DNA of 42,492 nucleotides, from positions 1 to 42,492 of the IMG/VR virus record IMGVR_UViG_3300019877_000001; one strand, given 5' to 3'. Source of the DNA: a virus. Taxonomy: Duplodnaviria; Caudoviricetes. The first letter of the stretch is position 1. Each line of letters starts with the position of its first letter. Below the pieces are notes generated by a model that worked only from the letters and a program-made list of their open reading frames with translations, did not search any database and had not been told where the DNA came from. Both the position numbers and the translations under genes were made by a program. Shown one piece after another: positions 1-42,492 of this stretch.

Positions 1-159
1 ATTGTCTTGATCAGTATCAGATAGATCAGGTGAGGTGAGGGTGAGGCGGGCTAGGTACTCGGTCGTGTAGTAACCTGAACGTTGATCGAACTGTAACCAT
101 TCATCGAACTGAGTGAACGGATCGTATGGGTTGTCCATTGTTGTGAGCATGTGCAGCAT
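1..159 (-). CDS. Small protein downstream of the RNA polymerase gene (truncated by window edge)
   Basis: Not in the ORF track. Its ATG (159-157) overlaps the RNAP stop (TGATG). It reads MLHMLTTMDNPYDPFTQFDEWLQFDQRSGYYTTEYLARL... and is open to position 1. Confidence 0.75.
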   Translation of the reverse strand, partial: MLHMLTTMDNPYDPFTQFDEWLQFDQRSGYYTTEYLARLTLTSPDLSDTDQDN

Positions 160-2813
160 CACGAGCCTCCCTTCTCTATAGTAGTCTTGAGGGTAGTGAG
201 GGACACACCAAGAGCATCAGCTATCTCAGCCTGAGTGTAGCCTGCTGCGATCATTGATTGTGCACGTGCAGTCTTAGCATTACTCATTAGTACTGTAACC
301 CTTGGTGTAGCCAGTTCCTTTACTCTATCTAGATCTGCATTACTTAAGATCTGTGACAATGTGTTGTTGCTGATGGCTCCTGCCTGGATGGCTGCCCATT
401 CACGGGGGGAGATGTCAATTCGCTGTTTGCCGGCGCCTGTTCGAGCACGTGCTTCTGCTAATGCTAAACCTTGAATCTTCTTCAAGTCAGCATTGTCCAT
501 GTTTGGATTAGCATCCTTCTTTGCCTGGACTATGGCGTTTGCTAGAAGCTGGGCGTGTCGTTCAAGAGGACGGTTTCGTTGGGCTATGTTTAGTTTAGAC
601 CGGAGGGTTGAAACTTCATTCGCGTAGGCGATCTTTGCAGAAGGGCTGTATGGTGTGGTCCTTGTGTTGACTGCCACCTTACGTGCCCTGTTAGCTAGAT
701 CCTTCAGTCTGTTGGAGTGGTCTGCATACACCTTCTCTATAGGCGTGCCTGAGGACAGGGTGTGTGCGTTGCCTGTCTCTGCCAGCTTCCTTGATTCGAA
801 CGTCTTAGTTACTAACTTACCCTGACGATTGACATATGTCTCACCTGTAGGTACGAACCTCTTCTGTCCTGTCTCCTTGTCTACACCGCCACCTTCTGCT
901 GCAGGGCGGGGCTTTCTTTCAGCAACACGCACAGCTGAGGTAGCACGTGAGATCAGAGTTGAGGCACCTGCTCGTGAGCCGCCTTGATACTTGGCTTTGA
1001 GTTGAGGTATGCCATTGTCAAGAGCTGATTGTCGATAGTTCAGCTTATGTTTCTCAGCATCGATGACCACCATGGAATGGCGAACTGCTCGAGCAAGTTC
1101 TTGTGTTGTTGCTCCACGAATGGTCATGTCTGTGATTAGGTTAGATACTTGGCCCATCTCAATTGCTTTGGTTCTAGCCGACATAACCTTCATGCCCTCA
1201 TATGCTGGGTATGAACGTTGCGGATCGAACCCTTTCAAACCATCTAGAGCAGGAGACGTTTTGATTTGTCTCTTGTTATTGGGTATAACAAGCACAGTGT
1301 CGCCATCGAAGTCTGCCCCAGACAGTCTTTCTGCCACCTTTGAATTGATACCTACTGCATCCAAAGCACGCCCAATAGAACGCTTAGCTTCAGGGTGCCG
1401 GTTATTAACTGTCAATTCCGGGATCTCAAAGATACCGCCATGTGGGTACCTAATGAGAGCTACCGTTTCCCCATCTCGAAAGTTAGGTGCATAGATTTCT
1501 TTCTCGGAAAGAGTATTGATTGGCAGAATTACATTCGATCTTTGACGGGGAAGAGCCGCTGCTTTAAGATGTACAGCCGCGGAGTCCACATCATCAGCAT
1601 AAGACTCAAGCAACTTCTTACGAACGGCCGGGTTTGTGAGCTTGCTGATGTCATCGAGCTCACGTTGCTTCCTTTCGTATGTCATGTCTAGTTGTTGTTT
1701 GGCAAGAGTCGGACTCTGCTTCGACAACATTTGAGAAGATAGATTCTTCGACCATCGATCCCAATCGCCTTCTTCATTGACGATGTTCATGGCAGACTTT
1801 ACTTTGCCAGTCTTGGGATCGATCTTCTGTCGAACGACAGCCCCAAAGGGATTCTCGGGATCGTCTTTCATTGCCTTCATTGCATCTAGCTTGTTACCCG
1901 TGTTCTTCTTGTTCGTGTTGAAGACGAGATCAACACCCTCGGGTAGATCATCCTTATACATAGCCATGCCTTTAAGGTAATGACTGCCGTCGACAGCAAT
2001 TCGTACCTGAGCATAGCGAGCACTCCCAAGGCTGACATCAGGAACGCCAGGTCGAACATGGATAACGCCATCCGAATCCGCGCCTCCCTCTTCAGCATAA
2101 CGAACCTTCACTCTCTTGCTATTCACGGACAGTGGAGTTTGTATTCCGAGATAGGAACGGCCACCGTCTTCTGAGAAAGATTGTATTTGCTTGATGTTGT
2201 ATCGGTTCTTCGAGACTTCCGAATAAGGAACATCAGGGGCAGACAGAACTTTGAGTGTGGTTTGTTTTCCTGTTCCTAGTTGCGTCACCTTCAAATAATG
2301 AATTTTGTAGCCTTCTTCTTGAAGCACGGCTACCGCAGTTGACAACTTGGTTTGACTGATGCCAAGTTGATTCTCGACACCAGATCCGATGTCTACGTAC
2401 TTCTTACCTTTAACCTGATCTTTGAGCATGTTTGAAGTGCTCATCAGAATTTCAGATTTTTCCTTCATTCCTGGAGAGAGAAGAGCACGAATCGTAGACT
2501 CGGGCTTACCCATTCTTTCAGCTATCGCCACATTGGACATACCTTTGTCCTTGAGGCGTGTAGCCATGTTAATGTCCGCTTGACGTTCTGCGTTTCGAGC
2601 AATGGACTTTGCAGCGCGAAGCTGGGTGGTGTTGATACCCATTCCATCAGCTATCTCTGCTTCTGTAAGTCCATCTTTTTGCAGCTGGGCCACATAACCC
2701 AAGAAGCTCTTGTTGCTCGCCCTCTCGGGTCCACCAGAGCCCCAAGGATAACGACCTGACTTACGAAGAATTCCGTAGTGAGCCAGGTACTCTTCCTCGG
2801 GAACGATTGTCAT
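159..2813 (-). CDS. Single-subunit two-barrel (DPBB) RNA polymerase, QDE-1/YonO-like, with N- and C-terminal HTH domains
   Basis: Ordered motifs DSDGVIHV, AQVRI...YLKGMA, IRYPHGGIFEI, LSGADFDGD (catalytic DxDGD at 1299-1313), MGQVSNLI and RHSMVVIDAEKH. HTH-like segments: GLTEAEIADGMGIN, GMSNVAIAERMGKPESTIR, GYTQAEIADALGVSLTTL. Confidence 0.82.
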   Translation of the reverse strand: MTIVPEEEYLAHYGILRKSGRYPWGSGGPERASNKSFLGYVAQLQKDGLTEAEIADGMGINTTQLRAAKSIARNAERQADINMATRLKDKGMSNVAIAERMGKPESTIRALLSPGMKEKSEILMSTSNMLKDQVKGKKYVDIGSGVENQLGISQTKLSTAVAVLQEEGYKIHYLKVTQLGTGKQTTLKVLSAPDVPYSEVSKNRYNIKQIQSFSEDGGRSYLGIQTPLSVNSKRVKVRYAEEGGADSDGVIHVRPGVPDVSLGSARYAQVRIAVDGSHYLKGMAMYKDDLPEGVDLVFNTNKKNTGNKLDAMKAMKDDPENPFGAVVRQKIDPKTGKVKSAMNIVNEEGDWDRWSKNLSSQMLSKQSPTLAKQQLDMTYERKQRELDDISKLTNPAVRKKLLESYADDVDSAAVHLKAAALPRQRSNVILPINTLSEKEIYAPNFRDGETVALIRYPHGGIFEIPELTVNNRHPEAKRSIGRALDAVGINSKVAERLSGADFDGDTVLVIPNNKRQIKTSPALDGLKGFDPQRSYPAYEGMKVMSARTKAIEMGQVSNLITDMTIRGATTQELARAVRHSMVVIDAEKHKLNYRQSALDNGIPQLKAKYQGGSRAGASTLISRATSAVRVAERKPRPAAEGGGVDKETGQKRFVPTGETYVNRQGKLVTKTFESRKLAETGNAHTLSSGTPIEKVYADHSNRLKDLANRARKVAVNTRTTPYSPSAKIAYANEVSTLRSKLNIAQRNRPLERHAQLLANAIVQAKKDANPNMDNADLKKIQGLALAEARARTGAGKQRIDISPREWAAIQAGAISNNTLSQILSNADLDRVKELATPRVTVLMSNAKTARAQSMIAAGYTQAEIADALGVSLTTLKTTIEKGGS

Positions 2814-3370
2814 CCGTAAGCCTCCATCCTCAGCTCATCGATGCGACGATCGAAAACGACAATTTGATCCATGATTCTAGTCACTTCGAGGGGATCCCCG
2901 TCGAAGACTTCAATTCTGTCATTCTGGTAGATGCGCAACTCTATCTCGATCTCGACTGGCTTGAAGGCGTATTCGAGACAGAACAAAGCCGCATAGACTT
3001 CGAGCTGTGTTACTTTGCATCGATTGATGCCTGTCTTCAGATCATGAATCCGAAGTTTGTTCTTGTTGAAACCGATTGCATCCGCATGACCATAGCAGTT
3101 GGGAGAATAATAGAGCGTCTGTTCGGGAGTCATTCGGTAACCGATAGCATCGTTCACATACATGTTCAAAGTCTCGGTCGTCTTTGGCAGCTTCACACCG
3201 AGCTTGATCATTCTTTGTGCTAGATCATGAAGATCGGTTCCACGCTTCGCTGCGAACGACGCAAAGATGCTGGCTTCCATCTTCTGATCATCGTAATTCA
3301 CCCAGTGATAGTTACTGGGACTTAGGAACGCATGACTACCGCCCAGATTGGAATGCTCTCTGAAGCGCAT
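2810..3370 (-). CDS. PD-(D/E)XK exonuclease-like protein (Cas4/RecB/DUF2800-like)
   Basis: E...GHADAI...IHDLKTG...QLEVYA motif series; 4-nt overlap with the RNAP start. Confidence 0.7.
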   Translation of the reverse strand: MRFREHSNLGGSHAFLSPSNYHWVNYDDQKMEASIFASFAAKRGTDLHDLAQRMIKLGVKLPKTTETLNMYVNDAIGYRMTPEQTLYYSPNCYGHADAIGFNKNKLRIHDLKTGINRCKVTQLEVYAALFCLEYAFKPVEIEIELRIYQNDRIEVFDGDPLEVTRIMDQIVVFDRRIDELRMEAYG

Positions 3371-3647
3371 CTAACACCTCGACTTCGTTCTCAGGATAGA
3401 TGAATGCTGAGAACCCACCCATCTTCGCGACTTCGAATAAGTAATGCTCTTGGTTCGGTTCGGGATCTGACGCTTCAGCAGCATTTCGTTTCACTTCCAG
3501 TGCCGCATAGTAAGGACCATACAGAACTGTAAGATCGAAGATGCCTTGACAAAGCTGCTCGTCATTCTTCAGAACGATACAGCCCGGAAAGAGATCTTCA
3601 AGCTTTTCTCTAAGTTCTGATTGGAACTTGTTTTCTCGCTTTGCCAT
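3336..3647 (-). CDS. VRR-NUC / Holliday-junction resolvase-like endonuclease
   Basis: E..FQ...GIFDL...ALEVKR...PNQ pattern; strong AAGGAGG RBS upstream. Confidence 0.7.
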   Translation of the reverse strand: MAKRENKFQSELREKLEDLFPGCIVLKNDEQLCQGIFDLTVLYGPYYAALEVKRNAAEASDPEPNQEHYLFEVAKMGGFSAFIYPENEVEVLDALQRAFQSGR

Positions 3648-3690
3648 GACACCTCCTTAAATTCTACCATTTGTAATCGGCTTGATCTCC

Positions 3691-3723
3691 CCCCTTCTAT
3701 TATAATCCACGTTTTTACTGCGA
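3691..3723 (-). promoter_or_regulatory. Phage promoter-like motif, copy upstream of the nuclease-nuclease-RNAP operon
   Basis: TCGCAGTAAAAACGTGGATTATAATAGAAGGGG aligns without gaps to five copies at 17.7-21.3 kb. Confidence 0.7.
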
Positions 3724-3737
3724 GGTAGTAGGTACTT

Positions 3738-4229
3738 TTATTTAGCCCACTCGACATTATGCATGATGGGGAAAACGCGAGTCAGGTTGATGGCTGACAT
3801 AACTACATCCATGTACAACAGACCATAAGTCAGTACGAACGACCAGACACTATCGAACACTTCGTCAGTTTGTTTGTCTCTGACTGGATAATATTCCGGA
3901 AGATCCAATTTGAACTGTCGACCATGCTTCAAGGCAAACCAACGTGGACGCCATAGAAGATTGCTTGCCTTGCAGTCTACCGAATTACCATTGAGATGGA
4001 TCGGTGTTGTGAATGGCACAATTTGATTTGTGTTCGGTACGAACGTTTCGCAGATCAGTCTAGACAAAGAACGTTTTACTTGTGTACCCTCTCGCATAAG
4101 ACAAATATAGCTAACTTCCGACTGATTGCGAATTGGCGTCAACAACTTAGATCGTTTGTCGTTGCGTACTCGACCGAGATCACTGACCGAATACCCAGGA
4201 TAGTCTTGAAGGGGTAACCACACCTCCAT
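3738..4229 (-). CDS. NUMOD4 + HNH-like homing endonuclease-type protein (HNH motif degenerate)
   Basis: N-terminal EVWLPLQDYPGYSVSDLGRVRN (NUMOD4); HLNGNSVDCKASNLLW resembles an HNH_3 motif. Confidence 0.75.
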   Translation of the reverse strand: MEVWLPLQDYPGYSVSDLGRVRNDKRSKLLTPIRNQSEVSYICLMREGTQVKRSLSRLICETFVPNTNQIVPFTTPIHLNGNSVDCKASNLLWRPRWFALKHGRQFKLDLPEYYPVRDKQTDEVFDSVWSFVLTYGLLYMDVVMSAINLTRVFPIMHNVEWAK

Positions 4230-4279
4230 ATTGTCTCCTATGTCTTATCTGTACACTTTGCCCTATATTGTAGGCATTT

Positions 4280-4490
4280 GACAATTCCAAGATTTTTCGA
4301 AAAAACTTTTTTATATTTTCGTAGTTAGTAGGTACTTTATACTCTACGCGCGTAATAGAAAAGTACCTACTAACTATAAAATAAAAAGTTTTTTTTTCAC
4401 AAAAATCTTGGATTTGTCCGCTAGAGGTTATAATCGCAGGTCAGAGTATGTTTTGTTTGCCAAGATTATTTTTGGAAATCTTGGCAGCTG
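4280..4490. repeat. AT-rich nested inverted repeats, candidate replication origin
   Basis: Perfect 17-bp arms 4322-4338/4360-4376 surround the palindrome TACGCGCGTA. Outer arms 4280-4297/4401-4418 have one mismatch. A second IR, GCCAAGATT/AATCTTGGC, lies at about 4459-4486. Confidence 0.8.
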
Positions 4491-4507
4491 AATGCATACA
4501 ATTAACA

Positions 4508-5668
4508 TTAAAAGGACACATCAGACATATTGAAGTCTCGTTTCTCTCGATAGGCTCTTCGCATAGCCACATCGATCCATGCCGAGCTCATCGGAAGATA
4601 GTAAAACAGGTTCGCAAATTCGGTGTTGAGTCGGTCCATTCGCCCGTAAGCCTGTTCGGTCTGTTTGTACGAAGGGTTCTGCGAGTAACAGAATGTCGCG
4701 TTTGTCTCAATACATTCCCAGCCCTCAGCGCCGGCGGCGTATTGCACAAGGTAAACCCAACGCTCAGAATCGGGAATTTCCTCGTGCTTGTGACCGTTCC
4801 ATTCGGCGATTTGTACGTTTTCGAGACCCCTCAAGATCTCTAATTCGTAGTCAAAGTTGTAGAAAACTATGACCCGGGGGTGTTTTTGCAAGACCAATCT
4901 GAGTTCAATTAGCCGATGCGGATGAGTGTTTACCACCTTTCGCATCAAAGAATACAGCTCACCCGAATGTCGAATTGGCTTTTCTTTGAACGGATTCCAT
5001 CGTTTTTTCATTACGAGCTTCATCATTTGTTCGTCATAAGGCACTGGCAAAGTTACGAAGTGTCTCGTTGTGTGTCTTTCGTAGGGCATTCCGACGAGGA
5101 TTTCGTTCCGTCGTCGTACCAGCGTACCGACCTCAACGTATCTATCGATCGCCGGGAATTTTGTATATGACTTATAAATGACATGACGCGCTTTAAACTC
5201 CGTGCGGTTCTTGTAGAAGCCATTTGCGATGAAACAAGGGATGTAATCCATCCAGCTATCTCCTGGGGTAGCTGAAAGGAGGATCCAGGTGTTGTGTTTG
5301 GCAATATGTAGAAATGCCTTGACCCATCCACCACTACCAACAAGACGTTGCTCGTCGAAGATGAAGAAGGCGTCACGAACTTCGCTATATTTGTGGACAT
5401 TATTCCAGCTATCGACCCGTAAGACTCCGGCAACCGTAGCATCAGACGTAGTCCCCACCGCGAACCGTGCGAATTCTCGGTTCCAGTCCAGGCTGTCCCG
5501 CTTCTTTGCTGTCGTTATCACATAGACGTCCCGGTTTGGATATGCCTGGACATAGTGAGCGGCCGCAACCATCGACTTGCCAGAACCGACACCGCCCCAC
5601 AGGATCGATCCGCTCTTCAGTTTCGCCAACGCCTCCTTCTGATGCGGGCGTAGTTCTGTCTTTAACAC
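4508..5668 (-). CDS. Superfamily 2 helicase (start uncertain; ORF track gives 5812)
   Basis: LRPHQ Q-motif, Walker A GGVGSGKS, Walker B variant FIFDEQR, LSATP, motif VI QAYGRMDR. Confidence 0.85.
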   Translation of the reverse strand: MLKTELRPHQKEALAKLKSGSILWGGVGSGKSMVAAAHYVQAYPNRDVYVITTAKKRDSLDWNREFARFAVGTTSDATVAGVLRVDSWNNVHKYSEVRDAFFIFDEQRLVGSGGWVKAFLHIAKHNTWILLSATPGDSWMDYIPCFIANGFYKNRTEFKARHVIYKSYTKFPAIDRYVEVGTLVRRRNEILVGMPYERHTTRHFVTLPVPYDEQMMKLVMKKRWNPFKEKPIRHSGELYSLMRKVVNTHPHRLIELRLVLQKHPRVIVFYNFDYELEILRGLENVQIAEWNGHKHEEIPDSERWVYLVQYAAGAEGWECIETNATFCYSQNPSYKQTEQAYGRMDRLNTEFANLFYYLPMSSAWIDVAMRRAYREKRDFNMSDVSF

Positions 5669-5825
5669 GCTCGATTGGTTTGTCGACCCAAACACGTCGA
5701 CCCTTGTGTCCGCAGAAGGGACATCCCTCCCAAGTGTCCTCTCCATCAAAGATGTAGACATAGCATCCTTCGTTGTCGCAAAAGTAATACGGCATGGGGA
5801 CTTTGAGCTCAATGTATTCAGGCAT
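5442..5825 (-). CDS. Zinc-ribbon protein; C-terminal half overlaps the helicase frame
   Basis: ATG at 5825 overlaps the upstream TAA; motif CDNEGC...CPFC. Confidence 0.5.
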   Translation of the reverse strand: MPEYIELKVPMPYYFCDNEGCYVYIFDGEDTWEGCPFCGHKGRRVWVDKPIERVKDRTTPASEGGVGETEERIDPVGRCRFWQVDGCGRSLCPGISKPGRLCDNDSKEAGQPGLEPRIRTVRGGDYV

Positions 5826-6001
5826 TATTCCGGACTCCATTTAGTAATATTAAACGATAGATTCTCCACCAAGATCCCTCGGGTAACACATACCGGGCAA
5901 GGACTGTAATTATCGGGGATGAACAGATAGATCTCACAATATTCGTTCATGCACTGAAACAAGATTGCTGGTAGTGGTCTGAAAGTTTCGTCAGCAGCCA
6001 T
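5825..6001 (-). CDS. Small zinc-ribbon protein
   Basis: CMNEYC...CPVC; ATG at 6001 overlaps the upstream TGA. Confidence 0.6.
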   Translation of the reverse strand: MAADETFRPLPAILFQCMNEYCEIYLFIPDNYSPCPVCVTRGILVENLSFNITKWSPE

Positions 6002-6111
6002 CAGAATCTCCTCAAGCAATACCCAGTACTACTGTAGACACAACCTGAGGTTGAGCATGTGCCTCCGCTATTGGCGGCATGACCGTTCGGACAAATGTCT
6101 TCTATTCGCAT
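6001..6111 (-). CDS. 36-aa Cys-rich peptide
   Basis: Hand translation MRIEDICPNGHAANSGGTCSTSGCVYSSTGYCLRRF*; GGAGG upstream; TGATG coupling to the next gene. Confidence 0.5.
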   Translation of the reverse strand: MRIEDICPNGHAANSGGTCSTSGCVYSSTGYCLRRF

Positions 6112-6314
6112 TCGTTCTGCCCTCCTAGATACTTAATTTGATACAGATGGTAGGACCTACTGGCGCATACCTCATCGAAGTAGATTAACATCCAACCTCC
6201 ACTACGAATTTCGACTATGTCACCCACAAAACCGTTTAATTCGTCCGATTTGTCTATGATCTTTACCTGGTACCTATCCCCCACCAAGATCCTCCTCAGA
6301 TAAACATAAGACAA
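6102..6314 (-). CDS. Small KOW/SH3-like beta protein
   Basis: VKII...NGFVGDIVEI...MLIYFD pattern, similar to the 8042 ORF. Confidence 0.5.
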   Translation of the reverse strand: MSYVYLRRILVGDRYQVKIIDKSDELNGFVGDIVEIRSGGWMLIYFDEVCASRSYHLYQIKYLGGQNECE

Positions 6315-6319
6315 GTAGA

Positions 6320-6349
6320 AGGCGGGAGCTCCCGAAGGAACCCCCGCCT
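6320..6349 (-). terminator. GC-rich hairpin with cUUCGg loop, likely intrinsic terminator
   Basis: Minus strand AGGCGGGGGTTCC-TTCG-GGAGCTCCCGCCT followed by TCTACTTGTCTT. Confidence 0.7.
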
Positions 6350-6700
6350 CCCCTACATCCCGACTGGCCGCGTGTTACAGCCCTTGAGTATGACTCTCCT
6401 TGATTATTGTTACGGCGCCTCCCGCAACATCAAGAAGTACTCGGTAAACCAATCGGGAGGGCTTTATCCTGATCCGCCACAGAAAGTACAGCAGTGAGTA
6501 CCGCCGTGTCCTTCCGGTTTGTCGCATACGTGCGGGCTTCCCGGCAAACGTTCCGGACATGTACCGAAAGACACTCCGCAAAGTAGTTCTGGTGCCATAA
6601 TTTAAGTCTCTCCAACTAAATCACTATTAGTGCAGGCCTAACCCCTCACCTGCTCGACGACTCCCACATCAACTGGGGGTTGGCATGGCCAGAGACTGTC
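6350..6700 (-). ncRNA. Candidate ~350-nt structured non-coding RNA (strand not certain)
   Basis: Many nested stems found by eye and no convincing ORF; ends at the UUCG hairpin. Confidence 0.4.
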
Positions 6701-6717
6701 GTCTTCCCATCGTTCTA

Positions 6718-6912
6718 TCAGTCGCCGTCTGCGTCTCGAGTCACATCCAGAATGAACTCTTCCGCCTCGTCGTCCGTGTCCTCACCCGGATCGAAGCCGT
6801 CTTCGCTGACGTCGTCATCGTCTTTCTTACCCATGTTCTTTGTCCTTGTCTTCTTGCCGTATGTTCGTTTGGATTTCTTCGGATTGAAGCGTTTGTTTCT
6901 TCGTTTCGACAC
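6718..6912 (-). CDS. Small protein with basic N-terminus and acidic C-terminus
   Basis: K/R-rich first half, D/E-rich second half; GC3-rich codons. Confidence 0.6.
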   Translation of the reverse strand: MSKRRNKRFNPKKSKRTYGKKTRTKNMGKKDDDDVSEDGFDPGEDTDDEAEEFILDVTRDADGD

Positions 6913-6914
6913 GC

Positions 6915-7439
6915 CTACTCAGCCCTGTGTTGACCCTCGTCGAACACACCGGTGTTGGGGAACGTCTCGGTCTCTCCGACGTACTTGATGGGCGGGAGTG
7001 ACATGCCCTTCTGCGTGCCGAACGTCTCCGCGGTCAGTTCCGCGTCCCTCTTGGCGTAATCCGTCAATGATTCCAGAGCCCTGCCCCCCGGGGCGAAGTC
7101 GTTTTCGGGAACAGCAGTCGGCAGATCGAACGTGGTCCAGAATGTCTGCTCGCGGTAAATGTGAATCTCACCACGAAGCGGAACGATCCAGTCGGTTATC
7201 CGGACGAACAGCTGTGTAACCTCACCAGCCGATACGTCCTTGCCACGCTGAGCGTCGAAGACGAAGTACGGTCGTCCGTCAGCACCGTAGAACAACTCCT
7301 CCTCGAACTCGAGGGAGAGCCTGCCGATGTTCTCGGCAGTGACCTGAATGGCCTCGGTGTGGATGCCCTTGGGATGGTAATCGCAGGGGATGGGGTTGAG
7401 ATGTGAGAGACCGACATCCGCGGAGCTGATTCCTGCCAT
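6915..7439 (-). CDS. Hypothetical protein, paralogue of the 7586 and 8847 ORFs
   Basis: RBS GAAGGAATC before the ATG at 7439; EAIQVTAEN...DWIV...GEIHIY...F..TF. Confidence 0.7.
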   Translation of the reverse strand: MAGISSADVGLSHLNPIPCDYHPKGIHTEAIQVTAENIGRLSLEFEEELFYGADGRPYFVFDAQRGKDVSAGEVTQLFVRITDWIVPLRGEIHIYREQTFWTTFDLPTAVPENDFAPGGRALESLTDYAKRDAELTAETFGTQKGMSLPPIKYVGETETFPNTGVFDEGQHRAE

Positions 7440-7585
7440 GATTCCTTCTTTCGTTTCGTTCCTTACCTGCAGAATCCCACTTTTCTGAATGACTCTTGTA
7501 GCTACGAGCTCGGCGAGTCGGTCTTGCCAGACGGCACTGAGGACAACGAAGCTAGCTGCGCGGACGACCTGGAAAACAGGGTGCA

Positions 7586-8008
7586 TTAAACCACCTTCTC
7601 AAATGACGTGGGAACACCCGGGACCATGGTGTAGCCGGAGTTTGTGGTGGGCAGGGACTCCTCCTCTTCCGCGAGAGCCTCCGTCGCGGTGGCCAGCAGC
7701 TGCTTGGCTTCCCGGTCGTCCTTCACCTTCTCCTCGAAAGCGCCGAAGAACTGAGCGGGCTTGTAGGACCGGAAGCTGCCCTTGAGCTCGACGACGAAGC
7801 TGCCCAGGGATGCGATGTACTCCTGTCCACGGTTCACGCCCGTGCCCTGGATTTTGATGACTGGAAGCAAGGTCTCGGTGCCCATCATCTTCGTGGGCAC
7901 TTCCTCGATGGTGCCCTTGCACCACTCGGCGACCTCCTCGATGTTCTTCAGGGTCACCTCGACCGCGACGACCGGGAAGGTCTTGCGCACGTATTCCTTG
8001 AATTCCAT
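7586..8008 (-). CDS. Hypothetical phage protein (PGDYG-like small beta domain)
   Basis: YVRK..VVAVEVT..NIEEVAEWC.G...ASLGSFVV...F..YK...F...FE. Confidence 0.8.
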   Translation of the reverse strand: MEFKEYVRKTFPVVAVEVTLKNIEEVAEWCKGTIEEVPTKMMGTETLLPVIKIQGTGVNRGQEYIASLGSFVVELKGSFRSYKPAQFFGAFEEKVKDDREAKQLLATATEALAEEEESLPTTNSGYTMVPGVPTSFEKVV

Positions 8009-8041
8009 GTGTCCTCTTTCGGGTAGCGATTTGTAGATGAA

Positions 8042-8227
8042 TCAGATTTCGGGGCTGAACTTCTCGACCTTGTTACGGTAGAACCACAACGTTTCGGAGT
8101 CGCTGGTGACCTCTATCTGTACCATGTCTTTTTCGTCACTCTCGCACTTGACGAAGCCTGTTTGCCCCGCCCATGCACCAGCAGTTATCTTGACCCAATC
8201 GTTGAATTTGAAGATGAGATCGGACAT
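8042..8227 (-). CDS. KOW-motif protein
   Basis: FKFNDWVKITAGAWAGQTGFV matches the KOW consensus (GD.V.I..G.F.G..G.V). Confidence 0.65.
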   Translation of the reverse strand: MSDLIFKFNDWVKITAGAWAGQTGFVKCESDEKDMVQIEVTSDSETLWFYRNKVEKFSPEI

Positions 8228-8241
8228 CTTTCGTACCTCGC

Positions 8242-8826
8242 TCAGATCGTGAACGTGTGAGCCCTGACCCAGTCGTAGATCTCGACTCGCACAGATGATG
8301 GATCGATTTTCCACGTCACCTTGTAAAGATTCTTTTCGAATTCGCCGTCGACGCCTACGACAGCGGTAGCTACGTAGTCGAAGATGTCGTCACGTTCGAC
8401 TACAAGCGTGAGAACTTCCACCTTCTCCAGCGGAACCCGGGGTAGATGATTCTCGTAGAACTCCATCCACACGAGGTACTGTATCTTCTCTCGCCAGGTG
8501 CCGGTCTGAAGAATAGACGCTTCTTCGTCGGACTTGGCGTTCTTCTGTGCCTCTTTCTTCAGCCTTACGTAATCACCGTAGCCGTAGAAAGTGGCGAGAT
8601 GATTTGCCACGTTCTCGTTCGAGAGGTCTCGCTCGTTGATGTTCCAACGGAAAGGACCGGCCGTCAAGACCAGTCCGTCCGACACCAACCTGAAGATCCA
8701 GACGTGTTGGGGCTGGAAGCCCATCTCGCTATTCAGACCCTGATACACAAGCTCAATGGTGAAGCTGTTCCCATTGATCTCGTAATCCTTCGAGAACTCG
8801 GCCACGAAGTCGTCCGGTGTTTCCAT
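8242..8826 (-). CDS. Hypothetical protein
   Basis: 194-aa ORF with RBS (GAAAGG) in the gene-dense minus-strand run. Confidence 0.7.
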   Translation of the reverse strand: METPDDFVAEFSKDYEINGNSFTIELVYQGLNSEMGFQPQHVWIFRLVSDGLVLTAGPFRWNINERDLSNENVANHLATFYGYGDYVRLKKEAQKNAKSDEEASILQTGTWREKIQYLVWMEFYENHLPRVPLEKVEVLTLVVERDDIFDYVATAVVGVDGEFEKNLYKVTWKIDPSSVRVEIYDWVRAHTFTI

Positions 8827-8846
8827 TTCGTTCGCCTTTCAATTTG

Positions 8847-9059
8847 TCAAGCTTTGAATACTTCGAACTTTCCATCGTCAGTACCGATGATCAAGTCGCC
8901 GATTGAGGCTCGATCAACGCCGTTTCCTACCGGGACATTGATACCCGGAGAAGTCTGATCGGCGTTGAATGGATCAATCTCTGCAACGACACGACCACCA
9001 CACCATTCGGCGATCTCCTGAGCGTTGTCGTGCCTCAGGACTCTGGTCTCAGAAGCCAT
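8847..9059 (-). CDS. Hypothetical protein, paralogue of the 7586 ORF
   Basis: NAQEIAEWCGG...RASIGDLII...GKFEVFK. Confidence 0.7.
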   Translation of the reverse strand: MASETRVLRHDNAQEIAEWCGGRVVAEIDPFNADQTSPGINVPVGNGVDRASIGDLIIGTDDGKFEVFKA

Positions 9060-9580
9060 CAGTGCACCTCGTATTCGCCCTCGATCACCATGTGATCCTC
9101 ACCCGCGGCGAGCTGTCTGGTCTCGGCCATGATGCTCTTCCATTTCTCCTCGAGGTAATCCTCCTCGATCTTCATGAAGAGCGTTTGCAGATAAGCCTTG
9201 ACGCCGTGTTTGTCGCCCACGGCCCACTCGTATGGATAGAGCGTGACATCCGCTGTCTCGATGTCGACCCAGTCGAGTTGCTCGACCAAGTCTTCAGTGA
9301 GATAGCTCATGTTCTTCGAGGTGACCAGAACAATCTTTGGCGGCTTCTTCTTGAAGCTCACCGCCACCTGGATGTAGGGCTGACGAACTTCGTCTTCGTC
9401 ACGGGCTTTCAGATACTTGACGTTCCAACCGTCTCGCTCCATTTCCGCGGCACGGTCTTCATCCAGGAGGATCGCGAAGTTGCGATCGCCCTCACGGTTG
9501 TAGACGTCTTCCTTACCGGCGAAGTTCCGGAAGGCGATTGTCACATCCTCGAGGGTCTTGTTGTTACTGTTTCGGGCCAT
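9059..9580 (-). CDS. Probable single-stranded DNA-binding protein
   Basis: IAFRNFAG..D.YN.EG.RNF...G.KAYL pattern typical of phage SSBs; acidic C-terminal tail; lies in the replication module. Confidence 0.65.
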   Translation of the reverse strand: MARNSNNKTLEDVTIAFRNFAGKEDVYNREGDRNFAILLDEDRAAEMERDGWNVKYLKARDEDEVRQPYIQVAVSFKKKPPKIVLVTSKNMSYLTEDLVEQLDWVDIETADVTLYPYEWAVGDKHGVKAYLQTLFMKIEEDYLEEKWKSIMAETRQLAAGEDHMVIEGEYEVH

Positions 9581-9878
9581 CGAGACCTTCCTTACCTTCT
9601 GGCCAAACCGTCGGATCGGCGCGAGGCGGCTTCATGTCGTCCGGGCCACAGCAACAGTAATTGGGAGAACAATCATGTTTCGGGGTACTGTTTTTCGCCG
9701 ATTGTAGAATTAGAGAGTAACCCGACATGTGCGGGAGATCTTCGACGTGGATCTCTGGGTCTTCCGTGCTTCCCGCCTGAATCAGGAGACCGCCATTGTC
9801 CATGAGTTCCACATGAGCTGCGCCAATCATGCGGTCTTCGACAAAGAACGGCACGCTCCAACTCAAAGCCGCCATCAA
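9564..9878 (-). CDS. Hypothetical protein
   Basis: Coupled ORF sharing an (I/V/L)GxAx(V/I)E motif with its two neighbours. Confidence 0.55.
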   Translation of the reverse strand: MMAALSWSVPFFVEDRMIGAAHVELMDNGGLLIQAGSTEDPEIHVEDLPHMSGYSLILQSAKNSTPKHDCSPNYCCCGPDDMKPPRADPTVWPEGKEGLDGPKQ

Positions 9879-9884
9879 TACCTC

Positions 9885-10325
9885 CTACGAAGTCTCGTCG
9901 TCCGAGCGAATGGTGGGCTTGTGACCCCAGATCTCGTCGACGTCAGCCGCTGTCATGTGCAGGGGCTCGATCTTGTTGGTTGGATCGAACAACCTTCGCC
10001 GAGTCTCGTCGTCCGTGACCCGAACGTCGGTGATCTTGATGTCACCACCCTGCATTTCGATAGATGCTTCACCGACCTTCTCGTCATCGACGACCAACGG
10101 CAGCCACCGTTTCTGTGGATTCTCCTCGTCCACGTTCTTCGGCACGACCTTGAGCTCGGTGACTGGCTCCACCTCGACAGCGGTGTCCAACCAGGACTTC
10201 AGAGTCTTACCGACTGCGACGAGATTGTCGTTGATGGCCGTCAGAGCCCGGACCATCTCCTTCGTCGAACTGGCGATAGCTGCGAGAGACTGAGTGTTCT
10301 GACGGTCCTGTCCGGGCGCCGCCAT
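9885..10325 (-). CDS. Hypothetical protein
   Basis: 146-aa ORF, TGATG-coupled to the upstream gene. Confidence 0.65.
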   Translation of the reverse strand: MAAPGQDRQNTQSLAAIASSTKEMVRALTAINDNLVAVGKTLKSWLDTAVEVEPVTELKVVPKNVDEENPQKRWLPLVVDDEKVGEASIEMQGGDIKITDVRVTDDETRRRLFDPTNKIEPLHMTAADVDEIWGHKPTIRSDDETS

Positions 10326-10723
10326 CAGTCCTTCTTCGTGATCGTGGTGTCTTGCCCGGTCTCCTCCTGGAGGATGTTGATGTCTCCCACCAGGTCGTGA
10401 ATCTCGTGTGCGTCCTGCTGGTCCTGGGTGTTCGGGTTGGTCACGGTAACTCCTTTTTCTGTCCAGGGTAGATGTGGTACGTTTCCGGCGAATTTTGCGC
10501 CGAGGCCTAATTCTTTGGCCATTCCCGGCTCGGTGATAGTCACGTGGACTTCGAACGAACCGTCGGGAAGCTCTTCCACTTCAGCTTCCCCGAGTTCAAC
10601 ACGATCGGGTCCATCCCCTAACATCAGACGGACCCGCTTCTTTTCTCCCATTGTCATACAAGCTTCTCCATAACATCCTTCAGCTACACAGACGTTGGAG
10701 TTCTTGCCGTCGCATGGTCTCAA
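10325..10723 (-). CDS. Hypothetical protein (start uncertain)
   Basis: ORF directly downstream of the polymerase. Confidence 0.6.
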   Translation of the reverse strand: MRPCDGKNSNVCVAEGCYGEACMTMGEKKRVRLMLGDGPDRVELGEAEVEELPDGSFEVHVTITEPGMAKELGLGAKFAGNVPHLPWTEKGVTVTNPNTQDQQDAHEIHDLVGDINILQEETGQDTTITKKD

Positions 10724-13700
10724 GCAACGAACTCCTCGAACGAACCGAACTTCTCGATCTGCTTCTTGGCATCATCGACCAAGCGATCGAAGTAGCTACG
10801 ATCGATGTCGAGCTTCTGGTTCATAGCCTTGGCGGCGTCAGACTCGACCCAGAAATATCCCTTCGTTCCGGCAACTGCGTATTCCTTGTCCTCGAACTTC
10901 CGAACCAGTTTGCCGCCTACGCCAGACGACTCTGTCACCGGAATGAATCGACCAGTCCTGCCCACGAAATGCGGACCGCTTTCGAAATTCAGATACATGA
11001 AGCCCTTGGCCACTTGCTTCGTCTCCGCGAGATCCTTCTCCAGAATAACATCACCGGAGAACAAAGTCTTGAAGACGTAGGGCACCTTGAACTGGGCACC
11101 GACGGCATACCAATCGATGTCGTTCCCGTTGCTAGTCTTGGCGACGTAGACGGCATCATTGACGAGACAGAACTTCTGGTAGGTCGATTCGTGCTCGAAC
11201 GTGTATCCGAACTTCTCGCCGAAATCAAACACCAAGTCGATGACTTCGTCGTTCGCGTCAGCGATTTTGATCGAGTCCGTCTTGATGTGTACTACCTTGT
11301 GCCCCAGTTCCTGGATGTGGTTCTTGAGCTGCACCATGAACAGAGCACCGCGTTTCGCGGCAATATTGTCCTTGTTCCTCTTGTCCCGGAAGGGACTATC
11401 GAACGTGGCGGACGTAAGGCCGTAAACGATGTTGATGACAATCTTGAGAGCGTACGACAAATCCTTCGCCGAACCCTCATCCTTGAGATAAGGTTCCAGC
11501 TTGCCGTCCAACATCTCACGAGCACCTTTGTAATCTCCTCTCTTGATAGCGAGACGAGCATCCATCAGAGCCTTGAAGTTCTTCGTGTAGTCACCGAACA
11601 TGTTCAGCTTGATAAGCGACGTAGGATGCATTGATGCCACATCAAGCAATGCCACATTGCTATATATTCCTGGCTCGGCGTAGACGTAGCCACCCTCACC
11701 AAGCACTTCGCCCATGTACGTCGACTTGCCCATGTCGTACTCGTACCCGGGAAATTCCTCAGATAGATCCGTATAAACGAAATGCGATTGCGGATTGCGA
11801 TCACCCTCGAAAATGATCTGAGCAGTGTGCTTGGATGTGGGATCGTTGACTGTCAGACCACTGAGCTCAGCGAGAATCTGCCTCGCCACGAAGTCCTGCT
11901 CACGGTCCTCGAACGTGGCCTCTGTTGCCATGACATCGTTGCAACAGTACTCGACGACCTTGGGCCAGAGCTCTTCCGGGACATCCTGATCCCAGGGGTG
12001 ATCCATCTCCATGTGCGGGATGTCGAGCTCGATCTCGAACTTCTTGAGCGACTGCTTCTTACTCGAGAAATCCCAGATGTCCGTGTACGACAGAGCATAT
12101 GCCGCAGCGAACGTTGCACCGACTTTATTGTTGATCAGTCGCTGACTGAGTTCGAACAACTGTGCATTGTTGTAGCCCATGTATCGACCATAGAGAATGT
12201 GGTTGTCGAACCTGCGGTTGTAGAAGCCCACCAATTTCAGTTTGAACAAAGCCTCCACATCCTGGGCGGAGGGGTTGATCATACGAACGATGGTGTCCGA
12301 TCCCTGATACTTCCAGCAGACGACGAAGAGATTGGGGAAAACTTCGGTGTCGAAGAAAACCAGGGGTTGTTCGTCGTCCATACTTGCGCGGGGTTCCGGA
12401 ATGGATCCAGGTACGGCCTCACTCGAGAAACGCATCCGTTGGACGACCTTGAGGCAGGCGAGTGCCTGGTTCGTGCTGTTGTTGGCAAAGGCGATAACCT
12501 TGGGCCGCAGATCGGAGACGTCGTAGGCAAGGCCGGAAGCATACGCGTCTTGTAGAATTTTTGCGATAAAGTCAATTGAAGGCTTCGTTCCCGGATGAAT
12601 CTCCTTTTTGAAATTTCGTGCGATGAGATCACGAAGGCCTTTTTCGCTCTTGATCGTGTGTTCCGAGAGCACGTTTGTCTTCTCCCTGAGAGGTAGGCCA
12701 CTGTTGATGGTGGCAATAGGAACGGCATTGCACTTGGTGAGTCTCCGTCGGAGCGAAGCTTTCCCAGTGAATACCTTGACCTCGATGCCCTCGGAGAAGA
12801 CTCGAGAGAGCTGAGAAACATCGCCATCGTAGTAGTAATGGAGATGAACGCCTTCGCTACTTTTGGATAGTTCGGCATATGTTGGTGGCCAATTCGAAGC
12901 GGCTTCAAGATTTCGAGCGAGTGCTTTCCCACCGTTTTCTCCCTTTAAATCAAAATCTATCACTATCAAATTTTGTGGAACCATGACGAAATGTTCGAGA
13001 TGAGTATCAATTTCGTTCAGTGTTGTCGTTACCTTGGACCACGATAGCGACGGCGTTCCTGCGCTATTCGAGACCTGAGCGAGCTGAGTACTGAGTATCT
13101 CGTCAAGTAGAGATACTTTGTCCTCGATGACCAACGAGAACACCGTCTCGTTCTTTGTCGGCTTCTTGTATTTATTGGCGCTGAAACCACTGTAATAACT
13201 TCGTAGCGTCTCGCCATTGACCTCCACCTTATCCTTGAAACCCTCAAAGTAGTTTCGCAGTTCTTCGCGGAGTTTGTACTGAGGTAGCGGCTTCTCGATA
13301 CCGGTGTTGGCACAGTACTCTTTGTACAATTCGTACGCTTGCTTTAGGGTGGCGCCATCTTGCGATTTGAAGATTTCGTAATACGCCTCGATGAAGTTGA
13401 AGACGATGTCTGTCTGCAGCATCATCTCGGTCGGTTGATAACCGTTGTAGTAGTTCCTACCCATCCTCCGGTAGGTATCGAGACAGTGCTTCGCGATGGC
13501 ACCGAGCTCGAAATCAATCCGACTGTTTAGGCTGTTGTATTTGTTTGGGGGAATCAGGACGCCAGTAGGATTGATGTCGATCAGGCGTCTGATTATACCG
13601 GATTTGGCGTCCGAGATCTTTACAGGTTGATTCGTACCCATGAATAGAAGAGCATTCACCCGGCCCGTGTAGCTGGGCTTGTACTTCTCGTTCATCCGGA

Positions 13701-14451
13701 TGTCTTCGTGCGCGACAATCGAATTGAGCTTGGTGTTGTCGTCTATCCTGCTCAGATCCCCATCGTGCTGGATCGCAACAAGGGGGTTGCTCTTGAAGGC
13801 TTCTGTCGCGAAGGCGCTGTTGCTCGAGCCAAGAGCCTTCGCCTCGAAGGTCGCTGTGTATCCTTCGAAGAGCTTCTCTACGATCGACATGATGGTACTC
13901 TTGCCAGTCCCAGGATGTCCGTAGAATACGAAGAATTTCTGGATCTTCTTGGAATCTCCGGATATGATCGAACCAATTGCCCATTCGATTTTAGCCCTTT
14001 CCTCAACCGAATAGAGCGTCCCTACCAATTCGTCCCAAGAAGAATGATCTCCCTCCTCAAGAGAATATGGCAGTCGACGACTTACATAATCGGAGCGTTT
14101 CACCTCCTGATTAGCGAATGTCAAAGTCTCGTCCAGCTGATGAAAGCTGTCACTGATGTTGGCGAGGAACATTCGATAGTTGATCCACGACTTGTTGTTG
14201 TAATTCGTCATGGATTTGATGATTACGGTTTTACCCGCATACTTCTCTTTCGCGTATGCCCGCATTTCCGCATCCATTAGCCGACCGACATCATACTCGT
14301 CGGTCGACCACATCCCAGCCTCGTCATCCCAGATGGCATAGAACGAACGTCCTCGTACCATTAGATCTTTCGATCTACCTACCACAAAGTTGGGGGTTAG
14401 CGTAAGACCGCCGTCTTTTTTCTCGTCTACTTGCATGGTGTAGAAGTCCAC
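10720..14451 (-). CDS. Multifunctional replicase: SF3 (D5-like) helicase + AEP/prim-pol-like primase + 3'-5' exonuclease + family B DNA polymerase
   Basis: Walker A YGHPGTGKST and LLFMGTN; VIDFD...SKSSEGVHLHY; ExoI-III FFDTEVF, YNRRFD, YCCND; PolB motifs LDVASMHP, KIVINIVYG, IKTDSI. Confidence 0.88.
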   Translation of the reverse strand: MDFYTMQVDEKKDGGLTLTPNFVVGRSKDLMVRGRSFYAIWDDEAGMWSTDEYDVGRLMDAEMRAYAKEKYAGKTVIIKSMTNYNNKSWINYRMFLANISDSFHQLDETLTFANQEVKRSDYVSRRLPYSLEEGDHSSWDELVGTLYSVEERAKIEWAIGSIISGDSKKIQKFFVFYGHPGTGKSTIMSIVEKLFEGYTATFEAKALGSSNSAFATEAFKSNPLVAIQHDGDLSRIDDNTKLNSIVAHEDIRMNEKYKPSYTGRVNALLFMGTNQPVKISDAKSGIIRRLIDINPTGVLIPPNKYNSLNSRIDFELGAIAKHCLDTYRRMGRNYYNGYQPTEMMLQTDIVFNFIEAYYEIFKSQDGATLKQAYELYKEYCANTGIEKPLPQYKLREELRNYFEGFKDKVEVNGETLRSYYSGFSANKYKKPTKNETVFSLVIEDKVSLLDEILSTQLAQVSNSAGTPSLSWSKVTTTLNEIDTHLEHFVMVPQNLIVIDFDLKGENGGKALARNLEAASNWPPTYAELSKSSEGVHLHYYYDGDVSQLSRVFSEGIEVKVFTGKASLRRRLTKCNAVPIATINSGLPLREKTNVLSEHTIKSEKGLRDLIARNFKKEIHPGTKPSIDFIAKILQDAYASGLAYDVSDLRPKVIAFANNSTNQALACLKVVQRMRFSSEAVPGSIPEPRASMDDEQPLVFFDTEVFPNLFVVCWKYQGSDTIVRMINPSAQDVEALFKLKLVGFYNRRFDNHILYGRYMGYNNAQLFELSQRLINNKVGATFAAAYALSYTDIWDFSSKKQSLKKFEIELDIPHMEMDHPWDQDVPEELWPKVVEYCCNDVMATEATFEDREQDFVARQILAELSGLTVNDPTSKHTAQIIFEGDRNPQSHFVYTDLSEEFPGYEYDMGKSTYMGEVLGEGGYVYAEPGIYSNVALLDVASMHPTSLIKLNMFGDYTKNFKALMDARLAIKRGDYKGAREMLDGKLEPYLKDEGSAKDLSYALKIVINIVYGLTSATFDSPFRDKRNKDNIAAKRGALFMVQLKNHIQELGHKVVHIKTDSIKIADANDEVIDLVFDFGEKFGYTFEHESTYQKFCLVNDAVYVAKTSNGNDIDWYAVGAQFKVPYVFKTLFSGDVILEKDLAETKQVAKGFMYLNFESGPHFVGRTGRFIPVTESSGVGGKLVRKFEDKEYAVAGTKGYFWVESDAAKAMNQKLDIDRSYFDRLVDDAKKQIEKFGSFEEFVA

Positions 14452-14460
14452 GAAACCCCC

Positions 14461-14994
14461 TTAAGAAGCATCCTGAAGTAGGTATTCACTGAGTTGATAC
14501 CAGATTTCAACTTTTCGCTGATCGCGATCGGTAAAACGGAGAGGGAACAATCCTCCGTTCCCATCTCCGTCGTACGTTCTCCATATGACCGCGGATGTTC
14601 TGTTCTCTACTTCGTGCGGTGAGAAATTACTTCGATCGTTGAAACCCAGAAGCCCCAGGTTGTTGACAAGGTGCCAAAACCAGTAGGTAACATCGCCTTC
14701 GGTTTCGAAAGCTAGCCTTCTTGACAGCCCTATCAACATTTCGAGAAACGAACAACTGAGTGTGAACCAGTCGGGATCTAAACTGATTTCCCTTTCGCGC
14801 ATCCACTCACAGCGCAGTTCCCGACCATCCTCTGCTCTGTTGTCGTCGTTGGGAATAAACCAGACAAACTCGGTACAAAAGAGTTGTCTGAGTAGATCCC
14901 AATATGTCCTGGAGCTTTTCCGGGTCTTGACTTCCGCAACTTGACCGTACAACCAGGTCAAATATTGGTCGTCAAGAGTCCCGTCTGGCATCAC
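14461..14994 (-). CDS. Hypothetical phage protein
   Basis: 177-aa ORF with DDNRAEDG..LR and GNGGLFPL motifs, directly upstream of the replicase. Confidence 0.8.
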   Translation of the reverse strand: MMPDGTLDDQYLTWLYGQVAEVKTRKSSRTYWDLLRQLFCTEFVWFIPNDDNRAEDGRELRCEWMREREISLDPDWFTLSCSFLEMLIGLSRRLAFETEGDVTYWFWHLVNNLGLLGFNDRSNFSPHEVENRTSAVIWRTYDGDGNGGLFPLRFTDRDQRKVEIWYQLSEYLLQDAS

Positions 14995-15695
14995 ATATCA
15001 CGCCGTTGACGAGCACTCAGTCGAGGCTTCTGCTCGGGAACCTCATCGAGACCGAGTACCTCTTGGGCATATGATCCCTCGGAACGAACGAGCTCGAAAT
15101 CCATCCGAAGCTTCTCGTTCCTGATGTGCACAACATTGACGTCACTCGAGCCGATGCCGAACTGGATGTTGTTCTCACCAACAGTGGCGTCGACATCCTC
15201 GATGACATCCTCGCGTTCGTCGGTGAGAACCTTGTCCTTCTCGTAGTAGGTCAACTGCCCCTGCTCGTAGCCGAGATTGTTCTGCATGAAATCTTCTTGC
15301 GAAACGATGTATGGATTTTCCCTGTCAGTCTTACGTTCGAAGACATTCCTGACAAGCGGTTCACCCCCGATCTCAGCCTCGATCGCCAGCTCCTCCTCGG
15401 GGTCGTCTTCCGAGTCGTACTTCTTGGCGATCTTGTGGTACTCGACGCGCTGCGTTTCCTTCTCCTCTACGGTGAGAAGAGTGGCGCCGATCAGATCAGC
15501 TGCGGCATCCTGAGGAGTCGGGTACTTCTTCTCGTGGATCGTATAGAACTCCCGCATCTCCTCCGTCTCTGTCTTCAGACGCTCGTCGAATCTGGCCGCG
15601 AGCCTCTTCTCGGCGACGATGTAACCGGTGCCTGCGCCGATCAGCATGCTTGAGATGGAGACGCCTAGCAGCGTCAAAGAAGACCGATTCATCAC
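14991..15695 (-). CDS. Hypothetical protein with N-terminal hydrophobic helix
   Basis: N-terminal TM-like segment followed by an acidic domain. Confidence 0.8.
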   Translation of the reverse strand: MMNRSSLTLLGVSISSMLIGAGTGYIVAEKRLAARFDERLKTETEEMREFYTIHEKKYPTPQDAAADLIGATLLTVEEKETQRVEYHKIAKKYDSEDDPEEELAIEAEIGGEPLVRNVFERKTDRENPYIVSQEDFMQNNLGYEQGQLTYYEKDKVLTDEREDVIEDVDATVGENNIQFGIGSSDVNVVHIRNEKLRMDFELVRSEGSYAQEVLGLDEVPEQKPRLSARQRRDM

Positions 15696-15703
15696 AGTCC
15701 CCT

Positions 15704-16618
15704 TCAGATCTGGTTCCAGATGACCCCGTCGACGTTGAAGTCGAGGAGGATGGCGTCTTCGCGACCGTTGACGAAGTCCCGAACTCGATCGTTGATCTTG
15801 TCGTCGAAGATCCCGAAATCGACATAGTCGTCGCCACCCTTGCCGTGAACCCAGCCGACAGCCGCGCCGGCGCCGGAACGCGGAAGACCCAGCGCATCGT
15901 AGACTTCGTTCAGGAACACGTGACCGCGAGCCTGCAGCATGTCGTTCGCGTAGTTCTGCTGCGCCTTCAGGAAGATCATGTTGTACTCGGGGTTGCGCTT
16001 GAAGTCCGGGCAGAGCTCGTCGAAGAACCGCGCGTACTGCGAAGGCTGATCGTCGCCGACCCGAGTAACCTTGACGACCTTCTTCTTGCCATCGTCGCCC
16101 TCGACGGTCTCCTTGTCTTCGCGAGTGCCGTAGCGGAGATCGCGGTCGGCTTCCTCGCCGAGCTGCTCACGAACACGGTCGCGGTACTGGTTGAACGCCT
16201 GGTCGGTCGCCGCGTAGGCCGCAGACAACGACGCGTTCCTACGGTTCAGGGTGATGTGAGAGCCGGTCAGCAGAGCCACCGAGATCATCGCCAGACCAGC
16301 CGCTGGCGCGTACAGCTTGGTGACGTTCAGAACGGTCTTGACCTTGATGACGGTCAGGTCCTTGGCGTACTGCTTGTCGGTGTACTCGACAGCGTGGTCG
16401 CTCTGAGCACCAGCCGAATGAAGCTGCTCGGCCTTGAACTTAAGCTCCTCGGCCTCCAGCAGAACATCGCTGAGCTTCAGCGTGCTCCGGCAGGCCAGAA
16501 CAGTCGCACCGAGACCGGCGGCCACACCGCCGACGAACATGACCTGAGGGGAGGTCTTCTGCAAGTGCAGCAGCTGACGGCCGAACTTGACCGAGACCGC
16601 CTTGGGAATGAATTTCAT
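15704..16618 (-). CDS. DUF6353-like protein
   Basis: SP.I/V..G.AG N-terminus, YAP...N..LSAAY, C-terminal GHVFLNEVYDALG...VGW. Confidence 0.7.
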   Translation of the reverse strand: MKFIPKAVSVKFGRQLLHLQKTSPQVMFVGGVAAGLGATVLACRSTLKLSDVLLEAEELKFKAEQLHSAGAQSDHAVEYTDKQYAKDLTVIKVKTVLNVTKLYAPAAGLAMISVALLTGSHITLNRRNASLSAAYAATDQAFNQYRDRVREQLGEEADRDLRYGTREDKETVEGDDGKKKVVKVTRVGDDQPSQYARFFDELCPDFKRNPEYNMIFLKAQQNYANDMLQARGHVFLNEVYDALGLPRSGAGAAVGWVHGKGGDDYVDFGIFDDKINDRVRDFVNGREDAILLDFNVDGVIWNQI

Positions 16619-16761
16619 GAATCTTCCTTATCGTTTCGCTTGGCGTACTTGTTGACTTGGATTTCTAGATTTCCCGCGCCAATGGTTATGAAGAATTGCC
16701 TCCAACTAAAAATCTCCCAGCCAACATAGTTGTTGGAGTAGGAATGAAACCAATCCGGCAT
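16615..16761 (-). CDS. Small hypothetical protein (48 aa)
   Basis: AAGG before the ATG at 16761; ATGA overlap with the next gene. Confidence 0.5.
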   Translation of the reverse strand: MPDWFHSYSNNYVGWEIFSWRQFFITIGAGNLEIQVNKYAKRNDKEDS

Positions 16762-16768
16762 CCTTGTC

Positions 16769-17410
16769 TTACTCGATGGATTGCGGCTTCGGGAGGTTAA
16801 GGATATAGCCTTCCCGAGTCCTTTGAACATTAGCTCCATTAAGCTCAACCCAGCCCCATTTCTGATCGACGTAGGATGATGACCAGCCGACAAGACTGTG
16901 GAGATCCGCAACACTAGCGACCTCGTATTCGCGGAGCAGATCGTACATTCGATCCAGGACAGTCTCAGCTTCTACCCGAGTCGCCAAGAGTATGTCATCG
17001 ATCGTGTGACTACGTGCTTGTGCGGTTGGACGTCGATCTTCAACTCCAGATCGCCCAATTGGATTGTTACCGCGAACGGAGTATCTGGTGTAATTGGTAG
17101 GTCCTGGAGTGCGTGCGCCACCGCCGAACCTGTTTCGCGGGCGATGTTCTCCATAAATCAGCCTTTCGAAACCCTGACTAGCCGCCTCAGTTATCATGTC
17201 CTTGGCTTGCGGCACAAGCACGTCCATCACGACGTACTGAACTACGCTTCGTGAGTCTCCGCCGATGAAGACATCTTTGAAGCGCTTGAAGAGCCCTCGC
17301 TTTCGTGCCTGCACCTCTCCGGTGACCACCGACTCGACTTTCTTCGGCTCACTTCCCTGAGGTTGAGGGTTGGGCTTGCTTTTGGAATTTCCTGGGAATT
17401 CGGTTGTCAT
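16769..17410 (-). CDS. Hypothetical protein sharing its C-terminal domain with the DUF6353-like genes
   Basis: ASVADLHSLVG...KWGW resembles the C-termini of the 15704 and 18456 ORFs. Confidence 0.8.
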   Translation of the reverse strand: MTTEFPGNSKSKPNPQPQGSEPKKVESVVTGEVQARKRGLFKRFKDVFIGGDSRSVVQYVVMDVLVPQAKDMITEAASQGFERLIYGEHRPRNRFGGGARTPGPTNYTRYSVRGNNPIGRSGVEDRRPTAQARSHTIDDILLATRVEAETVLDRMYDLLREYEVASVADLHSLVGWSSSYVDQKWGWVELNGANVQRTREGYILNLPKPQSIE

Positions 17411-17434
17411 GACCCTCTATTCGTGGAAATGAGA

Positions 17435-17465
17435 AAACCTAAACCCCTTGTGGGGTTGTCGGTTT
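17435..17465 (-). terminator. Cassette terminator (copy 1)
   Basis: AAACC-GAC-AACCCC-ACAA-GGGGTT-TA-GGTTT then TCTCATTT, just after a stop codon. Confidence 0.7.
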
Positions 17466-17470
17466 GATTG

Positions 17471-17731
17471 TCACTTGTCGGAGGTCTTACGATTCTTGAT
17501 GTGCTTGTCGTACAAGACGACCATCTCATCGATCTTGCGGTCCGTGTAGTTCGAAGTGATTTCGCTCAGGGAATAGCCGATAGCAGCGCTGGCAGCTGTC
17601 ACAGTCACCTGGGAGGGGATTGTGGTAGTGTCTACGTTGTTCTCGATGATTCCTTTGACGATCTTCGTGATACCGAACCCAACGATCGTTGATACGGTCT
17701 TCTTGGCAACAGCAAGCTTGTCAAACTTCAT
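17471..17731 (-). CDS. Small cassette protein (86 aa)
   Basis: Has its own promoter motif, GAAAGGA RBS and terminator. Confidence 0.75.
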   Translation of the reverse strand: MKFDKLAVAKKTVSTIVGFGITKIVKGIIENNVDTTTIPSQVTVTAASAAIGYSLSEITSNYTDRKIDEMVVLYDKHIKNRKTSDK

Positions 17732-17746
17732 TTGTTGTCCTTTCAT

Positions 17747-17779
17747 GGGGTCTCACTATAAGCCATGTAAATTTTGCGA
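17747..17779 (-). promoter_or_regulatory. Phage promoter-like motif
   Basis: TCGCAAAATTTACATGGCTTATAGTGAGACCCC, identical over 33 bp to 20439-20471. Confidence 0.8.
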
Positions 17780-17799
17780 GGGGGCGGGCGCCTTTTAGT

Positions 17800-17892
17800 C
17801 GTCAGCGGTCGTTTAAGATTGGCGTCTGGAATAGGGATGAGACCCCTACCGTGCGGGTAGCCGCTCGCACAGCAAAGCCCTCGCCAATCCCC
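17800..17892 (-). ncRNA. Candidate structured RNA (three-way junction plus pseudoknot) in an intergenic gap
   Basis: GAUUGGCG/CGCCAAUC closing stem, two inner hairpins, and loop AGCGG complementary to downstream CCGCU. Confidence 0.5.
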
Positions 17893-17898
17893 TACCTA

Positions 17899-18447
17899 TT
17901 ACTCCGGTCGACCGAGCTTGGCCTTGAATGCCCTCGCGAGCTCCGCCTTATCCATGGCCTGGAGTTCAGCGTCCGTTGGGTGACGATGCTCTCGCTCCCA
18001 AGCCGGACGCTCGTCCTTCTTCTCGGCGAAGGGGTCCGGTGCCTTCGAGTTTCCGGTCTGCTTCGCCAGCTGCTCCTTCATCTCCTTCTGCATCTTCTCG
18101 GGGACGAGTTGATTGATGAAAGCGGCCGACGCTTTCGCATCGGTGGCCAGTTCCATCAGCAACTCGTCGTAGGCCGGTGAATCCAGCAAATAGCTTTGCG
18201 CTTCTGGAGTCTTGAGGAAACGCGTGCCGTCTTCCGATCGCATGCCAACTGACAACTTGATGAAATCACGAAGCTCGTTGAGGATCGCTTTTCCGTCCTG
18301 AGCAGCGATGATGCGCTCGATGCGCTTCTTCATGTCATCGCCACTGAAAGCCAGTTCCATGAACTCGGCCTTGGAAATGTGGAAATAGAAGTCTTGCGAT
18401 TGCTGCTCACCTTCGAAGTCCTCGAAGGTGATGGTCTTCTTGAACAT
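17899..18447 (-). CDS. Phage protein, probably tail-assembly-chaperone family, located outside the tail module
   Basis: KKTITFEDFEG...DFYFHISKAE...G.RSEDG.RF.K...AYDELLMEL; family assignment is from recollection only. Confidence 0.5.
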   Translation of the reverse strand: MFKKTITFEDFEGEQQSQDFYFHISKAEFMELAFSGDDMKKRIERIIAAQDGKAILNELRDFIKLSVGMRSEDGTRFLKTPEAQSYLLDSPAYDELLMELATDAKASAAFINQLVPEKMQKEMKEQLAKQTGNSKAPDPFAEKKDERPAWEREHRHPTDAELQAMDKAELARAFKAKLGRPE

Positions 18448-18455
18448 CGGTTTCC

Positions 18456-19232
18456 TTACTGGCAGCGATCGTAACCGCGGATCGGCACCTTGTTGTAGCT
18501 GATGGAAATGGCCGGCCTTCCGTCCTGAAGAACCGTTGTACCGTATTCGACGTCGAGCAGTTCGTCGCTGTTCCAGCCGAATTCGTCGGAGATCTGCGTC
18601 TTGGGGAGACCGATCATCTCGTAGAAATCGGAAAGCGAGGCACAGTAGAAGTTGTTGATCTTGTAGTTGATCTCGTTGACGGCCTTACGGATCGTCTCCA
18701 TCTCGTTCTTGAAGTAACGACCCGACCATTCGTCGAAGAACACTACTTCCGACCCGGAGATGATGACGACTTCACTACCGGGAGTTCGAGCCATCTTGTC
18801 CGCGGCGAGCTCAGTCCGCATTTTCTCTTCGTTCTTAAGGCCGAGAGTCTTGACGACCCTGTCCTTGTATTCCCCAGAGAGTTGCTCGGACAATTTGAAA
18901 GCAGCCGCGATAGCCGCTGCTCTGCGCGATCCGATGTGATTCGCCGCCACGATGCAGGTGATGGTCGCCGAACCAGCGATGATCGGAGGAACGAATTCGT
19001 TCCAATATGTCTTGATCAGATGCTTCGGTTCGAGTAGGTGAGCGGGGAGAGGCTCGCCTTCCTCGAGTGCTTCGTGATACTGAGTGCCGGCGTCCATGCC
19101 GACTCGATAGGCGGATCGACCGGTCAGGATCGCCGTTGTGATTGCGCCCGCCACTCCGAGACCGGTCAAGATCCCGGGGGAATTGTCGGTGACAAACTTC
19201 TCAGTTGCCTGAAGAACCGTCTTCCACGTCAT
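18456..19232 (-). CDS. DUF6353-like protein (second paralogue)
   Basis: NSPGILTGLGVAG...Y..P...ASLSDFYEMIGL...FGW. Confidence 0.7.
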   Translation of the reverse strand: MTWKTVLQATEKFVTDNSPGILTGLGVAGAITTAILTGRSAYRVGMDAGTQYHEALEEGEPLPAHLLEPKHLIKTYWNEFVPPIIAGSATITCIVAANHIGSRRAAAIAAAFKLSEQLSGEYKDRVVKTLGLKNEEKMRTELAADKMARTPGSEVVIISGSEVVFFDEWSGRYFKNEMETIRKAVNEINYKINNFYCASLSDFYEMIGLPKTQISDEFGWNSDELLDVEYGTTVLQDGRPAISISYNKVPIRGYDRCQ

Positions 19233-19428
19233 CTGTATCCTCCTTTTTCGGATAATCAGCGAATCGGCCTTCTTTCTCAGCCAAATCTATCTCAAGTTTC
19301 ATTTCCGCGATCCGGCCTTTTTGTCTACTTCTTTCCGCCAGAAATTCCAACGTCTTGACGGCTAGAGCCATGAGGAACATCAAGACAATCAAAACAATTA
19401 CGAAACGGAGGACATCGTTCTCAGGCAT
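19201..19428 (-). CDS. Small membrane protein
   Basis: One hydrophobic helix, FVIVLIVLMFLMALAV. Confidence 0.65.
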   Translation of the reverse strand: MPENDVLRFVIVLIVLMFLMALAVKTLEFLAERSRQKGRIAEMKLEIDLAEKEGRFADYPKKEDTDDVEDGSSGN

Positions 19429-19891
19429 TATTCAACACCACGTTAGTGGTGACCCCCATAGCCTTGAACTCGAATGAGAGTGTGTTGAAACCGACAACGA
19501 ACTCCTTGGAATCGGCTTGCGACATGATTATTCCGTCCGTCTCTACCTTGTCGGAGACAATCGTGTCACCATTCGATCCTTGAGTCTTGAAAGTGCCGTT
19601 CCAGTACAACATCGATGTCGGTCCGTTCACCAACCGAATCGCGATTGAATCGTCCCGCACGGTTGCATCGAAGCGCAAATCGTTGACCTCGGCAGTCCAC
19701 TCGCCGTCGAGCTCGATCATCGGGAGCGCCACGCTAGTTGCATGAGTACCTTCGACGTTGGGGGCGGTGTCGGACGAGTTGTTTGACGAGATCATAGTCG
19801 ATACCAGGGCGATGGCCCCGAACACCATCACCAGGGCAATGAGCACCCCAACGATGAGCGGGGTGTTGCGGCGAGTAGCATTGTGCGCCAT
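19421..19891 (-). CDS. Membrane-anchored protein with a beta-rich domain
   Basis: RBS GAAGGAGA before the ATG at 19891; basic N-terminus, TM helix, S/T/P linker. Confidence 0.75.
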   Translation of the reverse strand: MAHNATRRNTPLIVGVLIALVMVFGAIALVSTMISSNNSSDTAPNVEGTHATSVALPMIELDGEWTAEVNDLRFDATVRDDSIAIRLVNGPTSMLYWNGTFKTQGSNGDTIVSDKVETDGIIMSQADSKEFVVGFNTLSFEFKAMGVTTNVVLNNA

Positions 19892-19916
19892 TTCTTTCTC
19901 CTTCATAGTTTTTGTC

Positions 19917-20038
19917 AAAAATAAGAAGAGGTGTTAGCCCAACGAAAGCTAACCGTTAAGCAGCTATCTCATTGCTGCCACTCCGGGTAGGGGTCTAACC
20001 TACACATTCGTGTCTCGGAACCTTGCGGTCTCTTCTCT
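19917..20038 (-). ncRNA. Candidate ~120-nt multi-stem small RNA with its own promoter
   Basis: Starts just after the promoter motif; AGAAGAG/CUCUUCU closing stem followed by UAUUUUU; four to five internal hairpins; no ORF. Confidence 0.65.
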
Positions 20039-20065
20039 CCATTATATGGCCTGTAATTCCTGCGA
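20033..20065 (-). promoter_or_regulatory. Phage promoter-like motif
   Basis: TCGCAGGAATTACAGGCCATATAATGGAGAGAA. Confidence 0.75.
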
Positions 20066-20066
20066 T

Positions 20067-20150
20067 TCACACAACTAGTAGAACAACGGTCGCGAATATT
20101 GCTGATAATACGATCACCGCAATGATGAAAGCTATGAACTCTACGTCCAT
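20067..20150 (-). CDS. 27-aa hydrophobic peptide
   Basis: MDVEFIAFIIAVIVLSAIFATVVLLVV*; G-run upstream; fills the gap between a terminator and the next promoter. Confidence 0.55.
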   Translation of the reverse strand: MDVEFIAFIIAVIVLSAIFATVVLLVV

Positions 20151-20171
20151 CGAACCCCCCACAGATCGGCG

Positions 20172-20198
20172 AAACCTAAACCCCTTGCGGGGTAGGTT
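20172..20198 (-). terminator. Cassette terminator (copy 2)
   Basis: AACCTA-CCCC-GCAA-GGGG-TT-TAGGTTT, directly after a stop codon. Confidence 0.7.
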
Positions 20199-20200
20199 AT

Positions 20201-20422
20201 CTACTTGAACTTTGCTTTGGCTGCAATAACAGCGATCTCACAGATGGTGTTCAGTGCTTTGTTCGCAGCGATCACAGCGCCGACAGCGCCGATAGCTTTC
20301 ACTGTGTATTCCGTAGCGATCTTAGCGATCTGCTCGGGATCCACAGAAATGGTCTCGGGTGCGTCGACACCGTTCTCGGCGTCCTTCACGAACTTCACCT
20401 GCATAGAGCGGTTTTTGAACAT
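20201..20422 (-). CDS. Small cassette protein (73 aa)
   Basis: Has its own promoter motif, TAAGGA RBS and terminator. Confidence 0.75.
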   Translation of the reverse strand: MFKNRSMQVKFVKDAENGVDAPETISVDPEQIAKIATEYTVKAIGAVGAVIAANKALNTICEIAVIAAKAKFK

Positions 20423-20438
20423 GGCTTATCCTTAAGTA

Positions 20439-20471
20439 GGGGTCTCACTATAAGCCATGTAAATTTTGCGA
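20439..20471 (-). promoter_or_regulatory. Phage promoter-like motif
   Basis: Identical to 17747-17779; abuts the upstream terminator. Confidence 0.8.
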
Positions 20472-20503
20472 AACCTAAAGCCCTTGTGGGGGGCTCGAGG
20501 TTT
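20471..20503 (-). terminator. Cassette terminator (copy 3)
   Basis: AAACCT-CG-AGCCC-CCCACAA-GGGCT-TT-AGGTTT. Confidence 0.7.
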
Positions 20504-20508
20504 GTGAG

Positions 20509-20691
20509 TCAGTTTTCCTTCTGGGCGTCTTCCATTAGTTCGGTGATGATGTCCTTCTTGTCGACGGCTTTCTTCGCACGGCGCTCCTTCACCTTGTCCA
20601 CAATCAGCACGGTTGTGATGATGACTGCAGAATAGGCGAGGGCACCGACGACGGGGCCGGCAATGATGGCGACATCTTTCTTGTTGAACAT
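20509..20691 (-). CDS. Small single-TM cassette protein (60 aa)
   Basis: GAAAGGA RBS before the ATG at 20691; TM helix then charged tail. Confidence 0.75.
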   Translation of the reverse strand: MFNKKDVAIIAGPVVGALAYSAVIITTVLIVDKVKERRAKKAVDKKDIITELMEDAQKEN

Positions 20692-20707
20692 GGTAGTTCC
20701 TTTCATA

Positions 20708-20740
20708 GGGGTCTCATTATAGGCCTTGTAAATCCTGCGA
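20708..20740 (-). promoter_or_regulatory. Phage promoter-like motif
   Basis: TCGCAGGATTTACAAGGCCTATAATGAGACCCC. Confidence 0.8.
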
Positions 20741-20766
20741 CCAAAATTTAAACCACGTGTTTATTG

Positions 20767-20814
20767 CTCGAAAACCATACGACACGTAGGGATCTACATG
20801 CCGTATGGCTCGAG
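20767..20814 (-). terminator. Long hairpin after a cassette gene (terminator or processing stem)
   Basis: 16-bp stem GCCAUACGGCAUGUAG/CUACGUGUCGUAUGGU (three G-U pairs) plus a CUCGA/UCGAG extension. Confidence 0.6.
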
Positions 20815-20835
20815 GCTTTTTGGTGTTTAGCTTGG

Positions 20836-21249
20836 TCAGATGATCTTCCTCAGAAGCCCGAAGGTCTTCGTGGCGATCACGTGTGCTCGTTCGTGATTCA
20901 GGATCATGAACATTCCAGCGAGGTGGGTTCCGACAGTCACCCAGGTCTCCAGGCTGACGGAGTCTTTCTTGCGCATTTCGATGAGCTTGGCGCTTGCGGC
21001 GACTGCCTTACCGTACTCTTCGGTTTGGTTCCTCCGAAGTTGATACAGCTTGGCAACCGCGTTGGCCATTTTGTCGTACTCTTCGTCATACGCAGTCAGG
21101 TTCTCCATCAACCCGAACAACTGCATGATTTGCTTGTCGAGTTCTGTCTCGACCTCGTCTTTCGTGTCCAGTTCATCCATTATCTCGAACGAGTTAGTGA
21201 TCTGCTCGTCGAGTTCCTTCTCAACTTCGTCTTCTTGTCGTTTGAACAT
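20836..21249 (-). CDS. Cassette protein with internal tandem duplications
   Basis: Has its own promoter motif and GAAAGG RBS; two duplicated helical segments. Confidence 0.75.
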   Translation of the reverse strand: MFKRQEDEVEKELDEQITNSFEIMDELDTKDEVETELDKQIMQLFGLMENLTAYDEEYDKMANAVAKLYQLRRNQTEEYGKAVAASAKLIEMRKKDSVSLETWVTVGTHLAGMFMILNHERAHVIATKTFGLLRKII

Positions 21250-21265
21250 GGCTTAAACCTTTCAT

Positions 21266-21298
21266 AGGGTCTCATCATAAGCCATGTTTATCTTGCGA
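21266..21298 (-). promoter_or_regulatory. Phage promoter-like motif (first of the cassette region)
   Basis: TCGCAAGATAAACATGGCTTATGATGAGACCCT, immediately after the holin stop. Confidence 0.78.
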
Positions 21299-21299
21299 G

Positions 21300-21653
21300 T
21301 TACACTTGCTGCTCGCGACGAACGTCGAAGACGACCTGTTGCTGATCCGGGAGAATGAATGGATCCTCGTAAGCCTCGAATCGCATGCCGTTGGCGGTTC
21401 CATCCACGTCCTGCTTCACCACGAGCTTGCCCATGGGTTTCGCGCCGACCAAATTCCTGGGACTGTTCACGTAGTTGTTCGAGCTCTTGTTGAGTATGAG
21501 GCCCAGGAACGTGTCCACGACAGTTACGGAACCTACTACCTGCTCGATCGCAGGGAAGTTCCAGAGTTGCCCAAGGCCGAAGTAGAGCGTCGCGAGTCCC
21601 GGAAGCACCACGAGAGCGACATATTTCAGTGCGTCGTAGAGTCTACTGTCCAT
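21300..21653 (-). CDS. Holin (Dp-1 family-like) with soluble C-terminal extension
   Basis: LYDALKYVALVVLPGLATLY...EQVVGS.TVVDTFLG.IL..SS..Y. Confidence 0.8.
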   Translation of the reverse strand: MDSRLYDALKYVALVVLPGLATLYFGLGQLWNFPAIEQVVGSVTVVDTFLGLILNKSSNNYVNSPRNLVGAKPMGKLVVKQDVDGTANGMRFEAYEDPFILPDQQQVVFDVRREQQV

Positions 21654-21972
21654 GACTTTCTCCTTGCATCTGTTCGAGAACGGAAACCCTTCGTTTTAGA
21701 GCTTCGTTTTCTGCCAATAGTCCTCTTACTTTTTCTCGAAGTTCTCGGCCATTCTTCCGGAGCTCTTCGATTTCTTCGTCCTGACGCTTGATAGTCTCAA
21801 TGTCCATTTTTCGTGCCCGATTGTACGCTTCGGTTTCCGCTTGTATTTTCGCACTGGCCATGGACGCGTCACTGTTGTATTTGGCAGCATTTCGAGCCGC
21901 CTTACCTGATAAATATGCTGAGATGACGCTAATCAGAGCCACGATTACAATGGCCCAATCAGAGCCGTCCAT
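21643..21972 (-). CDS. Membrane protein with coiled coil (lysis-cassette associated)
   Basis: N-terminal TM, heptad-rich C-terminus; directly upstream of the holin. Confidence 0.75.
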   Translation of the reverse strand: MDGSDWAIVIVALISVISAYLSGKAARNAAKYNSDASMASAKIQAETEAYNRARKMDIETIKRQDEEIEELRKNGRELREKVRGLLAENEALKRRVSVLEQMQGESHGQ

Positions 21973-22399
21973 TGTTTGTCACCGCCGTTTTATCGGGGTT
22001 TAGCAGGCCAGAGATAGCCCACCACATAAATGCAAGGATGCCCCAAACGAGTACTTGTGTGCTGTTTATGACAGGAGCCTCGAAGAAGAGGATTCCCAAC
22101 AAATATGTGGCTGCCCACCCCGCAGACAACCCAGTCAGCACCATGTACCCCCATGTCTCCGTCAAAGGAGGCCATCGAGAGGACACCATCGCCAAAGCTC
22201 CTGCGGCCATAAACAAACCACCCCATACTTCTATCGGAGCGATTTGCAGAACCACCGCAAGAGCCCTTTCTCTACCTTTAGACGGCTCTGAAGCAATGTA
22301 TAAGAATCCGATGAGCACGTAAAGAATTCCAACCACCATGAGTATCGTGCTATGCCTTTTCCAAGGCCGAAGTCCCCAATATCTACGCTTCATTCTCAT
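21959..22399 (-). CDS. Four-TM membrane protein (lysis-cassette associated)
   Basis: Four hydrophobic segments; ATGA overlap at 22396-22399. Confidence 0.75.
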   Translation of the reverse strand: MRMKRRYWGLRPWKRHSTILMVVGILYVLIGFLYIASEPSKGRERALAVVLQIAPIEVWGGLFMAAGALAMVSSRWPPLTETWGYMVLTGLSAGWAATYLLGILFFEAPVINSTQVLVWGILAFMWWAISGLLNPDKTAVTNNGRL

Positions 22400-23376
22400 G
22401 CGGAAGTCTGCTTCCACACGCCCGCGTTTTTCACCCATGGTTTTGCCACCTTCCACACACCACCAACGTTTACATATGGCACTGCGCGTTTCCATTCAGT
22501 ACCCACAAGGACCCGTACTCCGGACAGCAAGTTTACTTTGGACCTTGCCGACCACGGGCTCCATCCAACCGCATTTTCACTCCTGGCCCAGAAATAATAC
22601 GTAGCTCCTGGGTCCAGATCTGTGAGTGTGTGAATGCCACTAAGATTGTTCAGGAAATCAGTTGGATCATCCGGATCTGTGCCGTATCCAAGCTGGTGAT
22701 CGATGAACGCCGTCCCACCGTCAAAACTACCGTAGAATTGCGTTCTTACCGACGTTTGCTTTACTTGACTTGTGTAGACGATGCTTGGTGGATCGGGGAC
22801 TCGCCACGTCGTGCCTTCCCCTCGGACAGACCAACCACTCCATCCGAGGGCGTTCCTTGCGCGAGCCCAGAAATAGACTCGCTGACCGGCAGTGAATCCT
22901 CCAACGTCAGAAGTTCCACTTGAGCCCACAGTAAACTGCGGCCCATTTGACGATGATCCGTATCCGATTTGCCATTCGAGGACTGGCGATCCGCCGTCAT
23001 TGTTCCCTTGGAAGACGACATGGAACTCTGTGGTGGAGTTCGGTTCGATAGAGAGAATTGTGGGTGGCTGGGGTACCGTCGTTCGTTGAATATGTTGCGT
23101 GAACGTGTGTGTCGGATAGCCAAGACCTGCTCCGATGATCGTGAAGCTAACATCTTGGTCATACCCGACATATACGGCACCGAACTTCTGCCAAAATCCT
23201 CCCCGGAGCAATCTGTACTTAAGCAATCCCGAATACGCGCCATTTGCGGTGTAAGACCATTGCTGATCGTTATTCCACGTTTGAGCACCTGTGACGAACC
23301 AGAACTCGACCCAGCCACCAGTGTCTCGGATCATCATTGTCGACGATCCACCGATGCCGACTGTGTAATCGGTCAT
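22396..23376 (-). CDS. Minor tail protein with two fibronectin type III domains
   Basis: Two repeats ending YFWARARNALGWSGWS and YYFWARSENAVGWSPWS. Confidence 0.8.
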   Translation of the reverse strand: MTDYTVGIGGSSTMMIRDTGGWVEFWFVTGAQTWNNDQQWSYTANGAYSGLLKYRLLRGGFWQKFGAVYVGYDQDVSFTIIGAGLGYPTHTFTQHIQRTTVPQPPTILSIEPNSTTEFHVVFQGNNDGGSPVLEWQIGYGSSSNGPQFTVGSSGTSDVGGFTAGQRVYFWARARNALGWSGWSVRGEGTTWRVPDPPSIVYTSQVKQTSVRTQFYGSFDGGTAFIDHQLGYGTDPDDPTDFLNNLSGIHTLTDLDPGATYYFWARSENAVGWSPWSARSKVNLLSGVRVLVGTEWKRAVPYVNVGGVWKVAKPWVKNAGVWKQTSA

Positions 23377-23612
23377 GGCAAGATCTTGAAGTAGATATCC
23401 CCGTCCGTACCGCCTGTGGGTTCGGCGGTTCCGGAAGAGATGCCGGATTGCGTTCGGAAGCTCGCCTTGCTGATCGGAATCAGCGCCTTCAGCAGGGCGA
23501 TGAAGTCGCGAGTTCGGTTGAGCTCACGAGCACCCCACTTTACTTTGCCTTCTTCCCCCGTATCCGGAACAAGGGGATAACCCGCGGCCGCAGCTTGATC
23601 TCCGATAGCCAT
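23373..23612 (-). CDS. Small minor tail protein
   Basis: C-terminal SGTAEPTGGTDGDIYFK motif common in tail fibre proteins. Confidence 0.7.
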   Translation of the reverse strand: MAIGDQAAAAGYPLVPDTGEEGKVKWGARELNRTRDFIALLKALIPISKASFRTQSGISSGTAEPTGGTDGDIYFKILP

Positions 23613-23627
23613 GGAGGCCTCCTCTCA

Positions 23628-24827
23628 TTACTGATTGTCCCAGTATTCTCCAGAACCCATCGCGGACCATTCCACGTCGTATTTCCAGGAAGACCAAGTA
23701 CCGGGGTTGATGAATGTTTTGGTTATTAATGAAGGGAAAGAACTTTGTCCGGTAGCATCTTCTTTGAAGATCTGTTCGACTACCCGCATGTAGCCTGCGG
23801 CGCCGTTATCGCCACGTACCTCAACCAGATCGCCGAGATAGTAATCTCGCTCGTATACGAAATCACTGTTCTGGTCTATTTCCCCATCGAAAACACCTGT
23901 CGGTCGAGACTTCATCAGTTCGTCGTTTCCGGCTTGCGTGAGGAAAGCCGGTATATCTGTGACTTCGTCCGGAATTGCGGTTACCGTGAGGATTTTGACT
24001 TTTCTCTCGAAACCGTTATTTGAAAGGAGCAGCTCGGGATCTGTAACGACAACCGAAGTCACCACATCATTATCGGACACATCCTTGTGAGGATATAGAA
24101 CTCGAATGACATTGTAGTGTTTACTGTTGTCGCTGAACTCATTGGTATTCTGGAGATTTGTCATATCCGACGAAAATATGACGGCAGGTAAAGTTGTCTG
24201 AACGCTCGTTCGATCACTTCCGGCATATACATCGAAATATAGCTTGGGTGCGTCCGGATCCTTGTACAGCCGGAAACCCAGATCGTAGGGGTCTCCGATT
24301 GCCTTTAGCGCTGCGTACAATGACGCCGGTTTTTGCACCCATTCGATCTCATCCGCCGGCTCGGGAATTGTGCCTGGCGCATACAATGTCTCGCCGTCCT
24401 GAAAGAATGGGATAATGTCGTCTACCGACAGCTCCCCCGTCACACAGATCATCGAGAACATAAGGCGCATGAGATCGCCCGGTGTCCAGCCAACCAAATG
24501 CCAGGACGGCAGTATTTCTCCACTGATAAGGCGCAAAGCTGTTCGAGCATCGAGAAGTGAAACTATTTCTCGACCTTTGATTTTCAGTACAGCGCCTTTT
24601 TCGGCGTCTATTGTTGTTTCGATTGTTTCTACTTGCATCAATCGCTTGGACTCAGTGATTGATATCAATGTATTGAAAACGAACCGCTTTCGATTCGCTG
24701 AGGTGGAGAGAGTGACAAGCTCGAAGTCACCCATCTCCGAAAACCTCTCAGTCCATATTATGGACACGAACTGATCTACCACATCGATCGGGCGTAGCAA
24801 ACTATCAAGAATGTAAATATCCATCAC
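23628..24827 (-). CDS. Minor tail / baseplate hub protein (ReqiPepy6 gp37-like)
   Basis: S.IWTERF...GDFEL start; Y.RDY.LGDLV near the end; follows Dit. Confidence 0.8.
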   Translation of the reverse strand: MMDIYILDSLLRPIDVVDQFVSIIWTERFSEMGDFELVTLSTSANRKRFVFNTLISITESKRLMQVETIETTIDAEKGAVLKIKGREIVSLLDARTALRLISGEILPSWHLVGWTPGDLMRLMFSMICVTGELSVDDIIPFFQDGETLYAPGTIPEPADEIEWVQKPASLYAALKAIGDPYDLGFRLYKDPDAPKLYFDVYAGSDRTSVQTTLPAVIFSSDMTNLQNTNEFSDNSKHYNVIRVLYPHKDVSDNDVVTSVVVTDPELLLSNNGFERKVKILTVTAIPDEVTDIPAFLTQAGNDELMKSRPTGVFDGEIDQNSDFVYERDYYLGDLVEVRGDNGAAGYMRVVEQIFKEDATGQSSFPSLITKTFINPGTWSSWKYDVEWSAMGSGEYWDNQ

Positions 24828-25645
24828 AGACCACCGTATCGTACGATGTATTCCAATACGTATGGCACTGGGTCTCCGGGGGCATAAACCCTGAATTCAT
24901 TCACGCCTTGGTCGAACTCGATCCAGCTGGATTGCGAAGAACGACCGTACAAATATGAACTAGACACGGAATCTCTGATCAGAGTGATTCCCTTAGATCC
25001 CTTGAGCGAACTGACAATCAGCTGATCGCCATCCTCAAGACTGCCCGAGAAATCCATCTGATACAGAGTTCCGGCCTCGTCCATGTTGTAAATTGTGAAT
25101 GCCGGTAGGGCTCTGTTCACATTCAACGTCAGCACAGTCCCCGTCTCTACGGATCCGGGGTAATCGATCATCGTGTTTGTGCTGTCGTCTACGCTGAAAC
25201 CTTCGACCGTAATCATTCGAGGATCGATAAAATCTGGCTGGAAACACATTATCGAGATATCAACGTTCGGATCTTCCTCGAACATGGGCGAGCTCAGCTC
25301 TTCCACATATCCGATGATATCGACATACAATCCCGTCGTCATGTAGAAACGCATCGATATCTTGGACTTCGGCATGAAGTACGAATATAGATCATCCCGA
25401 AGAGACGTATACGTATCCGTGATGAAATCTGGGTCAAGATCAAGTTTGAATTTGACATTTCTTGCGCCGCGTTTTGCGGATTGAAATTGTTCACCGTCGG
25501 TGTTCGCATAGCTCGACGAGACTAGATTAGCGTTCACCGGATCTAGTCCATCGATATCATTGACTTGATATCCGCTATCGTTTTCTTCCATATCGAGGGA
25601 CAGAATGCCGCCTCTGCGGTTCGTAATATCAACCTTGCTAAGCAT
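24824..25645 (-). CDS. Distal tail protein (Dit)
   Basis: IDGLDPV...DG..F...RN; W.E...G.N.F; directly after the tape measure. Confidence 0.8.
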   Translation of the reverse strand: MLSKVDITNRRGGILSLDMEENDSGYQVNDIDGLDPVNANLVSSSYANTDGEQFQSAKRGARNVKFKLDLDPDFITDTYTSLRDDLYSYFMPKSKISMRFYMTTGLYVDIIGYVEELSSPMFEEDPNVDISIMCFQPDFIDPRMITVEGFSVDDSTNTMIDYPGSVETGTVLTLNVNRALPAFTIYNMDEAGTLYQMDFSGSLEDGDQLIVSSLKGSKGITLIRDSVSSSYLYGRSSQSSWIEFDQGVNEFRVYAPGDPVPYVLEYIVRYGGL

Positions 25646-28600
25646 TACTGTCCTCCTTCGTCCTTGAGATTAGATTCTTTGTCTGACGATAGATCTCGAT
25701 GTCATCCAAAGCCTTCGGAGAGTTGTTGTTCTGAGTGTAGTTGTAGGTGTCTCCGCCGGATGAAGTTCCGTCGTCGGGCGTGTCTCCACCGGATCGATTT
25801 TCCTCGAATCCGGATCCGGCATTCTTCGCACTATTCAGAGAACCATCGACATTAAACTCAGGCATCTTAAGGATGTCCGCTATCTCTCCAGCATCTTTCT
25901 TGACCTGAGTGAGATCTAGGACCGGGGAGATTGTCGGATTGAAGTCGATCAGATCGCTACCAAGGACGGCACTCAAACCACTAAGCGTCTTACCCATGGA
26001 ATCGATCATATCCTCGCCCATGCCAACCATGGATTTCGTTGCGATGTAGCCATAGTCATCCAGACCCTTCGCGGCGCCCAGAGCCAGCTGCTTCGACATC
26101 CAGATCATTTGCTTCGACGGGGACGACACACCGAAGAAATCCAGAATTCCGTTCCACATGCTCTTTGCCAGATTGATAGCCGCGTCAACGACCTTCCTGA
26201 CAAGTTGAGCAAGACCACGAATAACGCCTTCGATAAGTGCTTCGGCTAGATCGAAACCGGCGTTGACAAGCCTTTCGCCACTGTTTCGGATACCATCCGC
26301 GACCGCAGCAACAAACTTGAAGACCAGATCGATTCCGGCATTGACGATACTGCCGATATTTCTTCCAATGCCGTCCAAGAACGCCACAATGATTCGAGCA
26401 CCCTGATCAACGACCTTGCCGATATTATCAGCAATACCCTTCAGGAAACCGATCAGAATCTTCATTCCAGCGTCTACCATTTTGGGTACTGCTTTAACAA
26501 GCGCGTCTAGCATTTGGGTAAGCATGCCGACTAGAGCTTGGATAATCTTTGGTGTGACTGCGATAATTGCGTCAAGCAATGCATTGAGAACCGTGGTCAA
26601 TGCACCGAGTATTGCTGGTCCAGAAACGGCGATAACTTGGGCGAACGCAACAAGGCCGAGTGCAATCTGTTCCATCACATACGGAATCAAACCGACAAGC
26701 CCTGCCACGATACCGACGATTGCTGCTACCGCACCTGTTCCTGCAGCCGCAAGAATCGTTAGACCCGTTGCGAATGCCAGAACACCTATTCCCGCAGCGA
26801 GAACTGCAAGTCCAAGAAGAGCGATCCCGGCAGCGAGTGAGAAAATCACCGGAGCCAGCGGCCCAAGAACAAGCCCGGCGACACCGACAATTACAAAGAC
26901 TCCTGCCAGACCAGCAAGACCCTTGATGATTTCTTCCCATGACATATCGCCCAGTGTGGTTAGCACAGGCAATAGCACTCGTAGAGCAGCAGCTACAACC
27001 AAGACAGCTGCGGCACCTGATAGAGCGCCCTGCATAACTCGAACTGCTGCAGCGATAATAATTAGCGAACCGGCGAGGGTGATGAGACCCTTTGCTATTT
27101 CTTCCCAGGTCATTCCGGACATTTTGCCAAGAGCTTCTTGGATCAGACTCAGGGATGCGGCAACAACCAAGATGGCTGCGGCTTTGAGAAGAGATCCATC
27201 GGGAAGCAATCTGAGTGCGACGGCAATCGAAATCAAGGCGCCGGCCATTACGGTTAGGCCTCGTGCGATCTCGTCCCACTTGAGTCCGGACATCTTTGCT
27301 ACGCCGTCTGCGAGCAACTTCAGCGATGCAGCGACAATCAACAATCCAGCGGCTTTGAAGATCGATCCTTCGGGCATCAAGTTCAGTGCGGCAGTCATCA
27401 GCCCTAGACCGACAGCAATGCCGGCCATTCCTCGGGCTATCTGCTCCCAATTGAACTGAGTGAAATCGCCAACGGCACTCGCCAGGATCTTCAGGCCGGT
27501 CGCAAGGAGTATGATCCCCAAGCCTTGACTTATTCCACCCTTATCTGCTTCCGCAAACTTGGTGAACAAGGCAAGCGATGCAAGAAGAACACCTACCCCA
27601 ACCAAGCCCTTGGCTAGAGATTGCCAATCCATTTCGCCGAGCTCTTTGACAGAAGAAACCAAAACTCTGATTGCTACTGCCAGAACAACCAATCCAGCGG
27701 CGGTACGAATGATTCCAGGGTTATTCGTTTCGAGCCTGTTTGTCGCGGTGACAAGTGTACCTATCAGCAGCGCCAGAGCAATCAAACCCTTGCGAAGCTC
27801 TTCGATGGGGATCCCGGAAAGCTTCTTCACGGCGGAAGCAAGGATGCTAACTGCTACTGCCAGAAGAATCAGACCGGCAGACATTATGCCGATCTTTACC
27901 GCAGATCCTCCGGTACTAATTTTGTTGAAAGCAGCAAACGCCAGACCCAATTGCCCAAACATGACGGTGATAGCCGCGGAAGCTCTAGCCAATCCCGCAG
28001 AATCAATGTCAGAAAGAGCAATGAGAGACAGGGTCAGAATCCCGATGGCTGTCGCAATCAACAGAAGCGCGGTTGCGTTCAGAGCATTTTGCATACCCTT
28101 TAGCGCACCGGTAAGTCCATCGATTGCGCCTTTGATGCCGTCTAGGAAGCCACCATCAAGCTTGAAGTCGCCAATCTTTCCGAGAAATTTCTTGAATAGA
28201 ACAATTAATCCTGCGAACAAGCCTGTGTTTATGGCGCCAAGGATGGCGTCGAAGTTCAGACCGCCGGAGAATACTCCTGCAATTGCGGCGCCAACACCAC
28301 TGGCCCATTCGATAAAGCCCTTTGCTACAGCACGGACCTTCTCCGAAATTACCGAGAAGATTTGCTGTATTCTATCCCAGACATTTCCAACAAGCGTGCC
28401 TAGACGCTCAAGCGGGTTGAGAGCCGCGGTCATCTTGCCGACGGAGTCGGTTGCCGCATCGGCATTCAAATTGCCGAACAGATTGCCGAGCGCAGAAGCA
28501 AGAAGTTGAACCAGCTTGATTGGGATAGCTAGAACTTTGCCGATGATATCAAATATCTTGCCGAAAGCATCGCCATCTTTGATTGCCTGATGCAGCGCAA

Positions 28601-30071
28601 CCAAGAAATCACCGATATTGGCAGTGAATTTCAACAATCCGCCGGAACCGCTCGAGAAGCTGCCGATAAGATCGAAGATGAACTTCACGCCTGCTTTGAG
28701 CAGTTCCCAGCCGATTCCCAAGATCGCAAAGAACCCGGCAAAAGTCCTCCGGAGGTTATTTGCTGTTTCTTCGCCCAATTTCAGTTTCGCCATGAAGTCA
28801 CGGAAAGCGACCGTCATGTCGTAGAGCTGCTTGGCGGTTGTCGCCGGGAATATCTCTCGGAAAGCATCCTTGATAGGAGCAAGAATTGATAGCAGCGCAT
28901 GGAACGCGTTGCTGATGCCATCGATTAGAGCTTGACGACCACCAAGGTCTTTCCAGCCTTGAAGAAGATTGTTTCGAGCTTCGGCAGAGTTCTGAATCAT
29001 CGCGCCGAGGGTGTTGCTTACATCCGTAAATAGAACCTTGGCTTCGTCGAAATCACCGAATACGATTTGCCAGGTCTTAGCCCATCCGGATCCGACAGCC
29101 TCACGGAGGGTGTCCATCAACTGCGACAGAGACTTGACTTTTGTAGCTGCATCGGTGGCCGTCTTGGCCATTTCCAGAATGCCGACGATCTGCTGATCCG
29201 TGTAGCCCATGGATTTCAGCTGATCGGCTGTCAGTTCACCAGTGAATTTGCTGAGGGTCTCAGTTAGAATGCCACTAGTGAGCCAGCCCGTCTGCAGGCT
29301 GTTTCGGAACGAACCTTCCTTCTTGACGATATCGTCTACCGCTACGCCATGCGCTCGGGCAGTCTCCATCAGAGAATCCTGGAAGACCTTACCGCCCATG
29401 CCCGCATTAACGACTGAGTTCCAATCCTCAAGCGTAAGCTTTCCTGCGGAGATAGCTTGCGAAAGCTGATACATCGCAGTAGAAGCCTGCTGCGAGTTCG
29501 AGCCGGATATAGCAGCTAGGTTAGCGATACCTTTGATCGCGCTTGTAGCTGTATCCAAGCTAACGCCAGCTGCCGTGAAGGTGCCGACGTTCTTCGCCAT
29601 CTCGGAGAAGTTATAAATCGTCTTGTCTGAATATGTGTTCAGATCTCCCAGGGCTGCATTAACCTTGGCTAGACCTTCAGCACCTTTCAGACCAGTATTC
29701 GCAAGAACTGTCTGAATCGAACCTAGATTTGTTTCGTACTCGTGGAAACCATCCAGCACCGGAGCAATTGAAAGCGACTTTGCCAGTTGGAGACCGGCAT
29801 CGACAGCTTTACTAACGATATTTGATAGAGCCGTTATCGCAGCTACTTGAAGCGCACTGAATTTACTCGTAAGACCGGATACTTGTTCTTGTGCGCCAGA
29901 TGTAGAAAAGCGATTGGCCGCATTACTCGCTTCGTTGAGACCTTGGGAGGCTCCCTCAAGCTTCAACGCTTTTTGGAGAGATGCAAGCATACTCAGCGTC
30001 GTACTAACGCCTGTGCCGAACTGCGCGTTGTCGAACTTCATCTTAACAACGCGCTCGTAGATGGTGCGCAG
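25638..30071 (-). CDS. Tape measure protein (start region anomalous)
   Basis: About 1480 aa, Ala/Gly/Leu-rich repeats; tape-measure domain LNTYSDKTIYNF...AMYQLSQA...DWNSV. Confidence 0.92.
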   Translation of the reverse strand: MRTIYERVVKMKFDNAQFGTGVSTTLSMLASLQKALKLEGASQGLNEASNAANRFSTSGAQEQVSGLTSKFSALQVAAITALSNIVSKAVDAGLQLAKSLSIAPVLDGFHEYETNLGSIQTVLANTGLKGAEGLAKVNAALGDLNTYSDKTIYNFSEMAKNVGTFTAAGVSLDTATSAIKGIANLAAISGSNSQQASTAMYQLSQAISAGKLTLEDWNSVVNAGMGGKVFQDSLMETARAHGVAVDDIVKKEGSFRNSLQTGWLTSGILTETLSKFTGELTADQLKSMGYTDQQIVGILEMAKTATDAATKVKSLSQLMDTLREAVGSGWAKTWQIVFGDFDEAKVLFTDVSNTLGAMIQNSAEARNNLLQGWKDLGGRQALIDGISNAFHALLSILAPIKDAFREIFPATTAKQLYDMTVAFRDFMAKLKLGEETANNLRRTFAGFFAILGIGWELLKAGVKFIFDLIGSFSSGSGGLLKFTANIGDFLVALHQAIKDGDAFGKIFDIIGKVLAIPIKLVQLLASALGNLFGNLNADAATDSVGKMTAALNPLERLGTLVGNVWDRIQQIFSVISEKVRAVAKGFIEWASGVGAAIAGVFSGGLNFDAILGAINTGLFAGLIVLFKKFLGKIGDFKLDGGFLDGIKGAIDGLTGALKGMQNALNATALLLIATAIGILTLSLIALSDIDSAGLARASAAITVMFGQLGLAFAAFNKISTGGSAVKIGIMSAGLILLAVAVSILASAVKKLSGIPIEELRKGLIALALLIGTLVTATNRLETNNPGIIRTAAGLVVLAVAIRVLVSSVKELGEMDWQSLAKGLVGVGVLLASLALFTKFAEADKGGISQGLGIILLATGLKILASAVGDFTQFNWEQIARGMAGIAVGLGLMTAALNLMPEGSIFKAAGLLIVAASLKLLADGVAKMSGLKWDEIARGLTVMAGALISIAVALRLLPDGSLLKAAAILVVAASLSLIQEALGKMSGMTWEEIAKGLITLAGSLIIIAAAVRVMQGALSGAAAVLVVAAALRVLLPVLTTLGDMSWEEIIKGLAGLAGVFVIVGVAGLVLGPLAPVIFSLAAGIALLGLAVLAAGIGVLAFATGLTILAAAGTGAVAAIVGIVAGLVGLIPYVMEQIALGLVAFAQVIAVSGPAILGALTTVLNALLDAIIAVTPKIIQALVGMLTQMLDALVKAVPKMVDAGMKILIGFLKGIADNIGKVVDQGARIIVAFLDGIGRNIGSIVNAGIDLVFKFVAAVADGIRNSGERLVNAGFDLAEALIEGVIRGLAQLVRKVVDAAINLAKSMWNGILDFFGVSSPSKQMIWMSKQLALGAAKGLDDYGYIATKSMVGMGEDMIDSMGKTLSGLSAVLGSDLIDFNPTISPVLDLTQVKKDAGEIADILKMPEFNVDGSLNSAKNAGSGFEENRSGGDTPDDGTSSGGDTYNYTQNNNSPKALDDIEIYRQTKNLISRTKEDSNA

Positions 30072-30445
30072 GCAGAGGTCACCGCCTTCCACAAAGTCTC
30101 TGCGATTTCATCAAATATTGGTCGCATGGCTGGGTTGATATAATCGATGCCTTGAATATATCCACCAGTTCCGGTTCCATGACCATACTGGATCATCACC
30201 GCAACTGCGTATCCATTTTCTACATCGGAGTTCGTCCAGGAAATAGTCAACGATCCGGACGATTTCGTTATTTCATAACCCCAGGAGTTCGCGGCAAGAC
30301 CGGATTCTTGAGGGGTGGCTGCAGATAAAGCTCTTACGCCTTTTTCTGCTTGCGCCGCCGCTATTTTACTAAGATCGAGCTTTTGCATGGCACGAAGAAA
30401 TCGTTCGGTGTTGTCGAAAGAACCGCTAGTCGACACGGAGACCAC
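30038..30445 (-). CDS. HK97 gp10-like neck/tail completion protein
   Basis: ATP.ESG.AA.SW...IQYGHGTG.GG...G.DYINPA pattern. Confidence 0.65.
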   Translation of the reverse strand: MVSVSTSGSFDNTERFLRAMQKLDLSKIAAAQAEKGVRALSAATPQESGLAANSWGYEITKSSGSLTISWTNSDVENGYAVAVMIQYGHGTGTGGYIQGIDYINPAMRPIFDEIAETLWKAVTSACAPSTSALLR

Positions 30446-30457
30446 GAGGACCTCCTA

Positions 30458-31621
30458 TTAGTCACTCAGACGCGTGATGGCCATGCTGTTACCGATACCG
30501 CTAGTTCCATCAGCCAGATCAGTAACGCTGGCTGCAGCCGGGTTGTGCGAAACACCGACGGACTGGCCTGCAGTAAAACGTGTTCGAAGAATCGCGTTGG
30601 TAGTACCACCCAAACCATGAATAAGGCATCGATATGCCCCACCAGCAATGGTGTTGTCCGCAACCATCATGCCGATTTGAGTGAATCCAACTGTCGCGCT
30701 GCTACTGTTGAAGAAAACTTGAACCAGATACTCGCCATCTTTAAGAATGTTCACGCGTCGAGCAGTGGCAAGGCCCGTTCCAGGAATGCTGAACCATTCG
30801 TTATCCGGATTGTAAGTATCCGACGTGTCTGTCGCATTGTAGGGTATGAACGTGTACGAACCATTCGCGTAGCTCGTGCCGGCACTATTCTTGATAACTT
30901 TCATTGTTGGAAGTCGCTTACCGGCGTTCATGGATATACCAAACCATGCGTCGGTTGCAGTCTTCACAAGTCGTACAGTGCCATATCCCGGGAAAGCATT
31001 GGATGCGCCACTGAGGGTAACGCCACCGGCACCGCTGACCTTAGCGCCTCCTGCACCGATTGCTGTGACTTCCATCCAACTACCAACCGGAAAAGCCACA
31101 GTGGCATTCAACGGAATAGTTATGACAACTTGCGCCGTTAGGGACGAGTGATTGACAAGCACGGTTCCATATGCATCCGTAAGTGCCAAAGTTGCCGCGC
31201 TGGTGACTGTCCGAGCGATTAGTTTCTTCTTGCCATCCGAAACAGATGTGACTACCGTATCCAGCTGAGCTTTGTTCGTCAGATCGTCCGACGCCGTACC
31301 AGTAGTTGCCTTCAGTCGCCCATCGCTTAGCCGAAGAGCTACCTTGTCGGCTGTGGCGGCTGTAGTTGCGTCAACGACTTTGAGGAAGCTGGCTGCGCTA
31401 ATACCCCCCAGCAATGCCGAGTCAGCCGCCTGGCCAAGAATTGGGAGATACTGCGAATCGAATGCGGGATCAAGACCGGTCCAGGGTGTGACGCCATTAC
31501 CGATCTTGATGATTCCTGTGTCGGTGGTAACACCCAATTCACCGTCAGCTAGAACGTAATCGGATGTCGTCCAGACAGCTGCTGTGGCGCGCCGCTGCTG
31601 CATTCGTGTGCCTACCGCCAT
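30458..31621 (-). CDS. Fibre-like virion protein with Mtd_N/hyaluronidase-N-type N-terminal domain
   Basis: RMQQRRATAAVW....VLADGELGVTTDTG.IKIGNG.TPW.L. Confidence 0.7.
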   Translation of the reverse strand: MAVGTRMQQRRATAAVWTTSDYVLADGELGVTTDTGIIKIGNGVTPWTGLDPAFDSQYLPILGQAADSALLGGISAASFLKVVDATTAATADKVALRLSDGRLKATTGTASDDLTNKAQLDTVVTSVSDGKKKLIARTVTSAATLALTDAYGTVLVNHSSLTAQVVITIPLNATVAFPVGSWMEVTAIGAGGAKVSGAGGVTLSGASNAFPGYGTVRLVKTATDAWFGISMNAGKRLPTMKVIKNSAGTSYANGSYTFIPYNATDTSDTYNPDNEWFSIPGTGLATARRVNILKDGEYLVQVFFNSSSATVGFTQIGMMVADNTIAGGAYRCLIHGLGGTTNAILRTRFTAGQSVGVSHNPAAASVTDLADGTSGIGNSMAITRLSD

Positions 31622-32370
31622 TACAGCGCACCTCCATCAATAGTTTCTGTGACTGACGTAGCCGGAGTTCCCGCATCGTATGTAACGAACACCGGAGTGT
31701 ATGGAGTACCGGCGTCATATACAAGATCGGCGAATGAGTCGAACATGAATACAAGCTCTCCCGGAGTGGGGAGTGCCGGATCCGTCAATTCATTTCCGTA
31801 AAGAATTTCTTCCAGATTCGTGAGAAGTTCTGCTGGAACATCTCGGGAATCGACGATGTAGTGCGCGGAAGGACGATAGCCTTCCACGAGAACTGCCCTC
31901 GACGTGATTTTCCAACTGAACGTCAGTGGTTCGGTCTGATCGGTCAGAGTTTTGTAACCGTGGTCCGATGGATCAGCTTTCAGATTGTAAAGAATGTGTA
32001 TCTTGTATCCGAGATCTAACCCGGACACATCGTTTCCAACTTTGGTTCGATAAACCATTCCAAATGACTTGCGACGTTGTTGAGTTACGCGAAGACCATT
32101 GTCTATCCGACTGGTCCCGTCACATCGTTCGAATTCGATCGGATACGTATAGGCTTCGATAGTTCCTTCGAACTGTTCGGGAGATGATCGGTTACTGATT
32201 CGGATACCGTCAAGATATCGAGCTACGGCTTCACCACCCGCTTGACTCTGGTTGACATTCACAAGACCAATCCAGGCCACACCGGGTCCGTCATCGACGT
32301 ACAGAACCCCTCTGTCAATTCCTGCTTCGAAGAACCGTCCTCCGACACCAGACCAATCAATTCTTGTCAT
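31621..32370 (-). CDS. Second major-tail-protein paralogue
   Basis: Aligns by eye with 32928-33812 (W...G.R.(F/Y)E.G.D.GVL; IEA.TYP.EFE; GYK.H..Y; TFSW). Confidence 0.8.
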   Translation of the reverse strand: MTRIDWSGVGGRFFEAGIDRGVLYVDDGPGVAWIGLVNVNQSQAGGEAVARYLDGIRISNRSSPEQFEGTIEAYTYPIEFERCDGTSRIDNGLRVTQQRRKSFGMVYRTKVGNDVSGLDLGYKIHILYNLKADPSDHGYKTLTDQTEPLTFSWKITSRAVLVEGYRPSAHYIVDSRDVPAELLTNLEEILYGNELTDPALPTPGELVFMFDSFADLVYDAGTPYTPVFVTYDAGTPATSVTETIDGGAL

Positions 32371-32381
32371 CGCACCTCCCT

Positions 32382-32912
32382 TTAACCTCTAGTGTTGTGA
32401 TTGGACAGTCGTTGACGGTTCAAATTCCTTCGCTCAGCACTGCTCATTTTCCTCTTCGGCGAATTCTTTAGGTTGATTACTCTGATCAACGTGATAAGTC
32501 TGTTCAAATGCCAGTGCTCGAACTCTACCGGAACGTTCAGAGAGATCATCCAGTAGTAAATCAGTTCGGAGGTAACGATTTCGCGTGACTGAGGAGCGTT
32601 CGGGTTGTTATACAACTTCGTTGCCGTCATTGCTGCGGTGATGTAGTTGTTTATGGTCCGAAGATGTGACTCAATTAGTTTCTCGAAAACTCCCGGAGGA
32701 AGATCGTTGTCGATAATCATGAAATTTACATAGGAAATTGTTTGTTCGTGGGTTTTGTCTTTCTTACCAAGGAATGCTTCTTCCCAGAAAGACTCCCATT
32801 TTGACATTGAGAACAGAGAGTGCTCGAGCGTGACCTTGACCGAGTCCGTTGTGACGAACTTCGAGGTTGCTTCGTCGAAGGACTCTTCCATAACTACGTC
32901 AAGCTCGAGCAT
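32382..32912 (-). CDS. Probable tail assembly chaperone
   Basis: Follows the major tail gene; LEHSL..SKWE and TSELIYYWM...WHLNRL.TLI motifs. Confidence 0.6.
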   Translation of the reverse strand: MLELDVVMEESFDEATSKFVTTDSVKVTLEHSLFSMSKWESFWEEAFLGKKDKTHEQTISYVNFMIIDNDLPPGVFEKLIESHLRTINNYITAAMTATKLYNNPNAPQSREIVTSELIYYWMISLNVPVEFEHWHLNRLITLIRVINLKNSPKRKMSSAERRNLNRQRLSNHNTRG

Positions 32913-32927
32913 CTCTGCCTCCGTTCA

Positions 32928-33812
32928 TCACACGAAGTCGTAGAACCAGTCCGTATCGATGACCGGCGGGAAGTGATAGCCGGGCTCCGCGTACGCCTTG
33001 ACGATGGTGTCCTCGGTGATGACGACCGCACCAGCGGCCACCGTGTCGCCGTCGATGGTGTACCTGACACCGGTGATGGACGGAATCGTGATCGTGTGCG
33101 TTCCGGAGTTGAAAGCCGGCTGCGTCGGGGTTGCCAGGGTGGTGGATGCGGTCATCATCGCAATGACATCCGCGGGCAGCGGCATGGAGGGATCGGTGGA
33201 AACCGTCCCGTACAGCTGGTCCTCCAACGTGGCGAGCCTGGTCGGATCCACCTTCGTACTGTCGATGGTGATGCTGGCCGTCGGCTGGTACTCAGTGCCG
33301 CCGACCGTCCCCACCTGAACCGGGTTAGTGGTGAGCTCCCACGAGAAAGTGATCGCCTCGGGGGAGTCGTTGATCGTGGCGTACGCCTTCTCCGACGGAG
33401 CGGCGAGACAGCCGTAGACCAGGTGCAGCTTGTAGCCGTAGTCTGCGGCCTCGACATCGTTGCCCTTGCGCGTGCGGTAGCAGAAACCGAACGACTTGCG
33501 CGTCTGCTGACCGATGCTGACACCGCTGGTCGGTGTAGCGTTGCCGTCGTACTTCTCGAACTCCGGCGGATACGTGAAGGCTTCGATCGTGGCGCCGAAC
33601 ATCTCGACGGAGACGAGGTTCAGGTACTTGATGTTGTCTGCGTATTGGGGGCTGGCCTCAGCACCCGACGGCGACTCGGTGACGGTGGTCAGGCCGTTCC
33701 AGGCCACACCACTCGAGTACTCACCAGCCTCGTCTGGCTCGAACAGAACACCGTGATCGACACCGGTCTCGTACGTGCGCGCACCAGTCTGATCCCACAA
33801 AAGTGCAACCAT
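32928..33812 (-). CDS. Major tail protein with C-terminal Ig-like domain
   Basis: GVAWNGLT.V.ESP.G, YADNIKY, TINDSPEAI.FSWE. Confidence 0.9.
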   Translation of the reverse strand: MVALLWDQTGARTYETGVDHGVLFEPDEAGEYSSGVAWNGLTTVTESPSGAEASPQYADNIKYLNLVSVEMFGATIEAFTYPPEFEKYDGNATPTSGVSIGQQTRKSFGFCYRTRKGNDVEAADYGYKLHLVYGCLAAPSEKAYATINDSPEAITFSWELTTNPVQVGTVGGTEYQPTASITIDSTKVDPTRLATLEDQLYGTVSTDPSMPLPADVIAMMTASTTLATPTQPAFNSGTHTITIPSITGVRYTIDGDTVAAGAVVITEDTIVKAYAEPGYHFPPVIDTDWFYDFV

Positions 33813-33825
33813 GCGTATGGTCCTT

Positions 33826-34134
33826 TCAGAAATAGATTGTGAAAACGTCGTGGTTCAAGTTGTCAGCGACGTAGAACCGATCGTGTCTACACAGTTCTAG
33901 AACGTTGATGCTTTCGAAAATTGTATCGTCGGGATCTCTGGTAATTAGAGTGAGATCATATTGATTCATGAATCTGTATGGACCGTTATCGGCAAAGTCA
34001 TAATCGGATCGACCTCTTTGATAAACGATCGCCGGGTATTCCATTTGCACATTCGAAGGCGGTTGGAAATATACGTTCCCACAGATCGACTCAAGGATCT
34101 GTTGGAGGGACGTACGTGGGGCCATTGTAAACAC
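33826..34134 (-). CDS. Tail terminator / completion protein
   Basis: NVYFQPP....MEYPAIVY; lies before the major tail gene. Confidence 0.75.
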   Translation of the reverse strand: MFTMAPRTSLQQILESICGNVYFQPPSNVQMEYPAIVYQRGRSDYDFADNGPYRFMNQYDLTLITRDPDDTIFESINVLELCRHDRFYVADNLNHDVFTIYF

Positions 34135-34432
34135 CTCCCAACCTAAGAATAAGGCGAGGACTCACGACCTCTACTTCGGTCACTATCCATAGAGTCCCCG
34201 CCCATTCCACATACCGAATGGCAAAGAAATGTTCGTTCGCGTACGTGTCTGCGACGATCGAGATGGAATTAGAGACCGAGAGATCGTCATTGACTTTCTC
34301 TGCTTGGTCATTCCTTCTGCTGTTCCGAACTACATCACCGGAGGCATTTCGTTCGGTGATTACGAGTTGGTGAACACCATTTCCCTGATCTTCGTCTTCC
34401 CCGTACCCAACCTTCCCATAAAACCTTGCCAT
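34091..34432 (-). CDS. Head closure / head-tail adaptor
   Basis: Size, position after the capsid gene, and RYVEW.G..W.V..V motif. Confidence 0.75.
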   Translation of the reverse strand: MARFYGKVGYGEDEDQGNGVHQLVITERNASGDVVRNSRRNDQAEKVNDDLSVSNSISIVADTYANEHFFAIRYVEWAGTLWIVTEVEVVSPRLILRLGGVYNGPTYVPPTDP

Positions 34433-34444
34433 CCTCTGGACTCC

Positions 34445-36442
34445 TTACGCGTCGCGAGTGAAGGTCCAGTCGGCGTCGAAGTTGTGCGGGAAGTAGTAGC
34501 CCGTGTTCGGCACAGCCTTCACCGAGATACTGGCGCCGGCCGCGACTGCGGTCTGTGCGCCCGCGGACAGCGTCGCGTCGGTCAGCTGGTTCTTGTAGGT
34601 CACACCGGTGACGGTCGGGATCGTGGTGACACCCGTGGTGGTGTTGAAGGTCGGCGTCGTCGGCGTCGCCAGAGTGCCCGCACCGCGGAGCACGACCTGC
34701 GCGGTCTTGTGCTTCGTGAGTGCGCCGGACATCCGGCCCTCGATCAGGTATTTGTACTGGTTGTAGTCGATGTCGAAGTCGTCGAACGTGGTGATCTCGC
34801 CACCACGAGTCGAACCGATGGCATAGTCCGACAGGTTGACGATGATCATCAGGATCTCGGCGCCATCACGCTCGGCATCCTCCATCACCGGGACTTCGAC
34901 GATCTCGGTGACCTGCAGTTCCGCGGCCAGATCGGCCTTGGTGCGGTACAGACGACGACCGATGTTGTCCTTGGCAAGAAGCATGTCCGTCATGACCGCG
35001 TTCGTCATGTAGGCGGTCGGACCGGTGCCCTTGTAGTTGTATCGGGCACGGAGAACAGCTTCGACGATGTCTTCGCCGGTGACGTTGGCCGGAACCGTCA
35101 CGACATCGGTGTAGAACGGGTCGTCGTAGGCGATGGGTCGGATGTGCGACTCGTCGATCTTGTCCGGGTCGTCCACCTCGCGACCGTCGCTGATCAGAAC
35201 TGCGCGCGCGATCTCCTCGCGGAGCATGAAGCGCATCTCGACCCACATCCACGCGACCACGTCGAAGTCGGTGATGTCGACGATGTCGTCGCGGTCCAGC
35301 TTCTGCTTCTTGTAGATCGTCTTGGGCGTGGTCTCGCGCGTGGCGAGCGTGAAGAACTGTTCCTTCTTCAGCGTGCCCTTGATGTAGCCCTTCGCGCGCG
35401 CGGTCTCGTACGTGAGGTCCGCGGACAGAGACTTGATCCTGGAGAAGGGGAGCTTGCGAGTGCCGTTGAGCACACCCTCCACCCACTCCATGCGACGGGT
35501 GATCCACTCCGGCTTGGAATCGATCGCCTGCGCATCAGGGAAAAGAACTTCGATGTTCGTGATGCCGTAGTCCTCCGCGTGCGCGATGAAGGAACCCTTG
35601 AGGGTTCCCATCTTCGCCGCATCCTCGAGGATCGTGCCCATCTGCGCGTGCGTGAGGGTGGCAAGCGTGCGCGCAGCGTCGCCAGAACCACCGGTGTCGT
35701 TGTCCTTCTCGAAGACGTTGCGCGTCATCGTGTCCTTCTCCTTGTGTTCGAGGGTCGCGTCGTCGGACCCTTCGTCGTCCTTCTTGTCTGCCGGCTTCTT
35801 GTCCTGGCCATCTCCCTCGTCCGCCGGCTTGTCTTCCTTGCCTTCGGACGATTCGTCGTCGACGGCCGTCTGCTTCGCAGAGCCGAGAGCCTCGGCCAAC
35901 ATGAACTCGACGAGAGCCTTCTGCTTGGGGTTGAGCGAGTCGAACACGTCTTGGTAAGTCTCGGTCGTGTCGGCGTGCTCGAACTCCAACTCCAAGCCCA
36001 TCGTGATGATGGCCTCGTCGTCCAGCTCGGTGTATTCCGTACCGTCCCCGTGCGCGACACGGACGTAATCGATCTGAGCTCCGGGGTTGGCGCCCTTCAG
36101 AACGAGGCTCGTTTCACAGATTTCACCGTGAAGGACTTGCTTCTTCTTCTCGATGAGCTGGTTGGCATAGATGGACAAGGCCTTGACGTCCTTGTGTATC
36201 ACCAGTGCTTTGGAGCTCTTGCCGGCGTCCGTGTCGTTGAAGAAACCGTACCCGTAAACACCGTCGGGACGGGATTCGAGCTGGACGTGGCCGAGAACAT
36301 TTTCGGGCGTGTCGTGCATGTGCTGCCAAACAAGCGGCACCTGCATTTTGTCCATGTGCTTGAACGCTTCGGGCGTGATCGTCCGACCGTCCGTGCACTT
36401 GAGACCCGCCTTGGTTACGTAACCACCGAAATCGTGGTCCAC
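34445..36442 (-). CDS. Prohead protease-scaffold-major capsid protein fusion with C-terminal Ig-like domain
   Basis: HK97-type protease (VPLVWQH, LSI, ETSLV..GANPGA), acidic linker, then capsid domain. Confidence 0.9.
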   Translation of the reverse strand: MDHDFGGYVTKAGLKCTDGRTITPEAFKHMDKMQVPLVWQHMHDTPENVLGHVQLESRPDGVYGYGFFNDTDAGKSSKALVIHKDVKALSIYANQLIEKKKQVLHGEICETSLVLKGANPGAQIDYVRVAHGDGTEYTELDDEAIITMGLELEFEHADTTETYQDVFDSLNPKQKALVEFMLAEALGSAKQTAVDDESSEGKEDKPADEGDGQDKKPADKKDDEGSDDATLEHKEKDTMTRNVFEKDNDTGGSGDAARTLATLTHAQMGTILEDAAKMGTLKGSFIAHAEDYGITNIEVLFPDAQAIDSKPEWITRRMEWVEGVLNGTRKLPFSRIKSLSADLTYETARAKGYIKGTLKKEQFFTLATRETTPKTIYKKQKLDRDDIVDITDFDVVAWMWVEMRFMLREEIARAVLISDGREVDDPDKIDESHIRPIAYDDPFYTDVVTVPANVTGEDIVEAVLRARYNYKGTGPTAYMTNAVMTDMLLAKDNIGRRLYRTKADLAAELQVTEIVEVPVMEDAERDGAEILMIIVNLSDYAIGSTRGGEITTFDDFDIDYNQYKYLIEGRMSGALTKHKTAQVVLRGAGTLATPTTPTFNTTTGVTTIPTVTGVTYKNQLTDATLSAGAQTAVAAGASISVKAVPNTGYYFPHNFDADWTFTRDA

Positions 36443-36483
36443 GGCTGTCTCCTTCCGTATTCGATTTCAGAGCGAGTGGACGC

Positions 36484-37719
36484 TCAGGACGGTGGCTCTA
36501 CTAGTTGTAGCTTTGGTTGAGCCGGTGGAGGATTCACCCCTAGTTCAGATTGAGGCATATTGCTGTTTCGCAATTCATCCGCTTTTGCATCCTTCGCCGG
36601 AGCGAATCCTATGCCTTGGCGAATCTCATTCGAGCTCAGAATTTCATTTCGAGTGAATTTGTCGGCAATCTCGGCCAATTCGGTCGCGGGAATCAATGCG
36701 AATGGATCGCGGAAGAACATGATGCTCTGTCCTTGACTGCGGGCCGTCTTCGTCAACCACGATCGACGCATCGCTTCCACCGTCGAAGTCAGAATCGGTT
36801 TGATTGTTCGATTGTAGTAGTTCAGCATCACCGGTTGTGTAGCGGTACCATCCATGACTTCTTTGGTGATGCCCAATTGGCTGTACAGAAGTTCGGTCAG
36901 ATATTCAACCTGCTTCAAGAGATTGTTTTCTGAAGGGCGATTCAGCTGAGTGATCTTCTCGGTACCATCCGTATAAGCGATACCATACTGGCTGCCCTTG
37001 AGTTGGAACTCGATATCTTTCCGACGCTGCTCGGCCTGCAAACGACGGCTGTCAGACTTGATCACGTAAGGAAGCTGAATGATCATATCCAACTTGCCGG
37101 AGCTGGATTGCTCGTCAACCGCGTCTAGAAGATTCAGTTTTCGAACAAGTCGTTGCAGCGTTGAGTTAGGTTCGTTCATTACCGAATATAGCGGGTTTTG
37201 AACGATAGCAACGAATCGTTTGTCGAGATTGACTTCTTCTCGACGACCTATTTTTTCGTTGTAAGCCAGAACTCTGACTCGTTCTGGTGCCCAACGTACG
37301 ACCGTGCCAACCCGCAATGTTTGTATGTCGAAGCTTGCCGACACGTTTGGATTGATAGTCGTATCGACAGGCACAAGTACAGCAACGCCTTCGTCAAACA
37401 GCGTCATAACAAAGTCTTGGCGAAACTCCCTGGCTGCTTGGTCGATGTTTGCTTCGACAGTCAAGCAATTATTCAATCCGCTAACCATTTCGGATTCGAA
37501 ACGTCCTTGATCATCGAGGCGTACGTGCTTGATCGCCAAATCCGCGACGTCAATCGCGATGCGAGTGAGGATCGAAGATAGGATCGTCTTTTCATTCGTG
37601 AACCTGAGACGAGCTCTGTCTGGCCGAGTCCCGTACGAGGCTACCGACTCGAACGGCTCATGTTTATCTAGATTGACGAACGCGTTCCAGGCATGTTTAA
37701 ACCAGCTTTTGACAGACAT
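36484..37719 (-). CDS. Portal protein
   Basis: Between TerL and capsid; RIAIDVA...L...LTVEAN and ILSSNEIRQ.IG motifs. Confidence 0.9.
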   Translation of the reverse strand: MSVKSWFKHAWNAFVNLDKHEPFESVASYGTRPDRARLRFTNEKTILSSILTRIAIDVADLAIKHVRLDDQGRFESEMVSGLNNCLTVEANIDQAAREFRQDFVMTLFDEGVAVLVPVDTTINPNVSASFDIQTLRVGTVVRWAPERVRVLAYNEKIGRREEVNLDKRFVAIVQNPLYSVMNEPNSTLQRLVRKLNLLDAVDEQSSSGKLDMIIQLPYVIKSDSRRLQAEQRRKDIEFQLKGSQYGIAYTDGTEKITQLNRPSENNLLKQVEYLTELLYSQLGITKEVMDGTATQPVMLNYYNRTIKPILTSTVEAMRRSWLTKTARSQGQSIMFFRDPFALIPATELAEIADKFTRNEILSSNEIRQGIGFAPAKDAKADELRNSNMPQSELGVNPPPAQPKLQLVEPPS

Positions 37720-37739
37720 CCGTTACTTACCTCCTCCCA

Positions 37740-39485
37740 TCACTCGAACGCCTCCTTGTGTCCTTTGTATGCCACGTAAGCGTCCATTAGGGCCGCCACA
37801 TTATCAACTTTTTGATCAGTCCGCTTCTTAAGAAGCTTCCGGTTTCCGTTGGTGTCTTCCAGAGTGATCGCATTGCCCATTGTGAAAGACATCAGTTCTT
37901 CGTCAAAGATTAGAAGGCGTTGCTCACTTAGTTTCTTCAGTTCCCCGAGAGGGACTGATTCAGTCCTTGCACCCTGGATGACTTTCTCAATCCCAAATGG
38001 ACCGTTTTCTGCTTCCCAACGAGTAACGAATTCTTTTGAGTTGTACGGGTCGAAACCGAAGCAACGAACATCATACCGAAGCTCTTCGATATGGCGGTCG
38101 ACATCGTCATAAACTTCCATCATATCAAGCACCGTGCCCTCAAGCACGTGAAGGCTTCCTTCGCGCCTGAACATTTCGTATTTGTGACGGAGAGCGCCCG
38201 GCAATCGCATCAGGGTCAGGGATGTGATGTAGCTCCGCGTCTTAATTCCAAATTTCCCGTTGGGAAGTGGGAATAAGAATGTGAAAGCACAGAAGTCATC
38301 ACCTTGCGAAAGGTCCGCACCCAACGCACAAGGCATTTCCCAGAAATCAACCCGGGGATGGACTTCGGTTTCTTCATAGGTGAAGAAGTAAGTATATCCC
38401 TCCATGGGAATACCAAACCGCTTCGCCAAGATATCATTCCTAGCCGCGGGAGCTTTCTCCGCACGCTCAACATCGAGTTGGTATGTGTCGTACGTAATCG
38501 TTCGTCCGATGTTTGGGTTGGCTTTCACCCACATCTCAGGATTATTGACTTCGTCAAGCTCGTCCAGCTTGTAATGCCAAATGGAGACATGGGGCGCGAA
38601 GTACTCGCCCTTAAGAATCTCCTGCAACTCCATCTTGATGGTGTCGCCCGAACCATTTCGAACTGTTCCTTCAGAGCTGATGGCAATGATCAGATAATCG
38701 TCTAGTTTGGACGCACCCTGTTCAATTGCTCCGACAACGTCTTCGCGAATATCCCCCGAAAGCCACTCGTCGATGGTGGATACTTTCGGGCGAAGACCTT
38801 GAAGCTTCGCGATGGACATCGGACGAATCTCCAACAGACTGCCTGTTAGAAAATTCTCGATGCCTTTCTTTGTTGCGGCTAGCTTTTGACGAAGGAAACG
38901 ATTTCCTGTCGTGTTCTGCATTGAGCCTTGCGTCAAGAATTTGAACAGCGGGCCTTTTGCTCGAGTAATGGCGGTCCGAAACGGAGCCATTACTTCTTCG
39001 GCCTGCTTCATTGTTGGAGCTGTCGTGATTTGATGTGTGGTCGACGTATCGACATTCAAGAAGTACGCTTGTATGCATTCGGCGTACATGGACTTGGCTG
39101 CGCCACGAGCAACGATCAAGAACTGCTTCGTCGTCAGACGTTTCTTGATTGTCTTCGTTACGTAATGACCGCCTTGGCCATCTTCGTTTGGTTCCCAGAC
39201 AGATCGATCGACGTAATAGTACCAACCAAATATCTGCTCGGCCCACAACTTGAATGTGGGGAGAAGATGTAGGTCGGTACCATCAGTTAGAGTGAGCTCG
39301 CCTTCGCAATAAAGGACGAATCCTTCGACGGCTTTCTCGTCGTACCAAATATTCGGGTTGGCGATGAGTGCGTCGATCCGGTTCATCTCCGCCGAGACTT
39401 CACGGTTTACAGGGATCTCTCCCTTGAGAACCGCGTCTCGAAATTGACCGTAATAATACGGAGTCGCCGTGTTCGACAGCGTCAT
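37740..39485 (-). CDS. terL: Terminase large subunit
   Basis: Walker A VARGAAKS, Walker B TIDEW, nuclease GADLS..DD, FDPYN, KVDNVAALMDA. Confidence 0.93.
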   Translation of the reverse strand: MTLSNTATPYYYGQFRDAVLKGEIPVNREVSAEMNRIDALIANPNIWYDEKAVEGFVLYCEGELTLTDGTDLHLLPTFKLWAEQIFGWYYYVDRSVWEPNEDGQGGHYVTKTIKKRLTTKQFLIVARGAAKSMYAECIQAYFLNVDTSTTHQITTAPTMKQAEEVMAPFRTAITRAKGPLFKFLTQGSMQNTTGNRFLRQKLAATKKGIENFLTGSLLEIRPMSIAKLQGLRPKVSTIDEWLSGDIREDVVGAIEQGASKLDDYLIIAISSEGTVRNGSGDTIKMELQEILKGEYFAPHVSIWHYKLDELDEVNNPEMWVKANPNIGRTITYDTYQLDVERAEKAPAARNDILAKRFGIPMEGYTYFFTYEETEVHPRVDFWEMPCALGADLSQGDDFCAFTFLFPLPNGKFGIKTRSYITSLTLMRLPGALRHKYEMFRREGSLHVLEGTVLDMMEVYDDVDRHIEELRYDVRCFGFDPYNSKEFVTRWEAENGPFGIEKVIQGARTESVPLGELKKLSEQRLLIFDEELMSFTMGNAITLEDTNGNRKLLKKRTDQKVDNVAALMDAYVAYKGHKEAFE

Positions 39486-39500
39486 CGTCTACCCTCCTTT

Positions 39501-39980
39501 CTAGTACATGTCGTCGATGTTAAAGATCAGTCGTTTGTCACCCCAACAAGCTGCGATTCGGTTGAAATACAGCTTTGTGGGGAGAGCCTGCCTTCTGTAA
39601 CCGTCCGAATATACCGGAGGAACTTCATTGATTGCGGCCGCAGAACCAACTGGACCGATTGTCGCATGTGGTTTGAAGTCGAACCCGCTCTTGTCCCAAC
39701 TCTCGACAAGCTTCCTTGCCAGAAGAAGCTGAGGAGTTGGATAAAGAGTCAGGACATCGACTTGATCCATTCCTTCGCCCATTTGCTCGACGCCGGTTAC
39801 TGATAGATTGAAAATGCTGGTGATCTTGCAGACGGAAAGCGCATCTTTAGCCAACGAATTGAAATCGCTGGGCTGAAGATTGTCGATACTGTCTCCCCAG
39901 ACGAGGGTCATGTGCGGAAAGTCTTGCTTGCACCATGACCCATCGACTGGAAGAAAGGCGATCATCGCATCATTGCTCAT
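39501..39980 (-). CDS. 2H phosphoesterase family protein
   Basis: Two HxT motifs (FPHMTL, FKPHATI); ATGA-coupled start at 39980. Confidence 0.8.
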   Translation of the reverse strand: MSNDAMIAFLPVDGSWCKQDFPHMTLVWGDSIDNLQPSDFNSLAKDALSVCKITSIFNLSVTGVEQMGEGMDQVDVLTLYPTPQLLLARKLVESWDKSGFDFKPHATIGPVGSAAAINEVPPVYSDGYRRQALPTKLYFNRIAACWGDKRLIFNIDDMY

Positions 39981-40327
39981 GTCGCCACCTTCGTGGCCAA
40001 CTTGACGGCTTTCTTGGCGACCGCCTGCTGCACTTCTCGTTTGCCGATCTCCAGCATGGTGGACGCGATCCAACGACTGACTACGGGACGTTCGTTCGTG
40101 CTGAGTCGTTTGAATTGCTGCTCGAGATTCATGCGGTTGATTGCTTGCTGGAGCTCTGCGTTCGTCAGAGCCTTGGGCTTACTCGTCTTGGCACGCTTTC
40201 GGAGAGCCAATGCGGTAGCTGCGTCTTTCGAGGGGGGTTCTTTGGTGGAAGAGCCACCCCCCGAACGCTTGCCCCACTTCATTCCCTTGACACCGAAGTG
40301 TTCGAGGAAGTTCTCGACCGAAGTCAC
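39977..40327 (-). CDS. Small basic head-associated protein with HxGVKGMKWG motif
   Basis: FLEHFGVKGMKWG near the N-terminus; LTNAELQQAINRMNLEQQF; GTGA-coupled start. Confidence 0.75.
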   Translation of the reverse strand: MTSVENFLEHFGVKGMKWGKRSGGGSSTKEPPSKDAATALALRKRAKTSKPKALTNAELQQAINRMNLEQQFKRLSTNERPVVSRWIASTMLEIGKREVQQAVAKKAVKLATKVAT

Positions 40328-40701
40328 TCGTCCGGTGCCGTCGGAGTCAGCGGTGGTACCCACTTGACATCCTCCCTTTGCACGTTCATCCGCCATTCGA
40401 GTTCTTCGATCTGCTTCTTCAATGCCTCGACCAAATAGCCGGTTGTCGGAGGGTCAAAGAGTAGTCGAACTCGAAGGTAGACGTAGGTCTTGATGTGGTT
40501 CAGTCGTGGATCGCCCTCAAGGAAGGTGTCCCAGGTCGAATCTTTGTCCTCGATCATGAACCCTTCGTCGGGTCCGATGCCCAACTGGTTCAGCGTACTG
40601 AAGACCGAGTTGATGTGCATGATTACATCCGCATCGAACGGCGTGTAATCATCCGCGAGGTTCAACACTTTCTTAGTGCTGTCGAGAATGCTGTCGCTCA
40701 C
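40324..40701 (-). CDS. Head-tail connector-like protein
   Basis: SILDSTKK.L...FD.D.IMHIN...L.QLG...YVYL.V.LLFDPP...ELEWR. Confidence 0.65.
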   Translation of the reverse strand: MSDSILDSTKKVLNLADDYTPFDADVIMHINSVFSTLNQLGIGPDEGFMIEDKDSTWDTFLEGDPRLNHIKTYVYLRVRLLFDPPTTGYLVEALKKQIEELEWRMNVQREDVKWVPPLTPTAPDE

Positions 40702-40739
40702 TGGTCACCTCCCTTGAGAGCTCCCATTTTGACGTGGAC

Positions 40740-41591
40740 CTATCGCCGAAGCTGGCGATTGACTTCGGCCTGAACCTGTGCGTAGTTGTAGCCGGCGCCG
40801 GTCAGTCGCTGACGACGAACTGGACCGTTGCCCCACAGTCCCTTGATGACTTGCTGTGCGATCTCGTACAACGACGGTCTGTTCGCCGCTGGAGCACCGC
40901 CACCGATACGGCGATTCACCTCCAGCTGAATGTTCTCGTAGTTGTAGCCCGCGGCGACCAGTCGCTTCCGTCGGTCTTCGCCGTTCCCCCACCTGCCTTC
41001 GAGAACTTCCTGCACGATCTGATCGAACGTCTTGCCGCCAGAAGCAGGAGGGGAGGTAACGGGCTGCGTTGGTGCGGATCCGCCGCCGACGAAGTAGTCG
41101 TAGCTCATGTTGGCCAACTGGAGGGTCTGGATCATCACTCGATCGATGTACGGACCCGCACATGCCGTTGCCTTCCAGTGATGATGCACCACCAGGTTGG
41201 AACTCGTCGGCCGAGTGCCGATGATCTTGGCGAAGATCCAGCCAGCGAGCCTTGCCGCGGACTTCCAGGTGACCTCGGCAACGGGCCAGTCGCCACCGAC
41301 GGCCGAGTTGGCCATCTCGATGGAGATCGATTCCTGATTGCCGTTGGTGGATCCGCATGCCCACGCATACTCGTTGAGCCATGCGTACTGCGCAACAGCA
41401 CCAGCGCCGTCGACGTCCAGATGAGCCGAAGCAGGTCGGGTCTTCCAGACTTCGAGCACACCTTCGTGGCTCAGTCGACCTGCGTTGTGGTGAAGCGTGA
41501 CCATCGTCTTGCGATGTGTCGTGTGCGTGATGTGTCCGGTCTTGTTCAGCCCATCAATGAGCATCTTGACCGGCTGATCGTAAGCAGGCAT
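40740..41591 (-). CDS. Endolysin: amidase_2-type catalytic domain plus two CW_7 (Cpl-7) repeats
   Basis: TLHHNAG, SAH, AWACG...N..SISIEM, HHHW..TACAG; two EV..G.WGNG..R..RL..AGYNY..Q.EVN repeats. Confidence 0.9.
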   Translation of the reverse strand: MPAYDQPVKMLIDGLNKTGHITHTTHRKTMVTLHHNAGRLSHEGVLEVWKTRPASAHLDVDGAGAVAQYAWLNEYAWACGSTNGNQESISIEMANSAVGGDWPVAEVTWKSAARLAGWIFAKIIGTRPTSSNLVVHHHWKATACAGPYIDRVMIQTLQLANMSYDYFVGGGSAPTQPVTSPPASGGKTFDQIVQEVLEGRWGNGEDRRKRLVAAGYNYENIQLEVNRRIGGGAPAANRPSLYEIAQQVIKGLWGNGPVRRQRLTGAGYNYAQVQAEVNRQLRR

Positions 41592-41818
41592 CAGGCAGTA
41601 TCCTCCGCATCAGCCGCGTAGCTCACGAAGTTGGCCTTGGGGACGACGGCGCCGCCCTTGCCGTCCTGCGTTTCTCGTTCGAGAGCCGCCGGAATGTCTT
41701 CCTTGTCGTGAGGCTCGGCGACCTCGTAGTTGACTGTCGGATCGTATGGCTCGAGATCCGAAGTGAACTCCTCCTCGATGTCTTTGGCTTCGGTAGCCTT
41801 GTCGTGCTGGCCCATCAT
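41591..41818 (-). CDS. Small acidic hypothetical protein
   Basis: AAGGAG RBS; TGATG-coupled to the lysin. Confidence 0.7.
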   Translation of the reverse strand: MMGQHDKATEAKDIEEEFTSDLEPYDPTVNYEVAEPHDKEDIPAALERETQDGKGGAVVPKANFVSYAADAEDTA

Positions 41819-41823
41819 TCTCC

Positions 41824-42243
41824 TTACCAGAGTTTTGTATCGCCCGGAGTTCGGGGAGTATATGGTTTTGGAAGAAGACTTGCGTCCCCGTAATGAATTG
41901 CGTTATGTGTATCGTGCGTTGTGCTGATCAGAAACTCTGGATCAAGAGCCCATCGAGTCCCATGAACAATGTCGGCTTCGGTCAACGGATTGACGTGATG
42001 AATGATCAAGCGAGAGTGAATCTCGTAACCTTCTACGCCGAGATCGCATCCGTTGTCTCTCACTATGATCTTTTGGCGAAGAGAACGCCATTCGCGAGAC
42101 GTATAGAACTGCTGATTGATCCATCGATTGAAACCGAAGGTCTCACAGCCGACCGTGGCTCGTAAAGAAAGGTATTCATATCGCTCAAGGAACGTTTCGA
42201 ATTGTATCAGCTCCGAATAGGACCTAATCTTGGTACTCATCAT
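41824..42243 (-). CDS. HNH endonuclease (packaging-associated type)
   Basis: FY.SREW..LR..IIVRDNGC...IIHHVNP...L.....THNAIH. Confidence 0.85.
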   Translation of the reverse strand: MMSTKIRSYSELIQFETFLERYEYLSLRATVGCETFGFNRWINQQFYTSREWRSLRQKIIVRDNGCDLGVEGYEIHSRLIIHHVNPLTEADIVHGTRWALDPEFLISTTHDTHNAIHYGDASLLPKPYTPRTPGDTKLW

Positions 42244-42492
42244 ACTCTGGCTCCTCTTCGGACGAAGGATGACCGCTGTATGACCGCATTGCTTGAAGAG
42301 CTTGAGCGATCAGCTCTTCAGTTCGCTTTTCAGAGTCCATTACTTCGCGCTTTGTTTGCAGAAGAGCAACTTCGTTCTTCAAACGTTGCTGTTCGAGTCT
42401 TTCGCGAGACGATCCGAGCTTCAAGTAGTGCGTAATGACTTGAGCGGAGGCTTCGCCAGACTTCAACTGGTTCTCAGCGAGGTCTACAGCCG
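42224..42492 (-). CDS. Possible terminase small subunit (5' end outside the window)
   Basis: Frame is open to the edge (AVDLAENQLKSGEASAQVITHYLKLG...); coiled coil; lies before the HNH and packaging genes. Confidence 0.45.
   Translation of the reverse strand, partial: AVDLAENQLKSGEASAQVITHYLKLGSSRERLEQQRLKNEVALLQTKREVMDSEKRTEELIAQALQAMRSYSGHPSSEEEPEYDEYQD

Follow-up and report, generated by a model that had tools for sequence, protein, structure and literature searches.

Introduction

The closest described counterpart of the repeats analysed here is an intergenic motif of 50 bp or 43 bp in the Gordonia cluster DJ phages Vardy and Conley (PMC9671010; PMC10868162; PMC11008172); statements on published systems refer to the portions of the sources consulted. 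Both phages are matched by the motif described below, and by position and content it is the same element, containing TATAAT and lying in the central region before small membrane-protein genes. In the Vardy and Conley papers it is taken for a sigma70 -10 box or a translation start within one cluster, whereas the reading proposed here adds a polymerase, other host phyla and an RNA start (+1) after the box.

A putative HTH-RdRP-HTH RNA polymerase, PHROG 4291, is known from a supercluster of actinophages, Lactococcus phage 1706 and FP_oengus (Koert et al., bioRxiv 10.1101/842583; PMC2919709). In the consulted text of Koert et al. no promoter is given for this polymerase, and the word 'promoter' is used 0 times. 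No published link between motif and polymerase was found in the main-text portions consulted.

Private promoters of phage polymerases are of a known kind. Thermus phage P23-45 has gp96 (virion) and gp64 (non-virion), which resemble the enzyme predicted here in being single-chain two-barrel polymerases with private, repeated early-gene promoter motifs; it differs in its motifs, in having two enzymes and in the fusion of gp96 to the tape measure protein (PMC10770324). YonO of Bacillus phage SPbeta is likewise a single-chain two-barrel polymerase of ~100 kDa, but it serves late genes from one start, whereas the sites described here lie before non-structural genes (PMC5467207). The phiKZ non-virion polymerase is another two-barrel phage enzyme, and its late promoter, T(-3)ATG(+1), has a key element that abuts the start, as proposed here, and ends in a +1 G. 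However the phiKZ enzyme has five subunits, and its 4-base motif serves late genes and has no upstream boxes like those described here (PMC4666361).

Results and Discussion

Motif copies and their surroundings

The window, i.e., the whole stretch of DNA analysed (42,492 nt; IMG/VR record IMGVR_UViG_3300019877_000001), is a near-complete soil siphophage genome of the Streptomyces cluster BI / Lactococcus 1706 supercluster. The pattern TCGCARNAWWWACRNGNNNTATRRT has exactly six exact matches in it (0 mismatches), all on the minus strand, and no seventh copy at up to 3 mismatches; in shuffled windows the mean is 0.04 and the maximum 1. Thus the six ungapped copies reported by a first-pass annotation are confirmed, as are its spacings of 13 nt from TCGCAR and 5 nt from TTTACA to the last box. 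The motif core is 25 bases long, and the 33-bp ranges given earlier comprise the core plus 8 downstream bases. Three boxes at fixed spacing, TCGCR, WWWACA and TATRRT, are followed by purines. The motif is always on the coding strand, is one-directional and has no palindrome. It is located 5′ of short non-structural transcription units and of the polymerase operon, and never within the virion-gene block. The motif copies and associated features are as follows.

21274..21298, minus strand: motif copy 1, box 3 TATGAT; predicted +1 G21273; heads gene 20836-21249
20716..20740, minus strand: motif copy 2, TATAAT; predicted +1 G20715; heads a small membrane-like gene in 20509-20706
20447..20471, minus strand: motif copy 3, TATAGT; predicted +1 G20446; heads gene 20201-20422, with a hairpin upstream
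20180-20193: terminator-like hairpin after the copy-3 gene, resembling that at 17442..17457; RNA contigs end at 20204
20041..20065, minus strand: motif copy 4, TATAAT; predicted +1 G20040; heads a candidate non-coding RNA
19920..20040, minus strand: candidate structured RNA of ~120 nt, with a run of purines on the 5′ side paired to a run of pyrimidines on the 3′ side
19933-19953, minus strand: terminator-like hairpin within the candidate RNA
17755..17779, minus strand: motif copy 5, TATAGT; predicted +1 G17754; heads gene 17471-17746
17442..17457, minus strand: terminator-like hairpin behind the gene of copy 5, with RNA contig ends at 17470
3699..3723, minus strand: motif copy 6, TATAAT; predicted +1 A3698; heads a nuclease-nuclease-polymerase operon, a position kept in relatives
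3336-3647, minus strand: VRR-nuclease-like gene, between copy 6 and the polymerase
2810-3370, minus strand: RecB/Cas4-like gene, between copy 6 and the polymerase

Other observations of the annotation hold as well. All copies are intergenic, with 0/6 overlapping a minus-strand gene as called in this analysis (short spurious open reading frames of the mechanical list do overlap some copies). Copies 3 and 5 (20439-20471 and 17747-17779) are identical over 33 bp, and copy 6 does head the operon of the predicted polymerase. Each copy was said to precede a gene or an RNA, and copy 4 is followed by ~120 non-coding bases that fold better than shuffled sequences (z = -2.4; 3/200 shuffles as good). Rfam searches gave no family for this candidate RNA and no match elsewhere in the window, and ARAGORN gave no matches in the window. 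An exact 23-base search of IMG/VR for the candidate RNA gave 0 matches, and blastn against the fetched loci gave partial matches of 30-34 nt only. An ESM Atlas search with 16769-17410 returned unnamed viral clusters only.

RNA contigs over the window

Downstream of four motif copies, at a distance of 15-26 nt, lie ends of soil metatranscriptome contigs, a weak hint of expression at these sites. At copy 1 the X1 and X2 contigs both end at 21258, and one X6 contig spans the copy. The X1 contig at copy 2 covers 20504-20699, the X2 contig at copy 3 covers 20204-20421, and at copy 5 the contigs end at 17740 (X1) and 17737 (X2). Within 16500-22000, 6 of the 14 contig pieces among those listed end at most 30 nt downstream of a box, a number reached in 2/100,000 random placements; the contigs are from a related strain and were picked by words of this region, and the count covers pieces of at least 100 nt, a shorter one (X3, 20698-20740) overlapping copy 2. 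Among the pieces listed none lies over copies 4 and 6 or over the candidate RNA at 19920-20040, which carries no weight as evidence.

That RNA contigs start just downstream of the copies speaks against a reading of the motif as an operator or a translation or recombination signal, in which an HTH protein represses or stops host transcription, or the motif marks gene starts. Barnes et al. describe the motif as a predicted translational start site tied to rearrangements (PMC11008172), and a Shine-Dalgarno-like GAAAGG lies downstream of 3/6 window copies. However copies also head tRNA-like and other non-coding RNAs, which have no start codon, and the motif is one-directional and not palindromic. 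Such a signal is highly improbable as the explanation.

Distribution of the motif

Scanned with a matrix of the six sites, 10/11 reference phages, from two host phyla (hosts or sources are Streptomyces, Arthrobacter, Gordonia, Rhodococcus, Microbacterium, Lactococcus and, for one phage, saliva), have 7-14 copies on the coding strand and, after matrix refinement, none on the opposite strand. The motif is present in 16/17 close IMG/VR relatives, with 0 for a reversed-pattern control. In a GTDB scan, genes of this lineage are carried by 29/29 contigs with at least two copies and by 1/37 single-copy contigs; the polymerase is present in 17/27 multi-copy genomes versus 1/23 single-copy genomes tested. 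By a rough bit count, the GTDB pattern should match ~70 times by chance, and the single-copy loci agree with this. Of the 80 wide IMG/VR loci matched by a TTTTAT-variant pattern, 78 carry genes of the lineage, and the polymerase lies in the flank of 53. Counted alongside the tRNA-like RNA clusters described below, near-complete carriers encode the polymerase in 16/16 cases.

Thus the co-occurrence of motif and polymerase that the annotation suggested looking for is found, in reference phages and multi-copy GTDB contigs alike. The motif is repeated, one-directional, fixed in spacing, 5′ of transcription units and confined to polymerase-encoding phages, as a cognate promoter should be. It should be noted that the motif, like the polymerase, belongs to the core of a single lineage, in which the small PHROG 4303 gene, DUF6353 and PHROG 4079 are as universal as the polymerase, and co-occurrence therefore cannot single out the polymerase.

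Comparison with sigma70 promoters and the predicted start

The reference set comprises 107 sites, after removal of two Damascus matches with low scores and of both FP_oengus sites. No -35 signal is found at these sites, the likeness to TTGACA at spacers of 16-19 being that of control offsets. An extended -10 TGn occurs at 2/107 sites, and a sigma70 scan of 16500-22500 lists none of the five motif copies there. Both +1 and +2 are purines in 107/107 sites.

The host sigmaA/HrdB holoenzyme might nevertheless use TATRRT as a -10 box, with a phage activator at boxes 1 and 2 replacing the -35 contact. Substitution of this kind by a phage activator is known from T4 MotA/AsiA. TAnnnT, the Streptomyces -10 consensus (PMC4895711), fits 6/6 window copies and, in several of the references, every copy; TATAAT is the commonest box-3 hexamer (61/107); contig ends at +15 to +26 are equally compatible with a host start; and the Vardy and Conley announcements interpret the -10 part in this way. 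Two observations oppose it. In any nearby register TAnnnT is found at only 2/7 sites of RosaAsantewaa, 0/3 of FP_oengus and 3/17 of prophage G020:C17, and TAnnnT with A at -11 is missing in most copies of these three and of G002:C16 and G009:C30. The upstream boxes remain in register in RosaAsantewaa, FP_oengus and G020:C17. The lack of the key -11 A in several lineages argues against host sigma70.

Secondly, tRNA-like RNAs (34 clusters) lie behind motif copies. Their first paired base is +1 in 26/34 and at or before +3 in 30/34, although the count for +1 is inflated by the ease with which a purine leader pairs with a T-rich tail; in 22/34, position 1 of the canonical tRNA is at or before +5. 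These RNAs need bases +1 to +5, which are upstream of a sigma70 start, expected ~7 nt past the final T of the box; pairing from the first base after the box is too close for a sigma70 start, which, judged indirectly in relatives, does not appear to be used. A host-read promoter of this type is quite improbable. The base immediately following TATRRT is predicted to be the RNA start, which would make box 3, the annotation's '-10-like box', a -6 to -1 element instead of a -10 box.

Together the co-occurrence, the loss of the -11 A and the starts of the tRNA-like RNAs argue for the non-sigma70 promoter, probably that of the phage polymerase, which the annotation had proposed.

The predicted polymerase

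The features of the putative polymerase gene are as follows.

159..2813, minus strand: 884-aa predicted single-chain two-barrel RNA polymerase of PHROG 4291, the proposed reader of the motif (profile match 1348 bits)
2304..2666, minus strand: three N-terminal HTH-like modules (residues ~50-68, 92-112 and 141-170)
1299..1313, minus strand: DFDGD metal-binding loop; D501, D503, G504 and D505 invariant in 146 aligned homologues
174..242, minus strand: C-terminal HTH (residues 858-880; Pfam Sigma70_r4_2 / HTH_23)

The protein belongs to PHROG 4291 by its full-length profile match, its DxDGD loop, its HTH modules at both ends and the same gene neighbourhood; the family has 916 clusters at 50% identity (E <= 1e-30). 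A sequence search against the PDB gave 0 matches. The structure model (pLDDT 85; Foldseek E 8e-10) aligns with QDE-1 (Z 15.6 over 370 residues, rmsd 4.5) and with P74 gp62 (Z 13.1 over 361 residues, rmsd 4.7), and a double-psi beta-barrel fold like that of QDE-1 and the phage single-chain enzymes is predicted from it. Identity to the Thermus phage polymerases in structural alignments is only 13-19%. An N-terminal DUF7211-like match is below the cut-off (E = 0.13), and the phage 1706 homologue, orf75, is labelled 'structural protein' in GenBank by its depositors.

Specificity for the promoters of the phage polymerase might also come from a second phage protein, the PHROG 4303 product or another core protein, and not from the HTH modules alone; or such a protein might redirect the host core enzyme. 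The small PHROG 4303 gene, which directly follows the polymerase, is present in all of the reference regions that extend to the polymerase (15 of 16), and YonO may need extra factors (PMC5467207). In a covariation analysis that kept 73/85 aligned rows, no polymerase residue, in the HTH modules or elsewhere, tracks the box variants; the best normalised MI is 0.37, for box 2, and the signal for box 3 follows the tree (gut clade). Against this, the polymerase, with four modules, is the only one of 59 window proteins scanned with Pfam HTH matches, and the PHROG 4303 product has no known function. The HTH recognition helices, judged by eye, are conserved. A second specificity protein is considered unlikely.

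Proposed mechanism

The six repeats are probably promoters for the phage's own predicted 884-aa two-barrel polymerase, with the RNA start predicted at the purine right after TATRRT. Box 1 would lie at -25 to -21, an invariant C at -13 and box 3 at -6 to -1. The fused HTH modules may grip boxes 1 and 2, which are 11 bp (one helical turn) apart, and the AT-rich box 3 may melt at the start site; modules and melting would together replace a sigma factor. The polymerase may be virion-carried and would fire the motif promoters early, and copy 6 would raise the synthesis of the polymerase itself. For the late genes, transcription may run on across the genome ends once these are joined, or begin at a separate element at an end.

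The positive autoregulation suggested earlier is plausible, with an in-register site 0.8-1.6 kb upstream of the polymerase gene in 104/116 loci (79 scoring at least 15 bits), but it is not universal, as the nearest copy is farther upstream in phages 1706 and HF5. It should also be noted that the host enzyme could use the six window copies too, because they keep a perfect TAnnnT and the purine run, and that temperate members must rely on a promoter read by the host to set the circuit going.

A wider scenario is put forward tentatively, as somewhat short of an even chance. A virion-borne, sigma-free, single-chain two-barrel polymerase would read a three-box promoter via its own four HTH modules and start at the base next to a box that resembles TATAAT. 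One promoter serving hosts from both Actinobacteria and Firmicutes would free early phage expression from the host and facilitate phylum jumps; it would also drive a family of tRNA-like RNAs whose 5′ ends are not processed, and a related, terminal TCGCA hairpin would turn on late genes only once the genome ends join.

Motif and polymerase are each already in print. PHROG 4291 is a large family of predicted polymerases, and a promoter with a predicted +1 opens its activity, cofactors and timing to testing. If the polymerase does read the motif, the sigma70 -10 box of the published interpretation would have to be corrected, and the pair may serve for orthogonal expression in Streptomyces and in gut Firmicutes; it would also show sigma-free promoter finding by a minimal relative of the cellular polymerases.

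Motif copies in the window

The three-box motif (box 1 TCGCR, box 2 WWWACA, box 3 TATRRT; numbered with the predicted start, the first base after box 3, as +1) is a real feature. The pattern described in the first-pass annotation has six exact copies, all on the minus strand (shuffles average 0.04), two of them identical over 33 bp as had been noted. A pattern search of the window at up to 3 mismatches gave no extra copies.

21274-21298, minus strand, copy 1
20716-20740, minus strand, copy 2
20447-20471, minus strand, copy 3
20041-20065, minus strand, copy 4
17755-17779, minus strand, copy 5
3699-3723, minus strand, copy 6
159-2813, minus strand, predicted single-chain RNA polymerase gene (884 aa)

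The copies are intergenic, as had been stated, with 0/6 overlapping a called gene; all called window genes are on the minus strand. Five are located between the holin gene and the replication genes, and the sixth does head the polymerase operon, 910 nt upstream of the 884-aa gene and before two nuclease genes. The virion-gene block (21300-42492) has no copy. GAGACCC follows box 3 in four copies, and in three of these a Shine-Dalgarno-like GAAAGG is next.

A hairpin-forming stretch at about 17836-17850 (minus strand), in the non-coding gap after the gene at 17899-18447, is complementary to the GAGACCCCTAC leader, and phage RosaAsantewaa has a comparable stretch complementary to that leader (L076:26015). 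The AT-rich gap at 4230-4500, between the helicase and HNH genes, has inverted repeats and is a possible replication origin. The region 5990-6750 (minus strand) has few ORFs over most of its length; it contains several GC hairpins and lacks the motif.

In Gordonia phage Vardy, Henson et al. described a 50-bp motif with five copies, which they interpreted as a sigma70 -10 box (PMC9671010); the Conley announcement gives this interpretation too (PMC10868162). The Mossy announcement considers it a translation start (PMC11008172), and a passage of the Fazel announcement mentions it (PMC12750149). Term searches of PMC5513430, PMC7302621, bioRxiv 2022.11.23.517428 and PMC4110766 returned no promoter for these clusters. 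In the literature searched, supplements and Garneau 2008 / Summer 2011 aside, no published link between motif and polymerase was found.

Distribution of the motif

In a blastn search, the 74 bases around copy 3 match 123 phage records (Gordonia 55, Streptomyces 54, Arthrobacter 6, Rhodococcus 4, Microbacterium 2, Siphovirus 1, Chryseobacterium 1). The co-occurrence of motif and polymerase expected in the first-pass annotation is borne out across related genomes. With a matrix from the six window sites, 10/11 reference genomes (9/11 fetched as 50-kb parts) display 7-14 coding-strand copies; FP_oengus showed two weak sites only at this stage. The degenerate pattern is present in 16/17 close IMG/VR relatives, with 0 for the reversed-pattern control. 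A GTDB scan covering 47/64 parts gave at least 132 motif loci, none in a Streptomyces-titled record. Among 66 wide-flank GTDB contigs, lineage genes are found in 29/29 with two or more copies and in 1/37 with a single copy; among 50 genomes tested, the polymerase is found in 17/27 multi-copy vs 1/23 single-copy genomes, and where multi-copy genomes have no polymerase match the motif is mostly on a short contig. Thus, judged from sequence, motif arrays are a marker of this phage lineage rather than of host chromosomes.

The strongest columns over 107 sites are C2 (103), G3 (98), C4 (103), C13 (107), T20 (105), A21 (100), T22 (101), A23 (99) and T25 (106), and positions 26 and 27 are purines in 107/107.

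Evidence on sigma70

Sigma70 starts RNA about 7 nt downstream of the -10 box, and its -11 A is near-essential. Neither -35 nor extended -10 signals are found at the 107 motif sites, and the A corresponding to -11 seems dispensable in several of the lineages compared. With sites picked while the inner box 3 bases were unscored, TAnnnT in any nearby register is found in 2/7 sites of RosaAsantewaa, 0/3 of FP_oengus, and 1/4, 4/10 and 3/17 on bacterial contigs G002:C16, G009:C30 and G020:C17, and in every site of the window, Rima, 1706, Circum, Poco6, Damascus and CapnMurica. In its TTTTAT variant the pattern matched an estimated 870 IMG/VR stretches; of 80 wide loci, 78 have lineage genes and 53 the polymerase. 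The proposed non-sigma70 nature is supported by the missing signals, the loss of the -11 A in several lineages, and tRNA-like RNAs that use bases before a sigma70 start. Since all window copies retain TAnnnT, secondary use of them by the host enzyme is possible; TANNNT is given as the Streptomyces -10 consensus in PMC4895711.

Predicted start of the RNA

In the fetched loci, eight distinct tRNA-like genes are no more than 60 nt from a motif copy, and ARAGORN places their 5′ ends at +1 to +8. A targeted scan (box-to-tRNA gap 4-34 nt) returned 120 loci with 82 distinct sequences; 63 scored well for the motif and had a T-loop, and the clusters numbered 34. Pairing begins at +1 in 26/34 clusters, a count that can be inflated; because purine leaders readily pair with T-rich tails, the safer figure is that of canonical tRNA position 1, at or before +5 in 22/34. 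Perfect stems of at least 10 bp spanning +8 occur at 10/668 distinct sites, and 9/10 begin between -1 and +3. The polymerase is encoded by 21/31 searched carriers of motif and tRNA-like RNA, and by 16/16 of those at least 90% complete. A sigma70 start would omit bases required by the tRNA-like RNAs, so RNA is predicted to start at the purine after box 3; the phiKZ enzyme's element likewise ends in a +1 G (PMC4666361).

The tRNA-like family is widespread (loci L474-L593, L083:14636-14711, L205), with odd anticodon arms, extended acceptor stems, a predicted start at motif +1 and an end in a T run; its members are possibly decoys. A candidate non-tRNA structured RNA lies behind copy 4 (19920-20040, minus strand), and end-closed RNAs are also behind motif copies in Gravy (L082:28086), Poco6 (L083:43075) and CapnMurica (L085:23316).

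A small share of 16500-22000 is present in five soil metatranscriptome runs; the RNA map uses three of these plus one run of unrecorded type. The genes following copies 1, 2, 3 and 5 are covered by RNA contigs (95-100% identity), which end at 21258 (two studies), 20699, 20421, 17740 and 17737, 15-26 nt after the box, and have their opposite ends near hairpins. A contig from the unrecorded-type run crosses copy 1, and one short piece (<100 nt) overlaps copy 2. Ends within 30 nt of a box are found for 6/14 pieces, equalled by 2/100,000 random placements, the pieces being contigs only, from runs chosen by this region, with 24 of 41 listed and those <100 nt left out. These ends are a weak hint, fitting a promoter of either enzyme.

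The predicted polymerase and its lineage

The window belongs to the supercluster of Koert et al., whose text, as far as searched, names a possible polymerase and gives no promoter (bioRxiv 10.1101/842583). The 884-aa protein matches 250/50,697 phage records (foremost Arthrobacter 95, Gordonia 55, Streptomyces 54, Lactococcus 13), most closely RosaAsantewaa (65%), and the PHROG 4291 profile along its full length. Across 146 homologues, D501, D503, G504 and D505 never vary. Its AlphaFold model (81 sequences, pLDDT 85) resembles QDE-1, RDR2, Thermus phage P74 gp62 and P23-45 gp64/gp96. HTH-like modules are at about residues 50-68, 92-112, 141-170 and 858-880; the N-terminus weakly resembles the DUF7211 tag (E = 0.13). 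Tested analogues are the P23-45 (PMC10770324) and YonO (PMC5467207) enzymes. Depositors labelled the 1706 homologue, orf75, 'structural protein', a label repeated for Poco6 gp106. The polymerase gene occurs on eight contigs of Lachnospiraceae bin G005, which probably come from several phages binned together.

Both genome ends are absent from the window, which stops inside its last gene. The right end of 8/8 finished references has, on the motif strand, a G-rich/C-rich palindrome whose loop contains a TCGCA-like box, then TGCAT and the cohesive end.

Right ends of L076, L077, L079, L081-L085 and many of L004-L074 (fetched genomes), not in window, TCGCA-loop end palindrome

Joining of the ends places this palindrome immediately ahead of the virion operon, an operon lacking any canonical motif copy; the palindrome could serve as a late promoter, as a terminase site or as a terminator.

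Proposed mechanism

The reading of the motif as a non-sigma70 promoter, probably of the phage polymerase, is well supported by the sequence comparisons, and we consider it quite likely that this enzyme reads the motif. A distance of 11 bp separates boxes 1 and 2, and box 2 itself starts with TCG in 17/73 upstream sites; both features would suit tandem HTH contacts on one helix face. The polymerase may act together with a cofactor, since polymerase covariation gave no residues tracking box variants and other genes are equally universal in the lineage. A helicase-primase-polymerase fusion (1243 aa, PHROG 4210; 10720-14451, minus strand) is universal. A small acidic gene, truncated in the window (1-158, minus strand) and PHROG 4303 in the references scanned, is present in all 15 reference regions reaching the polymerase (16 in the set); its product is a candidate cofactor.

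The suggested positive autoregulation is plausible and is supported by an in-register site upstream of the polymerase operon in 104/116 loci, many gut loci among them being near-duplicates, but 1706 and HF5 have no such site within 2 kb. The genes behind the proposed promoters are small and mostly non-conserved. An early promoter role would need the polymerase to be delivered in the virion, and the site upstream of its operon would provide positive feedback.
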